A stretch of DNA of 64,000 nt from a virus (Duplodnaviria > Heunggongvirae > Uroviricota > Caudoviricetes). The notes beneath the pieces were generated by a model. The model was given only the letters and a program-made list of their open reading frames with translations. It was not told the DNA's origin and did no database searches. How positions within the stretch are numbered: position 1 is the first letter of the stretch; each line of letters opens with the position of its first letter. The position numbers were made by a program, and so were the translations under genes. Location of the stretch: IMG/VR virus record IMGVR_UViG_3300031344_000001; one strand, written 5' to 3'. Shown piece by piece: positions 1 to 64,000 of the stretch.

Positions 1-1008
1 CATGATGGCCCGCGTGACACCGAGCTTCTTCGGCAAGAGCCCGACGACCCGCTTCCAGTCCGGCTTCTCGGCGACGATCTTCTCGCAGACCTGCGCCTCG
101 GTCAGCTCGTCCCAGCTCTCGGCCTTGGACATCTCGACGCCGATGAGCATCGAGCGCCGGCCGTCCTTTGCCTGATCCTGGGACCAGGTCAGCGCCTCGA
201 AAAACTTCGGCGTCGAGGGCTTGTAGCCGACGGCCCGCGCGAGGTCCATCACCGTGCTCTTGAAGCCAGCCTTGATGAGGCCGTCGAGCATCTTGGGGTT
301 CTCCTCGCGGAACTGGAGCCACTTCTCGACGACCTTCGCCCAGCGCCCCAGGAACGGGCGCCGGGCGGAGTGGCCGAAACCCAGCTCGCGGTTGACGGCA
401 GCCACGCCCGGCACCTTCAAGAGGTTGTGGACGCGGAGCAGGAGCTTCGGGTTCAGATCTTTGCCGTCCCGCCGGTGGACGAGCAGCATCGCCTCACCAA
501 CGTCGCGGAAGTCGTCGTCGTAGAACGACACCTTGCCCCCGTCGAGCACGGGGTCACCCTTGCGGGTCTGCACGAGCATGAATGCCGCGAGCACGACCTT
601 GAGGTCGCGGTGCTCCTGCCCGAAGGCGTACGAGGCCCAGCGCGCAGCGAACTCGTTGTCCATCCGCCAGACCTCGGCGACCTGGCGGTACATCCACACG
701 GCGACCTCGGGGAACAGCCCCGGCGCGCGGTACTCGCCGACCACGCGCCCGTTCTCCTCGACCTTCCGATCGGCGCGCATCACGCCCTTGCGGACCTTGT
801 TCGTCTTCTTGCCGACCTTCGTCAGCTCGTAGACGACCTTCTGACCGTTCTCGTCCTTGTGCGTGACCGGCACCCAGCGCACGCCGACCGCGTGCCGCGC
901 GTCCGCCGTCACCATGCCGGGACGGTTGTGGACCATGTGGTCTGCGTAGTTCAGGAGCGTCTGGAGGATCTTCTCCGCCGGGCCCAGCTTCTCGTTTGCA
1001 GTCGTCAT
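1..1008 (-). CDS. TROVE/Ro60-like RNA-binding protein, N-terminal part (runs off the window; not in the ORF track)
   Basis: Hand translation: open 336 codons MTTANEKLGPAEKILQTLL...DNEFAARWASYAF..EHRDLKVVLAAFML...; AGGGGG SD upstream; helical character and position at the end of the tRNA array. CDS is solid, family call is by recall. Confidence 0.5.
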   Translation of the reverse strand, partial: MTTANEKLGPAEKILQTLLNYADHMVHNRPGMVTADARHAVGVRWVPVTHKDENGQKVVYELTKVGKKTNKVRKGVMRADRKVEENGRVVGEYRAPGLFPEVAVWMYRQVAEVWRMDNEFAARWASYAFGQEHRDLKVVLAAFMLVQTRKGDPVLDGGKVSFYDDDFRDVGEAMLLVHRRDGKDLNPKLLLRVHNLLKVPGVAAVNRELGFGHSARRPFLGRWAKVVEKWLQFREENPKMLDGLIKAGFKSTVMDLARAVGYKPSTPKFFEALTWSQDQAKDGRRSMLIGVEMSKAESWDELTEAQVCEKIVAEKPDWKRVVGLLPKKLGVTRAIM

Positions 1009-1089
1009 CGCGATCCCCCTTGCAGCCAGCGCATTCACCTGGCTGCGCTTTGTGCCATCAGATGCACTCGAATGCAAGCGCAGGGATCG

Positions 1090-1161
1090 TATCGGCGACG
1101 GGGATCGAACCCGTATCTCGGTCTTGAAAGGACCGGGTCCTGGCCATTGAACGACGCCGAC
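1090..1161 (-). tRNA. tRNA-Glu(TTC)
   Basis: anticodon arm CGGTC-CTTTCAA-GACCG; T arm GGTTCGATCC. Confidence 0.9.
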
Positions 1162-1166
1162 AGGAG

Positions 1167-1234
1167 TGCCTCCGGCTGGACTCGAACCAGCTCACCGAGC
1201 TTCGGAGACTCGGGTCACGTCCACGTACGGAGGC
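1167..1234 (-). tRNA. tRNA-Arg(CCG), short D arm
   Basis: acceptor GCCTCCG/CGGAGGC; loop CTCCGAA; GGTTCGAGTCC. Confidence 0.8.
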
Positions 1235-1448
1235 GTGAAATAGTGCGTAGTCGACGACGATGCTAACGTTATGCTGTGAGCCGATCCCGCCGCCGTCGGA
1301 AGCTGCCGAAGTGCAGCTGTGGTCGCCACTGCATCCCACGCGATGATGCGAAGCAGCGCGATTCAATCGGGAGCTGCACGATCCTCGAGTACACCTACGA
1401 GCACAACGCGCGCCTGCGCGCGTTCCGTCGGAAGCGTGCCGCATCAAG

Positions 1449-1521
1449 TGATCCCGCCAGGACTTGAACCTGGGCCCTTCGGTTTAGGAAACCGACGCTC
1501 TGTCCACTGAGCTACGGGACC
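1449..1521 (-). tRNA. tRNA-Arg(CCT)
   Basis: TCGGT-TTCCTAA-ACCGA; canonical D and T arms. Confidence 0.92.
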
Positions 1522-1865
1522 GACGTCTCTCGCGACCACATCTCAGGGCTGTGCTCGCTGAGATCCTTGACGCGGCCCCAGAAGAGCGCCTTGATGTCGA
1601 ACGGGATCTCGAACTTCGGATCGGTGCGCTCGCGTACGACGCGAAACACGTCGTAGACCAGTTCGTCGACGGGGTGCTTGATCTCCTCGACGTAGATCCG
1701 GCTGAACTTCTCCCGCCAGTGAAAGAAGGATCCGCGCGCCGCGCACCAGCGCGCGACCGAAGCGTTCCGACAGCGGCCGACGTAGTACGCACCGTCCACG
1801 AGCGCATCCCTTAACAGGATCGCGCGACCGGTGTGCTCGTCGTGGTGCGGAAGCGCGAAGGACAC
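1512..1865 (-). CDS. phage-type hypothetical protein (start uncertain)
   Basis: ORF with GAYYVGRCRNASVARW...FFHWREKF...IKHP.DE..YDVF; lies between two tRNAs. Confidence 0.65.
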   Translation of the reverse strand: MSFALPHHDEHTGRAILLRDALVDGAYYVGRCRNASVARWCAARGSFFHWREKFSRIYVEEIKHPVDELVYDVFRVVRERTDPKFEIPFDIKALFWGRVKDLSEHSPEMWSRETSVP

Positions 1866-1889
1866 GAGGAAGAGTCTACACCGCGCAAG

Positions 1890-1963
1890 TGCTCCTGGAG
1901 GGACTCGAACCCACAAAGGGCCGTTTAGAAAACGGCTGCCCGTTCCAACCGAGCATCAGGAGC
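1890..1963 (-). tRNA. tRNA-Arg(TCT)
   Basis: GCCGT-TTTCTAA-ACGGC; GGTTCGAGTCC. Confidence 0.85.
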
Positions 1964-1975
1964 AGAAAAAGATCG

Positions 1976-2047
1976 AGCACCGGGCGGGAATCGAACCCGC
2001 GTTGCGCGCTTTGCAGGCGCGTGCCTGAGCCACTTGGCTACCGGTGC
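1976..2047 (-). tRNA. tRNA-Cys(GCA)
   Basis: CGCGC-CTGCAAA-GCGCG; U discriminator. Confidence 0.92.
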
Positions 2048-2071
2048 AAAACAGGTGATACGCTCAACTTC

Positions 2072-2323
2072 ATGGCCGTCACTCCCCTGATCTTGAACGT
2101 TCGTATCTCTGCCCCAACCTCGAGCGAGGTTGGAGAAAACCTCTGGCGTGTCGACATCGTCGGTGGCGTCTCGTCACGGGATGGAACGCCCCTGAGCGGC
2201 GGTCTTCTGGCGATCTGCGACACCGAGCGCGAGGCCCAAGCCTTCGTCGCAGCGCTCGGCCTCGACAACCTGTTGAACAGGATGGCCGAGCACCTGAGCA
2301 GGTCAGCGGACAAAAGCAGGTGA
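2072..2323 (+). CDS. hypothetical protein, antisense to the tRNA array
   Basis: 83-aa ORF MAVTPLILNVRIS... filling the gap between tRNAs. Confidence 0.5.
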   Translation: MAVTPLILNVRISAPTSSEVGENLWRVDIVGGVSSRDGTPLSGGLLAICDTEREAQAFVAALGLDNLLNRMAEHLSRSADKSR

Positions 2324-2499
2324 ACAACTATCTACTGTGGGGTCTTGGAATCGTTGTCCCACTAACGTGCGCCATTAGCTGGATACGAGGACGGGGGCCG
2401 ATCTGCACATGTCGTGAGCCCGGCGATTCTTGCGGACATTGCAACAGGCCGCTTCCTAAAGCCAAGGTGGTAAACCGCTGATCGTAGCGGCCCGCGTAG

Positions 2500-2570
2500 T
2501 TCAGGAGGAAGGACTCGGACCTTCATAGCTGGTGTCAAAGACCAGCGTCCTACCGTTAGACGACTCCTGA
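2500..2570 (-). tRNA. tRNA-Gln(TTG)
   Basis: CTGGT-CTTTGAC-ACCAG; variant T loop TCCGAGT. Confidence 0.88.
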
Positions 2571-2583
2571 TCATCCAGTGTCG

Positions 2584-2657
2584 AGCCGTCACTCGGAGTC
2601 GCACCGAGCCCTCTCGCGTACCAGGCGAGCGTGCCGAACTGCGGGCACCTTGGCGGC
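2584..2657 (-). tRNA. tRNA-Thr(GGT)
   Basis: CTCGC-CTGGTAC-GCGAG; variant T loop TGCGACT. Confidence 0.75.
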
Positions 2658-2670
2658 AGAAGTTTCTTCG

Positions 2671-2739
2671 TGGAGAGGATGGGAGTCGAACCCACGCAGC
2701 TCCGCTTGCAAGGCGGTGCACCATCCCGATGGCCTCCCC
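2671..2739 (-). tRNA. tRNA-Ala(TGC)
   Basis: loop CTTGCAA; acceptor GGGGAGG/CCTCTCC with G3:U70. Confidence 0.85.
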
Positions 2740-2859
2740 AGGATGCAAAGTACAAAGAAGACTCAGCCGCGTCGCCGAGCGCTCGGCGTGCGCGGCATCC
2801 TAGAGGGAGCCCCTCGCGAGGATGAGTCGTCGACGCGCGTTGATCGAACGCGCTATCGG

Positions 2860-2934
2860 CGGGAACGACGGGATTTGAACCCGCGATCTCTGCCGTGACA
2901 GGGCAGCGTCCACTCCGAGCTGGACCACGTTCCC
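2860..2934 (-). tRNA. tRNA-Asp(GTC)
   Basis: CTGCC-CTGTCAC-GGCAG; canonical. Confidence 0.93.
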
Positions 2935-2966
2935 AAAGAGCGAGAGCGTTGCCGCGCGCTCGCACG

Positions 2967-3173
2967 TCAATTCGGTCGCTCTCGAACGTCGTTGATCGGA
3001 GCCATGGGGAAATGGCCGCACCGTTCACACCGCGGCGCCAGCTCGGCGCGAGCGCGCGGATCGTCGGGCTTGAGCGTCAGCTTCGCGCCGCACCCCGGGC
3101 AGCCCCACCGATAGATGGGCTCCGTGAAGGGCACGAGGTCCTCGGGACGGAAGGTGCCGTACTTAACCTTCAC
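2967..3173 (-). CDS. small zinc-ribbon protein
   Basis: GTG start overlaps the HNH stop (GTGA); CPGC...CERC. Confidence 0.6.
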   Translation of the reverse strand: MKVKYGTFRPEDLVPFTEPIYRWGCPGCGAKLTLKPDDPRARAELAPRCERCGHFPMAPINDVRERPN

Positions 3174-3706
3174 CCTTGCTCCAGCTCCGCGGTCCAGTAC
3201 AGGTAGTCCCTCCAAGCGTCGGGCACCGACGCGCTGCTCACGGCCACTACGAGCACCGGCGACGCGGTCGGCTGTACCGGCGTCTTCAGGAGACGCATGC
3301 CCGCCTGCTCGGGCGTGCGGTTCGCCTTCTTGCGGTTGCAGTCCTCGCAGCACGTGACGATGTTCGTCCACGTCGTCGTGCCACCCCGCGAGCGGGGCAA
3401 GACGTGGTCGTACGATAGGTCGCCGATCGAGTGCTTCGTGCCGCAATACTGGCAGGTGTACTTGTCGCGCCCGTAGATGTTGATGCGCGAGAACTTCACC
3501 GGCTTCTTGTGCCGACGGAACGCCGAGAGTAGCCGCACGACCGCGGGGATCTTGATGACGACCGAGGTCGTCTTGATGTTGCGGTCGTACTCCTCGATCA
3601 CCTCGGCCTTGCCGAGGAAGAGCAGCGTGATCGCGTGCTTCCACGAGACGATGTTCACCGGCTCGTAGCTCTGCGAGAGGACAAGGGTTCTATGTGTCGA
3701 CTCCAT
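3170..3706 (-). CDS. HNH endonuclease
   Basis: TLVLSQSYEP N-terminus; RDKYTCQYCG...DHVLPRSRGG..TWTNIVTCCEDCNRKK; AAGGAG SD. Confidence 0.93.
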   Translation of the reverse strand: MESTHRTLVLSQSYEPVNIVSWKHAITLLFLGKAEVIEEYDRNIKTTSVVIKIPAVVRLLSAFRRHKKPVKFSRINIYGRDKYTCQYCGTKHSIGDLSYDHVLPRSRGGTTTWTNIVTCCEDCNRKKANRTPEQAGMRLLKTPVQPTASPVLVVAVSSASVPDAWRDYLYWTAELEQG

Positions 3707-3784
3707 GGCGTTCGTTCTCCTTCGTTCGATCCTACAGACGTTCCACCCGGCGCGGATCTGACACCGCCACCAGAACTCCTTTCG

Positions 3785-3856
3785 TCGAGCAGACAGGGAT
3801 CGAACCTGCGGTCCCCGGTTCCCCGAACCGGTGCGATACCACTTCGCCACTGCTCG
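3785..3856 (-). tRNA. tRNA-Pro(GGG)
   Basis: CCGGT-TCGGGGA-ACCGG (C33). Confidence 0.85.
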
Positions 3857-3859
3857 AGC

Positions 3860-3935
3860 TGGGGTGACTAGAGGGAATCGAACCCTCGTATCCTGTTCCA
3901 CAAACAGGCGCCTTAGCCGCTAGGCGATAGTCACC
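3860..3935 (-). tRNA. tRNA-His(GTG)
   Basis: CCTGT-TTGTGGA-ACAGG; G-1 and encoded CCA. Confidence 0.93.
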
Positions 3936-3945
3936 ATAATCATCG

Positions 3946-4018
3946 TAGGCCCCGAAGGATTTGAACCCTCAACATTCCGCTAATAAGGCAGACGTTCTAC
4001 CTGTTGAACTAGAGGCCC
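3946..4018 (-). tRNA. tRNA-Ile(TAT)
   Basis: TCTGC-CTTATTA-GCGGA; canonical D and T arms; pyrimidine at position 37. Confidence 0.8.
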
Positions 4019-4024
4019 GCGTCG

Positions 4025-4096
4025 TAGGACTGGGAGGAGTTGAACCTCTCATCGCTCGGTTATCAACCAAGTGCTCTACCGTTGAGCTACAGTCCC
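4025..4096 (-). tRNA. tRNA-Ile(GAT)
   Basis: CTTGG-TTGATAA-CCGAG. Confidence 0.92.
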
Positions 4097-4102
4097 GCAT
4101 CG

Positions 4103-4175
4103 TAGAGAACGTCGGAATCGAACCGACCTCAAGCGTCTTGTAAGGGCGCCATCACCGCCAGGTGGACTGTCCTCC
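4103..4175 (-). tRNA. tRNA-Val(TAC)
   Basis: loop CTTACAA; GGTTCGATTCC; imperfect stems. Confidence 0.75.
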
Positions 4176-4181
4176 ATGTCG

Positions 4182-4256
4182 TCGGGGTGAGTGGATTTGA
4201 ACCACCAATCTCTGCGTCCCGAACGCAGCGCTCTGACCAGGTTGAGCCACACCCCG
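4182..4256 (-). tRNA. tRNA-Pro(CGG)
   Basis: CTGCG-TTCGGGA-CGCAG; canonical. Confidence 0.94.
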
Positions 4257-4290
4257 TTGTTCGTATCGTAGCGCATCCGTACATCGTTCG

Positions 4291-4362
4291 TCGCAACGGG
4301 CGGACTTGAACCGCACCCCGCACGGCTTATGAGACCGTCGTCCAGATCCACTGGTCGCTGCG
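4291..4362 (-). tRNA. tRNA-Met(CAT) (Met vs Ile2 unresolved)
   Basis: ACGGT-CTCATAA-GCCGT; GGTTCAAGTCC. Confidence 0.8.
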
Positions 4363-4366
4363 AAGG

Positions 4367-4442
4367 CGTGGTCTCCGGGACTTTCACCCAGCTGCGCTTT
4401 GGCTTCCTCCTCGCGTTCGCCGTCCGCGAGGCCAAGACCACG
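4367..4442 (-). ncRNA. tRNA-like RNA with acceptor stem and T arm but no normal anticodon arm
   Basis: GTGGTCT/AGACCAC stem, CTGGG-TGAAAGT-CCCGG arm, internal CCTCGCG/CGCGAGG hairpin. Confidence 0.55.
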
Positions 4443-4515
4443 TGGCAGGTCGCCAGGGGATTGAACCCTGCCGCTACGGATTTGGAATCCGAGCCGAGCC
4501 CAGCTCGCGCGACCT
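4443..4515 (-). tRNA. tRNA-Trp(CCA)
   Basis: loop TTCCAAA; acceptor AGGTCGC/GCGACCT, G73, encoded CCA. Confidence 0.88.
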
Positions 4516-4597
4516 AGAAAGAAAGGCTCGCGCGCACCAGTCATCGTCACGGTGGTGGGACACCGTGCCGAGCTGCCCACGTGCGTGCGAGCGCTAG

Positions 4598-4671
4598 TAC
4601 CCCTGGAAGGAATTGCACCTCCGACACCTCGGTCCGTAGCCGAGTGCTCTGGTCTACTGAGCTACAGGGGC
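4598..4671 (-). tRNA. tRNA-Arg(ACG)
   Basis: CTCGG-CTACGGA-CCGAG; T loop TGCAATT. Confidence 0.9.
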
Positions 4672-4677
4672 AAAGAG

Positions 4678-4751
4678 TGTCGCGTGCGGGAGTCGAACCC
4701 GCGTTTCCGGTGTGAGGGACCAGCGTCCTAGGCCATCTGGACGAACACGAC
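4678..4751 (-). tRNA. tRNA-Glu(CTC)
   Basis: CTGGT-CCCTCAC-ACCGG (C33). Confidence 0.88.
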
Positions 4752-4759
4752 AAAAACAG

Positions 4760-4831
4760 TGCGCGCGGCAGGGATCGAACCTGCGAGCTCCGGGTTGTCG
4801 TCCCGGCAATCTGCCGCTGATCTACGCGCGC
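4760..4831 (-). tRNA. tRNA-Val(GAC)
   Basis: CCGGG-ACGACAA-CCCGG (A32, C33). Confidence 0.82.
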
Positions 4832-4836
4832 ATCGG

Positions 4837-4909
4837 AGCGGATGACGAGAATCGAACTCGCCTTTAGAGCGTTGGAAGCGCCCTGCCTCACCAGTCGAGC
4901 CTCATCCGC
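4837..4909 (-). tRNA. tRNA-Gly(TCC)
   Basis: loop CTTCCAA; acceptor GCGGATG/CATCCGC, U73. Confidence 0.88.
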
Positions 4910-4916
4910 AAAACAG

Positions 4917-4988
4917 CTCCTCGGGCAGGAATCGAACCTGCAACCCTCGCGTTAACAGCGCGCCGCACTACCGTTGTGCTACCGAAGA
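4917..4988 (-). tRNA. tRNA-Asn(GTT)
   Basis: loop CTGTTAA; U1-A72, G73. Confidence 0.9.
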
Positions 4989-5004
4989 ATATCGAAAACT
5001 GTCG

Positions 5005-5077
5005 AGCCCGCAGCAGGGATCGCACCCGCGGCCCCTCGCTTACAAGGCGAGTGCTCTGCTGGCTGAGCTATACGGGC
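5005..5077 (-). tRNA. tRNA-Thr(TGT)
   Basis: CTCGC-CTTGTAA-GCGAG; T loop TGCGATC. Confidence 0.87.
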
Positions 5078-5087
5078 AAGCTCGTCG

Positions 5088-5158
5088 AGCCCTCGTCGAG
5101 AATCGAACTCGAGCCTGCGGTTTACGAAACCGCTGCACGACCGTCGTGCTACGAGGGC
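5088..5158 (-). tRNA. tRNA-Thr(CGT)
   Basis: GCGGT-TTCGTAA-ACCGC. Confidence 0.88.
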
Positions 5159-5162
5159 ATTC

Positions 5163-5393
5163 ATGTCATCGAGCATCCACCTCACTCTTCGTGAGCTTCG
5201 TGACGCCTCCGAGTGGGCCGAGGCCCACGTGCGCGATGTCCACAGCGGCGACTTGCCGAACGGGGACCTCCGCGTCTCCACGCTGCCGACCGCCGGCATC
5301 GGGATGCGCGTCGTCGTCTTGTGCGAGGCGTGCGACCGCGTTCGAGTATCAAACGCGAACCACCACGACGTCACCGACTACAGCTGCTGGTGA
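5163..5393 (+). CDS. small hypothetical protein (CxxC), antisense to the array
   Basis: 76-aa ORF starting 5 nt from the adjacent tRNA; CEAC. Confidence 0.5.
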   Translation: MSSSIHLTLRELRDASEWAEAHVRDVHSGDLPNGDLRVSTLPTAGIGMRVVVLCEACDRVRVSNANHHDVTDYSCW

Positions 5394-5396
5394 TGA

Positions 5397-5582
5397 ATGT
5401 CCCAGCAACCACGCAACATCGACCTCGATCTTGAAGGGGGCGAACGACTTGCGCTGACCGTGAAATGTCCGAACGCGCGCTGTGCCTCCCCATCCGGAAC
5501 AAGGTGCCAACCGTACACGCACTGGGTCCGCGTAGCGTGGGCGCTTCGCGCGTTACCAAAACCCGTCGAACGCGACGTCTAA
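5397..5582 (+). CDS. small putative zinc-finger protein
   Basis: CPNARC.SPSGTRC...TH.VR; directly follows the previous ORF. Confidence 0.5.
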   Translation: MSQQPRNIDLDLEGGERLALTVKCPNARCASPSGTRCQPYTHWVRVAWALRALPKPVERDV

Positions 5583-5585
5583 CCG

Positions 5586-5657
5586 AGCGGACGACGGGGA
5601 TCGAACCCGCCTGTATCAGCTTGGCAAGCTGACGCCGCACCAAGCGGCCTCGTCCGC
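5586..5657 (-). tRNA. tRNA-Gly(GCC)
   Basis: TCAGC-TTGCCAA-GCTGA. Confidence 0.9.
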
Positions 5658-5773
5658 AAAACGAAGTCCCGAGTCGCGTTTCAACGTCCGAGTTGGGGTA
5701 ACTCAGGCGCCTCATCGTTGCTACGGCGATCACGTGATCGCCGGCCCGGGCTCTCGGATGCCCGTGCTTCTCG

Positions 5774-5845
5774 TCGAGGTGAGAGGAATCGAACCTCCAG
5801 TCCCAGCGTCCCAAACGCTGTACCCTACCGTTGGGCCACACCTCG
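5774..5845 (-). tRNA. tRNA-Pro(TGG)
   Basis: CAGCG-TTTGGGA-CGCTG. Confidence 0.92.
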
Positions 5846-5963
5846 GAAAAGTTGCTCCCCCTGGATCCCAGTTATTCCCCGGCATGGGGACCTCCGCGCC
5901 TGCGGTTCTTAGAAGTGCCGGGCAAGATGTCGTCTGCACAGGGGAGCTTTGACGACCCACGCG

Positions 5964-6035
5964 TGCCCCCGGTTGGACTTGAACCAACACGCTTCCGGGT
6001 AAGAACCGGCTGCTCTGCATTGGAGCTACGGAGGC
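5964..6035 (-). tRNA. tRNA-Lys(CTT)
   Basis: CCGG-TTCTTAC-CCGG; GGTTCAAGTCC. Confidence 0.82.
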
Positions 6036-6086
6036 AAAGAACGGGCACCAACTCGCGTACGACCGCGAAGTGATTGCCCGCAAACG

Positions 6087-6159
6087 TGCCCAGAGATCGA
6101 GTTGAACGATCATCTCCAGCTCTTCAGGCCGGCGCTTGCACCTCGCAAGCTGTCTGGAC
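6087..6159 (-). tRNA. tRNA-Phe(GAA)
   Basis: CCGGC-CTGAAGA-GCTGG; CGTTCAACTCG. Confidence 0.85.
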
Positions 6160-6307
6160 AATTGTGCGATCGCGCCACATGCCGCGATCGCGTCATCGTC
6201 GTCAACTATTCACTTGTCAGGTGCCCCGTCCCCACCGTGTCGCTGGCGTCCCGCTGTGAGCTCTGCTCGGGGGACCGTCGATTCACGAGTGGTGCAGTCA
6301 GCCGCAG

Positions 6308-6378
6308 TTCAGGGGGAAGGGATCGAACCCTCATAGCGAGTGTCAGAGACTCGCGTCCTACCGTTAGACGACCCCTGA
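6308..6378 (-). tRNA. tRNA-Gln(CTG)
   Basis: CGAGT-CTCTGAC-ACTCG; paralog of the 2500-2570 tRNA. Confidence 0.92.
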
Positions 6379-6780
6379 TCGATCTTTACGCTTTTTTCGT
6401 TTGTACTCACGACAGTATTTGTTCTGAGCCTCTCGGCAACGGGCGCAATGACAGTAGCGATACGAAGACCGGGTACCGTGCTTTCCTTTCGCGACCTCTT
6501 GTCCGAGTTCCGTGATTGTTTTCTCCTCGTGACAAGCGCGACAAAGCGCCTGACATTTTCTCAACTCTTGCTCGAAGCGCTCCTTGGAGACAGACCACAA
6601 CTGACTGATCGAAAATGACTTCTTTTTTGGGTCAACGTGATCAAATTCTAACGCCTCAGTGGATCCACACTTGCAGCAGACGCCCCCAAGTTGCTTGAGC
6701 GCTGCCTCACGTCGTGCGTGATAGCGTTTAAGTATGTAAACGCGCATGTACGCATTATAATCTTGGCGCTTACTTGGCAT
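6364..6780 (-). CDS. HNH endonuclease (phage type)
   Basis: LGGVCCKCG...LEFDHVDP...KCQALCRACH; C-terminal HGT..Y..CHC.RC; visibly lower GC. Confidence 0.88.
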   Translation of the reverse strand: MPSKRQDYNAYMRVYILKRYHARREAALKQLGGVCCKCGSTEALEFDHVDPKKKSFSISQLWSVSKERFEQELRKCQALCRACHEEKTITELGQEVAKGKHGTRSSYRYCHCARCREAQNKYCREYKRKKRKDRSGVV

Positions 6781-6782
6781 CG

Positions 6783-6854
6783 TGGGATCAGAGGGATTTG
6801 AACCCTCAACTCTTGACTTAAAAGGACAGTATGATGCCGTTTCACCATGATCCC
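6783..6854 (-). tRNA. tRNA-Lys(TTT), mismatched anticodon stem
   Basis: acceptor GGGATCA/TGATCCC; loop CTTTTAA; GGTTCAAATCC. Confidence 0.78.
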
Positions 6855-6899
6855 ATTAGTGCGTCAAGAGTTTTCGTTTCTTCATCAAATCTCCTTTCG

Positions 6900-6983
6900 T
6901 GGGCGCGCTCGGAATCGAACCGAGACGGTGCAGAGCACGCGTGATCTACAATCACGCCCGGAGCCACGCCGGTCTGCGCGCCC
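6900..6983 (-). tRNA. tRNA-Tyr(GTA)
   Basis: CGTGA-TTGTAGA-TCACG; long variable arm. Confidence 0.87.
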
Positions 6984-6984
6984 G

Positions 6985-7024
6985 AAAACGAGAAGAGCCT
7001 CCAAGGGTTATCCCAGGGAGGCTC
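6985..7024 (-). terminator. intrinsic terminator of the array leader
   Basis: GAGCCTCC-ctgggataaccctt-GGAGGCTC-TTCTCGTTTT directly before the first tRNA. Confidence 0.75.
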
Positions 7025-7069
7025 CAGATCGCTTCGGCTGTTTCAGCCTGGTCTATGCGTCTGGAGCCT
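7019..7069 (-). promoter_or_regulatory. antiterminator hairpin competing with the terminator
   Basis: perfect 10-bp AGGCTCCAGA (7069-7060) / TCTGGAGCCT (7028-7019); the latter overlaps the terminator 5' arm. Confidence 0.7.
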
Positions 7070-7226
7070 TCTCTTCGTAGGTCGTGGGCTGCGGCTCGCG
7101 CTTGATACCCACGACGGTCCCCTGGCCGGCGAAGTTCGCCATACCCGCCCAATCGCGGCGCGCACACGGATGTCCTACGGTGCCTTGGCACCTGGACGAC
7201 ACTGTGAGAGCGAATGCGATCGACAT
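7053..7226 (-). CDS. putative attenuator leader peptide (57 aa)
   Basis: MSIAFALTV...TTYEEKAPDA*; ATG 16 nt after the -10 box; last codons cover the antiterminator 5' arm. Confidence 0.6.
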   Translation of the reverse strand: MSIAFALTVSSRCQGTVGHPCARRDWAGMANFAGQGTVVGIKREPQPTTYEEKAPDA

Positions 7227-7242
7227 GGCGGGTACAAGGAGG

Positions 7243-7271
7243 ATGCTAACGTGCCGCCGATCAGAAGTCAA
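7243..7271 (-). promoter_or_regulatory. sigma70-type promoter of the tRNA array
   Basis: TTGACT-17 nt-TAGCAT. Confidence 0.7.
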
Positions 7272-7297
7272 CGTCTTGCTCTCAGCGCGCAGACAGC

Positions 7298-7918
7298 TCA
7301 CGTCGTGACGCTCAACTCCGCGCGTCGCATGAAGCGCCCGCGCCGATGACCGCGCTGCGAACCGCGCTTTCTTTCTACGCCTGCCACACGCTCGTAACCC
7401 GCCGCGAGAAGGGCCTTCCGTAACACATCCGCGGTGACCCCGAGGTTACTGGCCACTTCGCAGCTGGGCATCCCCTGGTTCTCGATCCAACTCACGGCCA
7501 GCCTGACGCTGTAGTCATCGAGCCGTCGATCCGGGAGCCACGTCACGTGCAGCACGTGGAACTTCACGCGCGTGCGCACGTAGAGGACGCTCGTACCTGG
7601 CGCACGCCCGATCTCGAGGATGCCTTCCGCTCGGAGTGCCTCCGGCGTGGTCGACGTTTGAACGAGCGACGCCCGTGCACGCACCCGCGAGGGCGCTGCT
7701 GTTTGCCCTCGCGGCGCGAGGGCCGTGGGCAACGGCGGCGGCGGCGACGGCGGCGGCGGCGACGGCGGCGACGGCGGCGGCGGCGACGGCGGCGGCGGCG
7801 GCGACGGCGGCATGCACGCGATTTGAACGGGCGCAGGGAGCGGTTCGAGCCCTAAGCGCGCTCTCTCATCACGCTCGAACGCCGCGAAGGACGAATAGAT
7901 GCGTGGAACGAGCGTCAC
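7298..7918 (-). CDS. hypothetical protein, Pro-rich linker, possible C-terminal HTH
   Basis: ORF; EVASNLGVTADVLRKAL. Confidence 0.5.
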   Translation of the reverse strand: MTLVPRIYSSFAAFERDERARLGLEPLPAPVQIACMPPSPPPPPSPPPPSPPSPPPPSPPPPLPTALAPRGQTAAPSRVRARASLVQTSTTPEALRAEGILEIGRAPGTSVLYVRTRVKFHVLHVTWLPDRRLDDYSVRLAVSWIENQGMPSCEVASNLGVTADVLRKALLAAGYERVAGVERKRGSQRGHRRGRFMRRAELSVTT

Positions 7919-8029
7919 CGCGTGCTCCGCTGCCGAGACGCGCGATCACCGCGCTGAAGCTGGACCGCGATCACCGCCGATTTCTCTACCACAGACGCGC
8001 GGCACGCTAGGGTGCTTCCGCAGTCCCCC

Positions 8030-8497
8030 ATGTACAAGGTCCAGCTGATCTACTTCCGGCAGACCGGCAAATTCCTGGCGATCGCCGAGGCCCTCACCAC
8101 GCACGACACGCTGGTCGAGATCTGGGAAGAGGTCGACGACTTGCGACGCCTCGGTCGACTGCCCGCGCTGCGCATTGGCACAGGGCGCGACCTGTTCATC
8201 TTCGTCGACGTCCCCGACCACCCGCAGCGCGTGCCGCACCTGGTGATGCCCCCATTCATCGACGACGACGACGTCACACCGCTGCGGGTCGGTACCGGCG
8301 AGATGGTGCCACTAGTCCGCATGCCGCTCGACGAGCTGCCACGTCCCCAACCATCACGCACCACCACGCGGGACGTGCTCAAGATCGATCCCGCAGTGTT
8401 CACCACCGAACCGTGCCTCGACACAGGCGTCGCGTCTGACGAAGAGATTACGCCCGTCGACCAGCCGATTCCCAAGAGCCCCGACAAAAAGCCCTAG
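8030..8497 (+). CDS. hypothetical protein
   Basis: ORF MYKVQLIYFRQTGKF... with GC3-biased codons. Confidence 0.65.
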   Translation: MYKVQLIYFRQTGKFLAIAEALTTHDTLVEIWEEVDDLRRLGRLPALRIGTGRDLFIFVDVPDHPQRVPHLVMPPFIDDDDVTPLRVGTGEMVPLVRMPLDELPRPQPSRTTTRDVLKIDPAVFTTEPCLDTGVASDEEITPVDQPIPKSPDKKP

Positions 8498-8525
8498 CTC
8501 GCGAGCTCACCAGGACCGTGAGGCT

Positions 8526-8984
8526 TCACTCCTGAGCGGCGACGGCGAACGCTCGCCGCCACCACGAGCATTCCTCGACGAAGTCCACGCGCCCCAAGAT
8601 CCTGATCGTGCCGTCACGCAAGATCGCGCCGTAGTCGAACTCGTGCTCGGGACCTCCATCCGACAAGAACTTCGCGTGCGCGTCCGCGTCGCAGCCGGTC
8701 CCGTCCGGCGGGTGGCTCGCGTGCGCGTGCGCGATCCACCACTGGCGCGACGGGAAGAACCAGGACGTACCGTCCTCCGCGTAACCGATCGGGAAGTCGA
8801 GGTAGCCCCCACCGCCCGGCTTGCGTGCGCGAATCGCGACGGTCCAAAAGTTCGCGATCCAGGGCTTCTCGAGGTGCACGTTGATCATTCCGCGCACAGA
8901 GGCCGGCAACGAAGCGTCAAGGACGAGCGCGTCCCGTCGCCGCAGCAGCATGCTGGCGGCGATCTGTGCGATCTGGATGCGCAT
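8526..8984 (-). CDS. hypothetical protein
   Basis: TGATG coupling to the phosphatase gene. Confidence 0.6.
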   Translation of the reverse strand: MRIQIAQIAASMLLRRRDALVLDASLPASVRGMINVHLEKPWIANFWTVAIRARKPGGGGYLDFPIGYAEDGTSWFFPSRQWWIAHAHASHPPDGTGCDADAHAKFLSDGGPEHEFDYGAILRDGTIRILGRVDFVEECSWWRRAFAVAAQE

Positions 8985-9430
8985 CAGCGTCCGGGAGCCT
9001 GCTTCACGTCGACCACGACGCGAACAAGGCGCTCGAAATTCGGGTTCGACAGCGCCCACGCGCCGCGCGCGCCGCGCAGTCGACCGACGATCTCATCGGC
9101 GCTCATGCCAAAGACGTCGTGCATCGCGAGCGCCGCGATCAGCGCCGATCGGTTCAGCCCCATCGCACACGTCACCAGCACGCGCTTCCCCGCACGCAAG
9201 CGACGAGCCACGCGGCCTGCGGCCTTCGTCGCAACGACGATCTCATCCTCGCGCAACGGCCGCTGCGGATCGTCGTCGAGCGGAGCGTGGAGCACCTCCG
9301 CGCCGGGGAACGAGTCAGCGGGGGGCTGGTACTCCATCGCCGCGAGGACGATCGCGTCGACGCAAGCGTGTCGTCCAAGCGCGGGCTTCGAGCCCACGAA
9401 GAGTCCAGGCGCAACCTCATTCTGCGACAT
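8984..9430 (-). CDS. dual-specificity protein phosphatase
   Basis: EVAPGLFVGS, PLDD acid loop, VLVTCAMGLNRS (CX5R), NPNF. Confidence 0.9.
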   Translation of the reverse strand: MSQNEVAPGLFVGSKPALGRHACVDAIVLAAMEYQPPADSFPGAEVLHAPLDDDPQRPLREDEIVVATKAAGRVARRLRAGKRVLVTCAMGLNRSALIAALAMHDVFGMSADEIVGRLRGARGAWALSNPNFERLVRVVVDVKQAPGR

Positions 9431-9458
9431 CAGCAACTCCTCCAACAACGAGCGAAGA

Positions 9459-9950
9459 TCACGACGGAGAAACCTTGCCGAGCATCCCGCCGAGGAAGCG
9501 CAGCGGGCGGTCACCAACGTTCTCGACGTAGATCATGATGGAGCTGCCCACGGTAGCAAGCGGCAGCGTCCACGGCGACCCGAGCAGCTCGGCGGCCTTC
9601 TTGCCCACCTTGATCTCGATCACCTTGTCACGCGCGAACATCGCGTCGATCTCGGCGATCGCCTCCATGGACGTCGCGAAAGCGTCGGCCGGGATCGGCG
9701 CTGACGCCGAGGCCAGCGCCTCGCGCGTTCCCACACGGAGAGAGTGGATCAAGAACGACGACGCGATCGGTAAATGCACGAACAACCGGTTGCCGCGGAA
9801 CGGGATCTGGGGCCTCGATTCGAGCACGATGTAGCCCGCCGGCATGACGTCCCCGGTCCGGTCCACCTCACCTGCGAGTAACCGTCCCGAGCGACTGTCG
9901 AAGCCGAGCCAACCGTCTGCTGTGTCGACGTGCTCCTTGGCGTTCATCAT
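9459..9950 (-). CDS. divergent paralog of the 137-aa beta-rich (capsid-like) domain
   Basis: SRPQIPFRGNRLFV...FLIHSLRVGTRE...PIPADAFAT aligns with GRPQTLVFKIGRFVI...WIVNDIKIGNRS...DVPGDLFAT. Confidence 0.65.
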   Translation of the reverse strand: MMNAKEHVDTADGWLGFDSRSGRLLAGEVDRTGDVMPAGYIVLESRPQIPFRGNRLFVHLPIASSFLIHSLRVGTREALASASAPIPADAFATSMEAIAEIDAMFARDKVIEIKVGKKAAELLGSPWTLPLATVGSSIMIYVENVGDRPLRFLGGMLGKVSPS

Positions 9951-10139
9951 CGGGACCTCAGCCTAACAGGCTCTCGGGCAGATCCACCAGCAGTGCATCC
10001 TCACCGACGACCTCGTCAAGGTCGTCGGTCTGCACGGGCCGCCGCCTGCGTCCAGTCTCTCGCACGCTCTGGGCCTGGGCCCGCGCGGTCTGACGGCGAA
10101 CGATCACAGCACGGCGTTTGCGACGCTCCGCTGGCGTCA

Positions 10140-10430
10140 TCACTGGAAACCGCAAGCGTCGGCGACGTCGTCGCCGAGAAGCTGGCGCTCGCGCGACGGG
10201 GGCAGCCCCCCGTCCCCACGCGCCGCAAGCTTCTCCGCTTTACGCGACACCGCCACACTCACCTGACCCGGCGTCTGCTGCGTGTGCGCGACGACCGGAA
10301 CACCGATCGCCGAGAGTCCTGCCTCGACGAGCGCGGAGAGCGTCACACCGCGACGAGCAGCCTCCTGCTTGGCCTCCGCGTAGACGCTCCGGTTCAACGA
10401 AACAGTGCGGCGGGTCTGCTTCTTCGCCAT
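10140..10430 (-). CDS. ribbon-helix-helix DNA-binding protein
   Basis: RRTVSLNRSVYAEAKQEAARRGVTLSALVEAGL; GGAG SD. Confidence 0.7.
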   Translation of the reverse strand: MAKKQTRRTVSLNRSVYAEAKQEAARRGVTLSALVEAGLSAIGVPVVAHTQQTPGQVSVAVSRKAEKLAARGDGGLPPSRERQLLGDDVADACGFQ

Positions 10431-10518
10431 GTCTGGAGAGCCTACGCCGCGAGGCTGACAGCCGCGACAACGCGGCACTTTTCTTGTCCCTCGTGCCCGA
10501 AATCTCTAGCTTTGTCGC

Positions 10519-11380
<862 letters not shown>

Positions 11381-11409
11381 GACGCAGTCGTCTCCGGCCC
11401 AGCGCAGCC

Positions 11410-13467
11410 TCACAACTCCTCGTTCCACCCGTCCCCGTCGATCGGGACGAACCCCTTGTCGGTCAACTCGAGGCGTCCCACGATGTTGGTAGCTCCGAAC
11501 CGATTCTTGCCGGGGCACCGGAGGATCCTCTCCCGTCCCTCAAGCTTCGCGCTCTGCTCCATCTCGAGCACGACGTCGACGTCGTGCTCGATCGTCTTGG
11601 GGCCCGCGATGTCCCCGTCCGCCGTGACGTGCCCGATGAGCCAGAGGGCCGTGCCTGTCGTCTTAGCGTAGCTGACAAAGCGATCCGTGCACGCCTTGAG
11701 CTGCGCCGGGGACCCCGCACGCCCTCCAACGTCCTCGCAGATCATCTTCTGGATCGAGTCGATCGCGATCGTCTGCGCGCGCATCGCCCGCGCGTGCGCG
11801 AAGATCTTGGTGAGTTGCCGCTCGGCCATCACGTAGAGCCGGGGAGACACCGCGTCGATGCGCCGCGCGGTCGCCGCGAGCTGCTCGCGCGTCTCCTCAC
11901 CCGTGACGTAGAGGCAACGGTGCTTGAGCCCGACGAGCACCTGGAGGGTGAGCGACGAATTATGCGTGACGGTGAAATCGCCGAGCAGGAAGCGCCCGTC
12001 GCCATCCAGGGTAAATCCGAAAAAAAGACCTTCTCCAATCGGCTCGACAGCGAAGCCCGTGCGCGTCGCGACCTTCTTCTGCCGCCGCGGACGCGCTTGT
12101 TTACGCGGAAGGCGCGTCGGGATCATGTTCGTGTCACCCGAGATGGTGACTCGCCAGTAATCGCCCTCGAAGATCGAACCATCGGCACGTTTGTAGCGCC
12201 CACGTTTGGGCACGATCGTCGCGCACAGCCCGAGTGATCGAGCCATCCACCAAATCTCCCGCGCCCAATCCTCGCGCTTCTGCGTGATGCAGAGACATGT
12301 GTTAACCAGATCGCCATCACGGTCGAGCAAGCCCGCCAAGAACTGGAGACGCTGATCACGTGGCGCCCTCGTATAGATCGCAGGCATGCGCAACTCCGTG
12401 CCGAGCAGGTTACGCAGCGTGCTGAGCAAGCGATTGACTGTCCCGCAACCGCGACTGCCATTGGTGATGGCGTACGTCGGACACCCACTGGTGTTTAGCG
12501 ACACGGTGACCTGCAAGTCCCAGGAACGCGCGACGTCTTCACACGACGCACGCACCTCGGGATCTGGCTTAGTGACGTGCACCTTCCTGAGCTGCCCGTC
12601 TTGGACCTGCTTAGTACCATCGCCGAACCAAAGTCCTAGAAAATAAGGATCGACCGGGAGCGTGTGGGTCTCTCCTCCAAATGACTCCACGCCGACGCTG
12701 AAGAGCTTTCCGTGATGACGCATGTCCGAATGCGGCGCCTTCGCTTGCCATTCGTCGAGGGGTACGTCGAACACTTCGTCCGTGTAACTGTCGACCAACG
12801 TGAGTACATGCGCGTCGTTGCAAATCCACGGCTCCCCCTTGATCGGATCAATCCGAAAGAGTTCTCCGCGCCCCTCATTCGTCGAGAGCACGACACGGGG
12901 CTTACCATCAGGCCCCATCAAACGATCACCCGGCAAGATTTGCTCAACCGGCAACACGCGGCCATCAAACAAAAGTACCGGCGTTCCACGTCCGAGGCAC
13001 TTACCAATGCCAGGCGGCGACGCGAGCAGCACCACGGAAGCCACGACCAGACCGCCCCCAAGCACGTGGTCGACAGGCACGAGCCCCGTCGAGTCACGAA
13101 CGAACGTCGCTTCCGGGATCTCCGAGATCGGGATCGGCGCCTCGGAGGCGGAGTCCACCGCTGATTCCTCCTCAGGTTCCGTGAGCTCGGGCTCGGGAGA
13201 AGGCGCGCGCACGACCGTGAGTCGCGAGAACTGCGGCACCGGCAATTCCGGCCGGGCCCTTCGCAGTGCGGGCGCCTGGTCCTGCGCAACGGCTTGCACC
13301 GGGACCTCCGCATCGGCGTTGACCACGTCGAGCCCCTCCATCGCTCGACAGCCCACGCAACGAGGCACCCACTTGGCGTGCACCTGCCCGCACGCGCGGC
13401 ACACGAAGCGACGAACGGGGGCGTCGTTCACGACGCCCGGATTGTGAGGATCTCGATCGATGGGCAC
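11410..13467 (-). CDS. radA: RadA/Sms-like ATPase, intein-containing, lacking the C-terminal Lon-like domain
   Basis: FVCRACG..KW..RCVGC zinc finger; PGIGK|S Walker A; YVTGEE; IDSIQ; IGHVT..G.IAGPKTIEHDVD; KNRFG. Confidence 0.88.
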   Translation of the reverse strand: MPIDRDPHNPGVVNDAPVRRFVCRACGQVHAKWVPRCVGCRAMEGLDVVNADAEVPVQAVAQDQAPALRRARPELPVPQFSRLTVVRAPSPEPELTEPEEESAVDSASEAPIPISEIPEATFVRDSTGLVPVDHVLGGGLVVASVVLLASPPGIGKCLGRGTPVLLFDGRVLPVEQILPGDRLMGPDGKPRVVLSTNEGRGELFRIDPIKGEPWICNDAHVLTLVDSYTDEVFDVPLDEWQAKAPHSDMRHHGKLFSVGVESFGGETHTLPVDPYFLGLWFGDGTKQVQDGQLRKVHVTKPDPEVRASCEDVARSWDLQVTVSLNTSGCPTYAITNGSRGCGTVNRLLSTLRNLLGTELRMPAIYTRAPRDQRLQFLAGLLDRDGDLVNTCLCITQKREDWAREIWWMARSLGLCATIVPKRGRYKRADGSIFEGDYWRVTISGDTNMIPTRLPRKQARPRRQKKVATRTGFAVEPIGEGLFFGFTLDGDGRFLLGDFTVTHNSSLTLQVLVGLKHRCLYVTGEETREQLAATARRIDAVSPRLYVMAERQLTKIFAHARAMRAQTIAIDSIQKMICEDVGGRAGSPAQLKACTDRFVSYAKTTGTALWLIGHVTADGDIAGPKTIEHDVDVVLEMEQSAKLEGRERILRCPGKNRFGATNIVGRLELTDKGFVPIDGDGWNEEL
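11959..12999 (-). mobile_element. intein with LAGLIDADG-type endonuclease (347 aa)
   Basis: starts CLGRGT, ends FTVTHN|S; PYFLGLWFGDG and FLAGLLDRDG blocks. Confidence 0.93.
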
Positions 13468-13529
13468 GACCCGTAGACCCTAGCGTGGCGACGCGCCAGA
13501 AGTCACCCGATCGCTGACGGGCGAGATCT

Positions 13530-13976
13530 TCAAGACCCCAGCCGCGGAGCCAGGTGGGCGAGGTGCGGGGCGAGCACGACCTGGCCACCGGCCTCTTGTA
13601 GCTGCTTGGCGCTCGCAACGACCGCGTCTTCGTACTCCTTCGTCGAGGGGTATCCACGCTCTTGCGCCATCTGCGCGATCTGCGAAGCCGCCGGGGCGGG
13701 GAGGCCCATCGGCTGTGGAGCACCAGCCAGCGACGGCACGAACGCTGGCGACGGCAGGCCCATCGAGAGCGGTGGCAGCCCGGTCGGCGGCACAGGCTCG
13801 TCGCCGGCGTGCCCGATCTCTGGAGGGAGCTTCGCACCGCGGGGCCACATGAACCAGATCACGCCGCCGACGCCCACGACGAGCGCCAGTTTGACCCAGC
13901 CCCCGACGCCGCCGCGGCGAGGGACTCTCGCGAGTTGCTCCTCGCCGTAGTAGCCGCGTCCATATCCTGCGCTCAT
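13530..13976 (-). CDS. single-pass membrane protein with RGYYG motif
   Basis: GGAGG SD; hydrophobic WVKLALVVGVGGVIWFMW. Confidence 0.7.
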   Translation of the reverse strand: MSAGYGRGYYGEEQLARVPRRGGVGGWVKLALVVGVGGVIWFMWPRGAKLPPEIGHAGDEPVPPTGLPPLSMGLPSPAFVPSLAGAPQPMGLPAPAASQIAQMAQERGYPSTKEYEDAVVASAKQLQEAGGQVVLAPHLAHLAPRLGS

Positions 13977-14007
13977 GAGACCTCCTTCTTGTCGACGGCT
14001 GACCAGT

Positions 14008-14256
14008 TCATCGATTCCCTCGACGACGAAACGCGGTTGCTTGAGGCACTTCAGGGACGACACCGGCCAAGAACACGTGCTGACGACTGCCGTCGGGCAT
14101 CTCAAGCCACAGCATCACAGATCCAGCACTCGAAGCATCAACTTCTCGTGCGAACCCCGTCACGCGACGGCGTGGGATCCCCGAGGAGGCTGCGGTGACG
14201 AGCTTGCCGAGATAGCTCTCGGCAATCTCACGTTCGAGGTACGCCGTCTTCCCCAT
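14008..14256 (-). CDS. hypothetical protein
   Basis: TGATG-coupled ORF. Confidence 0.5.
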   Translation of the reverse strand: MGKTAYLEREIAESYLGKLVTAASSGIPRRRVTGFAREVDASSAGSVMLWLEMPDGSRQHVFLAGVVPEVPQATAFRRRGNR

Positions 14257-14741
14257 CAGGCACCGTTTCCGAGCTGCCGACGGGGCTCGGTCGACGGCTT
14301 CTTCGAGACAGCGCTAGCGACCATGAGTGCCTCGTAATACTCGAGGCTCGCTTGCGCCAAGAGCGCGAGACCAACGCGAGACATCCCCTGGTCAGCGTCG
14401 ATTCCATGCCGCGCGTTCACATACGCGAACGCTGCAAGCTTGAGGCGCTGCCGCGCGCGCCCCACCTCGGGGGAGTCAACCCCGTCCTCGTGCTGGAAGT
14501 AAGCGTCGACCGGACGCTTCACTGGGGCAGCCCCCATGAGCGCCTCGAAATACTCCAGGGACGTCTGCGCCAGGAGCGCAAAACCGGCACGCGCGGTGTC
14601 CGCATCTGCGTCGACCCCGTGGCGCGCGTTCACGTACGCGATCGCGGAGAGCTTGAGCTTCTGGCGCCCGTGACCGGCCGCGTGCGAGTCGCCAGGGCTC
14701 GAACCGTTGCCGGGGCCGTTGAAACGCGCGTGCGACGGCAT
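14256..14741 (-). CDS. hypothetical protein with internal duplication
   Basis: two copies of RQ.LKL.A.AYVNARHG.DAD....R.G.ALLAQ.SLEY.EALM. Confidence 0.7.
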   Translation of the reverse strand: MPSHARFNGPGNGSSPGDSHAAGHGRQKLKLSAIAYVNARHGVDADADTARAGFALLAQTSLEYFEALMGAAPVKRPVDAYFQHEDGVDSPEVGRARQRLKLAAFAYVNARHGIDADQGMSRVGLALLAQASLEYYEALMVASAVSKKPSTEPRRQLGNGA

Positions 14742-14829
14742 CGATCGATCTGTACCACGAAGGCTTCGATTCCGAGATCCCCGTCGCACGGCTGTCAGAT
14801 CCCACGACCCTCCGGCGTCTAGCCCGTAG

Positions 14830-15246
14830 ATGATCAGGCACGCCGACAGCCACCTCGACCACGGCCTCACCGAGGCCCATCTCCGCTACCTCCTCGATCG
14901 GTTCGCCGATCGAAACGGCTTCTTCATCGAGACAATCGCCCTCCCTGTCGAATTGGGGACCGTCCCATGCAGTCTCTACGGCCCCCTGATGGGCGACGCG
15001 CCGATCGACGAGGATGCCGTCACATACGCCGTACGCGGCACACGCACCTGGCCGTCACGCCTGGTCAATCTTCCAGCTCGACCGCAGCACGCGGTAACAG
15101 TGATCGGCGGCCCGCACGAAGAGGCGCTGTGCGTCCTTTACACCGCCTTCGGCGGACCGGCAGCCCCCCAGGAGCCAAACGATCCGAGCTGCAAGGACCC
15201 AGGGACGAGCGCCGCGTTCTGGCGGCAGCACGCTCTTGCACAGTAG
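14830..15246 (+). CDS. hypothetical protein
   Basis: ORF; DSHLDHG, LYTAFGGP.APQEP, FW..HAL. Confidence 0.75.
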   Translation: MIRHADSHLDHGLTEAHLRYLLDRFADRNGFFIETIALPVELGTVPCSLYGPLMGDAPIDEDAVTYAVRGTRTWPSRLVNLPARPQHAVTVIGGPHEEALCVLYTAFGGPAAPQEPNDPSCKDPGTSAAFWRQHALAQ

Positions 15247-15347
15247 GTCAGCTCGGCGAGGCACTCGGAGCGGCCCTCAAGCCTGTCGAGGCACAGCTCC
15301 TGCGGATGGCACCAAGCTCGCGACGTATGACGCTGACGCTTCGCAAC

Positions 15348-15701
15348 TTACAACGCGCGGCCGTACCTGTCTTCGAGACGAACGACGTCGTCCAACTCCG
15401 GCGTCGACACTTCGAGCACGTCGGTGTCCTCGATCGCGAGCATCCGGTGGCGAAAACCCGGCCAGATGTGGAATGGCTCGCGGGGGCCGAGTTCGCGGCT
15501 CTGAGGCTCCTCGCCCTCCGCAAAAAACTCGAAGCGCAGTCGCCCCGTGAGGACCATGATCGTCTCGTCCTTCACGCAGTGGTACTGGAGCGAGAGCGCC
15601 TCGCCGGCGCGCACGTGCAAGATCTTACCGACGTAGCGGTCGGTCTTCGCCCAGATCAGCTCGTGGCCCCAGGGCTTGTCGACGGTCGTTGTCTCTTGCA
15701 C
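15348..15701 (-). CDS. cupin (mannose-6-phosphate isomerase type 2 C-terminal-like)
   Basis: VDKPWGHE, LSLQYH..KDET, EVSTPELDDVVRLEDRYGR. Confidence 0.88.
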   Translation of the reverse strand: MQETTTVDKPWGHELIWAKTDRYVGKILHVRAGEALSLQYHCVKDETIMVLTGRLRFEFFAEGEEPQSRELGPREPFHIWPGFRHRMLAIEDTDVLEVSTPELDDVVRLEDRYGRAL

Positions 15702-15748
15702 GCGGCCTTCTTAGCACGCACGCCTCACGCTACGCAGTCGTTCCGCGT

Positions 15749-16792
15749 TCACGTGAGGTCAAAGACAGCGACGCTGAAGCCACGATCGACGGCACCACCG
15801 GGTGAGATGAGGGAAACAACAACGACGTTCGTGCCGCTGGTCTCCCATATTGCAACAACGTCAGTGACAGGCGTGGAGCTGCCCCCGAGCGTGACCAGGA
15901 TGGCCAGGTTGTTAAGATTCGCCGGAGGATTCGTGAGCGTGAGGTCGTAGATGCCGCTCGACCCCACGTGAGTGACGGATCCAGTGAAGCCCTTCTGCGA
16001 GATGTAGCCCGTTGGGAAAGAACCGTTGGCGTTCGCGATGACGGTCGCGACAGCGATTGCCGGCGCTACGCCTCCCACGCCCGTCGGACCCGTCGGGCCG
16101 TTCGCCGGTCCCGTGGGCCCCGTCGTGCCCGTCGGACCCGTGGCCCCCGTCGGGCCTGTGCCGCCCGTCGGACCCGTAGCCCCGGCCCCGGTCGGGCCCG
16201 TGCTGCCGGTCGCGCCGACGATGCCAGTCGAGCCCACCGCACCAGTCGGGCCCGTCCTGCCAGTCGGGCCCGTCGCGCCCGTCGCGCCAACGATGCCGGT
16301 CGAGCCCACCGCGCCCGTCGGACCCGTCACGCCAGTCGGGCCGGTCGCGCCGGTCGCGCCGACGATGCCGGTCGAGCCCACCGCGCCCGTCGGACCCGTC
16401 ACGCCAGTCGGGCCTGTCGCGCCTGCGGGCCCAGGACCCGTCGCGCCCGTGATGCCATTCGGGCCCGTCAGACCCGTCGCGCCCGTCGGACCCGTCGGAC
16501 CTGTCGCGCCCGTCGCGCCCGTGATGCCGTTCGCGCCCGTCGGACCCGTCGCGCCCGTCGGACCCGTCGCGCCCGTCGGACCCGTCGGACCCGTCGGGCC
16601 GGTGCTGCCGCCCGCGGGGCCCGTCGGACCAGTCGAACTCGCGCCCGTCGCGCCCGTCGCGCCCGTCGCGCCCGTCGCGCCCGTCGCGCCGGCGTGACCG
16701 CGGTGACCGCGGTGACCACGCTTGCCACGCTCGCCGCACTCGCCGCAGCGGCACTCCCCGACGCAGCCCCTTGGGTTAAGGATCATCGCCAT
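15749..16792 (-). CDS. collagen-like fibre protein
   Basis: [14 protein letters not shown], long GPT/GAT tract; C-domain homologous to 10519-11136. Confidence 0.88.
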
Positions 16793-16897
16793 CTTCACGA
16801 CGAGGCTAGGCTCAGGGGCTAGGCAGGGCAAGAAAACGGCCGCCTGGTCTCACTCCCGCTCGCCCGAGCGCGTGCCGATCCGAGCTATAGATCAGGG

Positions 16898-17281
16898 ATG
16901 TCCAAGGCGGTCACGGTGCCGTTCTCGCACCTGGTCCTCGACCACAGCGACATCGGCCTCCACCGCGATCGGAAGTGGGGCTTCCGCGAGGTCTTCGGCT
17001 TCCGCACGCTGCACAACCTGCCCTTCTTCCAGTTAGCTCACAAGGTCAAGAGGGCCTACGAGGGCAAAGACGTGCCCTCGCACGAGGGCTGGGAGGCTCA
17101 ACGCGCCGCCCTCCAGTGGCTCGTAGAGAAGGGGCGTGGCGGGATCTACGCTCTCGACGAGAAAGGCATCAGGGTGAAGCACACGCCCTTCCAACGCTTC
17201 TACATCACCGACGGGAACCATCGCTCGCTCGCTCTCTACATCCTTGGTGACAACGAGGTCCGCGCGCGAATCAGTCACTAA
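16898..17281 (+). CDS. ParB/Srx-like small protein
   Basis: FYITDGNHRSLAL motif. Confidence 0.55.
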   Translation: MSKAVTVPFSHLVLDHSDIGLHRDRKWGFREVFGFRTLHNLPFFQLAHKVKRAYEGKDVPSHEGWEAQRAALQWLVEKGRGGIYALDEKGIRVKHTPFQRFYITDGNHRSLALYILGDNEVRARISH

Positions 17282-17306
17282 GGTCGACGGTCGAAACAGC
17301 CAGCGT

Positions 17307-17849
17307 TCAGCGCCGCACGTCGAATGCGATCGTGATCCGCGGCAGGTCCCCCGGGTAGACCGGAAGACGGTGCCACATCTCACCCCCGAAGATCGCCAAC
17401 CGCCCCGGGTGCGGATCGACACCCAACTCTCCATCCGCGCACTCGAACACCGTCGGTGTGATCGACGCGGGGTCCCCGGGTGTCACGTAGTAGATCCCCG
17501 TGAGGCGCGCGATCCGGTGCTGGTGCCGCGGGTGGTGACTCCCCCCACGGTTCACCATCGCCCAGCCCACGAGCGACCGACTACCCATCACGGTGACCAT
17601 CTCCTGGCGAAGCTCCTGCACCGCCGAGTCGGGCCACAGGAAGAGATCCTCACCCGACTTCCATCCCCCAACGTTGATCGATCCAGTCCTCCGGCCGCGA
17701 TCGCGCTGCATTCGGTCGAGGATGACCCGCTCGAGCGCGACACAGAGCTCGGGACGCACTTCGTCGAACACGAGCGGCTGTGCCCTGCACTGCGCCGCGA
17801 GCTGCGCCGTAACGTTGACTGCGTCGCGACGCTGGAGAGCTTGATCCAT
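17307..17849 (-). CDS. putative 2OG-Fe(II) oxygenase
   Basis: WAMVN..G..H.RHQH, GIYYV, WH, RITIAFD. Confidence 0.8.
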   Translation of the reverse strand: MDQALQRRDAVNVTAQLAAQCRAQPLVFDEVRPELCVALERVILDRMQRDRGRRTGSINVGGWKSGEDLFLWPDSAVQELRQEMVTVMGSRSLVGWAMVNRGGSHHPRHQHRIARLTGIYYVTPGDPASITPTVFECADGELGVDPHPGRLAIFGGEMWHRLPVYPGDLPRITIAFDVRR

Positions 17850-17903
17850 AGACCGCATTATCGCGCGGCGCGCGGCGCACGGCTAGATCAAGCTCCGAGG
17901 TCG

Positions 17904-20900
17904 CTAGATCACGAAATCTTTGCGCAGCGCGCGACGGACAGCCTTCCAGTCGAAGACGCCCAGGCGCGCCGACCCGTCGTTGACGGCGTAGCTCGCGACG
18001 AGCGCGTCACCGACCTGGGCGAGCCCCGCGCAGAACTCGATGCCCAGTTGCTCGAAGTAGAACGGGTCCGTCATCGAGACGAGGCGGTGCTGGTCGTCGA
18101 GCATGACGAAGCGATGCAGGTAGATCCTGCCAGAGCCCCCCGGGAAGGCCACGTCGTGGACGACGAAGATCCAACCACCTTCGACACGCACTCCCTGCGA
18201 CCCACCGCGAAGCCTGCCGTGCTGCGCGAACAGCGACGGCTGCCAATCCGCCGGAGCCCCAACGGCGTAACGGCCATGCTCCATCGCGAACCATGCAAGA
18301 CGCTTCACGTCACGATCGTCTGCGTCGACCAGGTCGAGGACCGTCGTCGGGTGCGTAGCGTAGAGGAACTGCGCGACGTCGCCGTCAATGAGCGGCATCC
18401 AATTCTTTTGCGCGTGCACGCTCCACGGTCCACGCATGGGATCGACACGCGCGATCCGTCCATCATCGCCGATCTGAAGCAGCACGATCTCGCGGCGACC
18501 TTCCTCCGTGAAGTCGCAGACGGTCGCGGTCGCCCACCACGTCCCCCGCCACGCGAACAAGCGTGCGTCCTCGAAGCCGTGCACCGGGTATGCCGTGCGC
18601 GTCTCCCCCGTCGCGTCCACGATCTCGGTGGCGTGCGTCGTCTTCAAGTCTGCTCCCAGGTCGAGGAGAAAGTTACGCGTGCGTATGACCTGCCACCCCT
18701 TCCACGGTCCGTCCTCCTGCACGACGTCGCCGGGGGGCGTCACGTAGGCGCCATCCACGATTCGGTAATTCACGGTGCGCACGATGCAGCGCACCCGCTC
18801 GCCATCGGAGTAGATCGACGGATTGCTGGCGTTCCAACCAGGGTCCGGCGAGAACTCGATCGGACGAGCCGTGGCTCCGAACAACGACTCCGCACTCGGC
18901 GCGGAGAACGCACGGTTCGACCGGAGGCGTTCGTCGTCCGGACTCCAGCTCAGCGCGATGTCCGCCCAGTAGCGCGCATCGTCCTTGTGCCCTGCATAGA
19001 ACGACGAGATCGAAGCGCGGTCCGCCGCCTTCCAGGTGTAGACGTCTTCATCGAGGAAGAGGTCCGTCGGTGGCTTGGGAGTCTCCGCCGCGGCGACGGC
19101 GAAGATGCGCGCGATCGCGTGGACCCCCTTGTTGTACCAGTAGTCGGAGATCTCATAGAGGGGTTCGCCGCGCCGCGGGTCGTGTTGGTAAGCCTCCAGG
19201 AACGACTGCTGAACCTCAGCCCAAGGGCGCTCGAGCTTCGACTTCATCTTGCCGATGCGCAGCTTCGCCTCGAAGACCTCGTCGAAGTAACCACCCATCT
19301 CGGCACGGCGCTCGAAGAAAGCGAGCGCCTGCGCGTACTGCCCCAGGCACTCGTGCGTCTGCCCGAGGTAGAAGTACGGCCTCGGGTCACTGGGGTCCTC
19401 GACCCGGTCGCGGTTCAAGAGGTCGAGGTCCCGCGTCCACCGCGCGCGCCACTCCGCGTCGGATCGAGCACCGCGGTCGCGGTTCACGATCACGTCCGGG
19501 ATCATGCTACCCACGTTGGGGCCTACCGCGCACTCGTGCGTCCGCCACTTGTAGCGCCAGCCGGAACCCGTGCGCATCACCAGCGGGTGGTAGTAGTGCC
19601 CGGGGGAGATGCGCACACGATACGCGCAGGAAGGATCGCGTCGGTGCGCTTCGAGGAAGCTCCGAAGCGCCTCTCCTCCGGAGAGGACGTCCCCGTTGGG
19701 CATGATCGAGAACACCGTGCTCGTGCCGTGCAGCTCGAGCGCGCGGTTTCGACTCGTCGCGAAGTCAACGAACGGTTCCTCGTGGAGCGCTCCTGGAATG
19801 CCGTCGAGCTGCTCGCGGATCAGGCGCTGCGTCCCGTCGGTCGACCCCGTGTCGAGGATCGTCCAGGTGTCGATGTACGGTCGGTACGACGCGAGCACTG
19901 CCTCGATGCGCTTCGCCTCGTTCTTGACGATCATGACGAGGCCGAGCAACGGACGATCCTGCGAAGCGATCCGCGCCCAGCTCTCCGCGACGCCTCCCAT
20001 GACAGAAGAAAGCCCGCGCGCCTGAGCGTCCGCGCTGATCCACGTCCGATAAACGTCACCGGCCCGCAGCGCGTCATGATTCCGCACGATGTCCTCGTAG
20101 TCACCGTAGCTGTAAGCGTAGTTGCCAGGGCGCTGACCAACGACGTACGAGAGCAGCCCCTCGTCGAGAGGTGCAAGTCCCCTCGTGGTCGCGAGGTCGA
20201 CGGCGCCCCAGAAGTCACGGATCAGCCCACGCATGCTCGCGCAGGTGCCAACGATGAGCCCCCCCGCGAGGTGCCCGTAGACGCTGTGCCAGTAGCTAGG
20301 TGCGTCAACGTCGCGCTTGTCGAAGCAACGGAGCACGTGGACGTGCGCCCGGTCCGACGGGTCGGCGAAGACGTCGACGCCCTCTGGAGGGAGCTTGGCC
20401 ACGTGCGTGATCGCCAGATCAATCCAACCGACGTGACTGACACGCGTAACCTCGAGCGCCATCTCCAACATCGCGTACTTCGCCCACATGAGTTGGACGT
20501 AGGGCGCCGTCACCTTCGTCTTGCGCGCGTTGTGCTGGAGGGTGCCGCGCTCAGCAGCGCTGACTCGTGCAGCGCCGAGAAGCTTCTCGAACGGGATCGG
20601 CACGACCTTCGTTCGACGGTTGCCCCGCAACGCGAGCAACCGCTTCTCCAGCTCGGGCTCGGTGAAGATCACCATCTCGCGGTCGAGCCCGAGCACGTAG
20701 TCAGCGTTCGCGAACATCCAGTCGACGGACCGGTGCTCCGTGCTGCCGCGCTTGGCAAGGTCGTAGAGGCAGGTGACGAACGCGAGTTTCTTCATGGAAA
20801 GGACCCCTATGCGCCCACGGTACCTGCCTGCTCCGACCGCTCCGTAGACGCAGTCGGGCTCCAGATTCCTTGCGGCTTCGAGTTCTTGGCGCTTGTTCAT
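17904..20900 (-). CDS. multidomain glycosyltransferase: HtrL/YibB-like + GT2 + TPR + beta-propeller-like domain
   Basis: VTCLYDL/GWIDL; LVMIVKNE..DTGSTDGT..F.DFA.SRN; FYLGQT TPR; NPSI/EDARLF/QKNWMP/LRGGSQ/IEFCAGL. Confidence 0.82.
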   Translation of the reverse strand: MNKRQELEAARNLEPDCVYGAVGAGRYRGRIGVLSMKKLAFVTCLYDLAKRGSTEHRSVDWMFANADYVLGLDREMVIFTEPELEKRLLALRGNRRTKVVPIPFEKLLGAARVSAAERGTLQHNARKTKVTAPYVQLMWAKYAMLEMALEVTRVSHVGWIDLAITHVAKLPPEGVDVFADPSDRAHVHVLRCFDKRDVDAPSYWHSVYGHLAGGLIVGTCASMRGLIRDFWGAVDLATTRGLAPLDEGLLSYVVGQRPGNYAYSYGDYEDIVRNHDALRAGDVYRTWISADAQARGLSSVMGGVAESWARIASQDRPLLGLVMIVKNEAKRIEAVLASYRPYIDTWTILDTGSTDGTQRLIREQLDGIPGALHEEPFVDFATSRNRALELHGTSTVFSIMPNGDVLSGGEALRSFLEAHRRDPSCAYRVRISPGHYYHPLVMRTGSGWRYKWRTHECAVGPNVGSMIPDVIVNRDRGARSDAEWRARWTRDLDLLNRDRVEDPSDPRPYFYLGQTHECLGQYAQALAFFERRAEMGGYFDEVFEAKLRIGKMKSKLERPWAEVQQSFLEAYQHDPRRGEPLYEISDYWYNKGVHAIARIFAVAAAETPKPPTDLFLDEDVYTWKAADRASISSFYAGHKDDARYWADIALSWSPDDERLRSNRAFSAPSAESLFGATARPIEFSPDPGWNASNPSIYSDGERVRCIVRTVNYRIVDGAYVTPPGDVVQEDGPWKGWQVIRTRNFLLDLGADLKTTHATEIVDATGETRTAYPVHGFEDARLFAWRGTWWATATVCDFTEEGRREIVLLQIGDDGRIARVDPMRGPWSVHAQKNWMPLIDGDVAQFLYATHPTTVLDLVDADDRDVKRLAWFAMEHGRYAVGAPADWQPSLFAQHGRLRGGSQGVRVEGGWIFVVHDVAFPGGSGRIYLHRFVMLDDQHRLVSMTDPFYFEQLGIEFCAGLAQVGDALVASYAVNDGSARLGVFDWKAVRRALRKDFVI

Positions 20901-20912
20901 TCACACGCGCGT

Positions 20913-21530
20913 TTACGCGCCCCGCCTGGAGATCACGATCACGTCGGCCTTGGGCAGGCTCACCGTGAAGTACAGCGCGTCGACGACGACGCTCTCGAAC
21001 TCGGCCTTGCGGTCGACCAGGATGCGCTCCTGGTTCGGGTCCACGCGGTTGACGTCCTCGATCACGTAGAGCCCGTTGGGGCGCAGGCTCGGGTAGAAGT
21101 TGCGGAGCGTCTTGACCTGAAGCTCCGGGATGTGCGCGCCGTCGTCGATGATGATGTCGAAGCCGAACGTTCGGTCCAGGTAACCCCTCGCAGCCTCGGG
21201 GTCCGTCGAGTCACACAGCGCGGTGCGGATCCGAGGGTCGTCGACGATCATCGTGTCCGGCTGGACGTCGATGCCGTGGATGACGCCGCTCGCGAAGTAG
21301 TCGCGCCACGCGCGCAACGACGCGCCAGGTCGGTAGCCGGGGAGGTCGTGCCCGTACATCGAGCAGTAGGCTCCGGGGATCACCGTCCCGATGCCGATCT
21401 CGAGCAGGGACACGGACTGGTCGCGCAGGTGCTTGAACAGCGCGTGGTAGATCGGCGCGTAACCGTTCTGACTCTGCTTGTCGCTGGCGTGCCCGTTCAG
21501 GAGATCGTCGAGGTCGAGATTGCGCGTCAC
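20913..21530 (-). CDS. class I SAM methyltransferase (sugar O-methyltransferase-like)
   Basis: SDK...Y..Y, LLEIGI, GASLRAW..YF, FDIIIDDGAH, GLYVIED. Confidence 0.85.
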   Translation of the reverse strand: MTRNLDLDDLLNGHASDKQSQNGYAPIYHALFKHLRDQSVSLLEIGIGTVIPGAYCSMYGHDLPGYRPGASLRAWRDYFASGVIHGIDVQPDTMIVDDPRIRTALCDSTDPEAARGYLDRTFGFDIIIDDGAHIPELQVKTLRNFYPSLRPNGLYVIEDVNRVDPNQERILVDRKAEFESVVVDALYFTVSLPKADVIVISRRGA

Positions 21531-23101
21531 GCTTCCTCCCGCAATTGGTCCATAGCGACGGCACGCTTCTTCATGAGCGTGAAGAGGTCCTCGTCCGAGA
21601 GTCGGCAAGCGCCGCTCTGGTGCGAACCCCAGAGGAGGTCGCACGCGCGCGCGCACACGCCCCAGTCCTTGGCCGCGAAGCTGTTCTGGATCACCTGCCT
21701 GAGCGGGCGCTCGGGACGTTGGTAGACGCGCGCGTAGTTCGTGATCATCTCCTGGTAGTCACCCAGGTACCAGTCGAACAGCTCCGGCGCCTCGAAGTAG
21801 ACAAGGTTGATCAGCTGCTCGTCAGCGTGCCCGTAACCGCTCTGGAGGCACGTCACGAACTGCTCCTCGACGCGATCGCAGACGGCGTGCATGTGCACGC
21901 CGTCTCCGGTGAAGAAGCCGCTGCACATCGTGCAACGTCCCTGGCACCGTGGGCCGAAGTTGGCAGCGAAGTCCTGCGTCGTCTTCTTGTCGACGTAGTC
22001 GATGTAGCAGGTCGAGAACTTGTTTCGGTGCTGCCCGAGCGCCTCTTGCAGGTGCGCGAGGTTCGTGGCCCCCATCCGCTCGATGCAGACGTTGATCCAC
22101 GCAAAGTGCGTCGACGCGAAGACGTTCTCGGCGATCACCCGTTTCAGCATCGCGTAGCGCGCCATGCAGAACAGGTAGTAGCTCGCGGTGTTGCGTGCGT
22201 CGCTCGGGCACGCCCCACCGCCGCGGTTGACGATGATCCGATCGCGGTGGCGGGTGAGCGGGAAGTCGTCGAACGACTGCGTGATGACGCGCGTCCGCGC
22301 GTGGAGCCGCTCGGGGCGGAGCGCCCAGACCTTGGCCTCGTTCGCGGGCTCGCAGAACACCACGAGGTTCTGCTCGAGCGTCAGGGTCGACGCCCCGTGC
22401 TCGTCGAGGTAGTACGCGGAGGGGCGCGCTTGGATCGGGCCGGAGGCGTCGGGCTGCGTCGTCAGGTCGAAGTAACCCGTGACGAGCGTCCAGTTCGTCG
22501 TGTCAACGGCGCGGTAGACCCCCTCACACGTGACCTCGTCGCGGAACGAGACGAGCCCCGTGCCGGACCAGTGTCCCACGTGCGTGACGTCGAGCTTGTA
22601 CCGGTCCTCGATGCGGTACCACAGCCGATCGCGCATCGACTTGAAGTGCCAGATGTCGTCGAGGACGATCAGCCCCGCGTAGTCGTGCGCGCGCAGCCAA
22701 CTGACGAGGTCGTACTCGCGAGACCCCTCGTGTGGATCGATGTCGATGAGGATGAGCGCGCTGCCCAGGATCTCCTGCTTCCACGCTTCGCGCGTCACCA
22801 GGTCAAGGAGGTCCACCTGGTGGTACGCGATGTTCTGGCGCTTCCGCCGATGAGCCGGCACGTGGTCGACGACATCGAAGGAGAGCACACGGTTCGTCTC
22901 GTTGTACGAGAGCGCGTGCGCGGAGTCGCCGAGGTGCGTGCCGATGTCGAGGATCGTCCGGCCCTCAAACAACGTCGAGAGGTACGCCAGGAGCCGGTGA
23001 TGCTCGACGCCGGCCGGCCCGTAGAACCACTCCGAGTTGCCGACGTACGCCCGCAGCTTCTCCACGTCGACGGCGTGAAGACCAGCGTGGGTTAGCTCCA
23101 T
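21527..23101 (-). CDS. methyltransferase fused to HtrL/YibB-like domain
   Basis: ILDIGTHLG.SA, IDIDPH, LDDIW, GHWSGTG; TLVTGYFDL, STHFAWIN, GHADEQ. Confidence 0.78.
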   Translation of the reverse strand: MELTHAGLHAVDVEKLRAYVGNSEWFYGPAGVEHHRLLAYLSTLFEGRTILDIGTHLGDSAHALSYNETNRVLSFDVVDHVPAHRRKRQNIAYHQVDLLDLVTREAWKQEILGSALILIDIDPHEGSREYDLVSWLRAHDYAGLIVLDDIWHFKSMRDRLWYRIEDRYKLDVTHVGHWSGTGLVSFRDEVTCEGVYRAVDTTNWTLVTGYFDLTTQPDASGPIQARPSAYYLDEHGASTLTLEQNLVVFCEPANEAKVWALRPERLHARTRVITQSFDDFPLTRHRDRIIVNRGGGACPSDARNTASYYLFCMARYAMLKRVIAENVFASTHFAWINVCIERMGATNLAHLQEALGQHRNKFSTCYIDYVDKKTTQDFAANFGPRCQGRCTMCSGFFTGDGVHMHAVCDRVEEQFVTCLQSGYGHADEQLINLVYFEAPELFDWYLGDYQEMITNYARVYQRPERPLRQVIQNSFAAKDWGVCARACDLLWGSHQSGACRLSDEDLFTLMKKRAVAMDQLREEA

Positions 23102-23187
23102 GGGTTGACGAACTTCTTACGACGGCAGTGCAAGCGCGTGCAATGGTGAAACGTCAAGGAGCGCGCGGCGGATCCCTACGCACTGTT

Positions 23188-23748
23188 TTACTTCGTGAGA
23201 AACTTGAAGCCGCACTTCGGACAACCGTGCTCCTCGAAGTGAGCGAAATGGCTGACAAGCCGCAAATTATCGTCCCGGTTATCGTTCTTGATTCCATTGC
23301 GGTGGTTAACATCTTCAGCGGGATGTAGATAGCGCCCGAGGATCCTCTCCATCACGAGACGATGTTCGAGGACGTACGTTCCATCACCCTTACCGTTCCG
23401 ACGTGCGAAAGGATGATCTGGCGCCCACACGTGCACGTAACCATCACGCTTGTCTGTGTAGCGACCGCCCTTCCACCCTGGTGCTTTGCACCCCTTCTTA
23501 CCTAAAGCCGAGCGTGCATGGTTCGCGCTGATCTTCTTCCTAGTCTCTGTGGTGTCGTGCGTCTTCCACCACAACGCCCGAGCCTTCGCCATCTTCCGAC
23601 GGGTCTTTGAACTAGGCTTGTAGTTTCCCGCTGCACGCCCTGCGGCTTGTCCAGCTTTCAAAGCGGCTTGAAAGGCTGGATCGCGGCGCCGCTTGTTGAG
23701 GCTCTTACGCGCGGCCTCCTTCATCAGAAGAAGGCGTGCCTTTGACAT
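23188..23748 (-). CDS. HNH homing endonuclease
   Basis: ETRKKIS NUMOD-like motif; WKGG; YVLEHRLVME..LGR.L...E.V.H.NG.K.DN...NL. Confidence 0.88.
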   Translation of the reverse strand: MSKARLLLMKEAARKSLNKRRRDPAFQAALKAGQAAGRAAGNYKPSSKTRRKMAKARALWWKTHDTTETRKKISANHARSALGKKGCKAPGWKGGRYTDKRDGYVHVWAPDHPFARRNGKGDGTYVLEHRLVMERILGRYLHPAEDVNHRNGIKNDNRDDNLRLVSHFAHFEEHGCPKCGFKFLTK

Positions 23749-24797
23749 CACACCGCGACCTTCGATCCAATCGCCAGCCATCTGCGGTTCTCATCGCGCA
23801 GGTACCAGCGCACAACCTTCTCCAAGCTCTGCTCGATGTCGATCGGCTGCTGCCAGCCCATCGCACGAATCTTCGATGCGTCGAGTGCGTAACGGAGGTC
23901 GTGTCCGGGTCTGCTCTCGTGAAAATTTTGGAGCTTGTATATCAACGGCTTTCCAACGAAGCCGGCAATCATCTGAGCAAGATCAAGATTTGAGATCTCA
24001 CGCTCCCCCGCAACATGGATCTTGAGCGGCGGGACCGTGCCCTCAAGTGCCCGTGCCCCTGCACTACGATCCTGCTCAATCAAGAATGCTAACGCGCTCG
24101 CGTAGTTCCTGCAATGGATGTAGAAGCGTGTGCCGCTCCGCGTGCATGTCGGATCCGCGTGGATACTGACCTCTTCTCCAGCAAGCACACGGCGAATCAC
24201 AAGGGGCACAAACTTTTCAGCCCCCTGTCGCTCCCCGATCAAATTCATCGTGCTCACGATCGAAATCGGGAGCCTGTACGTGTTCGCGTACGCGAACGCG
24301 ACGCATTCACCCCCAGCCTTCGCTGCCGCGTACGGGTTTGCTGGCCGAAACGGATCCGTCTCGACGTTGCCAGGTGAGTCCCAACTCGCCGGACCGTAGA
24401 CCTCGTCCGTCGACACGAGGAATGCGCGGCGAAGTGACTTGAGCGATCGCATCCACATCAGGAGGTGGTGCGTGCCGACCACGTTCGACAGCAAGAACGG
24501 CAGCGGGTCCACGATCGAGTTGTCGACGTGCGTCTCGGCCGCGGCGTGGACGATGTAGTCGACCTCACCTACTTCGTGCGCGACACCCTCCGGGATCGGC
24601 TGCGCCAAGTCGCAACCGAGCACGCGCACGCGCTTGTCGTCGTACGCTTGGATGTCGCGGAGGCGATCGAAGCCCGCGGAGGCGTAGGTCATCTTGTCGA
24701 GCACGACGATCTCGGCGTCCGTCGTCTTGAGCAGGCTCTCGACGACGTGGTGCCCGAGAAAGCCAAGGCCCCCCGTGACGAGGATCCTCATGGACAC
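23748..24797 (-). CDS. rmlB: dTDP-glucose 4,6-dehydratase
   Basis: GGLGFLG, DKMTYA, HAAAETHVDNSI, VSTDEVYG, PYAAAK, RPGHDLRYALD. Confidence 0.9.
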   Translation of the reverse strand: MSMRILVTGGLGFLGHHVVESLLKTTDAEIVVLDKMTYASAGFDRLRDIQAYDDKRVRVLGCDLAQPIPEGVAHEVGEVDYIVHAAAETHVDNSIVDPLPFLLSNVVGTHHLLMWMRSLKSLRRAFLVSTDEVYGPASWDSPGNVETDPFRPANPYAAAKAGGECVAFAYANTYRLPISIVSTMNLIGERQGAEKFVPLVIRRVLAGEEVSIHADPTCTRSGTRFYIHCRNYASALAFLIEQDRSAGARALEGTVPPLKIHVAGEREISNLDLAQMIAGFVGKPLIYKLQNFHESRPGHDLRYALDASKIRAMGWQQPIDIEQSLEKVVRWYLRDENRRWLAIGSKVAV

Positions 24798-24947
24798 CTA
24801 GCCTCCGGCTTGGAGCGCCCGGAGGAGCAGCGCGCTGACGAGCCCGTTGACCGACCGGTGGTCCTTCTTGGCCGCGTCTCGCAGCGCGCTTCGCAGCTCG
24901 GACGGAATGCGCAGCGTGAGCATCACGGTCTTTTGCCGCTTTGCCAT
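24798..24947 (-). CDS. Arc-like ribbon-helix-helix regulator (49 aa; not in the ORF track)
   Basis: MAKRQKTVMLTLRIPSELRSALRDAAKKDHRSVNGLVSALL. Confidence 0.8.
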   Translation of the reverse strand: MAKRQKTVMLTLRIPSELRSALRDAAKKDHRSVNGLVSALLLRALQAGG

Positions 24948-24955
24948 TGCACTCG

Positions 24956-24985
24956 CTTATAGTGCCGGCGCGCGTGGAATGTCAA
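24956..24985 (-). promoter_or_regulatory. sigma70-type promoter for the Arc-rmlB-glycosylation operon
   Basis: TTGACA-18 nt-TATAAG, 8 nt before the ATG (near-leaderless). Confidence 0.7.
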
Positions 24986-25043
24986 CACTCCGGACGCTTG
25001 ACCGAGAGGGGCGCGTGGTACCGCAAGAACGTCACTCGACGCT

Positions 25044-25742
25044 TCACGCACGCGCCGCGAACAAGAGTCCCGCGCCGATCGTCGGATCCCAGGCCGGTCG
25101 CGGCTTGGGTCCGCCGCCTTCTACGAAGACCGAGAACCCCAAAGGCTCGAGGAGGCGGCGGAAATGATCTCCGTCGTAGAAGTGCCACTCCATCGCAATG
25201 ACGCTCACGAGGTCGACCCACGCTCTGCTCTCGAAGATCTCGTACTCCGCGCCCTCGCAGTCCATCTTGACGCAAATCGGCAACTCTCCCCACCGCTCCC
25301 TCGCGATCCTGATCTGGTCTGCGATCGACGCGCACTCGACCTCCTCCACGGTACCCACGCAACCATGCCCCTTCGCCGCGGCCTCGAACATGCTACCCGC
25401 AGGGTGGTCAGGACGGTGCGTGAACGCTCGCCGCCCTGGGGCCCCGACGGCCAGCGGCGACACGACCATGTCGTCCTCCGTAAGCCCGTTCAACCGGCAG
25501 TTCTGCTCGAGGATCGCTCGATTCTTGGAGGACGGCTCAAAGGCGATCACGCGGCTACGCTTCTCCACCGCGCAGCGAATCGCGAACTCGCCGTAGCAGG
25601 CGCCGATGTCGAGCACGATCGTCCCGACGGGGATCCGGTCGAAATTGTAGCAATCCTCCTCGAAGATCTCGGCTGCCAAGGCGGCAGCGTGCGGAACGTC
25701 GAGGAGCTTGATCGCGCCGTACGTGAGGAGGGCTGGCTGCAT
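25044..25742 (-). CDS. FkbM-family methyltransferase
   Basis: VLDIGACYGEF, AFEP, KMDCEGAEYEI, MEWH. Confidence 0.88.
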   Translation of the reverse strand: MQPALLTYGAIKLLDVPHAAALAAEIFEEDCYNFDRIPVGTIVLDIGACYGEFAIRCAVEKRSRVIAFEPSSKNRAILEQNCRLNGLTEDDMVVSPLAVGAPGRRAFTHRPDHPAGSMFEAAAKGHGCVGTVEEVECASIADQIRIARERWGELPICVKMDCEGAEYEIFESRAWVDLVSVIAMEWHFYDGDHFRRLLEPLGFSVFVEGGGPKPRPAWDPTIGAGLLFAARA

Positions 25743-25755
25743 GCGGGTCCGCAGG

Positions 25756-26373
25756 CTACGACAACTTCTTCAGCGACAGCGTCACGTTCGCGCACGCCTC
25801 GCCGCCTGGCGCCGTGGCCGCCGTCTCGACCTTCTCGGTACCCGCCCCCGTTCGGTTGAGCAACGTGACCGCTGTACCAGCACCGATGCTGAGGATGCCT
25901 TGCCCACGGACCACCATCAGGTCGTTCGCGGTTGTCGCCGTCCCCTGGTGGTTGCTCTGAAACTCGTGCGCGGGACCCTGGGACACGCCGTCGAGGGCAA
26001 GCGCGAACTCGAGCGCGCGCGTCGTGGGGGAGTCTTGGTTGTGCGCGGCAACGTAGAAGTTGTACTCGTAGTCACCGTCCGACGAGACGACGAACGACGT
26101 GCCGCCCGGAGCGGGCACCGTGATGCCAACGTTCGGGAACGGCGTGCCGCCCAAGTTGAAGACCGCGGCAGCATGCGCCGTGATGGTCTGCGCGTCGTCC
26201 GCGACAGCGAAGCCGTAGGCCGTCGCACCAGCAGGACCCGCCGGACCTGTGGGCCCCGCGGGGCCTGCGGGGCCCGTGGGGCCCGCGGATCCGCTCGGTC
26301 CTTGCGGGCCGCGACGACCACTCCCCCCGCGGTCACCGTCCTCGCCGCCAGCGATCTTCTTGATGTCCGCCAT
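25756..26373 (-). CDS. short collagen-like protein with BclA/C1q-like C-terminal domain
   Basis: MADIKK start, GPT/GPA repeats, beta-rich GDYEYNFYV...ANVTLSLKKL. Confidence 0.75.
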   Translation of the reverse strand: MADIKKIAGGEDGDRGGSGRRGPQGPSGSAGPTGPAGPAGPTGPAGPAGATAYGFAVADDAQTITAHAAAVFNLGGTPFPNVGITVPAPGGTSFVVSSDGDYEYNFYVAAHNQDSPTTRALEFALALDGVSQGPAHEFQSNHQGTATTANDLMVVRGQGILSIGAGTAVTLLNRTGAGTEKVETAATAPGGEACANVTLSLKKLS

Positions 26374-26425
26374 GCGCCCCGTTCTACACCCCACCCGAGC
26401 ACCGGGCCTCTTTCTGACAGGATCC

Positions 26426-27373
26426 TCACTTGCTTGGCGTCGTGCTCTCCGCAGCGTTGGGAGCCCCCAGGTTGCGGATCGGCGTACCGTCGAACCAGTC
26501 ACGGTAGTCGCCCCTCGGGTCGGGAACAGGGAACGATCCTCCGCCTGCAAGCTGATCGCGGAGCGCTCGGAGGTCCGGCGTGAACTCGGAGCGCTTGCGC
26601 GAACGAAAGCGCGCGATCGCCGCGTGGGATTTGTCGTTGGGCGCCACGCCCTTATCGGCGCGGACGTACACGTTCTTGTGCGGGCTCGACCGCTCCAGCG
26701 CGACGAACAGCGACGGCATGAAGTCGATCCGATGCTTGTTGTTCTCGAGCATGAACCCGAAGATGTAGTCCTCGCCTGACAGCCCGTCGCAGCCCTCCTC
26801 GAAGCCGTTCGCCTCCAGGCACCAGTCGAGAGGGAGCGCCAGCGTGCATCCGTACAACCAACCGCCCCCGCAGTCACGCTTGCCCTCCGGGCTCCGCTGG
26901 ATGCGGTGGTCGCGCGTGATCTTGCCGTCCTCGCTCTTCTCGTAGGCGCCCACGATCACCGACTCACGCTTCCGCTCGCCGTGACGAACCACGTCGAGCC
27001 ACTGCGGACCGAGGTGACAACGATCGTCGAGGAAAGCGACGTAGTCCGTCTTGGCAAGGACGATCCCCGTGTTTCGCGCGTTCGAGTTCGCCCACCAGTC
27101 CACGGCCGTCACACGGTGGGGGCCCTGCCAGATGTTCGGCTTGGGGCGCGAGACGACCACGCTCTTGAAACCTCCGGACAGGATACCGAGTGCGCTCGCA
27201 GACCGGCCGAACGTGTCGACGACGACCAGGTGGACCTCGTCGTCGGGACGAACCTGTCGGCCGAGGTCCTCGACCATCCAGCCAATCTGCGGGTCCTGGC
27301 GTCCGGTGATGTAGACGATCGACAGTCTCACGAGCTTGCCAACATGCTCGCTCCGAGCCAGCGAGCGCGTCAA
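26426..27373 (-). CDS. glycosyltransferase family 2-like
   Basis: LSIVY, ARNTGI, YVAFLDD, NGFEE, GED. Confidence 0.82.
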   Translation of the reverse strand: MTRSLARSEHVGKLVRLSIVYITGRQDPQIGWMVEDLGRQVRPDDEVHLVVVDTFGRSASALGILSGGFKSVVVSRPKPNIWQGPHRVTAVDWWANSNARNTGIVLAKTDYVAFLDDRCHLGPQWLDVVRHGERKRESVIVGAYEKSEDGKITRDHRIQRSPEGKRDCGGGWLYGCTLALPLDWCLEANGFEEGCDGLSGEDYIFGFMLENNKHRIDFMPSLFVALERSSPHKNVYVRADKGVAPNDKSHAAIARFRSRKRSEFTPDLRALRDQLAGGGSFPVPDPRGDYRDWFDGTPIRNLGAPNAAESTTPSK

Positions 27374-27410
27374 GGGCGCGTACCCGCGTCAAAGCGGATC
27401 AGAGAAGACG

Positions 27411-28772
27411 CTACGAGCCTGCCGGCCAGTGCTTGCGGAGACCCTGCTCGACGTGATGCTGCGCGGAGACGCGCAGCATCAGCGTGTCCGGCAGCTGCGA
27501 GACAGCCCACACGAACGCTTGTGCGAGCGTCACACCCGACGCCCCGCTGGGCCACTGCGCCTTGAGCCCTCGCTTGACGTAGTGCTCCACATCATTCAGC
27601 GACAGGCTCGCGTCAGTCAGGAGCGCCTCCGCCCACGCGATCGCATTCGCTAGGGTCACCTCGTGCACCAGCGCGGACGTTGGTGCTTGCGGCGATAGGA
27701 CCGGCGTCGGCGTCGAGGTCACCGTGAACAACTGTGCGATGCGGGAAGCGATCGGGACTCCGAGTCCCGTGCACGGATCAGCGCCGACCTTCGCGTGGTA
27801 GAGGCCGTTGTCGCCGACCGTGACGTCTGCGAAGCAGCCCTCGTTGCTCCACAGGTCATTGCCGATGAATCCGCGCTTGGTGCCGAGCGCTGCGACGAGC
27901 CCACTGTAGAGCGGAGCCACCGCGCTCGTCCCGCCGACGACCTGCACCGAACCACCGTAGTAGATCTCATAGCCGGTGTTTGGATCCGCCGCCCCCGCAA
28001 CATCCGGCACCATTCGTCCCGGACCACTGGGCGCTCCACCCAGGACCTGCCACGCAGGCATCGAGAAGATCGTCGAGTAGCCACCCCCCGTACCGTCCCC
28101 CGTCGCGCGTCCAGGAACGTCGTTCCAGACAACCTCAGTCGACCGCGTCTTTGTGGTCCCACCACAGCCGATCACGTGAGGACACGAGGCCGGCACATCG
28201 ACGTTGGCCGGCGACGATCCCCCGTCCGACGAGTCATTGTCCCCAGACGCCGCGAAGACCACCATCCCCGCAGCGACTGCCTCGATCGCTGCCTGCTCCA
28301 TGTCCTTGGCGTCCGCCACACCCCAGTGCGCCTCGTCAGTACCCCACGAGATCGAGCACACGTCGCAACCATCCGACGTGGCCCTCCGGACCGCAGCAGC
28401 GATGTCAGAAGCCCAGTAGACGCGGATCGTGGCGGGCTTGCCCGTCGCGACGTAGTACGACGCCGCCGCGACCTGGATGTCGAGCGCCACTTCACCGTCG
28501 GCGTCGTCCGAGACGCCCGGCCTGTTCTGCTTCCCGTCGACGGAAACGTCGACGATTGACGGCAGGGGCTGCCCGATCAAAGCGAAGTAAGCGTCCATGT
28601 CAGACGGCGTCCAGCCTCCCCCGAGCTCGACGATCGCGAGCACGCCTCCACCCGCGAGGTTCGTCGGCCACGCGTAAGCCTCGCAAAGGTCGGGAACGCA
28701 CCACGTCCCCGAACCGGCCCCGCGCGCGGACGGCGCCTTCTTGACGTAAGGACGAACCTGCGGAATCTTCAT
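27411..28772 (-). CDS. S53 (sedolisin/kumamolisin-like) peptidase without prodomain
   Basis: EVALD, SISWG, AASGD, VPDVAG.ADP, GGTSAVAP, DPCTGLG. Confidence 0.9.
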   Translation of the reverse strand: MKIPQVRPYVKKAPSARGAGSGTWCVPDLCEAYAWPTNLAGGGVLAIVELGGGWTPSDMDAYFALIGQPLPSIVDVSVDGKQNRPGVSDDADGEVALDIQVAAASYYVATGKPATIRVYWASDIAAAVRRATSDGCDVCSISWGTDEAHWGVADAKDMEQAAIEAVAAGMVVFAASGDNDSSDGGSSPANVDVPASCPHVIGCGGTTKTRSTEVVWNDVPGRATGDGTGGGYSTIFSMPAWQVLGGAPSGPGRMVPDVAGAADPNTGYEIYYGGSVQVVGGTSAVAPLYSGLVAALGTKRGFIGNDLWSNEGCFADVTVGDNGLYHAKVGADPCTGLGVPIASRIAQLFTVTSTPTPVLSPQAPTSALVHEVTLANAIAWAEALLTDASLSLNDVEHYVKRGLKAQWPSGASGVTLAQAFVWAVSQLPDTLMLRVSAQHHVEQGLRKHWPAGS

Positions 28773-28850
28773 CGAACCGTTCTAGGCCCCCGCCGCAACG
28801 CACGCGACTTTTCCGCCGTCCTCCGCAGGAAGCGCGACGACCGGCGACCC

Positions 28851-30176
28851 TCACGGAAGACGCGCGCGGAGCATCACGCAGCCCGTTCCGAGCGGGTACT
28901 GCTCGATGAACCCCAGCTCGACGGCGCGGTCGCGAGCCCTGCGCACGTGGCCGCCGGGCCAGTCCAGGTCGTTGAGGATCAAGAGGCCCCCGACCCGAAC
29001 TGCCGGTGCCCAGCGCTCGACGTCCGCGACAACTTGGGGACCGTGGTTCGCGTCATGGTGGAGGATGTCGATGACGAGCGGGACTTCGGACTGGTCAGCT
29101 CGTTGGTGCCGCACCTCGCAACGCTGCGGCTCGATCGCGTGCTTCTCGAGGCGTTCCAAGAACGTCTGGCGTGCTCTCTCGTGCCCCTCGATGCCTGCTG
29201 ACCGCCACCACGTCGCGTTGACACCCTCTTGTCCAGCAGCGGACGCCTCCGTGGACCATGCGTCGATCGCGAGGAGTCTCCCCGCCCCCAAGTACCGCAG
29301 GGCGATCGCGATCGGGATCGCAGTTCCCCCCATCCAGACGCCCAGCTCGACGACCAGCTGCGGCCGCTGCTCCAGCACCAACGCGGCAAGATCGACGGCC
29401 TTGTCGGGAGAGCACCAGTCTCCGCCCTCGGGCGTGGCGTCCTCGATCTCGCGACGCAGATCGACGTGCCCGCTCAGGTGCATGCCATGCGGACGGCGTC
29501 GCCACCAGGGGCTCTCGTGCTGGGCGTGTGACCACTCACGTGGACGGATCCCATGCTTCCTGAGCACGGGAGGTAGGTCGATCTGGTCGCGCGGCAGACC
29601 AAACGGCAACTCTCCTCCGTCGAGGGGCCACGTCGTGATCGCGCCCCACCAGTCACGCATCGCGAGGTCGAGCCTGGGACTCCTCCCGCGCGCCATCGTC
29701 GCGCACGCCCAGAGGCCCCAGCGCTCGGGGTGCCCCTGGGCGTAATAGCGCGCCGCCTGTCGAAGGAGCACGGGCGCAGCCTCCAGCGGCAAGCCGCGCA
29801 TGCACGAGGTCACCTGCGCGTAGATGCAGTCGAGGTCAGGGTTCCGGTACAGGGCGAACCCATCCGCCCCGAGGTCCGAGAGCGCCTCATCCACGAACGT
29901 GGCCGAGGTAAATTCGCAGTTAGCGTCCACCCAGAGCGTCACGTCGTAGGTGTCGAGCGGCGCGAGTTGCGGCCCCAGCACCTTGGGCAGTTTCCCCGCG
30001 AGGCGGGCCGGGAGATCCGACGGTGCCGCGTGGACGACCCAGTCCCCGCGAGCGCACAGGGCGGGATCGTCCGTGAAGCAGTGGAAGTCGACGCCCGGGA
30101 CCTCGGGGTGACTGCGCAAGAGATCATACTTGCCGTAGATGGCCGTGTAGACCGCGATCCGCAAGCGCTGCCCCAT
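28851..30176 (-). CDS. DUF616-like glycosyltransferase fused to a SAM methyltransferase
   Basis: VYTAIYGKYD, CFTDD, WVDAN, RDQ; VVELGVWMGG, LHHDANH. Confidence 0.78.
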   Translation of the reverse strand: MGQRLRIAVYTAIYGKYDLLRSHPEVPGVDFHCFTDDPALCARGDWVVHAAPSDLPARLAGKLPKVLGPQLAPLDTYDVTLWVDANCEFTSATFVDEALSDLGADGFALYRNPDLDCIYAQVTSCMRGLPLEAAPVLLRQAARYYAQGHPERWGLWACATMARGRSPRLDLAMRDWWGAITTWPLDGGELPFGLPRDQIDLPPVLRKHGIRPREWSHAQHESPWWRRRPHGMHLSGHVDLRREIEDATPEGGDWCSPDKAVDLAALVLEQRPQLVVELGVWMGGTAIPIAIALRYLGAGRLLAIDAWSTEASAAGQEGVNATWWRSAGIEGHERARQTFLERLEKHAIEPQRCEVRHQRADQSEVPLVIDILHHDANHGPQVVADVERWAPAVRVGGLLILNDLDWPGGHVRRARDRAVELGFIEQYPLGTGCVMLRARLP

Positions 30177-30192
30177 GCCCCATGTCCCAGGT

Positions 30193-30888
30193 CTACCGGC
30201 TCACCCGCTGCATCACGCATCCGGTGCCGAGGGCGTACAGCTCGACGAACCCCAGCTCGGTCGCTCGGTCACGCGCCCGCGCGACGTGTCCACCCGTCCA
30301 ATCGAGATCGTCGATGACGAGCACGCCCCCGACGCGAATCGCGGGTGTCCAACGCTCGATGTCAATCACGGCCTGAGGGCCGTGGTTCGCGTCGTGGTGG
30401 AGCACGTCGATCGACGGCGGCACGTCAGCCTCATCGGTGCGCTGCCGTAGCACGCGACACCGATCGGCCGTGATATCGTGCTCCTTGAGGCGCTTGATGA
30501 AGGCTTCATAAGCCTCCACGTGACCACTCGTGCCGATCGTCTCACCCCACCACTTGGCGTGGACGGGTTCCTGGCCCGCGACCGAGACCTCGGCGGCCCA
30601 AGCGTCAACCGCGACGAGTTGCCCCACGCCGAGTTGGCGCAGCGCGATCGCCATCGGGATCGCCGACCCCCCCATCCACACACCCAGCTCGACGACCGTC
30701 TTGGGACGGAGCGCCATGATGATCGCGGCCAGCGTCGTCGCCTTTTCGACGCTGCACCAGCCGACACCGTCCGCGAGCATCGCGCTCTCCAACTCGGTGA
30801 CGTGCCTCTTGAGGCTCAAGGCTTCGCGCATTCCAGTGTCCGTTGGAGTGGCCGCAAGCGACCCGGTTGTCACGCCCTCGGAGTTCAT
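30193..30888 (-). CDS. class I SAM methyltransferase (paralog of the adjacent fused domain)
   Basis: GWCS.EKA, VVELGVWMGGS, LHHDANH, DDLDW. Confidence 0.85.
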   Translation of the reverse strand: MNSEGVTTGSLAATPTDTGMREALSLKRHVTELESAMLADGVGWCSVEKATTLAAIIMALRPKTVVELGVWMGGSAIPMAIALRQLGVGQLVAVDAWAAEVSVAGQEPVHAKWWGETIGTSGHVEAYEAFIKRLKEHDITADRCRVLRQRTDEADVPPSIDVLHHDANHGPQAVIDIERWTPAIRVGGVLVIDDLDWTGGHVARARDRATELGFVELYALGTGCVMQRVSR

Positions 30889-31100
30889 GTTCGACGAGGG
30901 CGCACGCTACCACGTCGGCGTCGATCCACGAACCACGGAGACCCACGGTCCACTACACATTTGGACGCTCCAAAGAGCTGGTAGCGTCCAGGCTGCGCGA
31001 AGGACCGTTTTCGAGAAGTTTGCTCGCCACAGCTGCCAAAAAATTGTCCTCTCGGAACAAAAGGTACGAGACTCGTCCCAAGTAAAGGAGCCATCCAAAA

Positions 31101-32153
31101 ATGTCAGACATCAAGCTAGGCGTCGGAGGTCGCGGAGAGCGCGGAGACGGTGGTCGCGTCGGAGACGGTCGCGTCGGAGACAGTCCTCTGCTGAGGGGCT
31201 GCGAGCCCGCAGGCGAGCCCGCGCGCGAGCCGGACATCTTCGACGAAGATACCGGCTGGTACGGCACGGGCGTGGACGGCGTCGCGCACTTCAACGGCCG
31301 CCACACGGTCCTCGGCCTCACGCCCGTCTCCAACACGTACACGCTCACGCGTGACATCTTCCCCCGCGACCTGACGATCGATCGGGGCGTCACCCTGGTG
31401 ACGGCGGGCTACCGCATCTACGTCGCCGGGACGCTGAAGATCCACGAGCACGGCGTGATCTCCAACAACGGAGCGCCGGGCGGCAACGCCACCGCCAGCG
31501 CCGCGGGCGCCGGGGGCCTGGGCGGTCCGGCGGGGACCATGCTGGGTGGCGCCGGAGGCGGCGCGGGCGCGTCTTCCAGCGCGACCGGCACGGCGGGTGG
31601 CAACTCGACGGACTACCCGTCGCGGTCGACCGGCCAAGGTGGCGCCGGTGGCGCCGCCGGGAGCTTCACGAGCACCCCGGGCGGCATCGGCATCGCCCAG
31701 GTCGGCTTCGGGACCTACATGATCGGGGCGATCGCGGTCGCCCAGGACATCTCCGGTGGTCCTGGCGGCAGCGGCGGCAGCGCCGGCGCCTCGTCCTTCG
31801 GCGGCGGCGGCGGCGGCGGCGGCGGCGTCATGCTGCTCAGCGCCCGGAACATCGAGGCGCACCACCACGCGATCCAGAGCAAGGGCGGACCCGGCGGCGA
31901 GGGCTCCGTCTCGCTCGGCGGCGGCGGCGGCGGCGGCAACGGTGGCACGATCCTCATCATCACGAACTGCCCGCACCCGCACGTGGACGTCACCGGCGGC
32001 GCTGGCGGTTCGGGATCGGGCACCGGGAACCCGGGCGGGGCCGGCTCCATGGGCACCCTGATCTCGATCCAACCGGCTCGCCGCGGCGACCGAGGCGACC
32101 GCGGCGACCGCGGCGATCACGGCGACCACGGCGATCACCGCGATCACCGCTAG
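31101..32153 (+). CDS. glycine-rich fibre/surface protein
   Basis: AAGGAG SD; YGTGVDG, poly-Gly tracts, C-terminal DRG/DHG repeats. Confidence 0.8.
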   Translation: MSDIKLGVGGRGERGDGGRVGDGRVGDSPLLRGCEPAGEPAREPDIFDEDTGWYGTGVDGVAHFNGRHTVLGLTPVSNTYTLTRDIFPRDLTIDRGVTLVTAGYRIYVAGTLKIHEHGVISNNGAPGGNATASAAGAGGLGGPAGTMLGGAGGGAGASSSATGTAGGNSTDYPSRSTGQGGAGGAAGSFTSTPGGIGIAQVGFGTYMIGAIAVAQDISGGPGGSGGSAGASSFGGGGGGGGGVMLLSARNIEAHHHAIQSKGGPGGEGSVSLGGGGGGGNGGTILIITNCPHPHVDVTGGAGGSGSGTGNPGGAGSMGTLISIQPARRGDRGDRGDRGDHGDHGDHRDHR

Positions 32154-32263
32154 ACCTGCCTGTCACGCCCTCGGCGTTTACCAAAGCGCCGAGGGCGACT
32201 GATATCAGGCTGCGGTTGCGGTCGCCACAAGCGCCGTCAGCCCCAGCTCCGCTCGCCAAGGCA

Positions 32264-33553
32264 CTACCTGCATGGCTTGAGCACCTTCGTCACGGCGGAC
32301 AACCGCGTCTCCCCGACCTTGCAGTCCATGTCGTCGACACCGAACGACACGACGACGCGGTCACCGTCGATTCCCATCCCTGCGGCGAACTCAATGCCGT
32401 TCCGGGCGAGCTTCATCGGCTCGCTCACAGCCGTCATCTTGCCGCGAGCGTCGACGACGTACCAAGTGTGCCAATAATACTTCTTGCCCCCGACGAACTT
32501 CATCTCGTGGCCAAGGCCGAGCCAAGCGTCATCGCCGATCCTGACGAGCTGCGTGCCACCACGCAGCCCGTCGTACTTCGGCATGTGCCCACGCGAGGAC
32601 CCCAACACGCGTGTCGAAGCGCTGCTCGTGCTCGTGCGCATCGCGCCGGATCGCGCCGCGGGCGTTCCCACGGAAGGCCGCGCAGAAGGGCGTGAGGAGA
32701 GCGCGTCGAGCGCGAGCCTCCTGCCACGCACGAGTTGCACGTCGCCGCCGCCACCTCGAAAGCGCCTCAGGTCGACGACCTTGGGAACCTTGGGGCGTTC
32801 ACGCCGATCCTCACGATCGTGACGATCGTCGTGCGTCTCCAGCTCCTGTGGTGGTGGTGGAGATGCCTCGTCACCCCCTGGACGCAGCACGAAAGCCTCA
32901 CCGCCCGCGAAGATCTTCGCGGCACACGGACGCACGACCGCCGCGTCGCCGTGAACTGCCCCCTTGTCGTCGAACATCGAGCCCGCGCTGATCGAGTACA
33001 GGAAGCGTGGCTCCTCGCAGTGGTCGAACGGCACCCAGTTCTTCTGGGGCGACCCACTCCAGCCATCACCACGAATCGGTCGTGCCGCAACGATGTTGTA
33101 GGCGTCATCGAACGAGAGCAGCACCTGCTCAGGAGGCTGATGCTGTGGCGAATCCTTCGCGTGGGCTCCTCGATCACGATTGAGGTGCAGCGACGCAGCG
33201 ATGCCCTGAAGACCGCCCTTTGACGTCCAAAAGATCCGCATGTCCTCATAGCCAACGTGCGGCGTCGGCACGCGCGGGTAGTCGTCATGCTCATGCATCT
33301 TGAAGATCGAGATCGGCTTCCACGACGAGGGGTCGAGGACCACCATCGCGTTCTTGGTCTGCTGCCCCGTCGGCCGCGCGTTCTTGCTTCGGATCGTAAC
33401 GCCGTCGGGCATCGCGTAATCGCAGCACCGAAGCACGCACCTCCACGTCGACCCGTCGAAGTGAATGCTCGGGTTGAAGGACCAGAAGCCGTCGTAGGGG
33501 CGCAGTGAGATGTCCGTGACCGCCCACGGAATGACGTCCTTGGCATCCTTCAT
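32264..33553 (-). CDS. beta-propeller-like protein, paralog of the 17904-20900 C-domain
   Basis: FNPSI, YEDMRIF, QKNWVP, LRGGTQ, IEFAAGM. Confidence 0.75.
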   Translation of the reverse strand: MKDAKDVIPWAVTDISLRPYDGFWSFNPSIHFDGSTWRCVLRCCDYAMPDGVTIRSKNARPTGQQTKNAMVVLDPSSWKPISIFKMHEHDDYPRVPTPHVGYEDMRIFWTSKGGLQGIAASLHLNRDRGAHAKDSPQHQPPEQVLLSFDDAYNIVAARPIRGDGWSGSPQKNWVPFDHCEEPRFLYSISAGSMFDDKGAVHGDAAVVRPCAAKIFAGGEAFVLRPGGDEASPPPPQELETHDDRHDREDRRERPKVPKVVDLRRFRGGGGDVQLVRGRRLALDALSSRPSARPSVGTPAARSGAMRTSTSSASTRVLGSSRGHMPKYDGLRGGTQLVRIGDDAWLGLGHEMKFVGGKKYYWHTWYVVDARGKMTAVSEPMKLARNGIEFAAGMGIDGDRVVVSFGVDDMDCKVGETRLSAVTKVLKPCR

Positions 33554-33621
33554 CTGGTCCCAGTTTTCGCACAGAATCGGAACTGCCGATCGGTCCGAGA
33601 TCTTTCGTTTGCGCGGCGCGC

Positions 33622-34446
33622 TTACGCGCCGCGCCACACGTGGCCGACGCGCGCGGTCCCACGACCCCACACGCGCCCCACGAACTCGGCATTGCGCATG
33701 GTGTCCTCGAGCCGATTCTGAAGCCCGTAGCGACTGGGACTACGCGCGAAGCGCTGCAAGCCGGCTCCCATCTGCGCGACCGGGAAGGCGACCGCTTGCT
33801 GACGGAACGAGCTCCAGCTCACCGGCGCTCCGTGGAGCCGCGCGATCTTCGGGAGCAACTCGCTGATCACGCCCGGGAGGGAGTGCACCTGCTTGACCGA
33901 CGATCCAAAATCAAAGCTGCTCTCCGGCCACGCGACGCCGGTCTGCGCGAGGACGTGGCGCACCTCGTCCCGCGCCGCCCGCGCTTTGCGCACCCCCGAG
34001 CCCACCTCCGCTTCGACCTCTTCAGGCGAGAGCCACCCGATGTCCGTCGAGCGCCCCGCCACCTTGCTCTTCGCGCAGATCGCACGGAGCTGTTCCAACG
34101 ACGCGCCGAACTTCGCGTCGTCGGGGAAGTTGAGTTGGAAGATGCCCGCCTCCGAGGACATCCCGGGAGAGCACGTGTCTCCACCGCTCTCGATCAAGAT
34201 CCACTGGAGCAAAGCGTCGACGGGTAGATCGCCGGCGCGAGCGGCTACGGCTCCTCGCCAGCGCTCGACGAGCGGCGGGAACGGACCGCCGGGACCGACC
34301 TGCCCCGGACCGACGGGGGCCGGGCGCTCGCGTGGGGATCCGAGTGACGAGGCAGACGCGCCCCTCGAGAGCAGCAGGATCCCGAGGCCCGCGATCGCGC
34401 CGACACCGAGCACTGCTCCGAAGGAGCGATCGCCGCGCGCCACCAC
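33622..34446 (-). CDS. membrane-anchored lytic transglycosylase/lysozyme-like protein
   Basis: N-terminal TM; VERWR, WILIESGG, GIFQL. Confidence 0.6.
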   Translation of the reverse strand: MVARGDRSFGAVLGVGAIAGLGILLLSRGASASSLGSPRERPAPVGPGQVGPGGPFPPLVERWRGAVAARAGDLPVDALLQWILIESGGDTCSPGMSSEAGIFQLNFPDDAKFGASLEQLRAICAKSKVAGRSTDIGWLSPEEVEAEVGSGVRKARAARDEVRHVLAQTGVAWPESSFDFGSSVKQVHSLPGVISELLPKIARLHGAPVSWSSFRQQAVAFPVAQMGAGLQRFARSPSRYGLQNRLEDTMRNAEFVGRVWGRGTARVGHVWRGA

Positions 34447-34451
34447 GAGGG

Positions 34452-35546
34452 CTAGCCCTGGACAGCGCCCTCGGCCACCTGCGGCGCAGCCGGAGCCGGA
34501 GCCTGGGCCTGCACCAGTGCCTCGATCTCCGCCAGCTGCGCCGCCTTGATCGCGGCGACCTCCGCCTGGTTCTGGACCACGGCGCGCTGGCCGTCCATCT
34601 TCACCTGCACCATCGGCAGCGGGCCTCCCACGCGCGCCACGCGGCGCGGCGTCAGCGAGACGTTCCCCACCCTGCGGCCGCCGCCCGGCCGCGGAGCGAC
34701 GAAGCCGCGCGCCGGAGCCGGGCGCGCCGGAGCCGGGCGTGCCATGACCGGACTCCCCAGCGGCGTGTACGCGGCGGGCGCCACGTACCCAGTGGCGCGC
34801 ACCACCGGGATCTCGGCAGGGGCGTCGAGGAGGTCAGCTGTGACCACCTCGGAAGTGACCTGCTCGGTCGCCGCGGCGCACGCCTGGTCGATCACGAAGA
34901 TCGTGTCCTCGGCGAGCTTGACGTTGTCGGCCACGGTCTCCGCCGTACCATCACCCGTGCGCTGCTCCCCGAGGTACTTGTCGACGAGGTGCCGACAGAG
35001 CATGAGCTGGTCGATCGACAGCTCGGGTCCCTGCGGCGCGGTGTGCGCCTGCACCTGAGCCTGCGCCAGCTGCCGCGGGTACACCTGCCGAGGGGCCGCG
35101 GCGCGCGCGCCACGCGGCGCGCTCAAGACGGGCGTCGCCGCAGGAATCTGCGGAGGGCCTCCGTGGACGTTGGACAGCGTCTGCACCTGCGGCCCGTTCC
35201 CCGTCATCTTCACCTGCACCATCGGCAAGGATCCCGCGTTGACCCCGCTGGGCCTGCCGTCCTTGATCACGACAGAACGGTTCTGACCGTCGTCGAGCTG
35301 CGGGCCATTCCCCGTCATCTTCACCTGCACCATCGGCAAGCCCCCCGTCTGGAGGGCGCTCTTGGCGTCTCTCGGGGGCAGGATCTGGACGGGACGCTGC
35401 TGACCCTCCTGAACCTGCGGCCCCGCCGGGGTCATCTTCACCTGCACCTGCGAGAGCGCGCCCGTGCTCACGAGCGGAGGCTTCGATACGCCAGCGGTGG
35501 CGTTCTGAACGATCGCGGAGGTCCTGAGCAACGTAGTGTCGGCCAT
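34452..35546 (-). CDS. hypothetical protein with repeated PMVQVKM motif
   Basis: 4 copies of VQVKM, three followed by T..GPQ; AAGGA SD. Confidence 0.75.
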   Translation of the reverse strand: MADTTLLRTSAIVQNATAGVSKPPLVSTGALSQVQVKMTPAGPQVQEGQQRPVQILPPRDAKSALQTGGLPMVQVKMTGNGPQLDDGQNRSVVIKDGRPSGVNAGSLPMVQVKMTGNGPQVQTLSNVHGGPPQIPAATPVLSAPRGARAAAPRQVYPRQLAQAQVQAHTAPQGPELSIDQLMLCRHLVDKYLGEQRTGDGTAETVADNVKLAEDTIFVIDQACAAATEQVTSEVVTADLLDAPAEIPVVRATGYVAPAAYTPLGSPVMARPAPARPAPARGFVAPRPGGGRRVGNVSLTPRRVARVGGPLPMVQVKMDGQRAVVQNQAEVAAIKAAQLAEIEALVQAQAPAPAAPQVAEGAVQG

Positions 35547-35576
35547 AGAGATTCCTTTCGAGGTTTCGAGTCTACG

Positions 35577-36479
35577 TCAGAGCGCCAGCTCGAAGATCAC
35601 AGACAGCTTCATCTTGTGACCGGACTCGTTGTACACGCTGAAGTATTGAGCAGCGTTGGGGACGTCGACGCGATCCTGGTGATCGGACACGAAGAAATCT
35701 CCGACGCCGTGCTGCCCTTCGGGGTCCTGCCAGAAACGGATCCAGCCGACCGTGAGCGTCGGCTTGGACTGGTGATGGCTGCGGCACCCGATGAGAACCG
35801 CGACCTTGGAGAGCTTCGGCAAGTCGAGCACGAGGCTGTCGGCCTTGTCGTCGACAGCACCCACGAAGATCGTCCGCTGCGCGTGGGACTCAGCGAAGCC
35901 CGGTCCGACGTGCGCTGCGAGGTAGTACGCCGCGCTGGTGCCCTCGATATCGCCGTGCTCCTTGCTCTGCGAGACGAGCGCGCGCACGCGCAAGAACGAC
36001 GCCGTCACCGTCAGCGTCACGCCATTGACGTAGTCGACGACGACCGACGTAGACACGCCGCCAACGCCGAACTCGACGAGAGCCTCGAGGGGCGGCCACC
36101 GGATCGAGTGCTCCGTCCCCGGGAAGGGGCCGGCCGTGACCTCCACGTTGGTCTGCTCTCCGGTCAGGTTCTGCTGGCCCAGGATTTCGCTGACCCCCTC
36201 GAACGAGAGCGGAATCACGCGCGGCGGATGGAGCGTCACCACGAGTTGCAAAGCGTCGAGGTCGTCACCCTCGACGTTGATCATGTCGACCTCGGCCTCC
36301 TGCGCGACCGCGACGTCGTTGTTGTAGACGAGGATCGAGCTCTTGCCGAGAACCCCGCCCATCGCGAGCCGCCCGAAAGGCGAGAGCCCAGGGCGATCCT
36401 CTCCGGGACGCGGGGGGAGCCCGTTGTTCGGATAGAGCGGCTCGATATGGAGCTGTCTGGGAAGGCGCGGATCGCTCAC
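35577..36479 (-). CDS. beta-rich putative virion protein
   Basis: 300-aa ORF with alternating hydrophobic strands, within the structural module. Confidence 0.65.
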   Translation of the reverse strand: MSDPRLPRQLHIEPLYPNNGLPPRPGEDRPGLSPFGRLAMGGVLGKSSILVYNNDVAVAQEAEVDMINVEGDDLDALQLVVTLHPPRVIPLSFEGVSEILGQQNLTGEQTNVEVTAGPFPGTEHSIRWPPLEALVEFGVGGVSTSVVVDYVNGVTLTVTASFLRVRALVSQSKEHGDIEGTSAAYYLAAHVGPGFAESHAQRTIFVGAVDDKADSLVLDLPKLSKVAVLIGCRSHHQSKPTLTVGWIRFWQDPEGQHGVGDFFVSDHQDRVDVPNAAQYFSVYNESGHKMKLSVIFELAL

Positions 36480-36482
36480 AAG

Positions 36483-38045
36483 TCAGCCCCTCGCGGCGCG
36501 CGGGAGCCGCGGCGCGCTCGAAGGCTCCGTGAACGTCCCGGCGGACGGCTCCGCCAGGCGCGAGCCCGACGGCGTGCGCGATCGGGACGACGGCGACCGG
36601 CCCTTGGGCTTCACACCCACGTAGAGGAGCGTCCCTCCCACGGCGGCACCGAGGACGATCAGCGCGATCTTCCCAGCAGAGAACCCCGACGATGGCGGCG
36701 GCGACGACATTCCCTCCGTCGGAGGGGCTGAACCACCGTCGGCCGAGATCGAATCAGGCGACGGTCCACACCCCTGCGGTCCCGACGAACTGTCCGACGG
36801 GTCCGCCGACGGATCCGGTCCCGGGTCCGATGTTCCTGACGTCGGTGGCGCCCCACCGGGCTGCGCCCCACCGGGCTGCGCCCTCGGCAGCGGCCCTTCG
36901 CCACGCTGGTGAGGATGGTGGTGGTGGTGGTGCCTCTGGGACCCTTGCTGAGGTCCCGGCGGGCGTGCCACGCCGAACGGCGACGACCTCGGACCCACGC
37001 TCGGCGACGAAGGCCCCCACATCGGAGGCATCGGCGCGCTGGAGGGCATGGCCCAAAGAGGCATCCCTGGCGGCATTCCCGACGGCATCGGCGGCATGCC
37101 CGGCGGCATGCCCGGCGGCATGCCCGGCGGCAGCCCCGGGTGCATGCCCGGGTGCATGGAAGACGGCGCGACTTGCGGAGGTGGCGCCGGGCGTAGTGGC
37201 ACCGGAGGGCTCACCGGGTGCGTGGGGTACGAGGGATGTGGGGGCGCCGAAGGACCCGCCGTCGCCTGCGGAGGGTGCGGAGGGGACGGCGGCATGCGCG
37301 GCGGCTCGACCAGTGGAGCTGGCGGCGGCGGAGCGTCCTCGGGCACCGGAGCGGTGGCGTCCGCCGCGCTCTGTACCTGGTGGAAGATCGCCAGCCAGAC
37401 CTTCGCCATCTCCGCGTCCTGGGGGATGGTCATGTCGAGCTTCTGACCCGGCTTGTAGTGCGTGGTCGCCCAGAAGCGCTCGTTGGTCTCCTTGTAAAGA
37501 GCCGCGAGCGCCTCCTTCTGCGCCTGGTCCTGCGCGTGAACGTCGTGCGCGTGCCTGTGCGCGCGTTTGTGGACATGCTCGTGCGCGATGTGCTCGTGCG
37601 CGGGGGCCTGCGGCGGCGGCGGATTCTTCGCGACCTCCTTCGAGGCGTCCTTCACCAGCGTGGGCGAGACCGTCGGCGGCTGCTTGCTCGCCGCGTCGCG
37701 CGCCTTCTGCGTGGAGATCTGCTGCGCGGTCGTCGCTGCCGCGATGTGGACCTGCGACGTCGCGGCGTCCGGCGCGGAGGCCGCGACGTCGGCGTGCACC
37801 CCTGCCGCACTGTTCGCCACCGCGGCGTCCGAGAGGTGCTGCGCGACCTCGGGGTGATCGAACGTCGTGACGAGCTTGCCCCCCTCCGCCTCGCTCTTCA
37901 CCTTGCGGAAGATGTCCTGCCAGACCGGCTCCATCGCCTTGTCCGTCGGGATGCGGGGGTCGAGCTTCTGGCCCGGCTTGTAGGCCGTTTGCGCCCAGAA
38001 CCGAGCGTCGGTCTCCTTGTTCAGAGTGTCAGTGCTGATCGCCAT
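36483..38045 (-). CDS. Pro-rich C-terminally anchored membrane protein
   Basis: two copies of [16 protein letters not shown]; C-terminal TM and basic tail. Confidence 0.78.
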
Positions 38046-38132
38046 GAGGTCTCCACGTGGCAGGAACGCGCGTCCAAAAACACCGCGCCCAGGGCGGAGG
38101 GCTAGATCCTAACACGGCGACGATCGATCTGA

Positions 38133-39110
38133 TCAAACGCGCCGCGAGCGGAGCGCGTCCCCCACGACGTCTTCGAGGGAGCGCCGCGGGCGCCAGTCGA
38201 TCTTCTCGGCAGCGCGTCCCGCGGCGGCCACGAGCACGGCTGGATCGCCCGCGCGCCGGGGACCCACCGCGTGCGGGACGCGGCAGCCCGTGACGTCCGC
38301 GACCGCAGCGAGCACCTCACGCACCGTCGAGCCCCGCTCAGATCCGAGATTCAACTCTCCGACGACCTCACCACGCTCGAGCGCGGCGATCGCCGCGAGG
38401 TGGGCGTCCGCGAGGTCCTCCACGTGGACGTAGTCGCGCACGCACGTGCCGTCACGCGTCGGGTAGTCGTCGCCATGGACGACGAGCGGCGGACGGCGGC
38501 CGATCGCGGCGTCGATCGCCAGCGGCACGAGGTGCGTCTCCGGGTCGTGGCGCTCGCGCAAGGAACCGTCCGGGTGCGCGCCGGCCGCGTTGAAGTAACG
38601 AAGTGCCGCCCAACGGACCCCGCGGGCGTGCCCGTACGCGGCAAGCACGACCTCGGCCGCGAGCTTGCTCGCCCCGTAGGGACTGATCGGTCGCCGCGGG
38701 GAGTCCTCGACGATCGGGGATCGTCCTGGCTGCCCATACACCGCCGCGCTCGACGACAGGACGAAGGCGAGTGGACGGCTCGTCGCCGATGTCGCGGCGT
38801 CGAGGAGCGCCGTCGTCTTCGCGAGGTTCTGCTCGAAGTAGAGCGCCGGATCACGGACCGACTCGTCGACGCGGATCCGCCCCGCGAAGTGGACGACCGT
38901 CCCAACGTCCCGCGTGTCCACGAGCCGTCCGACGAGTTGCGCGTTGCTAACATCGCCCACGAAGCGTTCGATCGCGTCTGGAAGCCGTGGCCACGTCGGC
39001 GACGTCGAGAGGTCGTCGATCGCAACGACGCGGTGCCCCGCCGCGTGGGCAGCACGCGCGAAGTGCGACCCGACGAAGCCCGCGGCACCCGTGACGAGGA
39101 TCGTCGTCAA
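38133..39110 (-). CDS. galE: UDP-glucose 4-epimerase
   Basis: GAAGFVG, HFAG, SSSAAVYG, PYGASK, LRYFNAAGA, TCVRDYVHV. Confidence 0.92.
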   Translation of the reverse strand: MTTILVTGAAGFVGSHFARAAHAAGHRVVAIDDLSTSPTWPRLPDAIERFVGDVSNAQLVGRLVDTRDVGTVVHFAGRIRVDESVRDPALYFEQNLAKTTALLDAATSATSRPLAFVLSSSAAVYGQPGRSPIVEDSPRRPISPYGASKLAAEVVLAAYGHARGVRWAALRYFNAAGAHPDGSLRERHDPETHLVPLAIDAAIGRRPPLVVHGDDYPTRDGTCVRDYVHVEDLADAHLAAIAALERGEVVGELNLGSERGSTVREVLAAVADVTGCRVPHAVGPRRAGDPAVLVAAAGRAAEKIDWRPRRSLEDVVGDALRSRRV

Positions 39111-39305
39111 GACTTCGACCTTTCAACCCCCATGCTTATCCGGTCTCCCATCAGGTGCGCCTGATCGCGTCACACATTTCGCATTGCTGCACACGGCCTC
39201 GTACGAGCCATTTCCACCAGTGGCCGGTCAGCCAACAATAGGGACGCAAGAGATGACTCATGTTCTAGCGCCTCGGCTGGGTAACCGGATATGGCACGCT
39301 TTCAG

Positions 39306-40250
39306 CTATGCCCCGCTGGGAGCACCAGGCGGACGCACGCCTGGACCGCCTGGACCGCCTGGACCGCCTGGACCGCCTGGACCCCCGCCCTTCTGCTCGG
39401 GCGGGTTGAGCAGGTTCACGATCTCCATGAACAGGATCTTCTGGGACATGTCCAACATCTGCATGAGTGCCCCCTTCTGGTCCTCACGCAGCGACGCGAG
39501 AAGCTCACCGATCAGCATCGCGAGAGGCGTCGCCCCCTGCGATTCGCCGCCGGTCCCGATCTTCGCGGCGACGACCGTACCGAGTTGGAGAAGCTTCTGG
39601 AACCCGGCGTTGGTGCGCGCGTTCTTTTCCGCAGCCATCGCGATCTGAAACTCGCGGTCCATCTTGTTCGAGCGCGCCTCCTCCAACTCCTTGCGCAGGG
39701 TCGCGCTCTCCGCCGTCAGCGCCGCAACCTGCTCGTGCAGGCTCATGTTCTGCTGACCGAGCACGCGGATTGTGCCCTCGAACATCTGCGCGTTGATGCG
39801 CATGAGCTGGCTTGCGTGGCTCGCGATCACCTGCTGATCGCGTCCGCCGCCTCCGCCGCCTCCGCCGCCTCCGCCTCCGCCGCCTCCGCTGGGCACCATC
39901 GACGTCTCGTCACTGCCGATGTAACCCGGGTAGAGCGCGAACGACAGCGACGCCTTGGTGCTCCCGTGCTGGCGCGTACGCACCACGAAGCGGTGCTTGC
40001 CGGGGGCCTTGGCATCCGCCTCGCTCTCAGCGATGTCGATGATCTGGACGACGAGCTTCTCGATGTTGACGAACTCGGCGAAGAACTCAGGCTCGTCGGC
40101 GCGCTCCCACTTGCGCACTTCCTCGTCGCGAAAACCTTGGCCCGGTGAGTAGAGCAGGTCGACACCAACGAGCTGGCGGTTGTCCTTGCGCGCCCACTCG
40201 CTCATGAGGAAGCCCAAGATCTTGCCGTGGATCTCCGCGGTGTCGGCCAT
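39306..40250 (-). CDS. hypothetical coiled-coil protein
   Basis: 314-aa ORF with Gly linker, heptad region and GGP repeats. Confidence 0.78.
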   Translation of the reverse strand: MADTAEIHGKILGFLMSEWARKDNRQLVGVDLLYSPGQGFRDEEVRKWERADEPEFFAEFVNIEKLVVQIIDIAESEADAKAPGKHRFVVRTRQHGSTKASLSFALYPGYIGSDETSMVPSGGGGGGGGGGGGGGGRDQQVIASHASQLMRINAQMFEGTIRVLGQQNMSLHEQVAALTAESATLRKELEEARSNKMDREFQIAMAAEKNARTNAGFQKLLQLGTVVAAKIGTGGESQGATPLAMLIGELLASLREDQKGALMQMLDMSQKILFMEIVNLLNPPEQKGGGPGGPGGPGGPGGPGVRPPGAPSGA

Positions 40251-40315
40251 GCGACCCTTTTAACACGGCCCTCTCGTGCACCCCTCAGTGCACCCCTCAG
40301 ACACAGATCTCGGGT

Positions 40316-41104
40316 CTACCTCACACTCTCGTGCAACTCCTCGCGCAAGATCTCCCTCAGGGCCTCACGATCCTCAGAAACCCGCGCCCTCGTGGCGAGG
40401 TTGCGAAGCCCCGCGTAGAGCCCTGCCGCCCCCATGATCGCGACCGCCGAGAGCACGCCGATCTTGAGCACGCCGAGGATCGCCGTCGCCTCCGACCCCT
40501 TCCCCTCCGCGCCCTTCTGCCAGATCGTCTTGGGGAGCGGCACGAGCTCGGCGCTCTGGAGAATGATGCCGTGAGCGCGTGCCAAGCCACGCAGCTGCTT
40601 GAGCCGGTTCCACCACTCCTCGAACGTCTCCCAGGTCGTGGCGACCTTGGCCCACCACGATCGCCGCTCGTGCGCGACGAACTCGTTCCACTCGTCGATC
40701 GTCGGCGTCACGTCCGCGGCGAACCACTGCACGTTCGCGGTCGCGTTTGGATGATCCTTGTTGGACGTCTGCCACACGGCGAGGTCGTCTGCGAGCGCGC
40801 GAAAACCCGTCGACAGCTGCGCGATCGCGCGGTCGCGGTCGGCGACCGTGTGGAACAGCTCCTGACCGATCTCGGTCACCGGTCTACCAGCCTCCGATCG
40901 TCCACCGATCGCGCGCGAGGCTGTCCACCAGCGATCGGCCCCACGCCCGGCCTGCGCCACGTCGTCTACGATCGGCAAGATTGGACGGAGAACCGCGCCG
41001 ACTGTCCGATCGCGAACGTAGTCCACCGCGTGGTCGGTACCCCAGCCGAGAGCCCAGTGCCGATCGCGGTCGAGGGGCCCGTAGGTGCCCCGCTCACGGC
41101 TCAT
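40316..41104 (-). CDS. membrane protein (RGTYG motif), related to 45043-46056
   Basis: ATGA coupling; Trp-rich helical domain followed by TM. Confidence 0.75.
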   Translation of the reverse strand: MSRERGTYGPLDRDRHWALGWGTDHAVDYVRDRTVGAVLRPILPIVDDVAQAGRGADRWWTASRAIGGRSEAGRPVTEIGQELFHTVADRDRAIAQLSTGFRALADDLAVWQTSNKDHPNATANVQWFAADVTPTIDEWNEFVAHERRSWWAKVATTWETFEEWWNRLKQLRGLARAHGIILQSAELVPLPKTIWQKGAEGKGSEATAILGVLKIGVLSAVAIMGAAGLYAGLRNLATRARVSEDREALREILREELHESVR

Positions 41105-41556
41105 GGCAGTCTCCCGCGACGCGCGCAGTGCCCGTACTCACCGCGAACGTTTTCAGCCACGCGGGAGGCGCTGACCGCAGCATCCTTCCACACTTCAATC
41201 CCGGCGCGCTTGAACAGGTCCATCGCCTGGTCAGCGAGACCCTGGATCACGTCTCCGCGGATCCACAGGTTCACGTCCGCGCGTCCCCCTGCCTTGACGC
41301 GCGCGATCGCTTCGTCGAGCGAGTAGATCTTCGCGCTGGGGTCGTCATCGCGCAGGCGAAAGATCATCGGTCTCCCTGGGGACGAGGGGCCCTGCATGAC
41401 GAACGAGAGCCGCCTCTGATCCTTGGGTCGCGACACCGCCCCGCCGCCCCCGCCGCCGCCGCCGAAGCCCAGTCCCGTGACAAGGAGGTACAGCCCAAAG
41501 CCCACGACGCCACCGAGCGCAACCTTGCCGAAACCTTCGGTCATCGCGTCAGTCAT
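41101..41556 (-). CDS. membrane protein (C-terminal RGEYG)
   Basis: N-terminal TM; ATGA coupling. Confidence 0.72.
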   Translation of the reverse strand: MTDAMTEGFGKVALGGVVGFGLYLLVTGLGFGGGGGGGGAVSRPKDQRRLSFVMQGPSSPGRPMIFRLRDDDPSAKIYSLDEAIARVKAGGRADVNLWIRGDVIQGLADQAMDLFKRAGIEVWKDAAVSASRVAENVRGEYGHCARRGRLP

Positions 41557-42284
41557 CCGCCGAGGACTCCCTTCATGATCGGGTCGATCTTCTCCCAGAT
41601 CTTCGAGCAGGTCACCAACCCGAAGTACCCGCCCTCACCCGTCGAGACGATCAGCTTCAACTCCAGGACCCTCGGATCCCAGACCGCGTGGAGCTTCACG
41701 TCGTACTGGTGCGTCTCGATGTCCCAAGGGTTGTCCCCAACGACCGACATGCCCTCGGCGCGCAACCGCGCCAAGAGTTGATCGACGATCTGTGAGGAGA
41801 CCCCCGCGTACGATCGGACACCGCACTGCCCCACGCCGAGGTGCGCCAACGCCTGCGCGATCTTCTCCGAGCGCGCGAGCACCTGCGCGGCGCTCTTCAC
41901 GACCTCTTGCCGCTCAGCCTCCGTCCTCGCGTTCTTGGCCGCTTCGGCAGTGTGCTTCGCAGCTACCTGGTTCGCCGCCGTCGCCGCCACCGCATGGTCG
42001 GCGCTCGCGTCCACCGCGGCCTGCGCGGCAGCGTGGTGAGCGTCCGCGACGGCCTGCGGCGCGCCGGGGGTCTGGCGCGTAGCGTCGGCCACCTGCGCGT
42101 GGTTGCCCGCGGTCACGGAGGCCGCGCTCGCATTCACGAGGTGCGCGTCCGCCGCGACGTGCGCATCGTGCGCGGCGCGGATCGCACGCGCGTAGGCGTC
42201 GACGCGCGTGTGCACGCGGGGGGAAAACTCGTACACCGTCAGCCCCACGCCGAGGCCGAGTGCGAGGAGGATCAAAAGGCTCAC
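41553..42284 (-). CDS. membrane-anchored Ala-rich protein
   Basis: N-terminal TM; GTGA coupling. Confidence 0.72.
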   Translation of the reverse strand: MSLLILLALGLGVGLTVYEFSPRVHTRVDAYARAIRAAHDAHVAADAHLVNASAASVTAGNHAQVADATRQTPGAPQAVADAHHAAAQAAVDASADHAVAATAANQVAAKHTAEAAKNARTEAERQEVVKSAAQVLARSEKIAQALAHLGVGQCGVRSYAGVSSQIVDQLLARLRAEGMSVVGDNPWDIETHQYDVKLHAVWDPRVLELKLIVSTGEGGYFGLVTCSKIWEKIDPIMKGVLGG

Positions 42285-42487
42285 GGTACGCTCACAATCT
42301 CGTCGAGGAAGTCGCGCGCGTCGACCTGGGCGACCGCGAAGCTCCCGTCAGGGAGCCTCTTGTGCGACGCCTCGCGGAGCTGCTCCACCGCGTGCGCGGC
42401 CGATCGCGACGCCGCGGCGGAGTCACCTCCACGATCGAACGAGACCGCGTAGCTCGCCGCCCACACGAGCCTCTCCCCGTCCGTCAT
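42281..42487 (-). CDS. small hypothetical protein
   Basis: MTDGERLVWAASY; coupled at both ends. Confidence 0.55.
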   Translation of the reverse strand: MTDGERLVWAASYAVSFDRGGDSAAASRSAAHAVEQLREASHKRLPDGSFAVAQVDARDFLDEIVSVP

Positions 42488-42720
42488 CAGCGATACCTCC
42501 GACGACGACCACTCGAGGGCTCCGTCCTCATCTCCAGACGAGCGCGATCTTCGGCACCCTCGCGCGCTTGCCGGGCGTTGTAGTTCTCGATGCAGTCTCC
42601 AAGGTAGACCGTCCTTGCGCATCCCGACGACGCACGGAACTCTTCGGGCGTGAGCGAGCCGCGCCGCTTCCCGTCCGCGCTCTCGATGACGACCAGGAAG
42701 TCCTTGAACACGTCAGCCAC
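42487..42720 (-). CDS. small hypothetical protein
   Basis: GTG start VADVFKDFLVV; TGATG coupling. Confidence 0.45.
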   Translation of the reverse strand: MADVFKDFLVVIESADGKRRGSLTPEEFRASSGCARTVYLGDCIENYNARQAREGAEDRARLEMRTEPSSGRRRRYR

Positions 42721-42731
42721 GCGCGAGCTCC

Positions 42732-43133
42732 CTACTTGAACTTCTCGGCGATGAGCCCGAGACCGCCCCACAGCGCGGAGTGCGCGAAGTTGACGCAGCC
42801 TTCGGAGGCCCGTGCGAGTGCGTCGCCCTGCCCGTAGTCCCACGACCGCGAGCGAAGCAACTCGCGATCGATCTTGCAGCCCGCGTACTCGACCGCGGTG
42901 CCGAGGATGGCGTAAGCAACGCCCCGTGCGAGCGTCGGCCAGCTCGAGAGGTACGGCGCGGCGCTCGTCATCGCGACGCCCCCCACCGCGTAGACCGGCA
43001 GGAACGGGACCCGGTGGCCGCGGAACAACGCCGAGTACCGGTCGTGGTCGCCAAGCGCGTTCTCCGCCACCCACCCCGCGACACCGAACGCCGTCGCCTT
43101 GGCGATAATTTCTCCGACGTTCGACTTGCTCAT
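42732..43133 (-). CDS. multi-pass membrane protein (putative ABC-permease/CmpB-like family)
   Basis: GWVAE, PFLPVY.VG, TAVEY..G, WDY, S.LWG. Confidence 0.7.
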   Translation of the reverse strand: MSKSNVGEIIAKATAFGVAGWVAENALGDHDRYSALFRGHRVPFLPVYAVGGVAMTSAAPYLSSWPTLARGVAYAILGTAVEYAGCKIDRELLRSRSWDYGQGDALARASEGCVNFAHSALWGGLGLIAEKFK

Positions 43134-43177
43134 GATCTCGCCTTCCTTCGCGACTTCCGCTCGTCAACCCGCGACCT

Positions 43178-44728
43178 TCACCCCCACGCGCCGCTAGCGG
43201 TAGCGATCCCCCGATGGATCGGGGGTCCCTCGACTGGGGCAACGTACGCGGTGCCGACCTTCTCGTTGAGAGGGTGGGGCCACAGGATGTCGTCCTTGTC
43301 GAAAATCGCCGCGTACGTGAACGACTCCGGCTCGGTCGTCGCCGAGCCGAGCCAGTTGTCCGCTGCGTCGGCGTCGCGGAATCCGCGCGCCTGCCACACT
43401 CCCCGCGCGGTACGGATGACGCCCACGACGCCCGCGTTGTTCGCTCCCGCGATCGACTGCGCGTGGGTGCGCACGTCGTCGATCGCAGCGCCGACGATGT
43501 CGTACCAACCGCCGACCGTGTCCACGAGCTGGTACCACGCGCCCACCGGCGCAGGGGCAGCTGCCGCTGGCGGTGTGTGGTTGATCCTGCGCGCGGCGTG
43601 GAGGACCGCCTTGGCCTCGTGGTCCCCACGGGCGGCTGCCGCCCGAAGGCTGGTGAGCGCCTGCCGCGCCTGCGTGTTGCCCGCCTTGGAGTCCTTGATG
43701 ATCTGCGCGACCTGGTAAGCCGGAGGGTAGCCGGAGACCGTGGCGCAACTGCCGTCGCCGCCACCGCCACCGCCACTCAGCGCACCGCCGAACGCGGACA
43801 GCGCGCTCTGAAGGTCCGCCGGAAGGGCGTCCCCCCCACTGCCGCTTCCAGTCACGGCCGACGTCGCCAGCGGCAAGAACTTCTGCACCGCCGCCGCCAT
43901 CGTGTTCGGTGTCGCGGGGACCGCGGGCACGTGACCCAGCGCCGCCATCGTCACCTGCGAGGCCGCGTGGTGCGCGGCATCGAGCGCGGTCTGCACCGTC
44001 GGGTTCGTCTTCGCGACCTGCTTGGCCTTCGCCACGGTCTTCTGTGCCGCCGCTTGCGTCGCCGGGTGCCCGCCGGGCGCGGCGTCGATCAACGAGCCCG
44101 TGAGCTGCGCGGCGATCGGGCCAGCCGCCGGACCTCCGATGGCCGTCGCCGCCGCCCCTGCGGCGATCGATGCCGGCCCCTTGAGCGACTTCAGGGCTCC
44201 TCCAACGGCGTTCGCCGCGCCGCTGAGCGCGTGCCCAATGTCGCCGAAGAAGCTTCCGACATCGACACGGTGACCGCACCCGTGCCGATCGGCAAGCATC
44301 CCGATCAAAGCGTCACCGGCCACGCCGACCGCCCGGTCAACGGAGGCCACCACGTCCGCGGGTTGCGCGGGGTACAGCCCCCTGGGGTCAGCGTGCGACT
44401 GCGAGAGCTTCGCCAGGATCATCGAGATCGCCGGCGCGAGGTCCATCGACGTGCGATAGCACTTGCCATCCACGCAGATCTCCACGTGCAGGACCTGGCG
44501 CTCGTCGAGCTCTTTCTTGAACGTGATGCCGTTGCTCATGGACGCTCCTGCGTTCTCGGCGCCGATGAAGGCCCCGTCAAACAGTTGTCTCGTCGTCCCG
44601 TCGCCTTCACCGTAGTGGATCCAGCTCGGGACATGTTGGTTGAAGGGATGCTGGTATACGGGACGCGGCAAGACCACGTCGCCGTACTCGTCGATCGCGA
44701 TAACGCGCCAGGGATCAAGGCTATTCAT
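43178..44728 (-). CDS. putative virion protein with C-terminal YAAxFD domain
   Basis: 516-aa Ala/Gly-rich ORF; GGWYDIVG; C-domain shared with 46418-49189. Confidence 0.75.
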   Translation of the reverse strand: MNSLDPWRVIAIDEYGDVVLPRPVYQHPFNQHVPSWIHYGEGDGTTRQLFDGAFIGAENAGASMSNGITFKKELDERQVLHVEICVDGKCYRTSMDLAPAISMILAKLSQSHADPRGLYPAQPADVVASVDRAVGVAGDALIGMLADRHGCGHRVDVGSFFGDIGHALSGAANAVGGALKSLKGPASIAAGAAATAIGGPAAGPIAAQLTGSLIDAAPGGHPATQAAAQKTVAKAKQVAKTNPTVQTALDAAHHAASQVTMAALGHVPAVPATPNTMAAAVQKFLPLATSAVTGSGSGGDALPADLQSALSAFGGALSGGGGGGDGSCATVSGYPPAYQVAQIIKDSKAGNTQARQALTSLRAAAARGDHEAKAVLHAARRINHTPPAAAAPAPVGAWYQLVDTVGGWYDIVGAAIDDVRTHAQSIAGANNAGVVGVIRTARGVWQARGFRDADAADNWLGSATTEPESFTYAAIFDKDDILWPHPLNEKVGTAYVAPVEGPPIHRGIATASGAWG

Positions 44729-44806
44729 GGGCGCTACCTCCCCGCATCATACAGGCGCCCGTCGCCGCGATCCTCTTCTTGGCGCTTCGGCTCCAACGAC
44801 GGGCGT

Positions 44807-45046
44807 TCACGGGCGCATTCCGTACTGACCCCGGACGTTCACGCCCTGCGCGTTCGCCTGGGCGAGCCTGCGCGCTCGATCGCTGTCGGCTCGGCCCCGC
44901 GCGACGAGCGCCTTGGCCAGCGCGTACGTCCCGACCACGAGCACGCCCGCACCGACGAGGTGCCCCGGACCGAACGACTTCGTCGAGAAGAAATCGGTCG
45001 TGAACAGCGGGTGCTTCGGCGATGGGGGACGCACCGACCACTTCAT
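44807..45046 (-). CDS. small membrane protein (RGQYG)
   Basis: TM segment; ATGA coupling. Confidence 0.6.
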   Translation of the reverse strand: MKWSVRPPSPKHPLFTTDFFSTKSFGPGHLVGAGVLVVGTYALAKALVARGRADSDRARRLAQANAQGVNVRGQYGMRP

Positions 45047-46056
45047 CCGAGAGCCCCCTCCCCCGCCGGTAACTCCAGGCGATCAGGTCCCGAGAGAGCC
45101 GCGCGCGGCGTGCGCCGCCGCTGGACCAGGTCCACGTACTTCTGGGCAGGATCCTGGCCGCTGCGCAGGTTCGAGGCGACGCTCGACAGCGCGACCACAG
45201 CGCCGATCCCGAGCGCCCCCCACAGCCCGTACTTGAGGAGCTTCCAGACGTCCCCGATGCCCTCGCCGGCCTTCTCGGCAGCTTTCTTGCCGAAATCGCG
45301 CGCGTCCTCGGGGAGCGTCGTGGCGGGCTTCGTTGGCGGGGGCGTCATGAAGCTCAGGCCCATGCGCTCGGCGGCACTCCGCAGGCTGACGAGCTTGTCA
45401 TGCCAGCTGACGATCTCGTTGGTCCACGAGGTGACCTTCATCCGGTTCGTGTACGCGACGTAGGCGTCCCCGAAGGTGAGATCACCCCCGAGCATCTCGT
45501 GCTTGAACGCGGTGAACCGATCGAACAGCGGGCTCGCGACGACCGTCCACCACACGTACCAGGCGGGGTGCTGCTTGACGCGCTCACCCGACCCCACGTA
45601 GGGGAGCACGCCGATCTGGCGGCCGATGTCCGCGTAGGCCGCGTCGTAGTCGGCGGCGAGCTGCTTGACCGCGTCCTCGATGTCCCCGACGGAGTGGTAG
45701 AGGAAGTTCCCCAGGTAGACCGCGCGTGCGCGCGGCGACAGGTCCCCGGAGCTAACAACCTGCGCCGCATCGAAGTCAGACCGCGCCAGCGGGTTGTCCT
45801 GCTGCTCGCGCGTCACCGTAACCTGGCCGTGCGGCGGCGGCGCCGCGCGTGCGGCCACCTCTTGGGCGACCTGGTAGCGGATCGACAGCCAGCGGTGCAT
45901 GAGCATCCGGTCGAACTCGTTGCTCGGGTCGAGTCGACGTGTCGAATCGCCGCCGATCTCGTCGAAGAAGCGACGATCGGTCTCGCGATCGATCGCGACC
46001 TCCAGCGGGTGCCGCGCGCCGACCACGGCACGCCCATAATGCCCGCGTGCGTTCAC
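45043..46056 (-). CDS. membrane protein (N-terminal RGHYG)
   Basis: DRETDRRFF...LDP motif, helical domain, C-terminal TM. Confidence 0.75.
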   Translation of the reverse strand: MNARGHYGRAVVGARHPLEVAIDRETDRRFFDEIGGDSTRRLDPSNEFDRMLMHRWLSIRYQVAQEVAARAAPPPHGQVTVTREQQDNPLARSDFDAAQVVSSGDLSPRARAVYLGNFLYHSVGDIEDAVKQLAADYDAAYADIGRQIGVLPYVGSGERVKQHPAWYVWWTVVASPLFDRFTAFKHEMLGGDLTFGDAYVAYTNRMKVTSWTNEIVSWHDKLVSLRSAAERMGLSFMTPPPTKPATTLPEDARDFGKKAAEKAGEGIGDVWKLLKYGLWGALGIGAVVALSSVASNLRSGQDPAQKYVDLVQRRRTPRAALSGPDRLELPAGEGALG

Positions 46057-46409
46057 CGCGTCCGCTCCGGGATCGTGGTGTTCGTCGGCGTCTTGCCCTC
46101 AGGCAACAGCTTCGCCGCCTTCCAGCCGAGCATCATCGCGATCGTGTCGCCCGTGATGTTCTGCCACGTGTCCTGCGTCGAGTTCGGCCAGATCTCGGGC
46201 CACGCATCCTTGAACTGCCTCTCGATCACGAGATCCCAGAAGAGACCGCTCGCGAGCATGCCCCACCACGGCAGCCGCGCGAGACCGCCGAGCACGCCGA
46301 ACGCGGCGTGCCCCGCCGTGAAACGGTCCACGAAGCCATAATTGTCCTCGCCGGGCAGCGCCGTGCGCTGCTGACCGACGAGGGGCGTGCTGTAGCTGCC
46401 GCGATTCAT
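46053..46409 (-). CDS. small membrane protein
   Basis: AAGGAG SD; DRFT.GH, WD..IE, DT..N..GD. Confidence 0.7.
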   Translation of the reverse strand: MNRGSYSTPLVGQQRTALPGEDNYGFVDRFTAGHAAFGVLGGLARLPWWGMLASGLFWDLVIERQFKDAWPEIWPNSTQDTWQNITGDTIAMMLGWKAAKLLPEGKTPTNTTIPERTR

Positions 46410-46417
46410 GGATCTCC

Positions 46418-49189
46418 TTACGCTGCCCAGCCGAACCGACGCGGACGCGGACGATCACCGCTCGTCGTCGTGGAGCGCCGAGGGAGTTCCGCCCCCGGGG
46501 CCCCGCGCATGCCGCTGATCTTCTCGATGTAGGCGTGCGGCCAGGAGTCCCCACCCTTGTCGAAGTACGCCGCGTACGTGTACGCGGCCGGGTCCTGCGT
46601 CGCCGTGTTGAGCCAGTCGTCCGCGTCGTCGGCGCTGCGGAACGCGAGCGAGTGCCACAGGCCATCTCTTGACGTGTGGATGACGCCCACGACGTTTCCC
46701 GCACGACGGGCCGCGAGGGACTCCGCCTTTCCACGTACGTCCCCGAGCGCCGAGCCGATCGACGTCCCCGCACCCCACGCACCGATCATCTTGCTCATCT
46801 TGGGGTCACCGAAAAGTTCGCTGATCGGCGCGGGCCACGTCGGATCCGTTGCATCGTAAATCGCGCGATAGATCACGACGCCCGGCGCGGCTGTCAGCCA
46901 ATCGGACGCAGCGTCGAGGGTGGGGAACCCGCGGTAATCGTCATTCCCGATCCCCGGGCCCTGCGCGGCCGGGCCAAAGAGCTCGACGCCGAGGTACCGG
47001 GCACCGGTCCGTCCGTGGGCGTGTTGCGCAACGCGCGCGCCACGCCCACGAAGCACGGGCCGCGGCTGATTCCAGACGTCCCGAGCCGGATCGTCCGAGC
47101 CCACGTAGTGACCGGCCGCCCGCGTCTCCGCGACGCGCTGAGCGATGACGGGCGCGTAGGCCGGGTCGTCGCTCTTGGTCCAGTTCACCGGGTTCGGCCA
47201 GTGCGGGCTCGCCGTGTCGAACAGCGCCAACGCCACGTGCGGCGTTTGGATCCGGCTCCTCATGTAGTCGAGCGCCTGGTCGGGCGACGAGAACGGCGTG
47301 ACGACCGTCGTGCCACCCGTCAGCTGCACACCGGGCGTGAACGCCTCTCCCGACGGGTCAAGGCTCCAGACCCACGCGGCCGCCGGGTACGACGCCTGGT
47401 AGCCGGCGACCTCGCGCTTGGCCGCCTCGATGAGGGCGCGGGTCTCGGGCCACCGACGCTTGCGCTCGACGTCCGACTCGACGTGGACGCGGGGGCGCTC
47501 GTACCGCTCGTACCGTGAGGAACCGTACGAAGCGCCCACCGCGTCAGCGAAGCGCGCGTGCGAAGGCGACGCCCTCGACGCCAGCCAAGGGTCGTCGTAG
47601 GGGCTGGCGATGTCGAGCCACGGGCCCCCAACGCCGACGTTCATGCCGTGCGTGAGTGACATGGCCTCGCTACGAGCGAGCGCCATGATCTCGGCGCGGG
47701 TCTGCTCCAGGGGCAAGCCGTAGGTTTCGGCCAGTACCTGCGCGAGCGCGTCAAGCTCCTCGTTGATCACGCCTGCCTCGGCATCCAGATCCGCACCCAC
47801 GCGCGACTCGATGTCGAGCCACGGGCCACCGACGTACGGCGAGCCGACCTGCTCGATGTCGAGCCACGGGCCACCGACGTACGGCGAGCCGACCTGCTCG
47901 ATGTCGAGCCACGGGCCGCCGATGTAGTCACCGGACGCCTTCGGCGGCGGGATGATCGGCGCCGGCAGCTTGCCGGGCGTGATGCCCGGGAGCGCGTGCC
48001 CCGGGTTCTCCTCCTGCCAGCGGCGCAGGTAGTAACCCGCGAGGCCGCCGAACGGCAGTCCCAGCAGGAACGGCAGGACGCTCCCCACCGCGGCGTCGCC
48101 ACTCACGACCGTGTGCCCGAAGCTCTCGAGGCCGGCCACCGGGCGCGACACGTCCGTGGACGCGAACACCGCCGCGTAGTCGTACGGCTGCGCCTGACCG
48201 TGGACGAGGGCCGCGAACCAGCCCTGCCCGTCCTCGAGCGTGTGGAACAGGTAGACGTGCTGCTGCACGCCCGCGCGGAGGTAGCCGTAGATCGGAGACG
48301 GGGACTGTCGCTGGGCAGACGCCACCGCGCGCGCTGCGACCTCGGGATAACTGCCACCACTGCCGTCGGTGTACTCGCTCATCTGTCGTGCTCCTTCGTC
48401 GCCGGCCACCGTCGCGGCGGCCGTTTCAAGGTCAGGTGTCGGGATGCCGCGCTGCGCGGCGAACGCGCGCAGACTGCTGAGTCCCTGCGACGCCGCGTGG
48501 ACGAAGGGCAGGCCCCCCGCATCCCGAGCGCGAGAGAGTTGGTAGCCCGTATACCACGGGTCCCAGTACCGACGCAGGAACTCGCGCATCACGCTCGACT
48601 GCGGGTTGCTCTGCGCGACCGCAGCCCAGTAGGTCTCGTGAGCCGCGACGAGCTGGTCGAGGTGCTGGAGTTGTTCACGTGGCGAAGGGTGCGCAGGGAT
48701 GAAGACGCGCCCAGGTCCGAACGTCGGATCAAACACGGGGGGCGCCTCGCCCACGAGTGCGTCCGGATCACTCACCGCCGAGGCGACCGGCCTGCTCTGA
48801 TTCCACTCCGGCGCCGTCTTGTCGAACGCTGCGAGGTACTGGTAGCGGTCCCTCTTCCCGACGAGGCTGCCGTACCAGTCGTCGAGTGCCTGGCGCGTGC
48901 GCATCGCGTAGACGACCCAGCGCGAGCTCAGGTCGTAGATGTGCCCCTGTGGGTGCCTCATGTACGCGGTGGCAACGTACGGCGCATCGGTGGTGAGCGC
49001 GTAGTCGGCCGCCTGGTTCGCCCATCCCCCGGCCTTCGACCCGACAATCGCGAGCGACGGGCCGCCGTGCTCCGCACGGTGCTCCTCCACCTCGGCGCGA
49101 AGCTGGCCGAGCGGCGTGTGGAAGATCCGCGCGAGCGCAAACGCGATCGCGTCGATGTCCGTGAGGGGCATGTCACCAGAGAAGCTCAT
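46418..49189 (-). CDS. large repeat-domain putative virion protein
   Basis: 923 aa; about 5 YxAxFD..W domains, central TM, GGPWLDI repeats; ATGA coupling. Confidence 0.78.
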   Translation of the reverse strand: MSFSGDMPLTDIDAIAFALARIFHTPLGQLRAEVEEHRAEHGGPSLAIVGSKAGGWANQAADYALTTDAPYVATAYMRHPQGHIYDLSSRWVVYAMRTRQALDDWYGSLVGKRDRYQYLAAFDKTAPEWNQSRPVASAVSDPDALVGEAPPVFDPTFGPGRVFIPAHPSPREQLQHLDQLVAAHETYWAAVAQSNPQSSVMREFLRRYWDPWYTGYQLSRARDAGGLPFVHAASQGLSSLRAFAAQRGIPTPDLETAAATVAGDEGARQMSEYTDGSGGSYPEVAARAVASAQRQSPSPIYGYLRAGVQQHVYLFHTLEDGQGWFAALVHGQAQPYDYAAVFASTDVSRPVAGLESFGHTVVSGDAAVGSVLPFLLGLPFGGLAGYYLRRWQEENPGHALPGITPGKLPAPIIPPPKASGDYIGGPWLDIEQVGSPYVGGPWLDIEQVGSPYVGGPWLDIESRVGADLDAEAGVINEELDALAQVLAETYGLPLEQTRAEIMALARSEAMSLTHGMNVGVGGPWLDIASPYDDPWLASRASPSHARFADAVGASYGSSRYERYERPRVHVESDVERKRRWPETRALIEAAKREVAGYQASYPAAAWVWSLDPSGEAFTPGVQLTGGTTVVTPFSSPDQALDYMRSRIQTPHVALALFDTASPHWPNPVNWTKSDDPAYAPVIAQRVAETRAAGHYVGSDDPARDVWNQPRPVLRGRGARVAQHAHGRTGARYLGVELFGPAAQGPGIGNDDYRGFPTLDAASDWLTAAPGVVIYRAIYDATDPTWPAPISELFGDPKMSKMIGAWGAGTSIGSALGDVRGKAESLAARRAGNVVGVIHTSRDGLWHSLAFRSADDADDWLNTATQDPAAYTYAAYFDKGGDSWPHAYIEKISGMRGAPGAELPRRSTTTSGDRPRPRRFGWAA
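47808..47925 (-). repeat. 45-bp tandem coding repeat (GGPWLDIEQVGSPYV, about 2.5 copies)
   Basis: repeated gctcgatgtcgagccacgggccaccgacgtacggcgagccgacct. Confidence 0.85.
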
Positions 49190-49599
49190 CGCAGGATCCC
49201 GCGCGGGTAAACCGCGGAGTCCCCCGATGGTAGATCCGGTTGAAGAACCCCGCGAATTTCTTGCTGACGCCCCGCGATCGCGGCGGGCGCGCCCCTGGGG
49301 GACGCTTGGCTCGGGTCCCTGAACACGTGCTGAAAACCGTCCTTCCACCACTGCACCGTGCCGCACTGCTTGCACGTGTGGGAAACAGGATCACCGAGGT
49401 TGAACGCGCCGAGGTGACGCCAGCGGTGACTGCACGCCTCGCACGTGTGCGTGTGCCCGTCGAGCATGTAGTAGCCGAACACGCCGGCACCCACGGCGAT
49501 CGCGAGTACGCCGAGCACACCGAGCGACTTGGCGGGCTGGTGGAAGCTCCTCCACGGAGAGGTCTCCCACGGAGGCCGTCCCGTGGGGCTACTCGCCAT
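49186..49599 (-). CDS. membrane protein with zinc ribbon
   Basis: TM followed by HTCEAC...HTCKQC. Confidence 0.68.
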   Translation of the reverse strand: MASSPTGRPPWETSPWRSFHQPAKSLGVLGVLAIAVGAGVFGYYMLDGHTHTCEACSHRWRHLGAFNLGDPVSHTCKQCGTVQWWKDGFQHVFRDPSQASPRGAPAAIAGRQQEIRGVLQPDLPSGDSAVYPRGILR

Positions 49600-49861
49600 G
49601 CCCACGCTCCCTCTCGTGGTGATGGTGGTGCCTGTGCTTCCGCGATCCGTACTCGCCGCGTTCGTTCTCGCCTTGGCCGTCGGGATCTTGACTCGCGTGC
49701 CGCCGGTGGTGCTCCCCGTGAGCCTCGCGCGGGAGGTGCAGCGCAGCAGCGTGCGCGTGGTCCTTGCGCCCGCCGAAGATCGCTGAGCCCACGACAGCCG
49801 CGAGCGCACCGACGCCTCCGCCGATGAGCAAGTGCTTCTTCTGGTCGGGGGTCAACGGCAT
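49589..49861 (-). CDS. small membrane protein, His-rich (RGEYG)
   Basis: N-terminal TM. Confidence 0.65.
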   Translation of the reverse strand: MPLTPDQKKHLLIGGGVGALAAVVGSAIFGGRKDHAHAAALHLPREAHGEHHRRHASQDPDGQGENERGEYGSRKHRHHHHHERERGHGE

Positions 49862-49866
49862 CCTAG

Positions 49867-50208
49867 TCAGCTCCTGCCGAGACGCTTCACGCTGTGCGCG
49901 GGCGCGTCAGCTGAAGGCAGGGGCGGCGCGGGGCGCACGAACCCGTGGTACGCCGCGCGCGCGCGGGTCGGCAGCTCCTTCGCGCTCTCGCTAAGGCTTC
50001 CCGCAAAGGTCTGGTAGGGCGTACCACTCGTCTTGTAGAGCTGCTCGATCTGCCGCGACTGGTGCCGCGCCCACAGGAGGCCGCCACCGATGGCAACCGC
50101 GCCGAGGAGCCACGTACCAATCGACGCGCCTCCGTGCTCGACGTAGATCGTCGGCAGGGACCCCACGCGCGGAGAGCGGCTGCCGTAGTGCCCGCGATCA
50201 TTCGCCAT
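49867..50208 (-). CDS. small membrane protein (RGHYG)
   Basis: MANDRGHYG; TM; GGAG SD. Confidence 0.68.
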   Translation of the reverse strand: MANDRGHYGSRSPRVGSLPTIYVEHGGASIGTWLLGAVAIGGGLLWARHQSRQIEQLYKTSGTPYQTFAGSLSESAKELPTRARAAYHGFVRPAPPLPSADAPAHSVKRLGRS

Positions 50209-50419
50209 CAGAAGACTCCATTCGGGCCGGGCCCTTGTGCGGGTGACGCTCTGCCTTGCCTCCATAGCGTGCGTAGTGCTTAGCGACGTCGAGCGTCATT
50301 CCAACGTAGCGCTTCGGCTCCGTACCCTGAGCCCCAACGACTACGCCGTCCCTAACGGTGAGCCAAATCAGCCCCCCGCTGTAACGATCTTTCAGCGAAA
50401 TCTGCTGAGGCTTCGCCAT
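50198..50419 (-). CDS. small hypothetical protein in a direct-repeat-flanked cassette
   Basis: 73-aa ORF; TGATG coupling. Confidence 0.6.
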   Translation of the reverse strand: MAKPQQISLKDRYSGGLIWLTVRDGVVVGAQGTEPKRYVGMTLDVAKHYARYGGKAERHPHKGPARMESSDGE

Positions 50420-50433
50420 CAGAAGACTCCATT
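50201..50433. repeat. 22-bp perfect direct repeat (50201-50222 and 50412-50433)
   Basis: ttcgccatcagaagactccatt occurs twice. Confidence 0.9.
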
Positions 50434-51954
50434 GGTATTCAAGAACGTCCGTGACGTGTGCGGGTACCGCTTGCGATCACTCGGCCGCTCGAGCCACCCC
50501 GTCGCGCCGTCGAGCCCGGCGCACTGGACTACGCCGAGCAGCCCCGACAGCGTGATGCTCGCCGTACCCTCGATCTCCGGGACGACGATCGATCGGTTCA
50601 GGTGCGCGGCGATCACGCCGCCCTCCACCGCGTGCTGGTACGCGTCGGCCAGGTCGGCGTCCAGTGCCGCACGCTGCGCGGAGGCCGAACCGAGGATCGC
50701 CCGTGGGTCGATGCCGAGCTCGGCGAGGCGCTCGCGACGCTGCCGATACTGCCCGACGTGGCGGGACGAAGCGAACTGCGGAGACTCACGCGCGAGCAGC
50801 ACGACGAACGCGCGCCAGGCTCCGTCCGGCACGCCAGCGAGCGGAGATCCCAGTGCGAGCGCTCGTGTCTGGTCGGCGGCCTCGTGGAGTGCCGCGGCCT
50901 CCTGCATCTGGGCGACAGCCTCGGGGGGGAGCCCCGTCGGTTGAGTGCTCGGCAAGGTGTCGATGACGACAGCACGCACCGGCCAGTTGCTGACCTGCGG
51001 AGGCAGCTGCGGGATCGGGTAGCCGCTGTGCCAGCGCACCTCGAAGACCTCCGCTCCTGTGGACGGATCGACGAGCACAACCCCGGCACCCGCGAAACCC
51101 GGCGACTGGCTGAGCTGAGCGGTCACCTGATCGAGCGTGACCGAAGGGTCCGCGACCGCGGGTGCCGCCGCACTCACGGGCGGTGCCGCCGGTGCCGCGG
51201 GTGCCGCGGGTGCCGCGGGTGCCGCGGGTGCCGCAGGTGCCGCAGGTGCCGCGGGCGCCGCGGGCGCCGCGGGCGCCGCGGCCGACGCCACAGGCACCAC
51301 GTCGATCACGGGGGGACGCCCCGACGCCACCACCCTGAGGAAGGCGGCCGGATCGTCGTGCAGCATCGCGAGGATCTCGTCGTGCGTTGCGTAACGGGCT
51401 TCCACCTGCGGAGGAGCCACGTCAGCGACTGCCACCGGTGGCGCGCACGACCCCCGCTGGTAGTCGGCCCACGGATCGCGGGGCGGCGCGCACGATCCCC
51501 GCTGGTAGTCGGCCCGCGGATCGCGCGGCAACACGCACGATCCCCGCTGGTAGTCGGCCCGCGGATCACGCGGCGTCACGCACGACCCCCGCGCGTAACC
51601 CGGAGCGGGCGGTGGCATCGCGCCCGATCGACGCGCGTGCGCGTGAACGACTGGCACGACGAACGCCTGCACGATGTCCTCCACGAGGTCACGGCGCCCC
51701 AGCGCCTCGGCCTCGACGATCGCGTAGAGGATCACGGGCGGCGGCGGAGTCTGGCCGAGACGAAGGATCTCCCCGAGTACCGAGATCGGTCCCGGCAACC
51801 CTGCCGTGATCGCCGGCGTTGGAGCCTGCGGAGGCGGCGCCGCGAGCTGGCGCGAAGGAGGCACGGTGTCGCGCGAAGAGCGACTGGCCGCGAAGGCAAT
51901 CGCGCCCAGTACGAGGAGTGGGAGGAACCACACGACTACCGACCTCCCCGCCAC
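50419..51954 (-). CDS. membrane-anchored protein with PAA and DYQRGSC repeats
   Basis: N-terminal TM; 9-bp PAA tandem repeat near 51181-51280; four RGSC units. Confidence 0.75.
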   Translation of the reverse strand: MAGRSVVVWFLPLLVLGAIAFAASRSSRDTVPPSRQLAAPPPQAPTPAITAGLPGPISVLGEILRLGQTPPPPVILYAIVEAEALGRRDLVEDIVQAFVVPVVHAHARRSGAMPPPAPGYARGSCVTPRDPRADYQRGSCVLPRDPRADYQRGSCAPPRDPWADYQRGSCAPPVAVADVAPPQVEARYATHDEILAMLHDDPAAFLRVVASGRPPVIDVVPVASAAAPAAPAAPAAPAAPAAPAAPAAPAAPAAPAAPPVSAAAPAVADPSVTLDQVTAQLSQSPGFAGAGVVLVDPSTGAEVFEVRWHSGYPIPQLPPQVSNWPVRAVVIDTLPSTQPTGLPPEAVAQMQEAAALHEAADQTRALALGSPLAGVPDGAWRAFVVLLARESPQFASSRHVGQYRQRRERLAELGIDPRAILGSASAQRAALDADLADAYQHAVEGGVIAAHLNRSIVVPEIEGTASITLSGLLGVVQCAGLDGATGWLERPSDRKRYPHTSRTFLNTNGVF

Positions 51955-52739
51955 GAGGGCACCCGCGCGGCGATCTCCTGATCGAGCTGCCTCGGCGTCT
52001 TCTTGCGCGCGTGCAGCTGCATGCCGCGACGGGCCCCCTCCGCGCGCGCCTTGGCAACGTCGAGCTTCTCGTCACGATAGAAGCCGCGGAGTTGGCGGTC
52101 GGTCGCCCCGCGCAGGGCCTCCGGATCGTGGAGCCTCGTGTGGAGGTCGAGCCCCGCCTTCCGACTGCTGTGCGCGTGCTTGCCCCCCAAGCGTCCGTAC
52201 GCTTCGCCGAACCTCTCGCGAAGCCACGAGTGCATCTCGTCGGCGTCGGCGACCTTGAGGACCTGTTGCTTCTGCAAGGGTGCGCTCGCCGGCCACAGCA
52301 CGAAGTAGGCTTGATTTACCGGCGACCACGCGACCTTGAGGCCCTCGGGAACCTTCCACGCGATCTTCTTGCTCGCGTGAATCGTCGCGCCCTTCGGGGC
52401 TTTCTCCTGCTGCTGGTACTTCTTCGGCAAGAGGTGGTCGTAGTTGCCGAGCGCGTGCTCGTCCTCGAAGTCCGTCGTCAGCTCCTCCGCCACGGCCTTG
52501 CGCGTCGACGCAGGGAACAACTGGTGCCACACCTGGCCCGGCGATCCGAACTCCTTGGCGTACTTCTTCGCGCCGGCCTCGACGAGGTAGCCGAACAGCT
52601 TCACGGCGAGGGGGTGCTCGTACGCGCCGCGCGCCTTTTTGGTCGCGAGGTTCTTCAAGATCGACACGTGCTGCGACCTGTGCAGGTCGGCGTCGTTGTC
52701 GATGTAGAGCTTCAGCTCACGGGCTTCAATGGCGCTCAT
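51936..52739 (-). CDS. phage-type hypothetical protein
   Basis: ELKLYIDNDADL...KNLATKKARGAY...GAKKYAKEFG; GAGG SD; C-terminal QLDQEIA. Confidence 0.75.
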   Translation of the reverse strand: MSAIEARELKLYIDNDADLHRSQHVSILKNLATKKARGAYEHPLAVKLFGYLVEAGAKKYAKEFGSPGQVWHQLFPASTRKAVAEELTTDFEDEHALGNYDHLLPKKYQQQEKAPKGATIHASKKIAWKVPEGLKVAWSPVNQAYFVLWPASAPLQKQQVLKVADADEMHSWLRERFGEAYGRLGGKHAHSSRKAGLDLHTRLHDPEALRGATDRQLRGFYRDEKLDVAKARAEGARRGMQLHARKKTPRQLDQEIAARVPSWRGGR

Positions 52740-52787
52740 GTGGACCTCGCCATCATACCTGGCGCGTGCATCGCAATCCGAAAGTAA

Positions 52788-53333
52788 TCAGACACCGTTC
52801 GTGTACTGGCCGCCCATGCCGAGACGCTTGGACGGATCCTCGATGAGAGGGTTGTCCTCGTAGGCGTCCGCGTACTGGTGCCAGCCCGGCAAGCCGACGC
52901 ACACGTGCACCATGCTGATCCCTTCCTCGGGGACCATGTGCGCGGGGTGCCCGAGGCCGATCATCACGTCCTTGGGGATCTGCCGCCACTTGATGACGGG
53001 CTCCGCCGGATGCCCCGCGACGCGCAGCTCGGCGACGCGCCACGCGACGAGGCGGTCGCAGTCACCGTGCCCGTCCGCGAGCACCGCGAGGCAGTCCTTC
53101 CAGTTCTCCTGGCCGGGAGGGTCCTCCTTGTAGCGCACACCCGAAGCGTAGAGCGGCGGGATCGGGTAGCCGAGGCCCTTCTGCGCGCGACGAAGCGCGC
53201 GACGAAGGTGCCACTCGTTCACCTTGATGAGCCCCTCAAGCAGCGGGATGATCGGCGCGAAGTGCCGGTCTTCGTCGCGATCGTCCTCGTCGAAGTGCGC
53301 GGGCAGTGTGATGTGGACCAGCGGCGTGATCAT
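52788..53333 (-). CDS. transglutaminase-like (papain-fold) cysteine enzyme
   Basis: GDCDRL..WR.AEL, HV, DPS..LGM give a candidate Cys-His-Asp triad. Confidence 0.6.
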   Translation of the reverse strand: MITPLVHITLPAHFDEDDRDEDRHFAPIIPLLEGLIKVNEWHLRRALRRAQKGLGYPIPPLYASGVRYKEDPPGQENWKDCLAVLADGHGDCDRLVAWRVAELRVAGHPAEPVIKWRQIPKDVMIGLGHPAHMVPEEGISMVHVCVGLPGWHQYADAYEDNPLIEDPSKRLGMGGQYTNGV

Positions 53334-53509
53334 CGGTAGTGCCCCCGAGTTGGTGGTCTGGAAGGATCTGGCTCGACGGGCTCGGGAGGTGGTTCGTTCT
53401 GCCAGAGCGCCGGACGGCACCCGCGAGCGCGTAGGCGTAGGTAGATGAGGACGCCAAGAAGACCGGCGACGCCCACGCCCACGAGCTTCTGGGGCACCGT
53501 CGCGCTCAT
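53330..53509 (-). CDS. small membrane protein (RGHYR)
   Basis: ATGA coupling on both sides; TM. Confidence 0.65.
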   Translation of the reverse strand: MSATVPQKLVGVGVAGLLGVLIYLRLRARGCRPALWQNEPPPEPVEPDPSRPPTRGHYR

Positions 53510-54186
53510 CGCGCGACCTCCGAGAGCGGCACCGAGGACGCCCCCAAGTCGAACGCCGCCGCATACCAGACATCGGTGTCCGCGGCCTGCTCGTTCGCCC
53601 AGCGTTGCAGACCCGCGCGCGTCCCGAAGATCGTCAGCTCGCTGCCCCAGGGAGAGTCGCGGTAGCCGATGAGCACGCGGTTGACCGCGGTCTGAATCCT
53701 CCGCGCCTGCTCGAGCGCCAGCGCACGGTACGCCGCAACTTGGCTCGCCCCGTAGCCGTGCGAAGGATAGCGCTGCACCGCGGCTGCCACGCCGTACGGC
53801 TGAATGCCGACTTGCGTGGCGCCCCCGTAGTCGTCGACGACGAGGCCCCACTGCGGCGCGTACTGGCGCAGCACCGCGTCGCGCGCGTACTCCGCGTACT
53901 CGGGGTAGGCGTCACCGCCGTAGTAGTCGTAGAGGTACCACCAGTACGCGTACCAGCCCTCGTCCCAGTACGGGAACCAGCGAGGCCACCATCCCCAGCC
54001 CTCGACGTTCGCGTAGTCGTGGTAGCGCTGGTGGGGCCACGGCGGAACGTCGTGGAAGTGGTGCCGGCGGTAGGTCGGGTGTACCGGCGGGCGCGGTACC
54101 TGCGGCAACGGCAACGACGCCGGACGCGCGAGCGCCGACGGCGCCCGCGTCACACCGCGGAAGTCACGCTCGCGAGGAGAGGCCAT
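53506..54186 (-). CDS. Trp/Tyr-rich protein with YAAAFD domain
   Basis: WGWWPRWFPYW tract; WYAAAFD. Confidence 0.7.
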   Translation of the reverse strand: MASPRERDFRGVTRAPSALARPASLPLPQVPRPPVHPTYRRHHFHDVPPWPHQRYHDYANVEGWGWWPRWFPYWDEGWYAYWWYLYDYYGGDAYPEYAEYARDAVLRQYAPQWGLVVDDYGGATQVGIQPYGVAAAVQRYPSHGYGASQVAAYRALALEQARRIQTAVNRVLIGYRDSPWGSELTIFGTRAGLQRWANEQAADTDVWYAAAFDLGASSVPLSEVAR

Positions 54187-54833
54187 CAGAAGCGCTCCCA
54201 GAGGCGGTGGAGCAACTCGACGATCGACCCGCCGCTCGCGAGGATCGCCAGGATCTTAAGGTTCCGCTTGCGCCGGTCTCCCTTAGCCTTGACGTCGTCC
54301 ACCTGCTCCTCCTTGGTCACCTCGATCGCTGCGAGTTGCTGCGACTTGTCGACCTCGACCTTGGCCATGAACGTGACGTGATCGCGCTCGATCGTGTGCT
54401 CGGCGGTCTTCTTCACGAGGCCAAGCATCTCGGAGAGCACGCGATCTTGCCCGTCAAGCTTCCCGGTCGCGCCCGCGACCTCCGTGCGAACGTCCGCCAC
54501 GTTGACGGCGAGCTGCTTGACGTCAGCACGCACGTCCTTGACGTCACCCTTCAGCTCGTCGTGCTTCTTCTCGACATCCTTCTTGAACTCGTCGTGCTTC
54601 TTCTCGAGCCGGCCGATCCGCTCGGTGTCGGGACGTTGCGCGCGGCGCTCGTCGAGCTCGTCGCCCTCGTAGCGGCCGGTGATCTCGTCGCTACCGAACT
54701 CCTTCGCGACAGCGGCGGCGTCACGCTCACGGCGAGCTGCAAGACCCCCCACGTCGCGCTCGTCCTGGCTCTGCATGCGCGATGACTTCTTCGTTCCCAG
54801 GGGTGGTGGCGTTCTGCGACTGCTGTCGGACAT
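54186..54833 (-). CDS. coiled-coil protein with hydrophobic C-terminus
   Basis: EKKHDE repeats; heptad pattern. Confidence 0.72.
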   Translation of the reverse strand: MSDSSRRTPPPLGTKKSSRMQSQDERDVGGLAARRERDAAAVAKEFGSDEITGRYEGDELDERRAQRPDTERIGRLEKKHDEFKKDVEKKHDELKGDVKDVRADVKQLAVNVADVRTEVAGATGKLDGQDRVLSEMLGLVKKTAEHTIERDHVTFMAKVEVDKSQQLAAIEVTKEEQVDDVKAKGDRRKRNLKILAILASGGSIVELLHRLWERF

Positions 54834-54984
54834 AGGGCGAATTAAGAAGAGCGTTCATCATGTTCCAAGCGGTCCGCGGCCCCCGCGGCTCGTTCATTTC
54901 GTTGGAAGACCGCCACCAGATCGAACGGCGCCTTCGCCGCGGCACCACCGCCCTTCGGAGCTTCCTTTGACTGATTCGATCGAC

Positions 54985-55323
54985 CTAGTCGATCTCGGCA
55001 CCGAGCAGGTAGTGCACCCGGCGACGGTGACGGTGCGCGAAGAAGCGCCGAGAGCCCCAGTGCGGGAACTCGGCGTCGTCGTCACCGCTCTCGATCGGCA
55101 AGCTGATGGTCGGCCAGTCGTACTGGCCGTACGGCCAACCCCAGCCGCCCCAGCCCCAGGGACCGCCCCAGCCGCCGCCCCAGCCACCCCAGCCATGACC
55201 GTAGCCCCCATGACCATGGCCGCCGTGACCGCCGCCGCCGCGACCGCCATGACCGCCACCACCATGACCGCCCCCACCGCCGCCGCCGCGTCCGACCTGC
55301 GTCCCGTAGACTCCGCGCGGCAC
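54985..55323 (-). CDS. Gly/His/Trp low-complexity protein (RGVYG)
   Basis: GTG start 1 nt after the upstream stop; VPRGVYGTQVG. Confidence 0.6.
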   Translation of the reverse strand: MPRGVYGTQVGRGGGGGGGHGGGGHGGRGGGGHGGHGHGGYGHGWGGWGGGWGGPWGWGGWGWPYGQYDWPTISLPIESGDDDAEFPHWGSRRFFAHRHRRRVHYLLGAEID

Positions 55324-55324
55324 G

Positions 55325-56125
55325 CTACACCGCCGCCGTGCCGACCATCGCCCCGAAAAAGGGGCAGCCGGACTCGTTGAGGCCGATGTACGTGACCACG
55401 ACGACGACGTCCATCGCCGTCTGCGCCGCCTCGAAGCGGACGAACGTGTCGATCGCGTTCGTCGCGAACAGGTCACCCGGGACGTCGCCCGACTGGACGA
55501 ACTGCGACCGGTTGCCGATCTTGATGTCGTTCACGATCCAGTCGGCCGCGCCGCCCGCCGTGCCCGCGTTCGAGATCACGAAGCGACCGATCTTGAAGAC
55601 CAGGGTCTGCGGGCGACCCGTGATCTGCGCCGACTGCGTCGGCAGGATCGGCACGCCCGTCGACATCGGGAGGATGTCGCGGTTCGCCTGCGTCGGCAGC
55701 GGAGCGTCCACCACCGCCGCGCGCGCTTGGAACGGGAACGAGGGGTCGAACCCGACACTGGGGCCCGTGATGTCGTACCAACCCGCAGCGGTCGCGGTCG
55801 GCGGACCATCCAGCGCCGGGGCCCCACCGGGAACCGGCACCGGTACCGGCACCGGCACCGGCACCTGCACCTGCTGCTGTTGCTGCTGGAGCATCTGGTA
55901 GTAGGCCGCCCAGTAAGCGGCCGGGTCGGGCGCGGGCGCGAACGGCGGCATGCCGCAGTCGCCGTCGCCGTCGTCGCAATTCCCGCCACCACCACCGCCA
56001 CCCCAAGGGCGGTGGTGCGGATGGAAACGACGGCGAGTGCTCATGCGCGGGCCGCCACGACCGACGATGGGGCCGGCAACGTCATGCCACTTGCCGAGGA
56101 GTGCGTAGATTTGGCGGGGGTCCAT
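55325..56125 (-). CDS. putative single jelly-roll capsid protein, copy 3
   Basis: shared 137-aa beta-rich C-domain (55325-55738); fold call is inference. Confidence 0.6.
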   Translation of the reverse strand: MDPRQIYALLGKWHDVAGPIVGRGGPRMSTRRRFHPHHRPWGGGGGGGNCDDGDGDCGMPPFAPAPDPAAYWAAYYQMLQQQQQQVQVPVPVPVPVPVPGGAPALDGPPTATAAGWYDITGPSVGFDPSFPFQARAAVVDAPLPTQANRDILPMSTGVPILPTQSAQITGRPQTLVFKIGRFVISNAGTAGGAADWIVNDIKIGNRSQFVQSGDVPGDLFATNAIDTFVRFEAAQTAMDVVVVVTYIGLNESGCPFFGAMVGTAAV

Positions 56126-56274
56126 ATTCGATGCCCTTTCGAGTTTCAGCGCGCCTCCCTCGTCAACGAGGAAGTGCCACGCTCATTCGTCTTCTTCGTT
56201 TTTTGCGCTCGAGCGAGGAATCGAACCTCGCGTGACCACTTTCGAGCTACCTTCCCGACGACGTGCGACGCTGA

Positions 56275-56520
56275 CTACCAGCCTTCGCGCGCCCAGTGAC
56301 CGGCCACGCCTCCGTAGCCAGGCACCCAGCGCCACCCCGGGTAGTACGCCGGCTGCTGCTGCTGGTACTGCTGCTGCTGCTGCTGGTACTGCCACCACCG
56401 CTGCTGCTGCCACTCGGGCAGCCGCTCCCACTCCACGCGCGATCGCTGCCACGCGGTGGGGGCCCTGCGCCGCCACCAACGCTCTTCGCCGACGTACGTT
56501 CCGTAACGTCCGCGACCCAT
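56275..56520 (-). CDS. Gln/Trp-rich small protein (RGRYG)
   Basis: starts 2 nt after the upstream stop; MGRGRYGTYVG. Confidence 0.65.
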   Translation of the reverse strand: MGRGRYGTYVGEERWWRRRAPTAWQRSRVEWERLPEWQQQRWWQYQQQQQQYQQQQPAYYPGWRWVPGYGGVAGHWAREGW

Positions 56521-56522
56521 GG

Positions 56523-57317
<795 letters not shown>

Positions 57318-57318
57318 G

Positions 57319-57993
57319 TCAGACCGCCGCGGTTCCGACCATCGCGCCGAAGAACGGGCAGCCGGACTCGTTGAGGCCGATGTACGTGACCACGACGACG
57401 ACGTCCATCGCCGTCTGCGCCGCCTCGAAGCGCACGAACGTGTCGATCGCGTTCGTCGCGAACAGGTCACCCGGGACGTCGCCCGACTGGACGAACTGCG
57501 ACCGGTTGCCGATCTTGATGTCGTTCACGATCCAGTCGGCCGCGCCGCCGGCCGTGCCCGCGTTCGAGATCACGAAGCGACCGATCTTGAAGACCAGGGT
57601 CTGCGGGCGACCCGTGATCTGCGCCGACTGCGTCGGCAGGATCGGCACGCCCGTCGACATCGGGAGGATGTCGCGGTTCGCCTGCGTCGGCAGCGGAGCG
57701 TCCACCACCGCCGCGCGCGCCTGGAACGGGAAGTCCGCGTACTGCTGCTGCTGGTGGTGGTGCTGCGGCATCGGCGGCGGGCCCATCGGGGGCGCGAACG
57801 GCGGCGGGGCCGGCAGCGACGGGGCGTCGGCGCCCATCATGGCGTACGGGTTGCGCTGGGCGCCGTAGCTGCCGCCGTACGGGCCGCGGTGGCCGTAGCC
57901 GAAGCCGACCTGCGGGCCGACGATGTCGTACCAGCCGGCGAGGAGCGCCTGCACCTGGTGGGGGTTGAGCTGCGGAGGACGGTGCGAGTGCAT
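57319..57993 (-). CDS. putative single jelly-roll capsid protein, copy 1
   Basis: G/Y/P-rich N-terminus plus shared domain (57319-57732). Confidence 0.6.
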   Translation of the reverse strand: MHSHRPPQLNPHQVQALLAGWYDIVGPQVGFGYGHRGPYGGSYGAQRNPYAMMGADAPSLPAPPPFAPPMGPPPMPQHHHQQQQYADFPFQARAAVVDAPLPTQANRDILPMSTGVPILPTQSAQITGRPQTLVFKIGRFVISNAGTAGGAADWIVNDIKIGNRSQFVQSGDVPGDLFATNAIDTFVRFEAAQTAMDVVVVVTYIGLNESGCPFFGAMVGTAAV

Positions 57994-58216
57994 AGAGGAA
58001 CCTTTCGTTCGCGACAAAGCTGTCGCTGCGCGGTCGCGTAAACGCGCCGCAAGAGAGGGAGACGGGTTGGTGCTCGAACCTCGCGCTCGAGGTCGGCTAA
58101 CGACGGGAACGTGGCTCCTCGCACTTGAGGGGCGACGCTCTCGTGGTCAAGCCCTCGCGCGCCGACCGGGAAAGCCGGCGCGTCAGGGCTGGATCACAAG
58201 ATCCAGTGAGTCACGA

Positions 58217-58735
58217 CTACGGGTGCGCCGGGGCCCTCGCGGCCTGCTGCATCCGATGGACGATGGAGGCCATCTGCCCTTCGGAGAGATCGCCGTGCAC
58301 CGCCGGAGCTTCGGTCGGCCAGCCGGGCTGCCCGTACGGATCCTTCCAGGGATGACCGGTGTGGTCACCGAGGACCTTGCCCGTGTCACGCCAGCGCTTG
58401 CCGAACGCGTAGCCCGTCGCAGCGAGATAGCTGCCGATGAGGCCGTTGCCGAGGTTGTTGAAGTGCTCGCTGAGCGAGTCACCCGCGAGGTCGGTGTGCC
58501 CGACCGCGAGGAAGACGGCGCCCGCGAGCAGGTTGACCGGCAGCGGACCGAGCGAGGGTCCACCGAAGCGCCCCTCGATCAGACCGCCGGCCCACGCGCC
58601 CGCGGCCGTCTCGATGGTGCTGAACGCCTTGTGCGAGAAGCCCGCGAAGCGATCGCGCATGCCATCGAGCTTCTTCATCGTCGCGTGATGGCGACGCGCC
58701 AGGTGATGAAGGTGTTCTTCGGTGATGTTGGCCAT
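58217..58735 (-). CDS. membrane protein, paralog A
   Basis: ITEEHLHHLARRHHATMKK plus Gly-rich hydrophobic helices; AAGGA SD. Confidence 0.8.
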   Translation of the reverse strand: MANITEEHLHHLARRHHATMKKLDGMRDRFAGFSHKAFSTIETAAGAWAGGLIEGRFGGPSLGPLPVNLLAGAVFLAVGHTDLAGDSLSEHFNNLGNGLIGSYLAATGYAFGKRWRDTGKVLGDHTGHPWKDPYGQPGWPTEAPAVHGDLSEGQMASIVHRMQQAARAPAHP

Positions 58736-58865
58736 GAGTCCTTTGATCCTTGATCTTCTTGCTCTGGGGGAACGACGGCGGCCCCCGACATGGAGCCCTT
58801 CTGATCACCCACGGCCCGCGCCGAGGGCTTCTCGGGACGGGCCTTAGGCGCAAGCGTGCCGGACG

Positions 58866-59303
58866 CTACGGCGCCGGGGGCGCGCCCTGCGGCCAGCCGG
58901 CGTTCTCGTACGGACGCGAGAAGGGATGGCCGCCACCCCCGGTCAGCTGCTTGGTGTCGCGCCAGCGCTTGCCGAACGCGTAGCCCGTCGCGGCGAGGTA
59001 GCTGCCGACGAGGCCGTTGCCGAGGTTGTTGAAGTGATCGCTGAGCTTGTCGCCGGCGAGATCGGTGTGTCCGACCGCGAGGAAGACGGCGCCCGCGAGC
59101 AGGTTGACCGGCAGCGGGCCAAGCGTGGCCCCACCGAAGCGTCCCTCGATCAGACCGCCGGCCCACGCGCCCGCGGCCGTCTCGATGGTGCTGAACGACT
59201 TCTGGGAGAAGTTCGTGAACTTCTCGCGAAAACCGTCGAGCTTCTTCATCGTCGCGTGGTGGCGACGTGCCATGTGATGGAGGTGTTCTTCGGTGATGTG
59301 CAT
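58866..59303 (-). CDS. membrane protein, paralog B
   Basis: near-identical to 58217-58735. Confidence 0.8.
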   Translation of the reverse strand: MHITEEHLHHMARRHHATMKKLDGFREKFTNFSQKSFSTIETAAGAWAGGLIEGRFGGATLGPLPVNLLAGAVFLAVGHTDLAGDKLSDHFNNLGNGLVGSYLAATGYAFGKRWRDTKQLTGGGGHPFSRPYENAGWPQGAPPAP

Positions 59304-59388
59304 GTTCTTTGATCAGCTGAGGCCCGACCGCGGGCTGCGCGGTACGGGCCACGGCGCGAAGAGCGCCGCTCATCTGTGACTGCCCCTG

Positions 59389-59724
59389 CTAGGGCTTCAC
59401 GACCTGGGGAGTGTCCCCGTGCATCTGCACCTCGACGCGGGGCTGCACGCTCATCTTTTCGAGCTGTGCGCACGCCTCGCGCCCACTGTCGGTCAACCGC
59501 AGCACCCAACGGCTGACGGTCGAGCGAGCCTCGTCGACCAAGATCAACTCGCGATTGGCCAACGAGCTCAGGCCCGCGATGACGCGGGGACGATTCTCCT
59601 CCGCGATACCTTCGATGTGGAGGCCGAACTCCCCACCGGTCTGCATCAAGGTCGAGAGGATCTTGACGTCGAAGGCCGTGAGACCCGCGTGGCGGAGCCG
59701 CCCGAGTGCGTACTGATCCGTCAC
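59389..59724 (-). CDS. winged-helix-like protein
   Basis: LTAFDVKIL..L...LSSL..RELI...LRLTDSGR; GTGA coupling. Confidence 0.55.
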   Translation of the reverse strand: MTDQYALGRLRHAGLTAFDVKILSTLMQTGGEFGLHIEGIAEENRPRVIAGLSSLANRELILVDEARSTVSRWVLRLTDSGREACAQLEKMSVQPRVEVQMHGDTPQVVKP

Positions 59725-60086
59725 GGCGCCTTCTCCAGGGAGCGCAGGATCTGGTTCGCGAACTCGCGTGAGCTGCACTCCGTGCGCGCGTTGCCCCCGT
59801 CGGTGACCACGAAGATCGGGGCTCCGGACTTCGGGTCGGACGCCTCGACGATGTAGAAATGAGGTCTGCGTGCGACCACGGTCGTCTTGACGGGTTCCTT
59901 GACGGACGTCTTGGTGGACACCTTGGTCGCGACTGCCTGGGCGTCGATGACCGAGCGCTTCGCGCGGCGACCGTGGTGCTGCTCGGCCGTGCGCTTGCCG
60001 CGATTGAGAGCGTGGTCGGCCACATCGACACCCTTGTCGATGAAGTCGAAGACGCGATCGATAGCGTCGAGGGTCGAATCCGGCAC
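59721..60086 (-). CDS. hypothetical protein
   Basis: first ORF of the leftward run. Confidence 0.65.
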   Translation of the reverse strand: MPDSTLDAIDRVFDFIDKGVDVADHALNRGKRTAEQHHGRRAKRSVIDAQAVATKVSTKTSVKEPVKTTVVARRPHFYIVEASDPKSGAPIFVVTDGGNARTECSSREFANQILRSLEKAP

Positions 60087-60189
60087 GAACCAGAAGTAGC
60101 CCGCCCGTAAGCGCTGCGCGAAAATTCCCTTCCCCTAAGCTTTAACGCTAAAGTTTGGCGGCTTGTCGCTTAGCCCCACCCACCCATCG

Positions 60190-60825
60190 ATGAAACACAC
60201 AGTTACCTCCTATAAGGTCCCCGGCAAAAACCCTGAGATTGCGCCAAAGAAAATTCCGCCAGACACGCGAGACTGGCTGACACGCAACGAAGCCTCCGAC
60301 ATGTTGGCGTGCTCGGGGCAGACCCTCGCGAACCACGAACGCAAGGGCGAGCTGCACCCTCAGCACGCCTATCGCCCCGACGGCCGAGGTGTCGAGCACC
60401 GCGTGATCGTGTACAGCCCCCACGAGCTAAAGAAGCTCGCCATCCGCATGAACCGGCCCGGCGTGGTGTCTCCTCGCCACGCGGGAGAGATCACCGCGCG
60501 TGCCTTCGAGCTGATCGAAGAGGGCCGATCGGGAAGAGAGATCGTTCGAGAGCTACGCTTGACGATCGAGGAAGTGAGGGAGCTCCGTGAGAAGTGGGAC
60601 ACCGAAGGAGGCTCGGAGATCATCATCTCACCGAGCGCCAAGGAGGCCCTCGAGAAAGTCTTTGGCCCCTTCAAGGACGTGACCCAGCTGGTGGAATGCG
60701 TGACCACTACGAAGCTCTTCATCACGCCGAGCGCCAAAGAGGCCCTCGAACAGCTCGTCGGCAGTCCCTTCGAGAGCGTGCACGCGCTCGTCGGACTAGT
60801 CGCGAAGAAACTCGGAGCCGTGTGA
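60190..60825 (+). CDS. HTH DNA-binding protein (MerR/excisionase-like N-terminus)
   Basis: WLTRNEASDMLACSGQTLANHERKGEL.P; second HTH-like segment; duplicated I.PSAKEALE...GPF. Confidence 0.7.
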   Translation: MKHTVTSYKVPGKNPEIAPKKIPPDTRDWLTRNEASDMLACSGQTLANHERKGELHPQHAYRPDGRGVEHRVIVYSPHELKKLAIRMNRPGVVSPRHAGEITARAFELIEEGRSGREIVRELRLTIEEVRELREKWDTEGGSEIIISPSAKEALEKVFGPFKDVTQLVECVTTTKLFITPSAKEALEQLVGSPFESVHALVGLVAKKLGAV

Positions 60826-61095
60826 ACGAACGGCCAACGCAGGAGTGCTCTCCCGCACCCCTCGACAAAGCTTCGCGGGACAACAAGGCAAACGATCTCG
60901 CCGAAGAGCTTCGCGGGCTGCTCGCGCCCTATCAAACGATCTTGGACGACGGCACCCTCCGCAAGATCCTCGACTAGCCACGCCGAAGCGACACGCCTTC
61001 AAGCGGCGCATGTCCATCCAGAAGCGCTCCCTCATGGGACGCATCTACCGCGCGTACAGGGCCTTCTTCGAGCCCTCCATCGAGGAATCCTGCCG

Positions 61096-61509
61096 TTGAA
61101 CAACAACGGCGAGAACGTCTTACCAAAACAGACGTGCTGCATCACAGGGCGCGTGCAGTCCGACGGCTTCTGGCCGGACCGCTTGATGATTTCAAACGCA
61201 GGTACCGAAAACGGCGCCGCGGACTGGATCGTGAACGACCTCAGAATCGCGGGCAGGTCGCAGTTCCTTCAAGCCGGCGACCTCCCAGGCGACGCGGCCG
61301 TGAACTCGTGCGTACGCTTCGACGTGGCCAAAACGGCCACGGACGTCCAACTGATCGTGACGTACATCGGCACGAACGAGAAGGGCTGCCCCTTCTACGG
61401 ATCGATCACGGGCATGGAATACGACCCTGGCCTGCTCGACATCGTGCGCGAGGCGATCGCACAGGCGCTCAATTCAGCGGCTCATGGGTTGAGCCCCCGT
61501 CCGTACTGA
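61096..61509 (+). CDS. diverged, N-terminally short paralog of the 137-aa capsid-like domain
   Basis: ISNAGTENGAADWIVND.RI.GRSQF.Q.GD.PGD...VTYIG.NE.GCPF.G; GAGGA SD before TTG. Confidence 0.75.
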   Translation: MNNNGENVLPKQTCCITGRVQSDGFWPDRLMISNAGTENGAADWIVNDLRIAGRSQFLQAGDLPGDAAVNSCVRFDVAKTATDVQLIVTYIGTNEKGCPFYGSITGMEYDPGLLDIVREAIAQALNSAAHGLSPRPY

Positions 61510-61672
61510 GACACGGGACGCTGACGCTGAACGCTGCCGATGACTGCGTGGGTAGCCCGCCACCCGTATCGGCACCACCACGCGTAAGGTCCTCGATCCC
61601 CGCAAGCCCTGTTTGTCGACGCGCACTTGCGCGGAGAGGCACCTCGGCACGCTTGCTGCTCTACGAGAGCCT

Positions 61673-62071
61673 ATGAAATGGCACCTGCAAATCGTTCGCA
61701 CCCTGTGGGTGCTCTGGGGCTACGGGCCGCGCGTGGAAGGCGGACGCTCGATGCATGTCGAACGCGCCGTGCTCAAGCTCGGCAACCTCGGTGGACTACC
61801 CTTCGAGTTGCCCTTCGAGTTGCCGGAAGCTTCGCGCAAACTGCCAGCTGCACAGGAACACGAGCGGCGCGTCGGTTACGGCTGGCGCTGGAACCTCGAA
61901 GACGGCACTGCGGGGCATTCTTGGCGCTTCGCCGAGAGCTCCGAGGAGTGCCTCGCGACGGCGAAGCGCAGCATGGAGCACCAGCGCTTCGATACGCAGC
62001 GCATCTTCGCAGAAGCGATCAAGGACGTTCGATTCACCGATGAATTGGAGGAAGCCCAAGCCCAATGCTGA
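61673..62071 (+). CDS. hypothetical protein
   Basis: ORF. Confidence 0.5.
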   Translation: MKWHLQIVRTLWVLWGYGPRVEGGRSMHVERAVLKLGNLGGLPFELPFELPEASRKLPAAQEHERRVGYGWRWNLEDGTAGHSWRFAESSEECLATAKRSMEHQRFDTQRIFAEAIKDVRFTDELEEAQAQC

Positions 62072-62262
62072 CCGCCGACACGATCACCGACGAGCAGATC
62101 ATGATCTTGTTTCTTGCGAGCGCGATCTCCGCCGACACGGCGCACGAGGCGACGAACACCGGCGTCTGGCCGCGTGAACGTGAAGCTGCACGCGCCCGCT
62201 GCGCCGAGATCCTCAACGCCCGTCATGGGCTCAAAACGCTAGTGCCTCCTCCGGGTACCTGA
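62065..62262 (+). CDS. small hypothetical protein
   Basis: TADTITDEQI...ARARCAEILNAR; GGAGG upstream. Confidence 0.6.
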   Translation: MLTADTITDEQIMILFLASAISADTAHEATNTGVWPREREAARARCAEILNARHGLKTLVPPPGT

Positions 62263-62387
62263 TTACCCGTATTGGGCGTGCCACAAGCGTGGTTCGGCGA
62301 ACGCTGGGTGCCCAGCTACCCAGCGTTCGCGGACGCACACTTGCGCGAACCCCCACCTCGGCACGCTTGCTGCTCTTACGAAGGACC

Positions 62388-63059
62388 ATGCGCAAGACCA
62401 GCCGCCGCTCTCGCCGCACGACCACGGATCGCTCGGCCACCACCGACATCGTCTCGCAGCTGGAGTGCGCGATTCGCTACCCCCAGGCCACCCTGATCGG
62501 CGCCTTGGTCGGCGGGCTCGTCCCGTGGTTCGCGCGCACGCTGGCGCACGAGCAGCTGCCTGCCACGTGGTCCTCGGGCAACCACGGCCTCGCCCTCGTC
62601 ATGCTCACGGTCGTGCTCGGGTGCGCGTGCTTCAGCGCGATCACCGTCTACAAATTCGGTCGCGCCACGTTCAACGACACGCGCAAGGCTCTCGGGTTCA
62701 CGCTCGCCGTCGAGGGCGTCATGCTGGTCTCGCACGGCGCAACGAGCGCCGTCGCGCTCGCCACGCTGATCCTGATCAACGCGCTCGCGAACGGGTCCGC
62801 CATCGCGCTCGCCCGCGCGGCGACCTGCCGCCAGCGCGAAGCCGACGAGCGCCGCGCCGCGACCCGCCGCGCGCGGGGCACTTCGCAGCAGCACACGCCC
62901 GCGACGAAGAGCGCGCCGATCCCCGTGGTCGACGCGCCCACGACGGCGACCCGCCGCCCCACGCGCAGCGCGCCCGCCAAGACGACCGTCCGGTGGAATC
63001 CCACGATGTCCGACGTGGTCGACGCCGAGATCATCTCCGAGACCAAGCTCCTCGCGTAG
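62388..63059 (+). CDS. multi-pass membrane protein
   Basis: AAGGA SD; 3-4 hydrophobic helices. Confidence 0.75.
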   Translation: MRKTSRRSRRTTTDRSATTDIVSQLECAIRYPQATLIGALVGGLVPWFARTLAHEQLPATWSSGNHGLALVMLTVVLGCACFSAITVYKFGRATFNDTRKALGFTLAVEGVMLVSHGATSAVALATLILINALANGSAIALARAATCRQREADERRAATRRARGTSQQHTPATKSAPIPVVDAPTTATRRPTRSAPAKTTVRWNPTMSDVVDAEIISETKLLA

Positions 63060-63066
63060 TGCCACT

Positions 63067-63468
63067 ATGCACGACAACAATCCCATGACGAATCAAGCCG
63101 GCCTCAACGTGACCTTCCCCTACGTCACCGACCCAGCCGTTGCCCGCTATCAGTGCCAGGAGTGCGGCGGCTGGGAGCGCGCCGACAAGAAAAACGGCTG
63201 GATCCGCCACTCCAAGCGTTGCGACAGCAAGCCCCAAGCGGCTCCATCAGCCACCGACCGCGCCAATGCCAGCCTACTTGCTGCCGCGAAGACCCCTGCC
63301 AAGCAACTCGACCGCGAAATCGCCGAGTCGGTCCGCGACAGCGAGCTTCGTGCCTACGCCGACAACGTGCGGCGCACGGGGCTCACCAAGGGACGCACCG
63401 AAGATCTCGTCGAGGCCGTCCGCAAAGGTTTTCTTTCCGTGTCAGACGCGATGAACTCGGACGACTAA
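63067..63468 (+). CDS. zinc-finger hypothetical protein with QLDREIA motif
   Basis: CQECG...IRHSKRC. Confidence 0.68.
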   Translation: MHDNNPMTNQAGLNVTFPYVTDPAVARYQCQECGGWERADKKNGWIRHSKRCDSKPQAAPSATDRANASLLAAAKTPAKQLDREIAESVRDSELRAYADNVRRTGLTKGRTEDLVEAVRKGFLSVSDAMNSDD

Positions 63469-63488
63469 TCAACGAGGTCAACAAAACG

Positions 63489-64000
63489 ATGAGCAAGACA
63501 CCCCCCGCACAACTCGACCGCGAGATCGCCGAAGCCCTCTCCCGCCCGTCCGTGGACGGAAAGCGCCCCCTCTACGGCCACACGAGCGAGACTACCGCCT
63601 ACCTCGTCGAGGACTACCCGTACGGGTTCACCACGCGCACGCAGATCCGGTACTGGCTGGAGGAGAAGCCCAAGAAAGGCTGGCGCTTCGTCTCGCAGAC
63701 CCTGAACCCCAAAACGGGGCGCTGGAACAAGCCCAAAGCGTCCACGTACGCCGACTGGGGCGCCGCGATGTACCTCGACGAGAAAGGCCACGTTCAATGG
63801 GAGGCTGTCACGCCGTACTCCAACGACCGCCAGATTCTCGCGTTCGTGCGGACGTTCCCTGAAGCCAAGAGCGAGTTGCGCAAGGTGGTGCCCGCGAAGC
63901 TGCGCCACCTGCGCGACCGGATCAGCGGGAAGCTCCGCTGGACGGTCAACGGTGAAGTGCGCCCAGACTCAGAGGCCGACGTCGCGCGGCTCCACGCCGA
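63489..64000 (+). CDS. phage-type hypothetical protein (runs off the window; not in the ORF track)
   Basis: Hand translation MSKTPPAQLDREIAEALS...DYPYGF..R..IRYW.E...SQT.NPKTGRWNKPK.STY. Confidence 0.75.
   Translation, partial: MSKTPPAQLDREIAEALSRPSVDGKRPLYGHTSETTAYLVEDYPYGFTTRTQIRYWLEEKPKKGWRFVSQTLNPKTGRWNKPKASTYADWGAAMYLDEKGHVQWEAVTPYSNDRQILAFVRTFPEAKSELRKVVPAKLRHLRDRISGKLRWTVNGEVRPDSEADVARLHA

Follow-up and report, generated by a model that had tools for sequence, protein, structure and literature searches.

A putative translation-sensing attenuator in front of the main tRNA array of a giant phage-like element

Based on sequence comparison and RNA folding we propose that a ribosome-mediated transcription attenuator of the whiB7 type senses translation and controls entry into a giant phage's main block of tRNA genes, a reading that we hold to be fairly probable. 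The putative leader, in which a promoter is followed by a 57-codon frame and by two alternative helices, stands immediately before tRNA-Tyr, the first gene of the array, in a stretch of 64,000 nt of metagenomic DNA that was analysed as a whole and is called the window hereafter (GC content 61-71%). ARAGORN counts 29 tRNA genes in this array and not the 31 given in a preliminary description of the same DNA, and tRNAs for Ser, Leu and Met are not among them.

The source of the DNA is a giant, uncultured phage-like element, since the window encodes a collagen-like tail-fibre protein and a KaiC/DnaB-like ATPase with an intein, an HNH endonuclease ORF (6364-6780) sits within the tRNA array, and the gene immediately upstream of the leader encodes a 206-aa protein with 57 relatives, several of which are found on contigs of 240-530 kb. 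Two such contigs have a gene order in common, in which the ATPase is followed by a DSPc phosphatase, the 206-aa gene and a gene-poor stretch with an HNH gene, and in one of the two a TROVE/Ro60 gene comes next. A Ro60-like gene had been placed after the array of the window as well; ORF 1-1077, which lies downstream of the array, gives no Pfam TROVE match within the window, and what stands of this claim is the syntenic contig, where a TROVE gene does follow the array.

A conserved unit beside tRNA-Tyr

The minus-strand promoter of the preliminary description, TTGACT-17-TAGCAT, is present where it had been located, and its position and those of the features that follow it are listed in Table 1. 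Both strands of the 64-kb window contain a single match to TTGAC-N17-20-TANNNT, which is this promoter. The spacer between the boxes is 17 nt in the window and 17-18 nt across the loci compared, with an identity of only 0.56, and directly upstream of the promoter the mean pairwise identity is 0.30. An alignment of the nine promoters shows conservation only of the two hexamers and of a GTA motif, and no conserved repeats were found in it between the -10 box and the start of transcription, which is predicted to lie near 7235. The 257-nt leader folds better than all of 200 dinucleotide shuffles (z = -4.67), and this result, together with the uniqueness of the promoter in 64 kb, confirms the observation from which the description had started.

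Table 1. Features of the leader and of the tRNA array that it precedes
Feature	Position	Strand	Remarks
-35 box TTGACT	7266..7271	-	TTGAC invariant in 9/9 loci, followed by T or A; mean pairwise identity 0.92
-10 box TAGCAT (TAGCNT in relatives)	7243..7248	-	identity 0.88
Leader ORF, 57 codons + TAG (stop 7055-7053)	7053..7226	-	ATG and stop share alignment columns in 9/9 loci
Small hairpin GGTGCC-AA-GGCACC within the ORF	7179..7192	-	pairs 51:62 and 52:61 (alignment A2) change on both sides
8-bp hairpin GTCGTGGG/CCCACGAC within the ORF	7081..7115	-	inverted repeat I3
Antiterminator 5' arm AGGCTCCAGA, codons 52-55 (K-A-P-D)	7060..7069	-	perfect 10-bp repeat I2
Small hairpin GGCTG-AAA-CAGCC between the antiterminator arms	7036..7048	-	in all loci; one two-sided change in L008
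Antiterminator 3' arm TCTGGAGCCT	7019..7028	-	overlaps terminator 5' arm
Predicted terminator hairpin, 9-bp outer + 3-bp inner stem	6994..7025	-	about -22 kcal/mol alone
U-tract TTCTCGTTTT	6985..6994	-	identity 0.80; ends 2 nt before tRNA-Tyr
tRNA array, 29 genes (ARAGORN), Tyr(gta) first to Glu(ttc) last	1089..6983	-	

Eight further copies of the module were reached via the neighbouring protein and the leader peptide itself, and nine loci of metagenomic DNA could thus be compared, the window with L002, L008, L011 and L016-L020. Promoter, ORF, switch and tRNA-Tyr remain together across these loci despite differing upstream neighbours, and the genes at the head of the window's array (Tyr, Lys, Gln, Phe, Lys, Pro, Gly) recur in unchanged order in L008, L016 and L018. 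In L016, L017 and L019 the upstream neighbours are divergently transcribed, which leaves no possibility of co-directional read-in, so that the array of these three has no visible source of transcription other than the conserved promoter. The U-tract adjoins tRNA-Tyr in eight of the nine loci, with the genes behind it in that order. In the exception, L020, a contig of 732 nt, a convergent endonuclease-VII-like ORF comes right after the terminator and no tRNA is found there; L020 was considered as a counter-example to the module and rejected as such, the lack of a tRNA being explained by the ORF inserted behind the terminator on so short a contig. Segment by segment, the 5' UTR has an identity of 0.52, the first 18 codons one of 0.65 and the remaining codons one of 0.84, and for the switch together with the U-tract the values are 0.71-0.80. 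As judged from these alignments, promoter, ORF, antiterminator and terminator are one conserved unit next to the first tRNA, and it is as a unit that they are under selection.

No relative of the leader DNA or of the leader peptide was found among cultured phages and plasmids, none of the leader in IMG/VR by protein, profile or DNA pattern, and none in the GTDB species genomes, where the one DNA-pattern match (L021, a Bryobacterales MAG) was rejected as a chance hit in a Pro/Lys-rich coding region without tRNAs. A profile search of 1.84 billion representatives returned only eight short relatives of the leader peptide. About 10 further homologous contigs, among them that of the most divergent leader peptide, P0074, lie outside the nine-sequence DNA alignment.

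The leader frame and its peptide

The leader ORF was found as it had been described, a frame of 57 codons that contains all 20 amino acids. Its lengths in the nine loci are 171, 171, 171, 162, 171, 168, 165, 171 and 171 nt (54-57 codons); the indels inside the frame are all of 3 or 9 nt and those past the stop of 1-2 nt. In the window the same frame is also open upstream to a GTG at 7301, which overlaps the upstream stop as GTGA and would give a product of 82 aa. This longer reading was rejected because the extension is closed in four relatives (L008, L017, L018 and L020), and ATG 7226 is therefore the conserved start. An open frame as such is weak evidence in GC-rich DNA, as the +2 frame is likewise stop-free in seven of the nine loci. 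The 5' UTR measures about 9-15 nt and is without a Shine-Dalgarno sequence, which is nothing unusual for this phage; an SD-like motif is seen at the first start in only about 6 of 24 long ORFs of the phage.

Over the nine loci codons 2-18 have a pN/pS of 0.92, as against 0.56 in the rest of the frame. When four genomes were compared, the first 18 codons gave a pS of 0.39 and a pN of 0.44 (ratio 1.1) and the rest of the leader a pS of 0.155 and a pN of 0.107, the corresponding values of the neighbouring gene being 0.52 and 0.26. Variable sites fall on the three codon positions as 59/57/95 in that gene, whereas in the conserved part of the leader (nine loci) they fall as 12/16/20, where a third-position excess is not clear, and the synonymous sites of the leader's 3' two-thirds are about 3-fold more conserved than those of the neighbouring gene. 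These patterns suggest that the N-terminal part of the peptide drifts freely and that the 3' two-thirds of the leader is constrained at the nucleotide level, amino-acid selection being at most weak. AlphaFold, supplied with an alignment of 12 sequences, returned the leader peptide with a pLDDT of 54, a pTM of 0.14 and no secondary structure, so that a folded microprotein is unsupported. As pN/pS is about 1 in the N-terminal part, no fold is predicted and synonymous sites are so strongly conserved, we conclude that selection keeps the RNA and, presumably, translation to a fixed stop, and not a functional microprotein.

The same data bear on the explanation that the module is an ordinary gene coding for a microprotein of 57 aa, complete with promoter and terminator, which stands before the array by chance, and that the tRNAs are made by a constitutive leak through that terminator. 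The C-terminal ~38 residues are indeed well conserved (GH.C...DW...ANFAGQGTVVGIKREPQPTTYEGKAPDA; pN/pS 0.56-0.69), and the leader peptide family is present as called proteins in metagenomes. Nevertheless, a protein gene of this kind does not account for synonymous sites that are better conserved than those of the neighbouring gene, for the lack of a third-position excess as clear as that gene's, for an N-terminal part that is neutral and without a predicted fold, or for amino acids that vary where RNA pairs stay; in addition, the space between the U-tract and tRNA-Tyr leaves no room for a separate tRNA promoter. We consider a mere microprotein gene improbable.

All 20 amino acids are present in six of the nine leaders and 19 in the other three, and runs of one amino acid do not occur. 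Random 57-aa windows of the phage's own proteins contain 16.5 different amino acids on average, and all 20 in 1.5% of cases. As 17 of the 20 fall in the inherited conserved block of the leader, the all-20 composition is in effect a single observation; it is suggestive in that it fits a general sensor, and falls short of proof. The leader had also been thought rich in rare codons. They make up 14 of its 57 codons in the window as compared with 6.6 +/- 3.6 in gene windows (p ~0.04), an enrichment that is there and is modest, as expected of a frame without selection on codon usage.

Competing helices and the position of the ribosome

The perfect 10-bp inverted repeat that had been reported, with its 5' arm in the last codons of the frame (KAPD) and its 3' arm overlapping the terminator, was found as described. 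The 5' arm stops 4 nt short of the stop codon and is invariant in all nine loci bar a two-sided change in L008, including its rare codons GCT and CCA, the context for which is a GC3 of 0.85 in the phage's genes. Between the leader ORF and the tRNA genes an intrinsic terminator is predicted, a GC-rich hairpin followed by a U-tract, and, as had been noted, it ends just before tRNA-Tyr, the U-tract ending at 6985 and the tRNA starting at 6983; the U-tract ends ~68 nt past the stop codon. The terminator arms (7024-7012 and 7007-6995) are 13 nt long and 85% complementary, and a simple terminator scan, which accepts loops of up to 8 nt, missed the hairpin because the apical part is larger than that. 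As antiterminator and terminator stem have the motif GGAGCCT in common, the two helices are mutually exclusive.

When homologous arrays were compared for the position of the frame and for covariation, a check proposed at the outset, the columns of the ATG and the stop proved fixed in 9/9 loci and both helices showed compensatory changes. In the terminator outer stem 98.8% of cells are paired over the nine loci, and pair 229:253 occurs as GC, GU, AU or UA. The antiterminator has 95% of its cells paired; the 8-bp core is identical in the nine loci and is uninformative either way. The change in L008 replaces A:U by G:C on both antiterminator arms and turns the peptide from ...PDA into ...PGT, and in L016 and L019 the antiterminator register is shifted, with GCG changed to TCG together with G to A. 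In the hairpin at 7179..7192 a replacement of U:A by C:G keeps the pairs while the amino acids switch (Cys/Arg, Thr/Val). The support from covariation amounts to few events, since nine DNA sequences only were aligned and the antiterminator core is invariant, and the figures of the shuffle controls (22/500 and 11-29/500) are not to be read as probabilities. A helix between the 5' UTR and the frame (7227-7234/7142-7149) was left out, as it shows no clear covariation by eye and L008 and L018 lack its partner region through a deletion.

In the loop of the hairpin at 7081..7115 the terminator 5' arm has a second copy, GAGCCGC (7091-7097), which the RNAalifold consensus pairs with the terminator 3' arm, with one mismatch in the window itself. 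At most loci this copy is able to sequester the terminator 3' arm during read-through.

When the 3' leader is folded without constraint, the antiterminator is part of the minimum-energy structure in 9/9 loci (-38 to -45 kcal/mol), and once the bases that a ribosome at the stop would cover are masked the full terminator forms in 9/9 (-24 to -32 kcal/mol), which is the outcome anticipated when folding with and without a constraint on the 3' end of the ORF was first suggested. Partition functions were computed for five loci, with positions -12 to +15 around the P-site masked and the RNA ending at the terminator stem. The probability of the terminator was mostly <= 0.1 either without a ribosome or with the P-site at codons 1-48 (5/5 loci), and it was 1.0 with the P-site from codon 50 to the stop (5/5 loci). 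Some mid-ORF footprint positions in the window give values of 0.2-0.66, and with an RNA that extends over the U-tract and the bases after it the ribosome-free value is 0.43 in L019 and 0.85 in L020. The model treats folding at equilibrium with an assumed footprint size, and it is in this model only that the position of the ribosome in the leader decides which helix forms. To that extent the earlier suggestion that complete translation of the leader masks the antiterminator is borne out, as a mask on the last ~9 codons or the stop yields the terminator and the antiterminator forms otherwise.

Approximately 45 nt around the antiterminator 5' arm are nearly invariant, beyond what pairing requires, and this would suit a switch that is real and is set in trans, by a protein, a tRNA or a small RNA that binds the purine-rich GAAGGGAAGGCUCCAGAC and thereby frees the terminator. 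A candidate for such a protein is the conserved 206-aa protein, which has an HTH-like C-terminus and is often encoded just upstream; its gene is found next to the module in the window, in L002, L008 and L011 and on two more contigs, but is absent beside it in L016, L017 and L019. Binding in trans leaves unexplained the fixed ATG, the stop fixed 4 nt past the arm and the indels in threes. Moreover no Rfam family, the T-box included, matches the leader at E <= 0.1 (window) or E <= 1 (four relatives), and on these grounds we discarded T-box, tmRNA, Y RNA and other known RNA families as readings of the leader. Control by a trans-acting factor thus appears unlikely to us. Least probable of all is a static structured 5' leader, a fixed three-way junction that serves processing or stability (entry of RNase P or RNase E, or a protective hairpin) with no regulated termination. 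In its favour, the full-length minimum-energy folds are a junction with the antiterminator and a shortened terminator hairpin, an outer helix pairs with the U-tract region, and the U-tract lies directly against the site at which RNase P would cut tRNA-Tyr. Against it, compensatory changes preserve the lower terminator pairs in spite of their being incompatible with the antiterminator, a conserved U run behind a GC-rich stem is what marks an intrinsic terminator, and the conserved frame goes unexplained.

Proposed control of the array and known systems

In the attenuation that we favour, the array would be served by one dedicated promoter of the host type, and the attenuator would set how much of its transcription enters the tRNA genes. 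RNA polymerase would start near 7235 and transcribe the 57-codon frame. By default AGGCUCCAGA in the last codons of the frame would pair with the later UCUGGAGCCU, which would remove the lower half of the terminator stem, and the polymerase would continue into tRNA-Tyr and the remaining array. If a ribosome keeps pace and stands on the last ~9 codons or the stop as the terminator emerges, the antiterminator 5' arm would be hidden, the full hairpin would form together with the U-tract, and transcription would stop 2-4 nt before tRNA-Tyr. Slow or failed translation anywhere in codons 1-48 would turn the tRNA genes on whatever the cause, possible ones being a missing or cleaved tRNA, a shortage of amino acids, or damaged or inhibited ribosomes, and good translation would lower them, the net effect being a negative feedback on translation capacity. 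The phage tRNAs are thus probably made when translation runs badly. We infer that the frame is translated and that the hairpin terminates, and likewise the timing and the natural trigger; as to the last, one may speculate that it is the cleavage of host tRNAs by an anticodon nuclease. A wider reading, which we offer tentatively and regard as doubtful, would make the leader the master gauge of a tiered, self-contained surveillance of translation in giant phages, in which the frame with all 20 amino acids gates the main array. Were it true, the phage would read each host tRNA pool through ribosome test tracks of its own and replace exactly those tRNAs that are missing, for instance after cleavage by host defence nucleases.

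To our knowledge almost nothing is known of how phage tRNA genes are regulated, and a literature search found no account of leader-peptide attenuation of tRNA genes. Whether phage tRNA genes compensate for codon usage or replace tRNAs destroyed by host defences has been debated for 50 years (PMC10264068). The class of mechanism proposed here is known; the novelty would lie in a leader that is general and not codon-specific and in tRNA genes, those of a phage, as the target. If the proposal holds, the phage would measure translation capacity directly and supply tRNAs on demand, the logic of trp and whiB7 would extend to RNA genes, and the 290 nt would offer a compact, testable sensor suitable for fusion to a reporter.

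Among known systems the T-box (RF00230) likewise ties a decision between antiterminator and terminator to tRNA status, upstream of translation-related genes. The phage leader has neither an Rfam match nor a specifier loop or T-box sequence, and carries a conserved frame instead. The trpL, hisL, leuL and ilv leaders combine a short translated leader with alternative antiterminator and terminator hairpins, and in these classical leaders a ribosome at the leader's end hides the antiterminator 5' arm. Their spacing between stop codon and U-tract end, that of E. coli trp included, is similar to that of the phage leader (~70 nt). However, they comprise 14-32 codons, whereas the phage leader with its 57 is 3-4 times longer, and unlike the amino-acid-specific type (trp, his, leu) it has no runs or enrichment of one regulatory codon. 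An upstream segment pairing with the antiterminator arm, the 1:2 hairpin, was not found in the phage leader, and its untranslated state is therefore predicted to be ON and not super-attenuated.

The comparisons with Anabaena and with whiB7 that had been drawn in the preliminary description are accurate as to the literature. The trn operon of Anabaena sp. PCC 7120 (the L-array) is a long array of extra tRNA genes that is normally silent and is induced by impaired translation (PMC8421152), and as a stress-induced supply of extra tRNAs it is functionally like the case proposed for the phage. Its control, however, is exerted at initiation, by the repressor TrcR, whose 9-nt direct repeats span the -10 box and the start of transcription (PMC8421152, PMC10272220), whereas the phage promoters are without conserved repeats and the conserved element is the leader ORF with the terminator.

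The closest mechanistic relative is the whiB7 uORF of mycobacteria, where efficient translation leads to a rho-independent terminator and stalling to an antiterminator and read-through, and where a long uORF of mixed composition reports defects in amino acids, tRNAs, synthetases and ribosomes (10.1101/2023.06.02.543512). Both are promoter-proximal uORFs of several dozen codons with a mixed composition and a poorly conserved peptide. The phage leader has no sequence similarity to the whiB7 uORF and no enrichment in alanine, and its cargo is an array of ~30 tRNA genes whereas that of the whiB7 uORF is a transcription factor. No positive feedback via a protein is seen in the phage, where the loop would instead close through the tRNAs themselves.

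The start region of the leader and its upstream neighbour

The eight nucleotides immediately 5' of the leader ATG, TACCCGCC (7227-7234, minus strand), are a perfect complement of leader codons 27-29 (7142-7149), and pairing between the two could hide the start region of the leader. The partner sequence within the ORF is hypervariable, and in two metagenomic loci that carry a homologous leader, L008 and L018, it is deleted.

On its upstream side, the leader is adjoined in at least six contigs, though not all, by a gene for a 206-aa protein that may be a phage transcription factor. The HTH-like segment of this protein is conserved (W-I-E-x-x-G-x-P-S-x-E-V-A-x-N-L-G-V-x-x-x-x-L-R-x-A-L). We find 57 relatives, the majority on very long contigs; searches of Pfam and PHROG with the 206-aa protein gave no match.

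Content of the tRNA array and the gene that follows it

The array of the window (1089-6983, minus strand) carries no tRNA-Ser, tRNA-Leu or tRNA-Met, and the same three are missing from the 31-gene array of L016, another locus with a homologous leader. Several gaps of 280-750 nt separate tRNA genes in the window, and homing-type endonuclease genes lie within the array or at its edge, both here and on the 732-nt contig L020.

Coordinates of features in the window and in related loci
Feature	Location	Strand	Remark
206-aa protein gene	window 7298-7918	-	C-terminal HTH-like segment, Pro-rich linker
HNH gene	window 6364-6780	-	between tRNA-Lys and tRNA-Gln
Endonuclease-VII-like ORF	L020 533-730	-	convergent insertion between leader terminator and expected place of tRNA-Tyr
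Inter-tRNA gaps	window 1162-1447, 1522-1888, 2048-2498, 3029-3783, 5159-5584		short or doubtful ORFs only
Terminator-like hairpin	window 1756-1732		within tRNA array
ORF after array	window 1-1077	-	87% identity to L016 ORF
ORF after array	L016 16551-17489
ATPase with intein	window 11410-13467	-	KaiC/DnaB-like; Hint and LAGLIDADG homing-endonuclease domains in intein

The preliminary description placed a Ro60-like gene after the array. On a syntenic contig, a 556-aa TROVE/vWA_Ro60 protein occupies the post-array position. For the window ORF the label is plausible, although this ORF itself has no Pfam match across its first 336 residues.

Other genes of the window

Sugar- and modification-related genes are clustered at 17904-30176 (minus strand). 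An HtrL_YibB domain occurs in two of the encoded proteins, one of which also has TPR repeats; the cluster further encodes a subtilase, a methyltransferase similar to Methyltransf_24/CmcI and an NAD-dependent epimerase/dehydratase. Relatives of the intein-split ATPase on other contigs are either uninterrupted or encoded as two separate ORFs.

Follow-up and report, generated by a model that had tools for sequence, protein, structure and literature searches.

A candidate particle-building module of jelly-roll and membrane proteins in a huge uncultured soil virus-like genome

Gene organization of the block

The DNA stretch analysed here (64 kb, hereafter the window) belongs to an uncultured soil virus-like genome of ~460 kb that carries a 26-kb block of genes on the minus strand (33622-60086). 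Between positions 60086 and 33622 the block contains 29-31 ORFs, all with coding-type GC3 values of 0.79-0.90. Neighboring ORFs overlap by 1 or 4 nt (ATGA-type) at seven junctions and by 19 and 68 nt at two others, and several further junctions have a spacing of just 1-8 nt. Beyond 60.1 kb the gene orientation is opposite. An earlier reading of the sequence alone (the sequence-only reading) had described about 26 kb of co-oriented, often coupled ORFs, and the single strand, the overlapping junctions and the GC3 values bear this description out. The main features are as follows.

15912..33670, minus strand: glycan and fibre cluster, downstream continuation of the block strand
33622..34446, minus strand: 274-aa SLT-like candidate with an N-terminal membrane anchor (transmembrane segment at residues 7-25)
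34452..35546, minus strand: 364-aa protein directly downstream of P0001, syntenic in relatives with 48-55% identity
35577..36479, minus strand: P0001, 300 aa, candidate shell capsomer
36483..38045, minus strand: 520-aa tail-anchored membrane protein (transmembrane segment at residues 455-473)
38133..39110, minus strand: NAD-dependent sugar epimerase/dehydratase (Pfam Epimerase, 3.4e-53), in the same place in relatives
39306..41104, minus strand: 314-aa poly-Gly/coiled-coil protein and 262-aa tail-anchored protein
41101..43133, minus strand: translationally coupled small membrane proteins of 151, 243 and 113 aa plus a CmpB-like polytopic protein of 133 aa, with 4-nt overlaps
43178..49375, minus strand: 516-aa and 985-aa proteins with small RGxYG-tagged membrane proteins between them
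49589..54833, minus strand: mixed segment that includes small RGxYG-tagged membrane proteins
55325..56125, minus strand: jelly-roll gene A, an arm followed by a 137-aa single jelly-roll domain (profile A2, E 2.5e-68)
56523..57470, minus strand: jelly-roll gene B, a poly-Gln/Trp arm and the 137-aa domain with two substitutions
57319..58017, minus strand: jelly-roll gene C, a Pro/His/Gly arm and the 137-aa domain (the copy used for modelling)
58217..60086, minus strand: paralogous membrane proteins (172 and 145 aa, both with HHATMKKLDG) and the 121-aa product of the first block gene
61096..61509, plus strand: arm-less diverged jelly-roll paralogue outside the block (profile A2, E 1.1e-41)

Pfam and/or PHROGs were used to scan ~50 window proteins, and NCBIfam to scan ten proteins of the block. 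The only matches among the block proteins are those of the epimerase and the CmpB-like protein and, below threshold, one to Transglut_core.

P0001 and its neighbor

P0001 starts with a conserved Pro-rich arm (residues 1-45). The fold of this product, left for checking by the sequence-only reading, is modelled as two jelly-roll-like β-sandwich domains at about residues 47-195 and 196-300. A ring homotrimer is predicted with an ipSAE of 0.83, versus 0.01 for the best control. The gene belongs to the conserved core of a soil clade whose contigs reach 502 kb. When the P0001 monomer was used for a shape search of the Atlas, only carbohydrate-binding and discoidin modules came up, with TM scores of at most 0.40. 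A cupin-type enzyme role was rejected because invariant metal ligands are absent. Secretion signals are absent from P0001 and from the three jelly-roll proteins encoded by genes A, B and C.

The adjacent 364-aa protein contains four copies of an L-P-M-V-Q-V-K-M-x-G-x-G-P-Q-like peptide and has no family match; it may be a multivalent linker or cement protein.

A triplicated jelly-roll domain

Genes A, B and C end with the same 137-aa domain, which differs between copies by 0-2 residues and by 9-19 nucleotides; the synonymous fraction of the changed codons is 9/9, 12/14 and 16/18. The triplicated β-rich domain noticed in the sequence-only reading is a near-identical C-terminal end of three genes, and the modelled copy is predicted to fold as a jelly roll. 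The N-terminal arm of gene A combines W-x-D-[IV]-x-G motifs with Gly/Gln/Val-Pro low complexity. The true start of gene B is probably near 57317. In relatives the domain occurs in 2-5 tandem copies, and the family comprises 883 representatives. There are also ATPase-fused and five-domain relatives, whose gene neighborhoods were uninformative.

Membrane proteins and peptide tags

A crude hydropathy scan (19-residue window, mean of at least 1.6) found transmembrane segments in 12 products, whose ORFs are labelled 33622, 36483, 40316, 41101, 41553, 44807, 45043, 46418, 49589, 50419, 58217 and 58866. The polytopic CmpB-like protein (42732-43133; Pfam PF06541, 2e-10) adds to these, and weaker segments are seen in 46053, 49867 and 54186, in agreement with the earlier count of more than a dozen ORFs with transmembrane helices.

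The 520-aa protein has a duplicated N-terminal helical module, a long Pro-rich spacer and a basic tail; it is syntenic in L005 and L009 and has no match in L007. The 314-aa and 262-aa proteins are both 65-75% conserved, and the latter carries an N-terminal RGxYG tag. The 516-aa and 985-aa proteins both contain W-x-D-I motifs and have their C-terminal domain in common; the longer one also has a transmembrane segment at residues 428-446, GGPWLDIEQVGSPYV repeats and a 45-nt repeat at 47807-47926. The mixed segment additionally encodes a 511-aa signal-anchored repeat protein, a 267-aa protein ending with HARKK..QLDQEIA, a 226-aa Trp/Tyr-rich protein and a 215-aa coiled-coil tail-anchored protein. 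RGxYG was also considered as a DNA or RNA signal, which was rejected because its codons vary.

Enzyme candidates and the adjoining sugar cluster

Two enzymes proposed in the sequence-only reading were retained as candidates. The 33622-34446 product has an SLT-like E-S...S..EAG.FQ motif (ESGGDTCSPGMSSEAGIFQL) that was picked out by eye, whereas searches against Pfam, NCBIfam and PDB sequences gave no match, even at E 10; judged from the motif, it is possibly a wall-cutting enzyme. In GH23/SLT lytic transglycosylases a catalytic Glu-Ser precedes a conserved G-[LIM]-x-Q segment. The 52788-53573 product is a candidate transglutaminase-like Cys protease: Pfam Transglut_core (PF01841) aligns to its residues 145-213, with a GDCD motif inside the alignment, at E 0.016, but the 16 bits are under the 23-bit cut-off.

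The glycan and fibre cluster includes genes for a β-mannosyltransferase-like protein (32264-33670), methyltransferases, a rhamnosyl-O-methyltransferase-like protein and a subtilase, as well as GT2, GDP-mannose-dehydratase-like and HtrL/YibB-like genes, a 2OG oxygenase and a collagen-like protein (15912-16754). The collagen repeats of the latter match a PHROG annotated as 'collagen-like minor tail' (2e-6). Of five relatives examined, four have a sugar-modification cluster downstream of the block, whereas the fifth has one methyltransferase only. This linkage is kept down to a relative with 41% identity in P0001. This inventory of jelly-roll proteins, a dozen or so membrane proteins and linked sugar enzymes would suit a tailless virus shell that contains a membrane.

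Search for hallmark genes and relatives

The sequence-only reading had recognized no terminase, portal, HK97 capsid or tail gene, and no such family was detected among the ~50 window proteins (Pfam/PHROGs) or the ten block proteins (NCBIfam), with 64 of the ~461 kb read. PHROG matches labelled 'terminase' are confined to the intein of 11410-13467 and an HNH domain. Apart from the collagen repeats, the one tail-type match is a tape-measure hit of 0.004 on the Gly-rich coiled coil of 39306-40250. A Walker A motif occurs in no real gene of 33.6-60 kb, and the sole ATPase of the 64-kb window is RadA-like and intein-bearing. A conjugation or type IV secretion module was rejected because the block has no ATPase.

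Relatives were sought in several collections. Megablast of a 24-kb query against INPHARED gave no match, and when P0001, the 137-aa domain and the 314-aa protein were compared by tblastn with 50,697 records of deposited phages, none of them matched. P0001 and the 137-aa domain had no match in the 72,556 plasmid records of PLSDB and no relative among the IMG/VR records searched, in scans with a single protein and with alignments; the P0001 profile had none among GTDB representatives. Profile and sequence searches of PDB sequences yielded nothing useful. Several of the JGI contigs are longer than 50 kb, with lengths of up to 333 kb. In the distant relative L070, the 10 kb further along contain one phosphatase and otherwise unknown genes. 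Neither this clade nor any giant bacterial virus of the jelly-roll type was described in the literature we searched.

Comparison with known viruses

Among the closest parallels are the double-jelly-roll viruses with an internal membrane (PRD1/Tectiviridae, PM2 and STIV; kingdom Bamfordvirae), in which one chain of the major capsid protein holds two 8-stranded jelly rolls and forms pseudo-hexameric trimers. P0001 is likewise an all-β protein of ~300 aa, modelled with two jelly-roll-like domains and predicted to form a ring trimer. PM2 P2 has 269 aa and the STIV major capsid protein 345 aa. As in Bamfordvirae, the separate single-jelly-roll proteins could be vertex subunits, and many small virus-encoded membrane proteins are found in one operon with a wall-cutting enzyme candidate. 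Capsids of vertical single jelly rolls over an internal membrane (Sphaerolipoviridae/Portogloboviridae type) are known from SPV1 and from the Sphaerolipoviridae HHIV-2, HCIV-1 and P23-77. In contrast to sphaerolipoviruses, whose capsomers are built from two different major capsid proteins encoded next to an ATPase gene, the three copies here are one domain, and the arms alone differ. No sequence similarity between the block jelly-roll domain and these single-jelly-roll viruses was found.

Unlike in chloroviruses and other giant DNA viruses of eukaryotes (PBCV-1 Vp54; poxvirus D13 scaffold), the genes described here have a bacterial layout (packed, translationally coupled, on one strand). None of the NCLDV core genes was seen in the window, and the capsid proteins of NCLDV are much larger than P0001. 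The genome resembles huge tailed phages (>200 kb; Al-Shayeb et al. 2020, PMC7162821) in its size, tRNA arrays, inteins, homing endonucleases and mostly unknown genes, but HK97, portal, terminase and tail families were not found in the part read, and the two conserved families are absent from the 50,697 deposited phage records.

Proposed function of the block

With a probability of roughly 45%, the block encodes the particle of a huge, uncultured virus from soil with a genome of about 410-500 kb, and the core of this particle is a jelly-roll shell on, or tied to, a lipid membrane. This reading draws on the folds, the predicted trimer, conservation, synteny, membrane segments and motif enrichment; from these we infer that the proteins are located in the virion, that the virion contains a membrane, and the individual roles that follow. 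P0001 would form ring trimers of six alternating β-sandwiches, an arrangement also seen in the pseudo-hexameric capsomers of viruses with a double jelly roll. The single-jelly-roll proteins of genes A, B and C, nearly identical to one another, may serve as vertex, spike or second-shell subunits held via their flexible N-terminal arms. Tail- and signal-anchored membrane proteins could tie the membrane to the shell through terminal or repeated peptides (N-x-RGxYG, W-x-D-I-x-G, MVQVKM). The putative transglutaminase-like Cys protease and the wall-cutting enzyme would act in maturation and in entry or exit. We speculate that the adjoining sugar cluster decorates the surface with glycans and that its collagen-like protein forms fibres. 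The fold predictions fit the large jelly-roll-type virus suggested in the sequence-only reading, whereas the 64-kb window contains no detectable FtsK/HerA-type (A32-like) packaging ATPase. Since 64 of ~461 kb can be read, a tailed phage with an HK97 capsid and an additional layer of jelly rolls is nearly as likely.

The main alternative, which we consider quite possible, is a divergent huge tailed phage with HK97, portal, terminase and tail genes elsewhere in the genome. The block would then be something other than a capsid, with candidates including a glycosylated outer layer of decorations or fibres, proteins inside the head or ejected from it, and membrane proteins that reshape the envelope of the infected cell. 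To our knowledge, every known bacterial virus larger than about 100 kb has a tail, and huge phages typically carry tRNA arrays, inteins and HNH genes. Phage fibres, cement proteins and decoration proteins often contain jelly rolls (Pam1, VP1, collagen-tailed fibres in BFVD), tandem arrays and fusions of the domain suit adhesin or decoration use, and its look-alike clusters in the Atlas are labelled Viruses/Uroviricota. The collagen-like protein with 'minor tail' matches lies on the same strand run. On the other hand, the 64 kb yielded no tailed-phage hallmark, P0001 and the domain are missing from the phage records and from the IMG/VR records searched despite the long JGI contigs, and a conserved-arm ring trimer of double β-sandwiches is no known tailed-phage part.

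A lysis or egress cassette, in which P0001 would be a XepA/YomS-like exported β-sandwich acting together with the adjacent SLT-like, membrane-anchored enzyme and with small membrane proteins that resemble holins, is highly improbable. Least probable is a giant plasmid-like element whose block builds a glycosylated cell-surface lattice or appendage: neither family matched a plasmid record, the products of P0001 and of genes A, B and C carry no secretion signal, plasmid-type replication or transfer genes were not seen in the window, and the genes are tightly packed on one strand with few family matches outside the sugar/methyltransferase/nuclease set.

A more far-reaching form of the particle-module reading is doubtful: the clade would be the first giant bacterial virus lineage in which a jelly-roll capsid over an internal membrane holds the genome, with P0001 as capsomers and the 137-aa proteins as vertex or spike, and with no HK97 capsid or tail. 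All bacterial jelly-roll viruses that we know of have genomes of at most about 20 kb. If true, a widespread soil lineage of 400-500 kb with jelly-roll trimers and membrane proteins would break both the tailed-only and the small-genome rules, would be a bacterial counterpart to the giant viruses of eukaryotes with a bearing on the origin of giant viruses, and would be a whole class overlooked by marker-based virus catalogues and detection. Even if the virus is tailed, the conserved ring-trimer double-β-sandwich protein, the large jelly-roll family and the docking-type peptide tags at protein termini would mark a layer of the particle, or a membrane system, that has not been described before in huge phages.

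Organization of the block and its membrane proteins

Coding-type frames in the window (G+C content 61–71%) lie almost all on the minus strand. The co-oriented run of coupled ORFs recognized in the sequence-only reading holds as a block of 29–31 genes, from 60086 down to 33622. Nine of its junctions overlap, by 1 or 4 nt at seven of them and by 19 and 68 nt at the other two, and several further junctions are gaps of 1–8 nt. The same reading's many transmembrane products were recovered by a simple hydropathy scan, with 12 proteins containing membrane segments and four more containing weaker or polytopic ones, among them a CmpB-like protein (PF06541, 2e-10). Several membrane proteins have a tail-anchored layout, in which a large N-terminal part lacks a signal peptide and leads through a Pro-rich spacer to a single C-terminal helix; the tail after the helix is short and basic. 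The two enzyme assignments stay weak, as the SLT-like enzyme has the motif and nothing beyond it, and the transglutaminase-like enzyme has a sub-threshold Pfam match (E 0.016). No P-loop protein was found in the block. The 516-aa (43178-44728), 985-aa (46418-49375) and Trp/Tyr-rich 226-aa proteins share a C-terminal ...W...Y.A.FD...WP... module, and the protein encoded at 51936-52739 ends in HARKKTPRQLDQEIAARV, the sole copy of the HATK/QLDREIA tag within the block.

Predicted jelly-roll proteins

P0001 (35577-36479, minus strand) is a 300-aa protein with an N-terminal arm and two domains predicted to be jelly-roll-like. Three copies, modeled with a broader alignment of 35 rows, are predicted to bind (ipSAE 0.83; of the three controls, the best scored 0.01). 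Among proteins with solved structures, 20 of 30 pairs of one chain and 1 of 23 single chains reached this ipSAE mark; the counts apply only roughly to P0001, given our own alignment and the use of three copies. At least 84% of contacts agree between trimer runs, and partner pLDDT is 81 or higher. The predicted contacts join domain 2 of each copy to domain 1 of the next, a head-to-tail ring like that of double-jelly-roll capsomers and also that of bicupin trimers. The near-invariant RWPPLE segment (127-132) lies inside the predicted interface, whose columns are more conserved than the remainder (p 0.02); the most conserved stretch is the arm at 21-40. Conservation across homologues revealed no invariant cluster of His, Cys or Glu that would hint at catalysis.

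The proposed triplicated domain is indeed present: the genes at 55325-56125, 56523-57470 and 57319-58017 all terminate in one 137-aa domain, predicted to be a jelly roll. Its copies differ by 0–2 residues versus 9–19 nucleotides; since these changes are almost all synonymous, the protein sequence itself is under strong selection. The nearest folds to this family are capsid proteins of membrane viruses, with middling scores. Relatives of the domain occur in tandem or fused forms (L064:518-2689 and L062:1018-2958, local coordinates): a 723-aa chain with five copies in tandem, adjoined by an AbiEii toxin-antitoxin pair, and a KaiC-like ATPase (PF06745, DUF7125) to which three copies are fused.

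Shared peptide signals

Proteins of the window contain eight instances of the peptide N-x-R-G-x-Y-G (0.25 expected). Seven of them lie near a protein end, in residues 1–50 or the final 25, mostly in small membrane proteins. The peptide's carriers are otherwise unrelated to each other, and its codons differ, which argues for a signal at the peptide level.

Carriers of N-x-R-G-x-Y-G
40316-41104
41101-41556
44807-45046
45043-46056
49589-49861
49867-50265
13530-14105

A second peptide, W-x-D-[IV]-x-G, was observed six times (0.17 expected). Four occurrences fall in arms of the jelly-roll genes; the other two are in the 516-aa protein and in a subtilase encoded outside the block. The 985-aa membrane protein carries repeats of the related GGPWLDIEQVGSPYV (repeat at 47807-47926), and the gene after P0001 contains four MVQVKM-type repeats. 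We infer that these peptides are docking signals by which membrane proteins, and the arms, are tied to beta-sandwich proteins.

Linked sugar and fibre cluster

Genes directly downstream of the block
Sugar cluster: beta-mannosyltransferase-like gene
Sugar cluster: several methyltransferases, one rhamnosyl-O-methyltransferase-like
Sugar cluster: subtilase and GT2
Sugar cluster: GDP-mannose-dehydratase-like gene
Sugar cluster: two HtrL/YibB-like proteins
Sugar cluster: 2OG oxygenase and collagen-like protein

An epimerase is located within the block itself. Linkage of the block to the sugar cluster is kept in three close relatives and in a 41%-identical one; a fifth lineage has one methyltransferase alone downstream. 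The simplest reading of this gene content would be a glycosylated, fibre-bearing surface. The collagen-like protein, with G-X-Y repeats, adjoins the 2OG-Fe(II) oxygenase (15912-17858) and matches a PHROG collagen-like minor tail family (2e-6); the oxygenase could be a prolyl-hydroxylase acting on this neighbour, an arrangement also seen in giant viruses.

Distribution and other genes of the element

P0001 has 311 homologues at E<=1e-3. Among the 120 of these listed, all are metagenomic, identity is at least 68%, and contigs reach 410, 428, 431, 443, 461 and 502 kb; the identical protein is encoded on a contig of 461,400 bp that is presumably the source of the window. Contigs of a second subclade (36–50% identity) are again large, up to 342 kb. 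The five relatives examined share the order of genes around P0001. Gene-by-gene identities in three close relatives range from 31% to 79%, the best-kept genes being P0001, the epimerase and the 314-aa and 262-aa proteins (39306..41104). P0001 and the 137-aa domain are absent from 50,697 deposited phage records and 72,556 plasmids, have no relative in the IMG/VR searched, and were not found at full length in GTDB species genomes. The large soil-metagenome contigs and the absence from catalogues together indicate a very large, uncatalogued lineage widespread in soil. Our literature search found no published description of the clade.

Other genes in the window, which also include several methyltransferases
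1089-6983, minus strand: array of 29 tRNA genes
3170-3901: HNH endonuclease gene interrupting the tRNA array
11410-13467: RadA/Sms-like ATPase, zinc ribbon and RecA-like core without the Lon-like domain

The P-loop of the RadA/Sms-like ATPase is split by a Hint/LAGLIDADG intein, to which PHROG 'terminase' matches on this gene are confined.

Possible roles of the block

We tentatively read the block as a particle module based on jelly-roll and membrane proteins (probability roughly 0.45). A jelly-roll shell on a membrane is favoured by the predicted ring trimer with its conserved interface and arm, a jelly-roll family under selection that comes closest in fold to membrane-virus capsid proteins, the cytoplasmic tail-anchored membrane proteins sharing tags, the conserved glycan linkage, and the lack of known phage structural families in the window proteins scanned together with absence from phage catalogues. 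Four points weigh against it: the base rate is unfavourable, as all huge bacterial viruses known to us are tailed; Atlas look-alike clusters are labelled Uroviricota; the domain also occurs in tandem and fused forms; and the fold scores are middling. A tailed phage in which the block serves another role is a serious, if doubtful, alternative. The stronger form of the particle-module reading, with the jelly-roll shell as the only capsid and no tail, is slightly less likely still. Each of two further readings, a lysis cassette or an element that is not viral, is highly improbable.

As a particle module, the parts list would work as in PRD1, PM2 and STIV, and as in single-jelly-roll sphaerolipoviruses. 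The glycan and collagen genes resemble, at the gene level, those of chloroviruses and mimiviruses.

Small ORFs of Actinomycetota resembling the domain

Small secreted ORFs (coordinates local to each locus)
L057:9878-10135: Mycolicibacterium moriokaense GAS496, NZ_QJJU01000007.1
L056, about 9960-10246: Actinomycetota MAG
L058: Thermoleophilaceae MAG

These ORFs of about 86–95 aa consist of a signal peptide followed by NDIKIGNRSQFVQSGD, a linker and GRPQTLVFKIGRFVISNG. The two segments match, at up to 94% identity and with their order swapped, two strands of the jelly-roll domain of the virus. Such an ORF might serve the host as a decoy that interferes with assembly, or might give a clue to the host. 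It is present in 1 of 101 Mycobacteriaceae genomes sampled, and is therefore sporadic and probably acquired.
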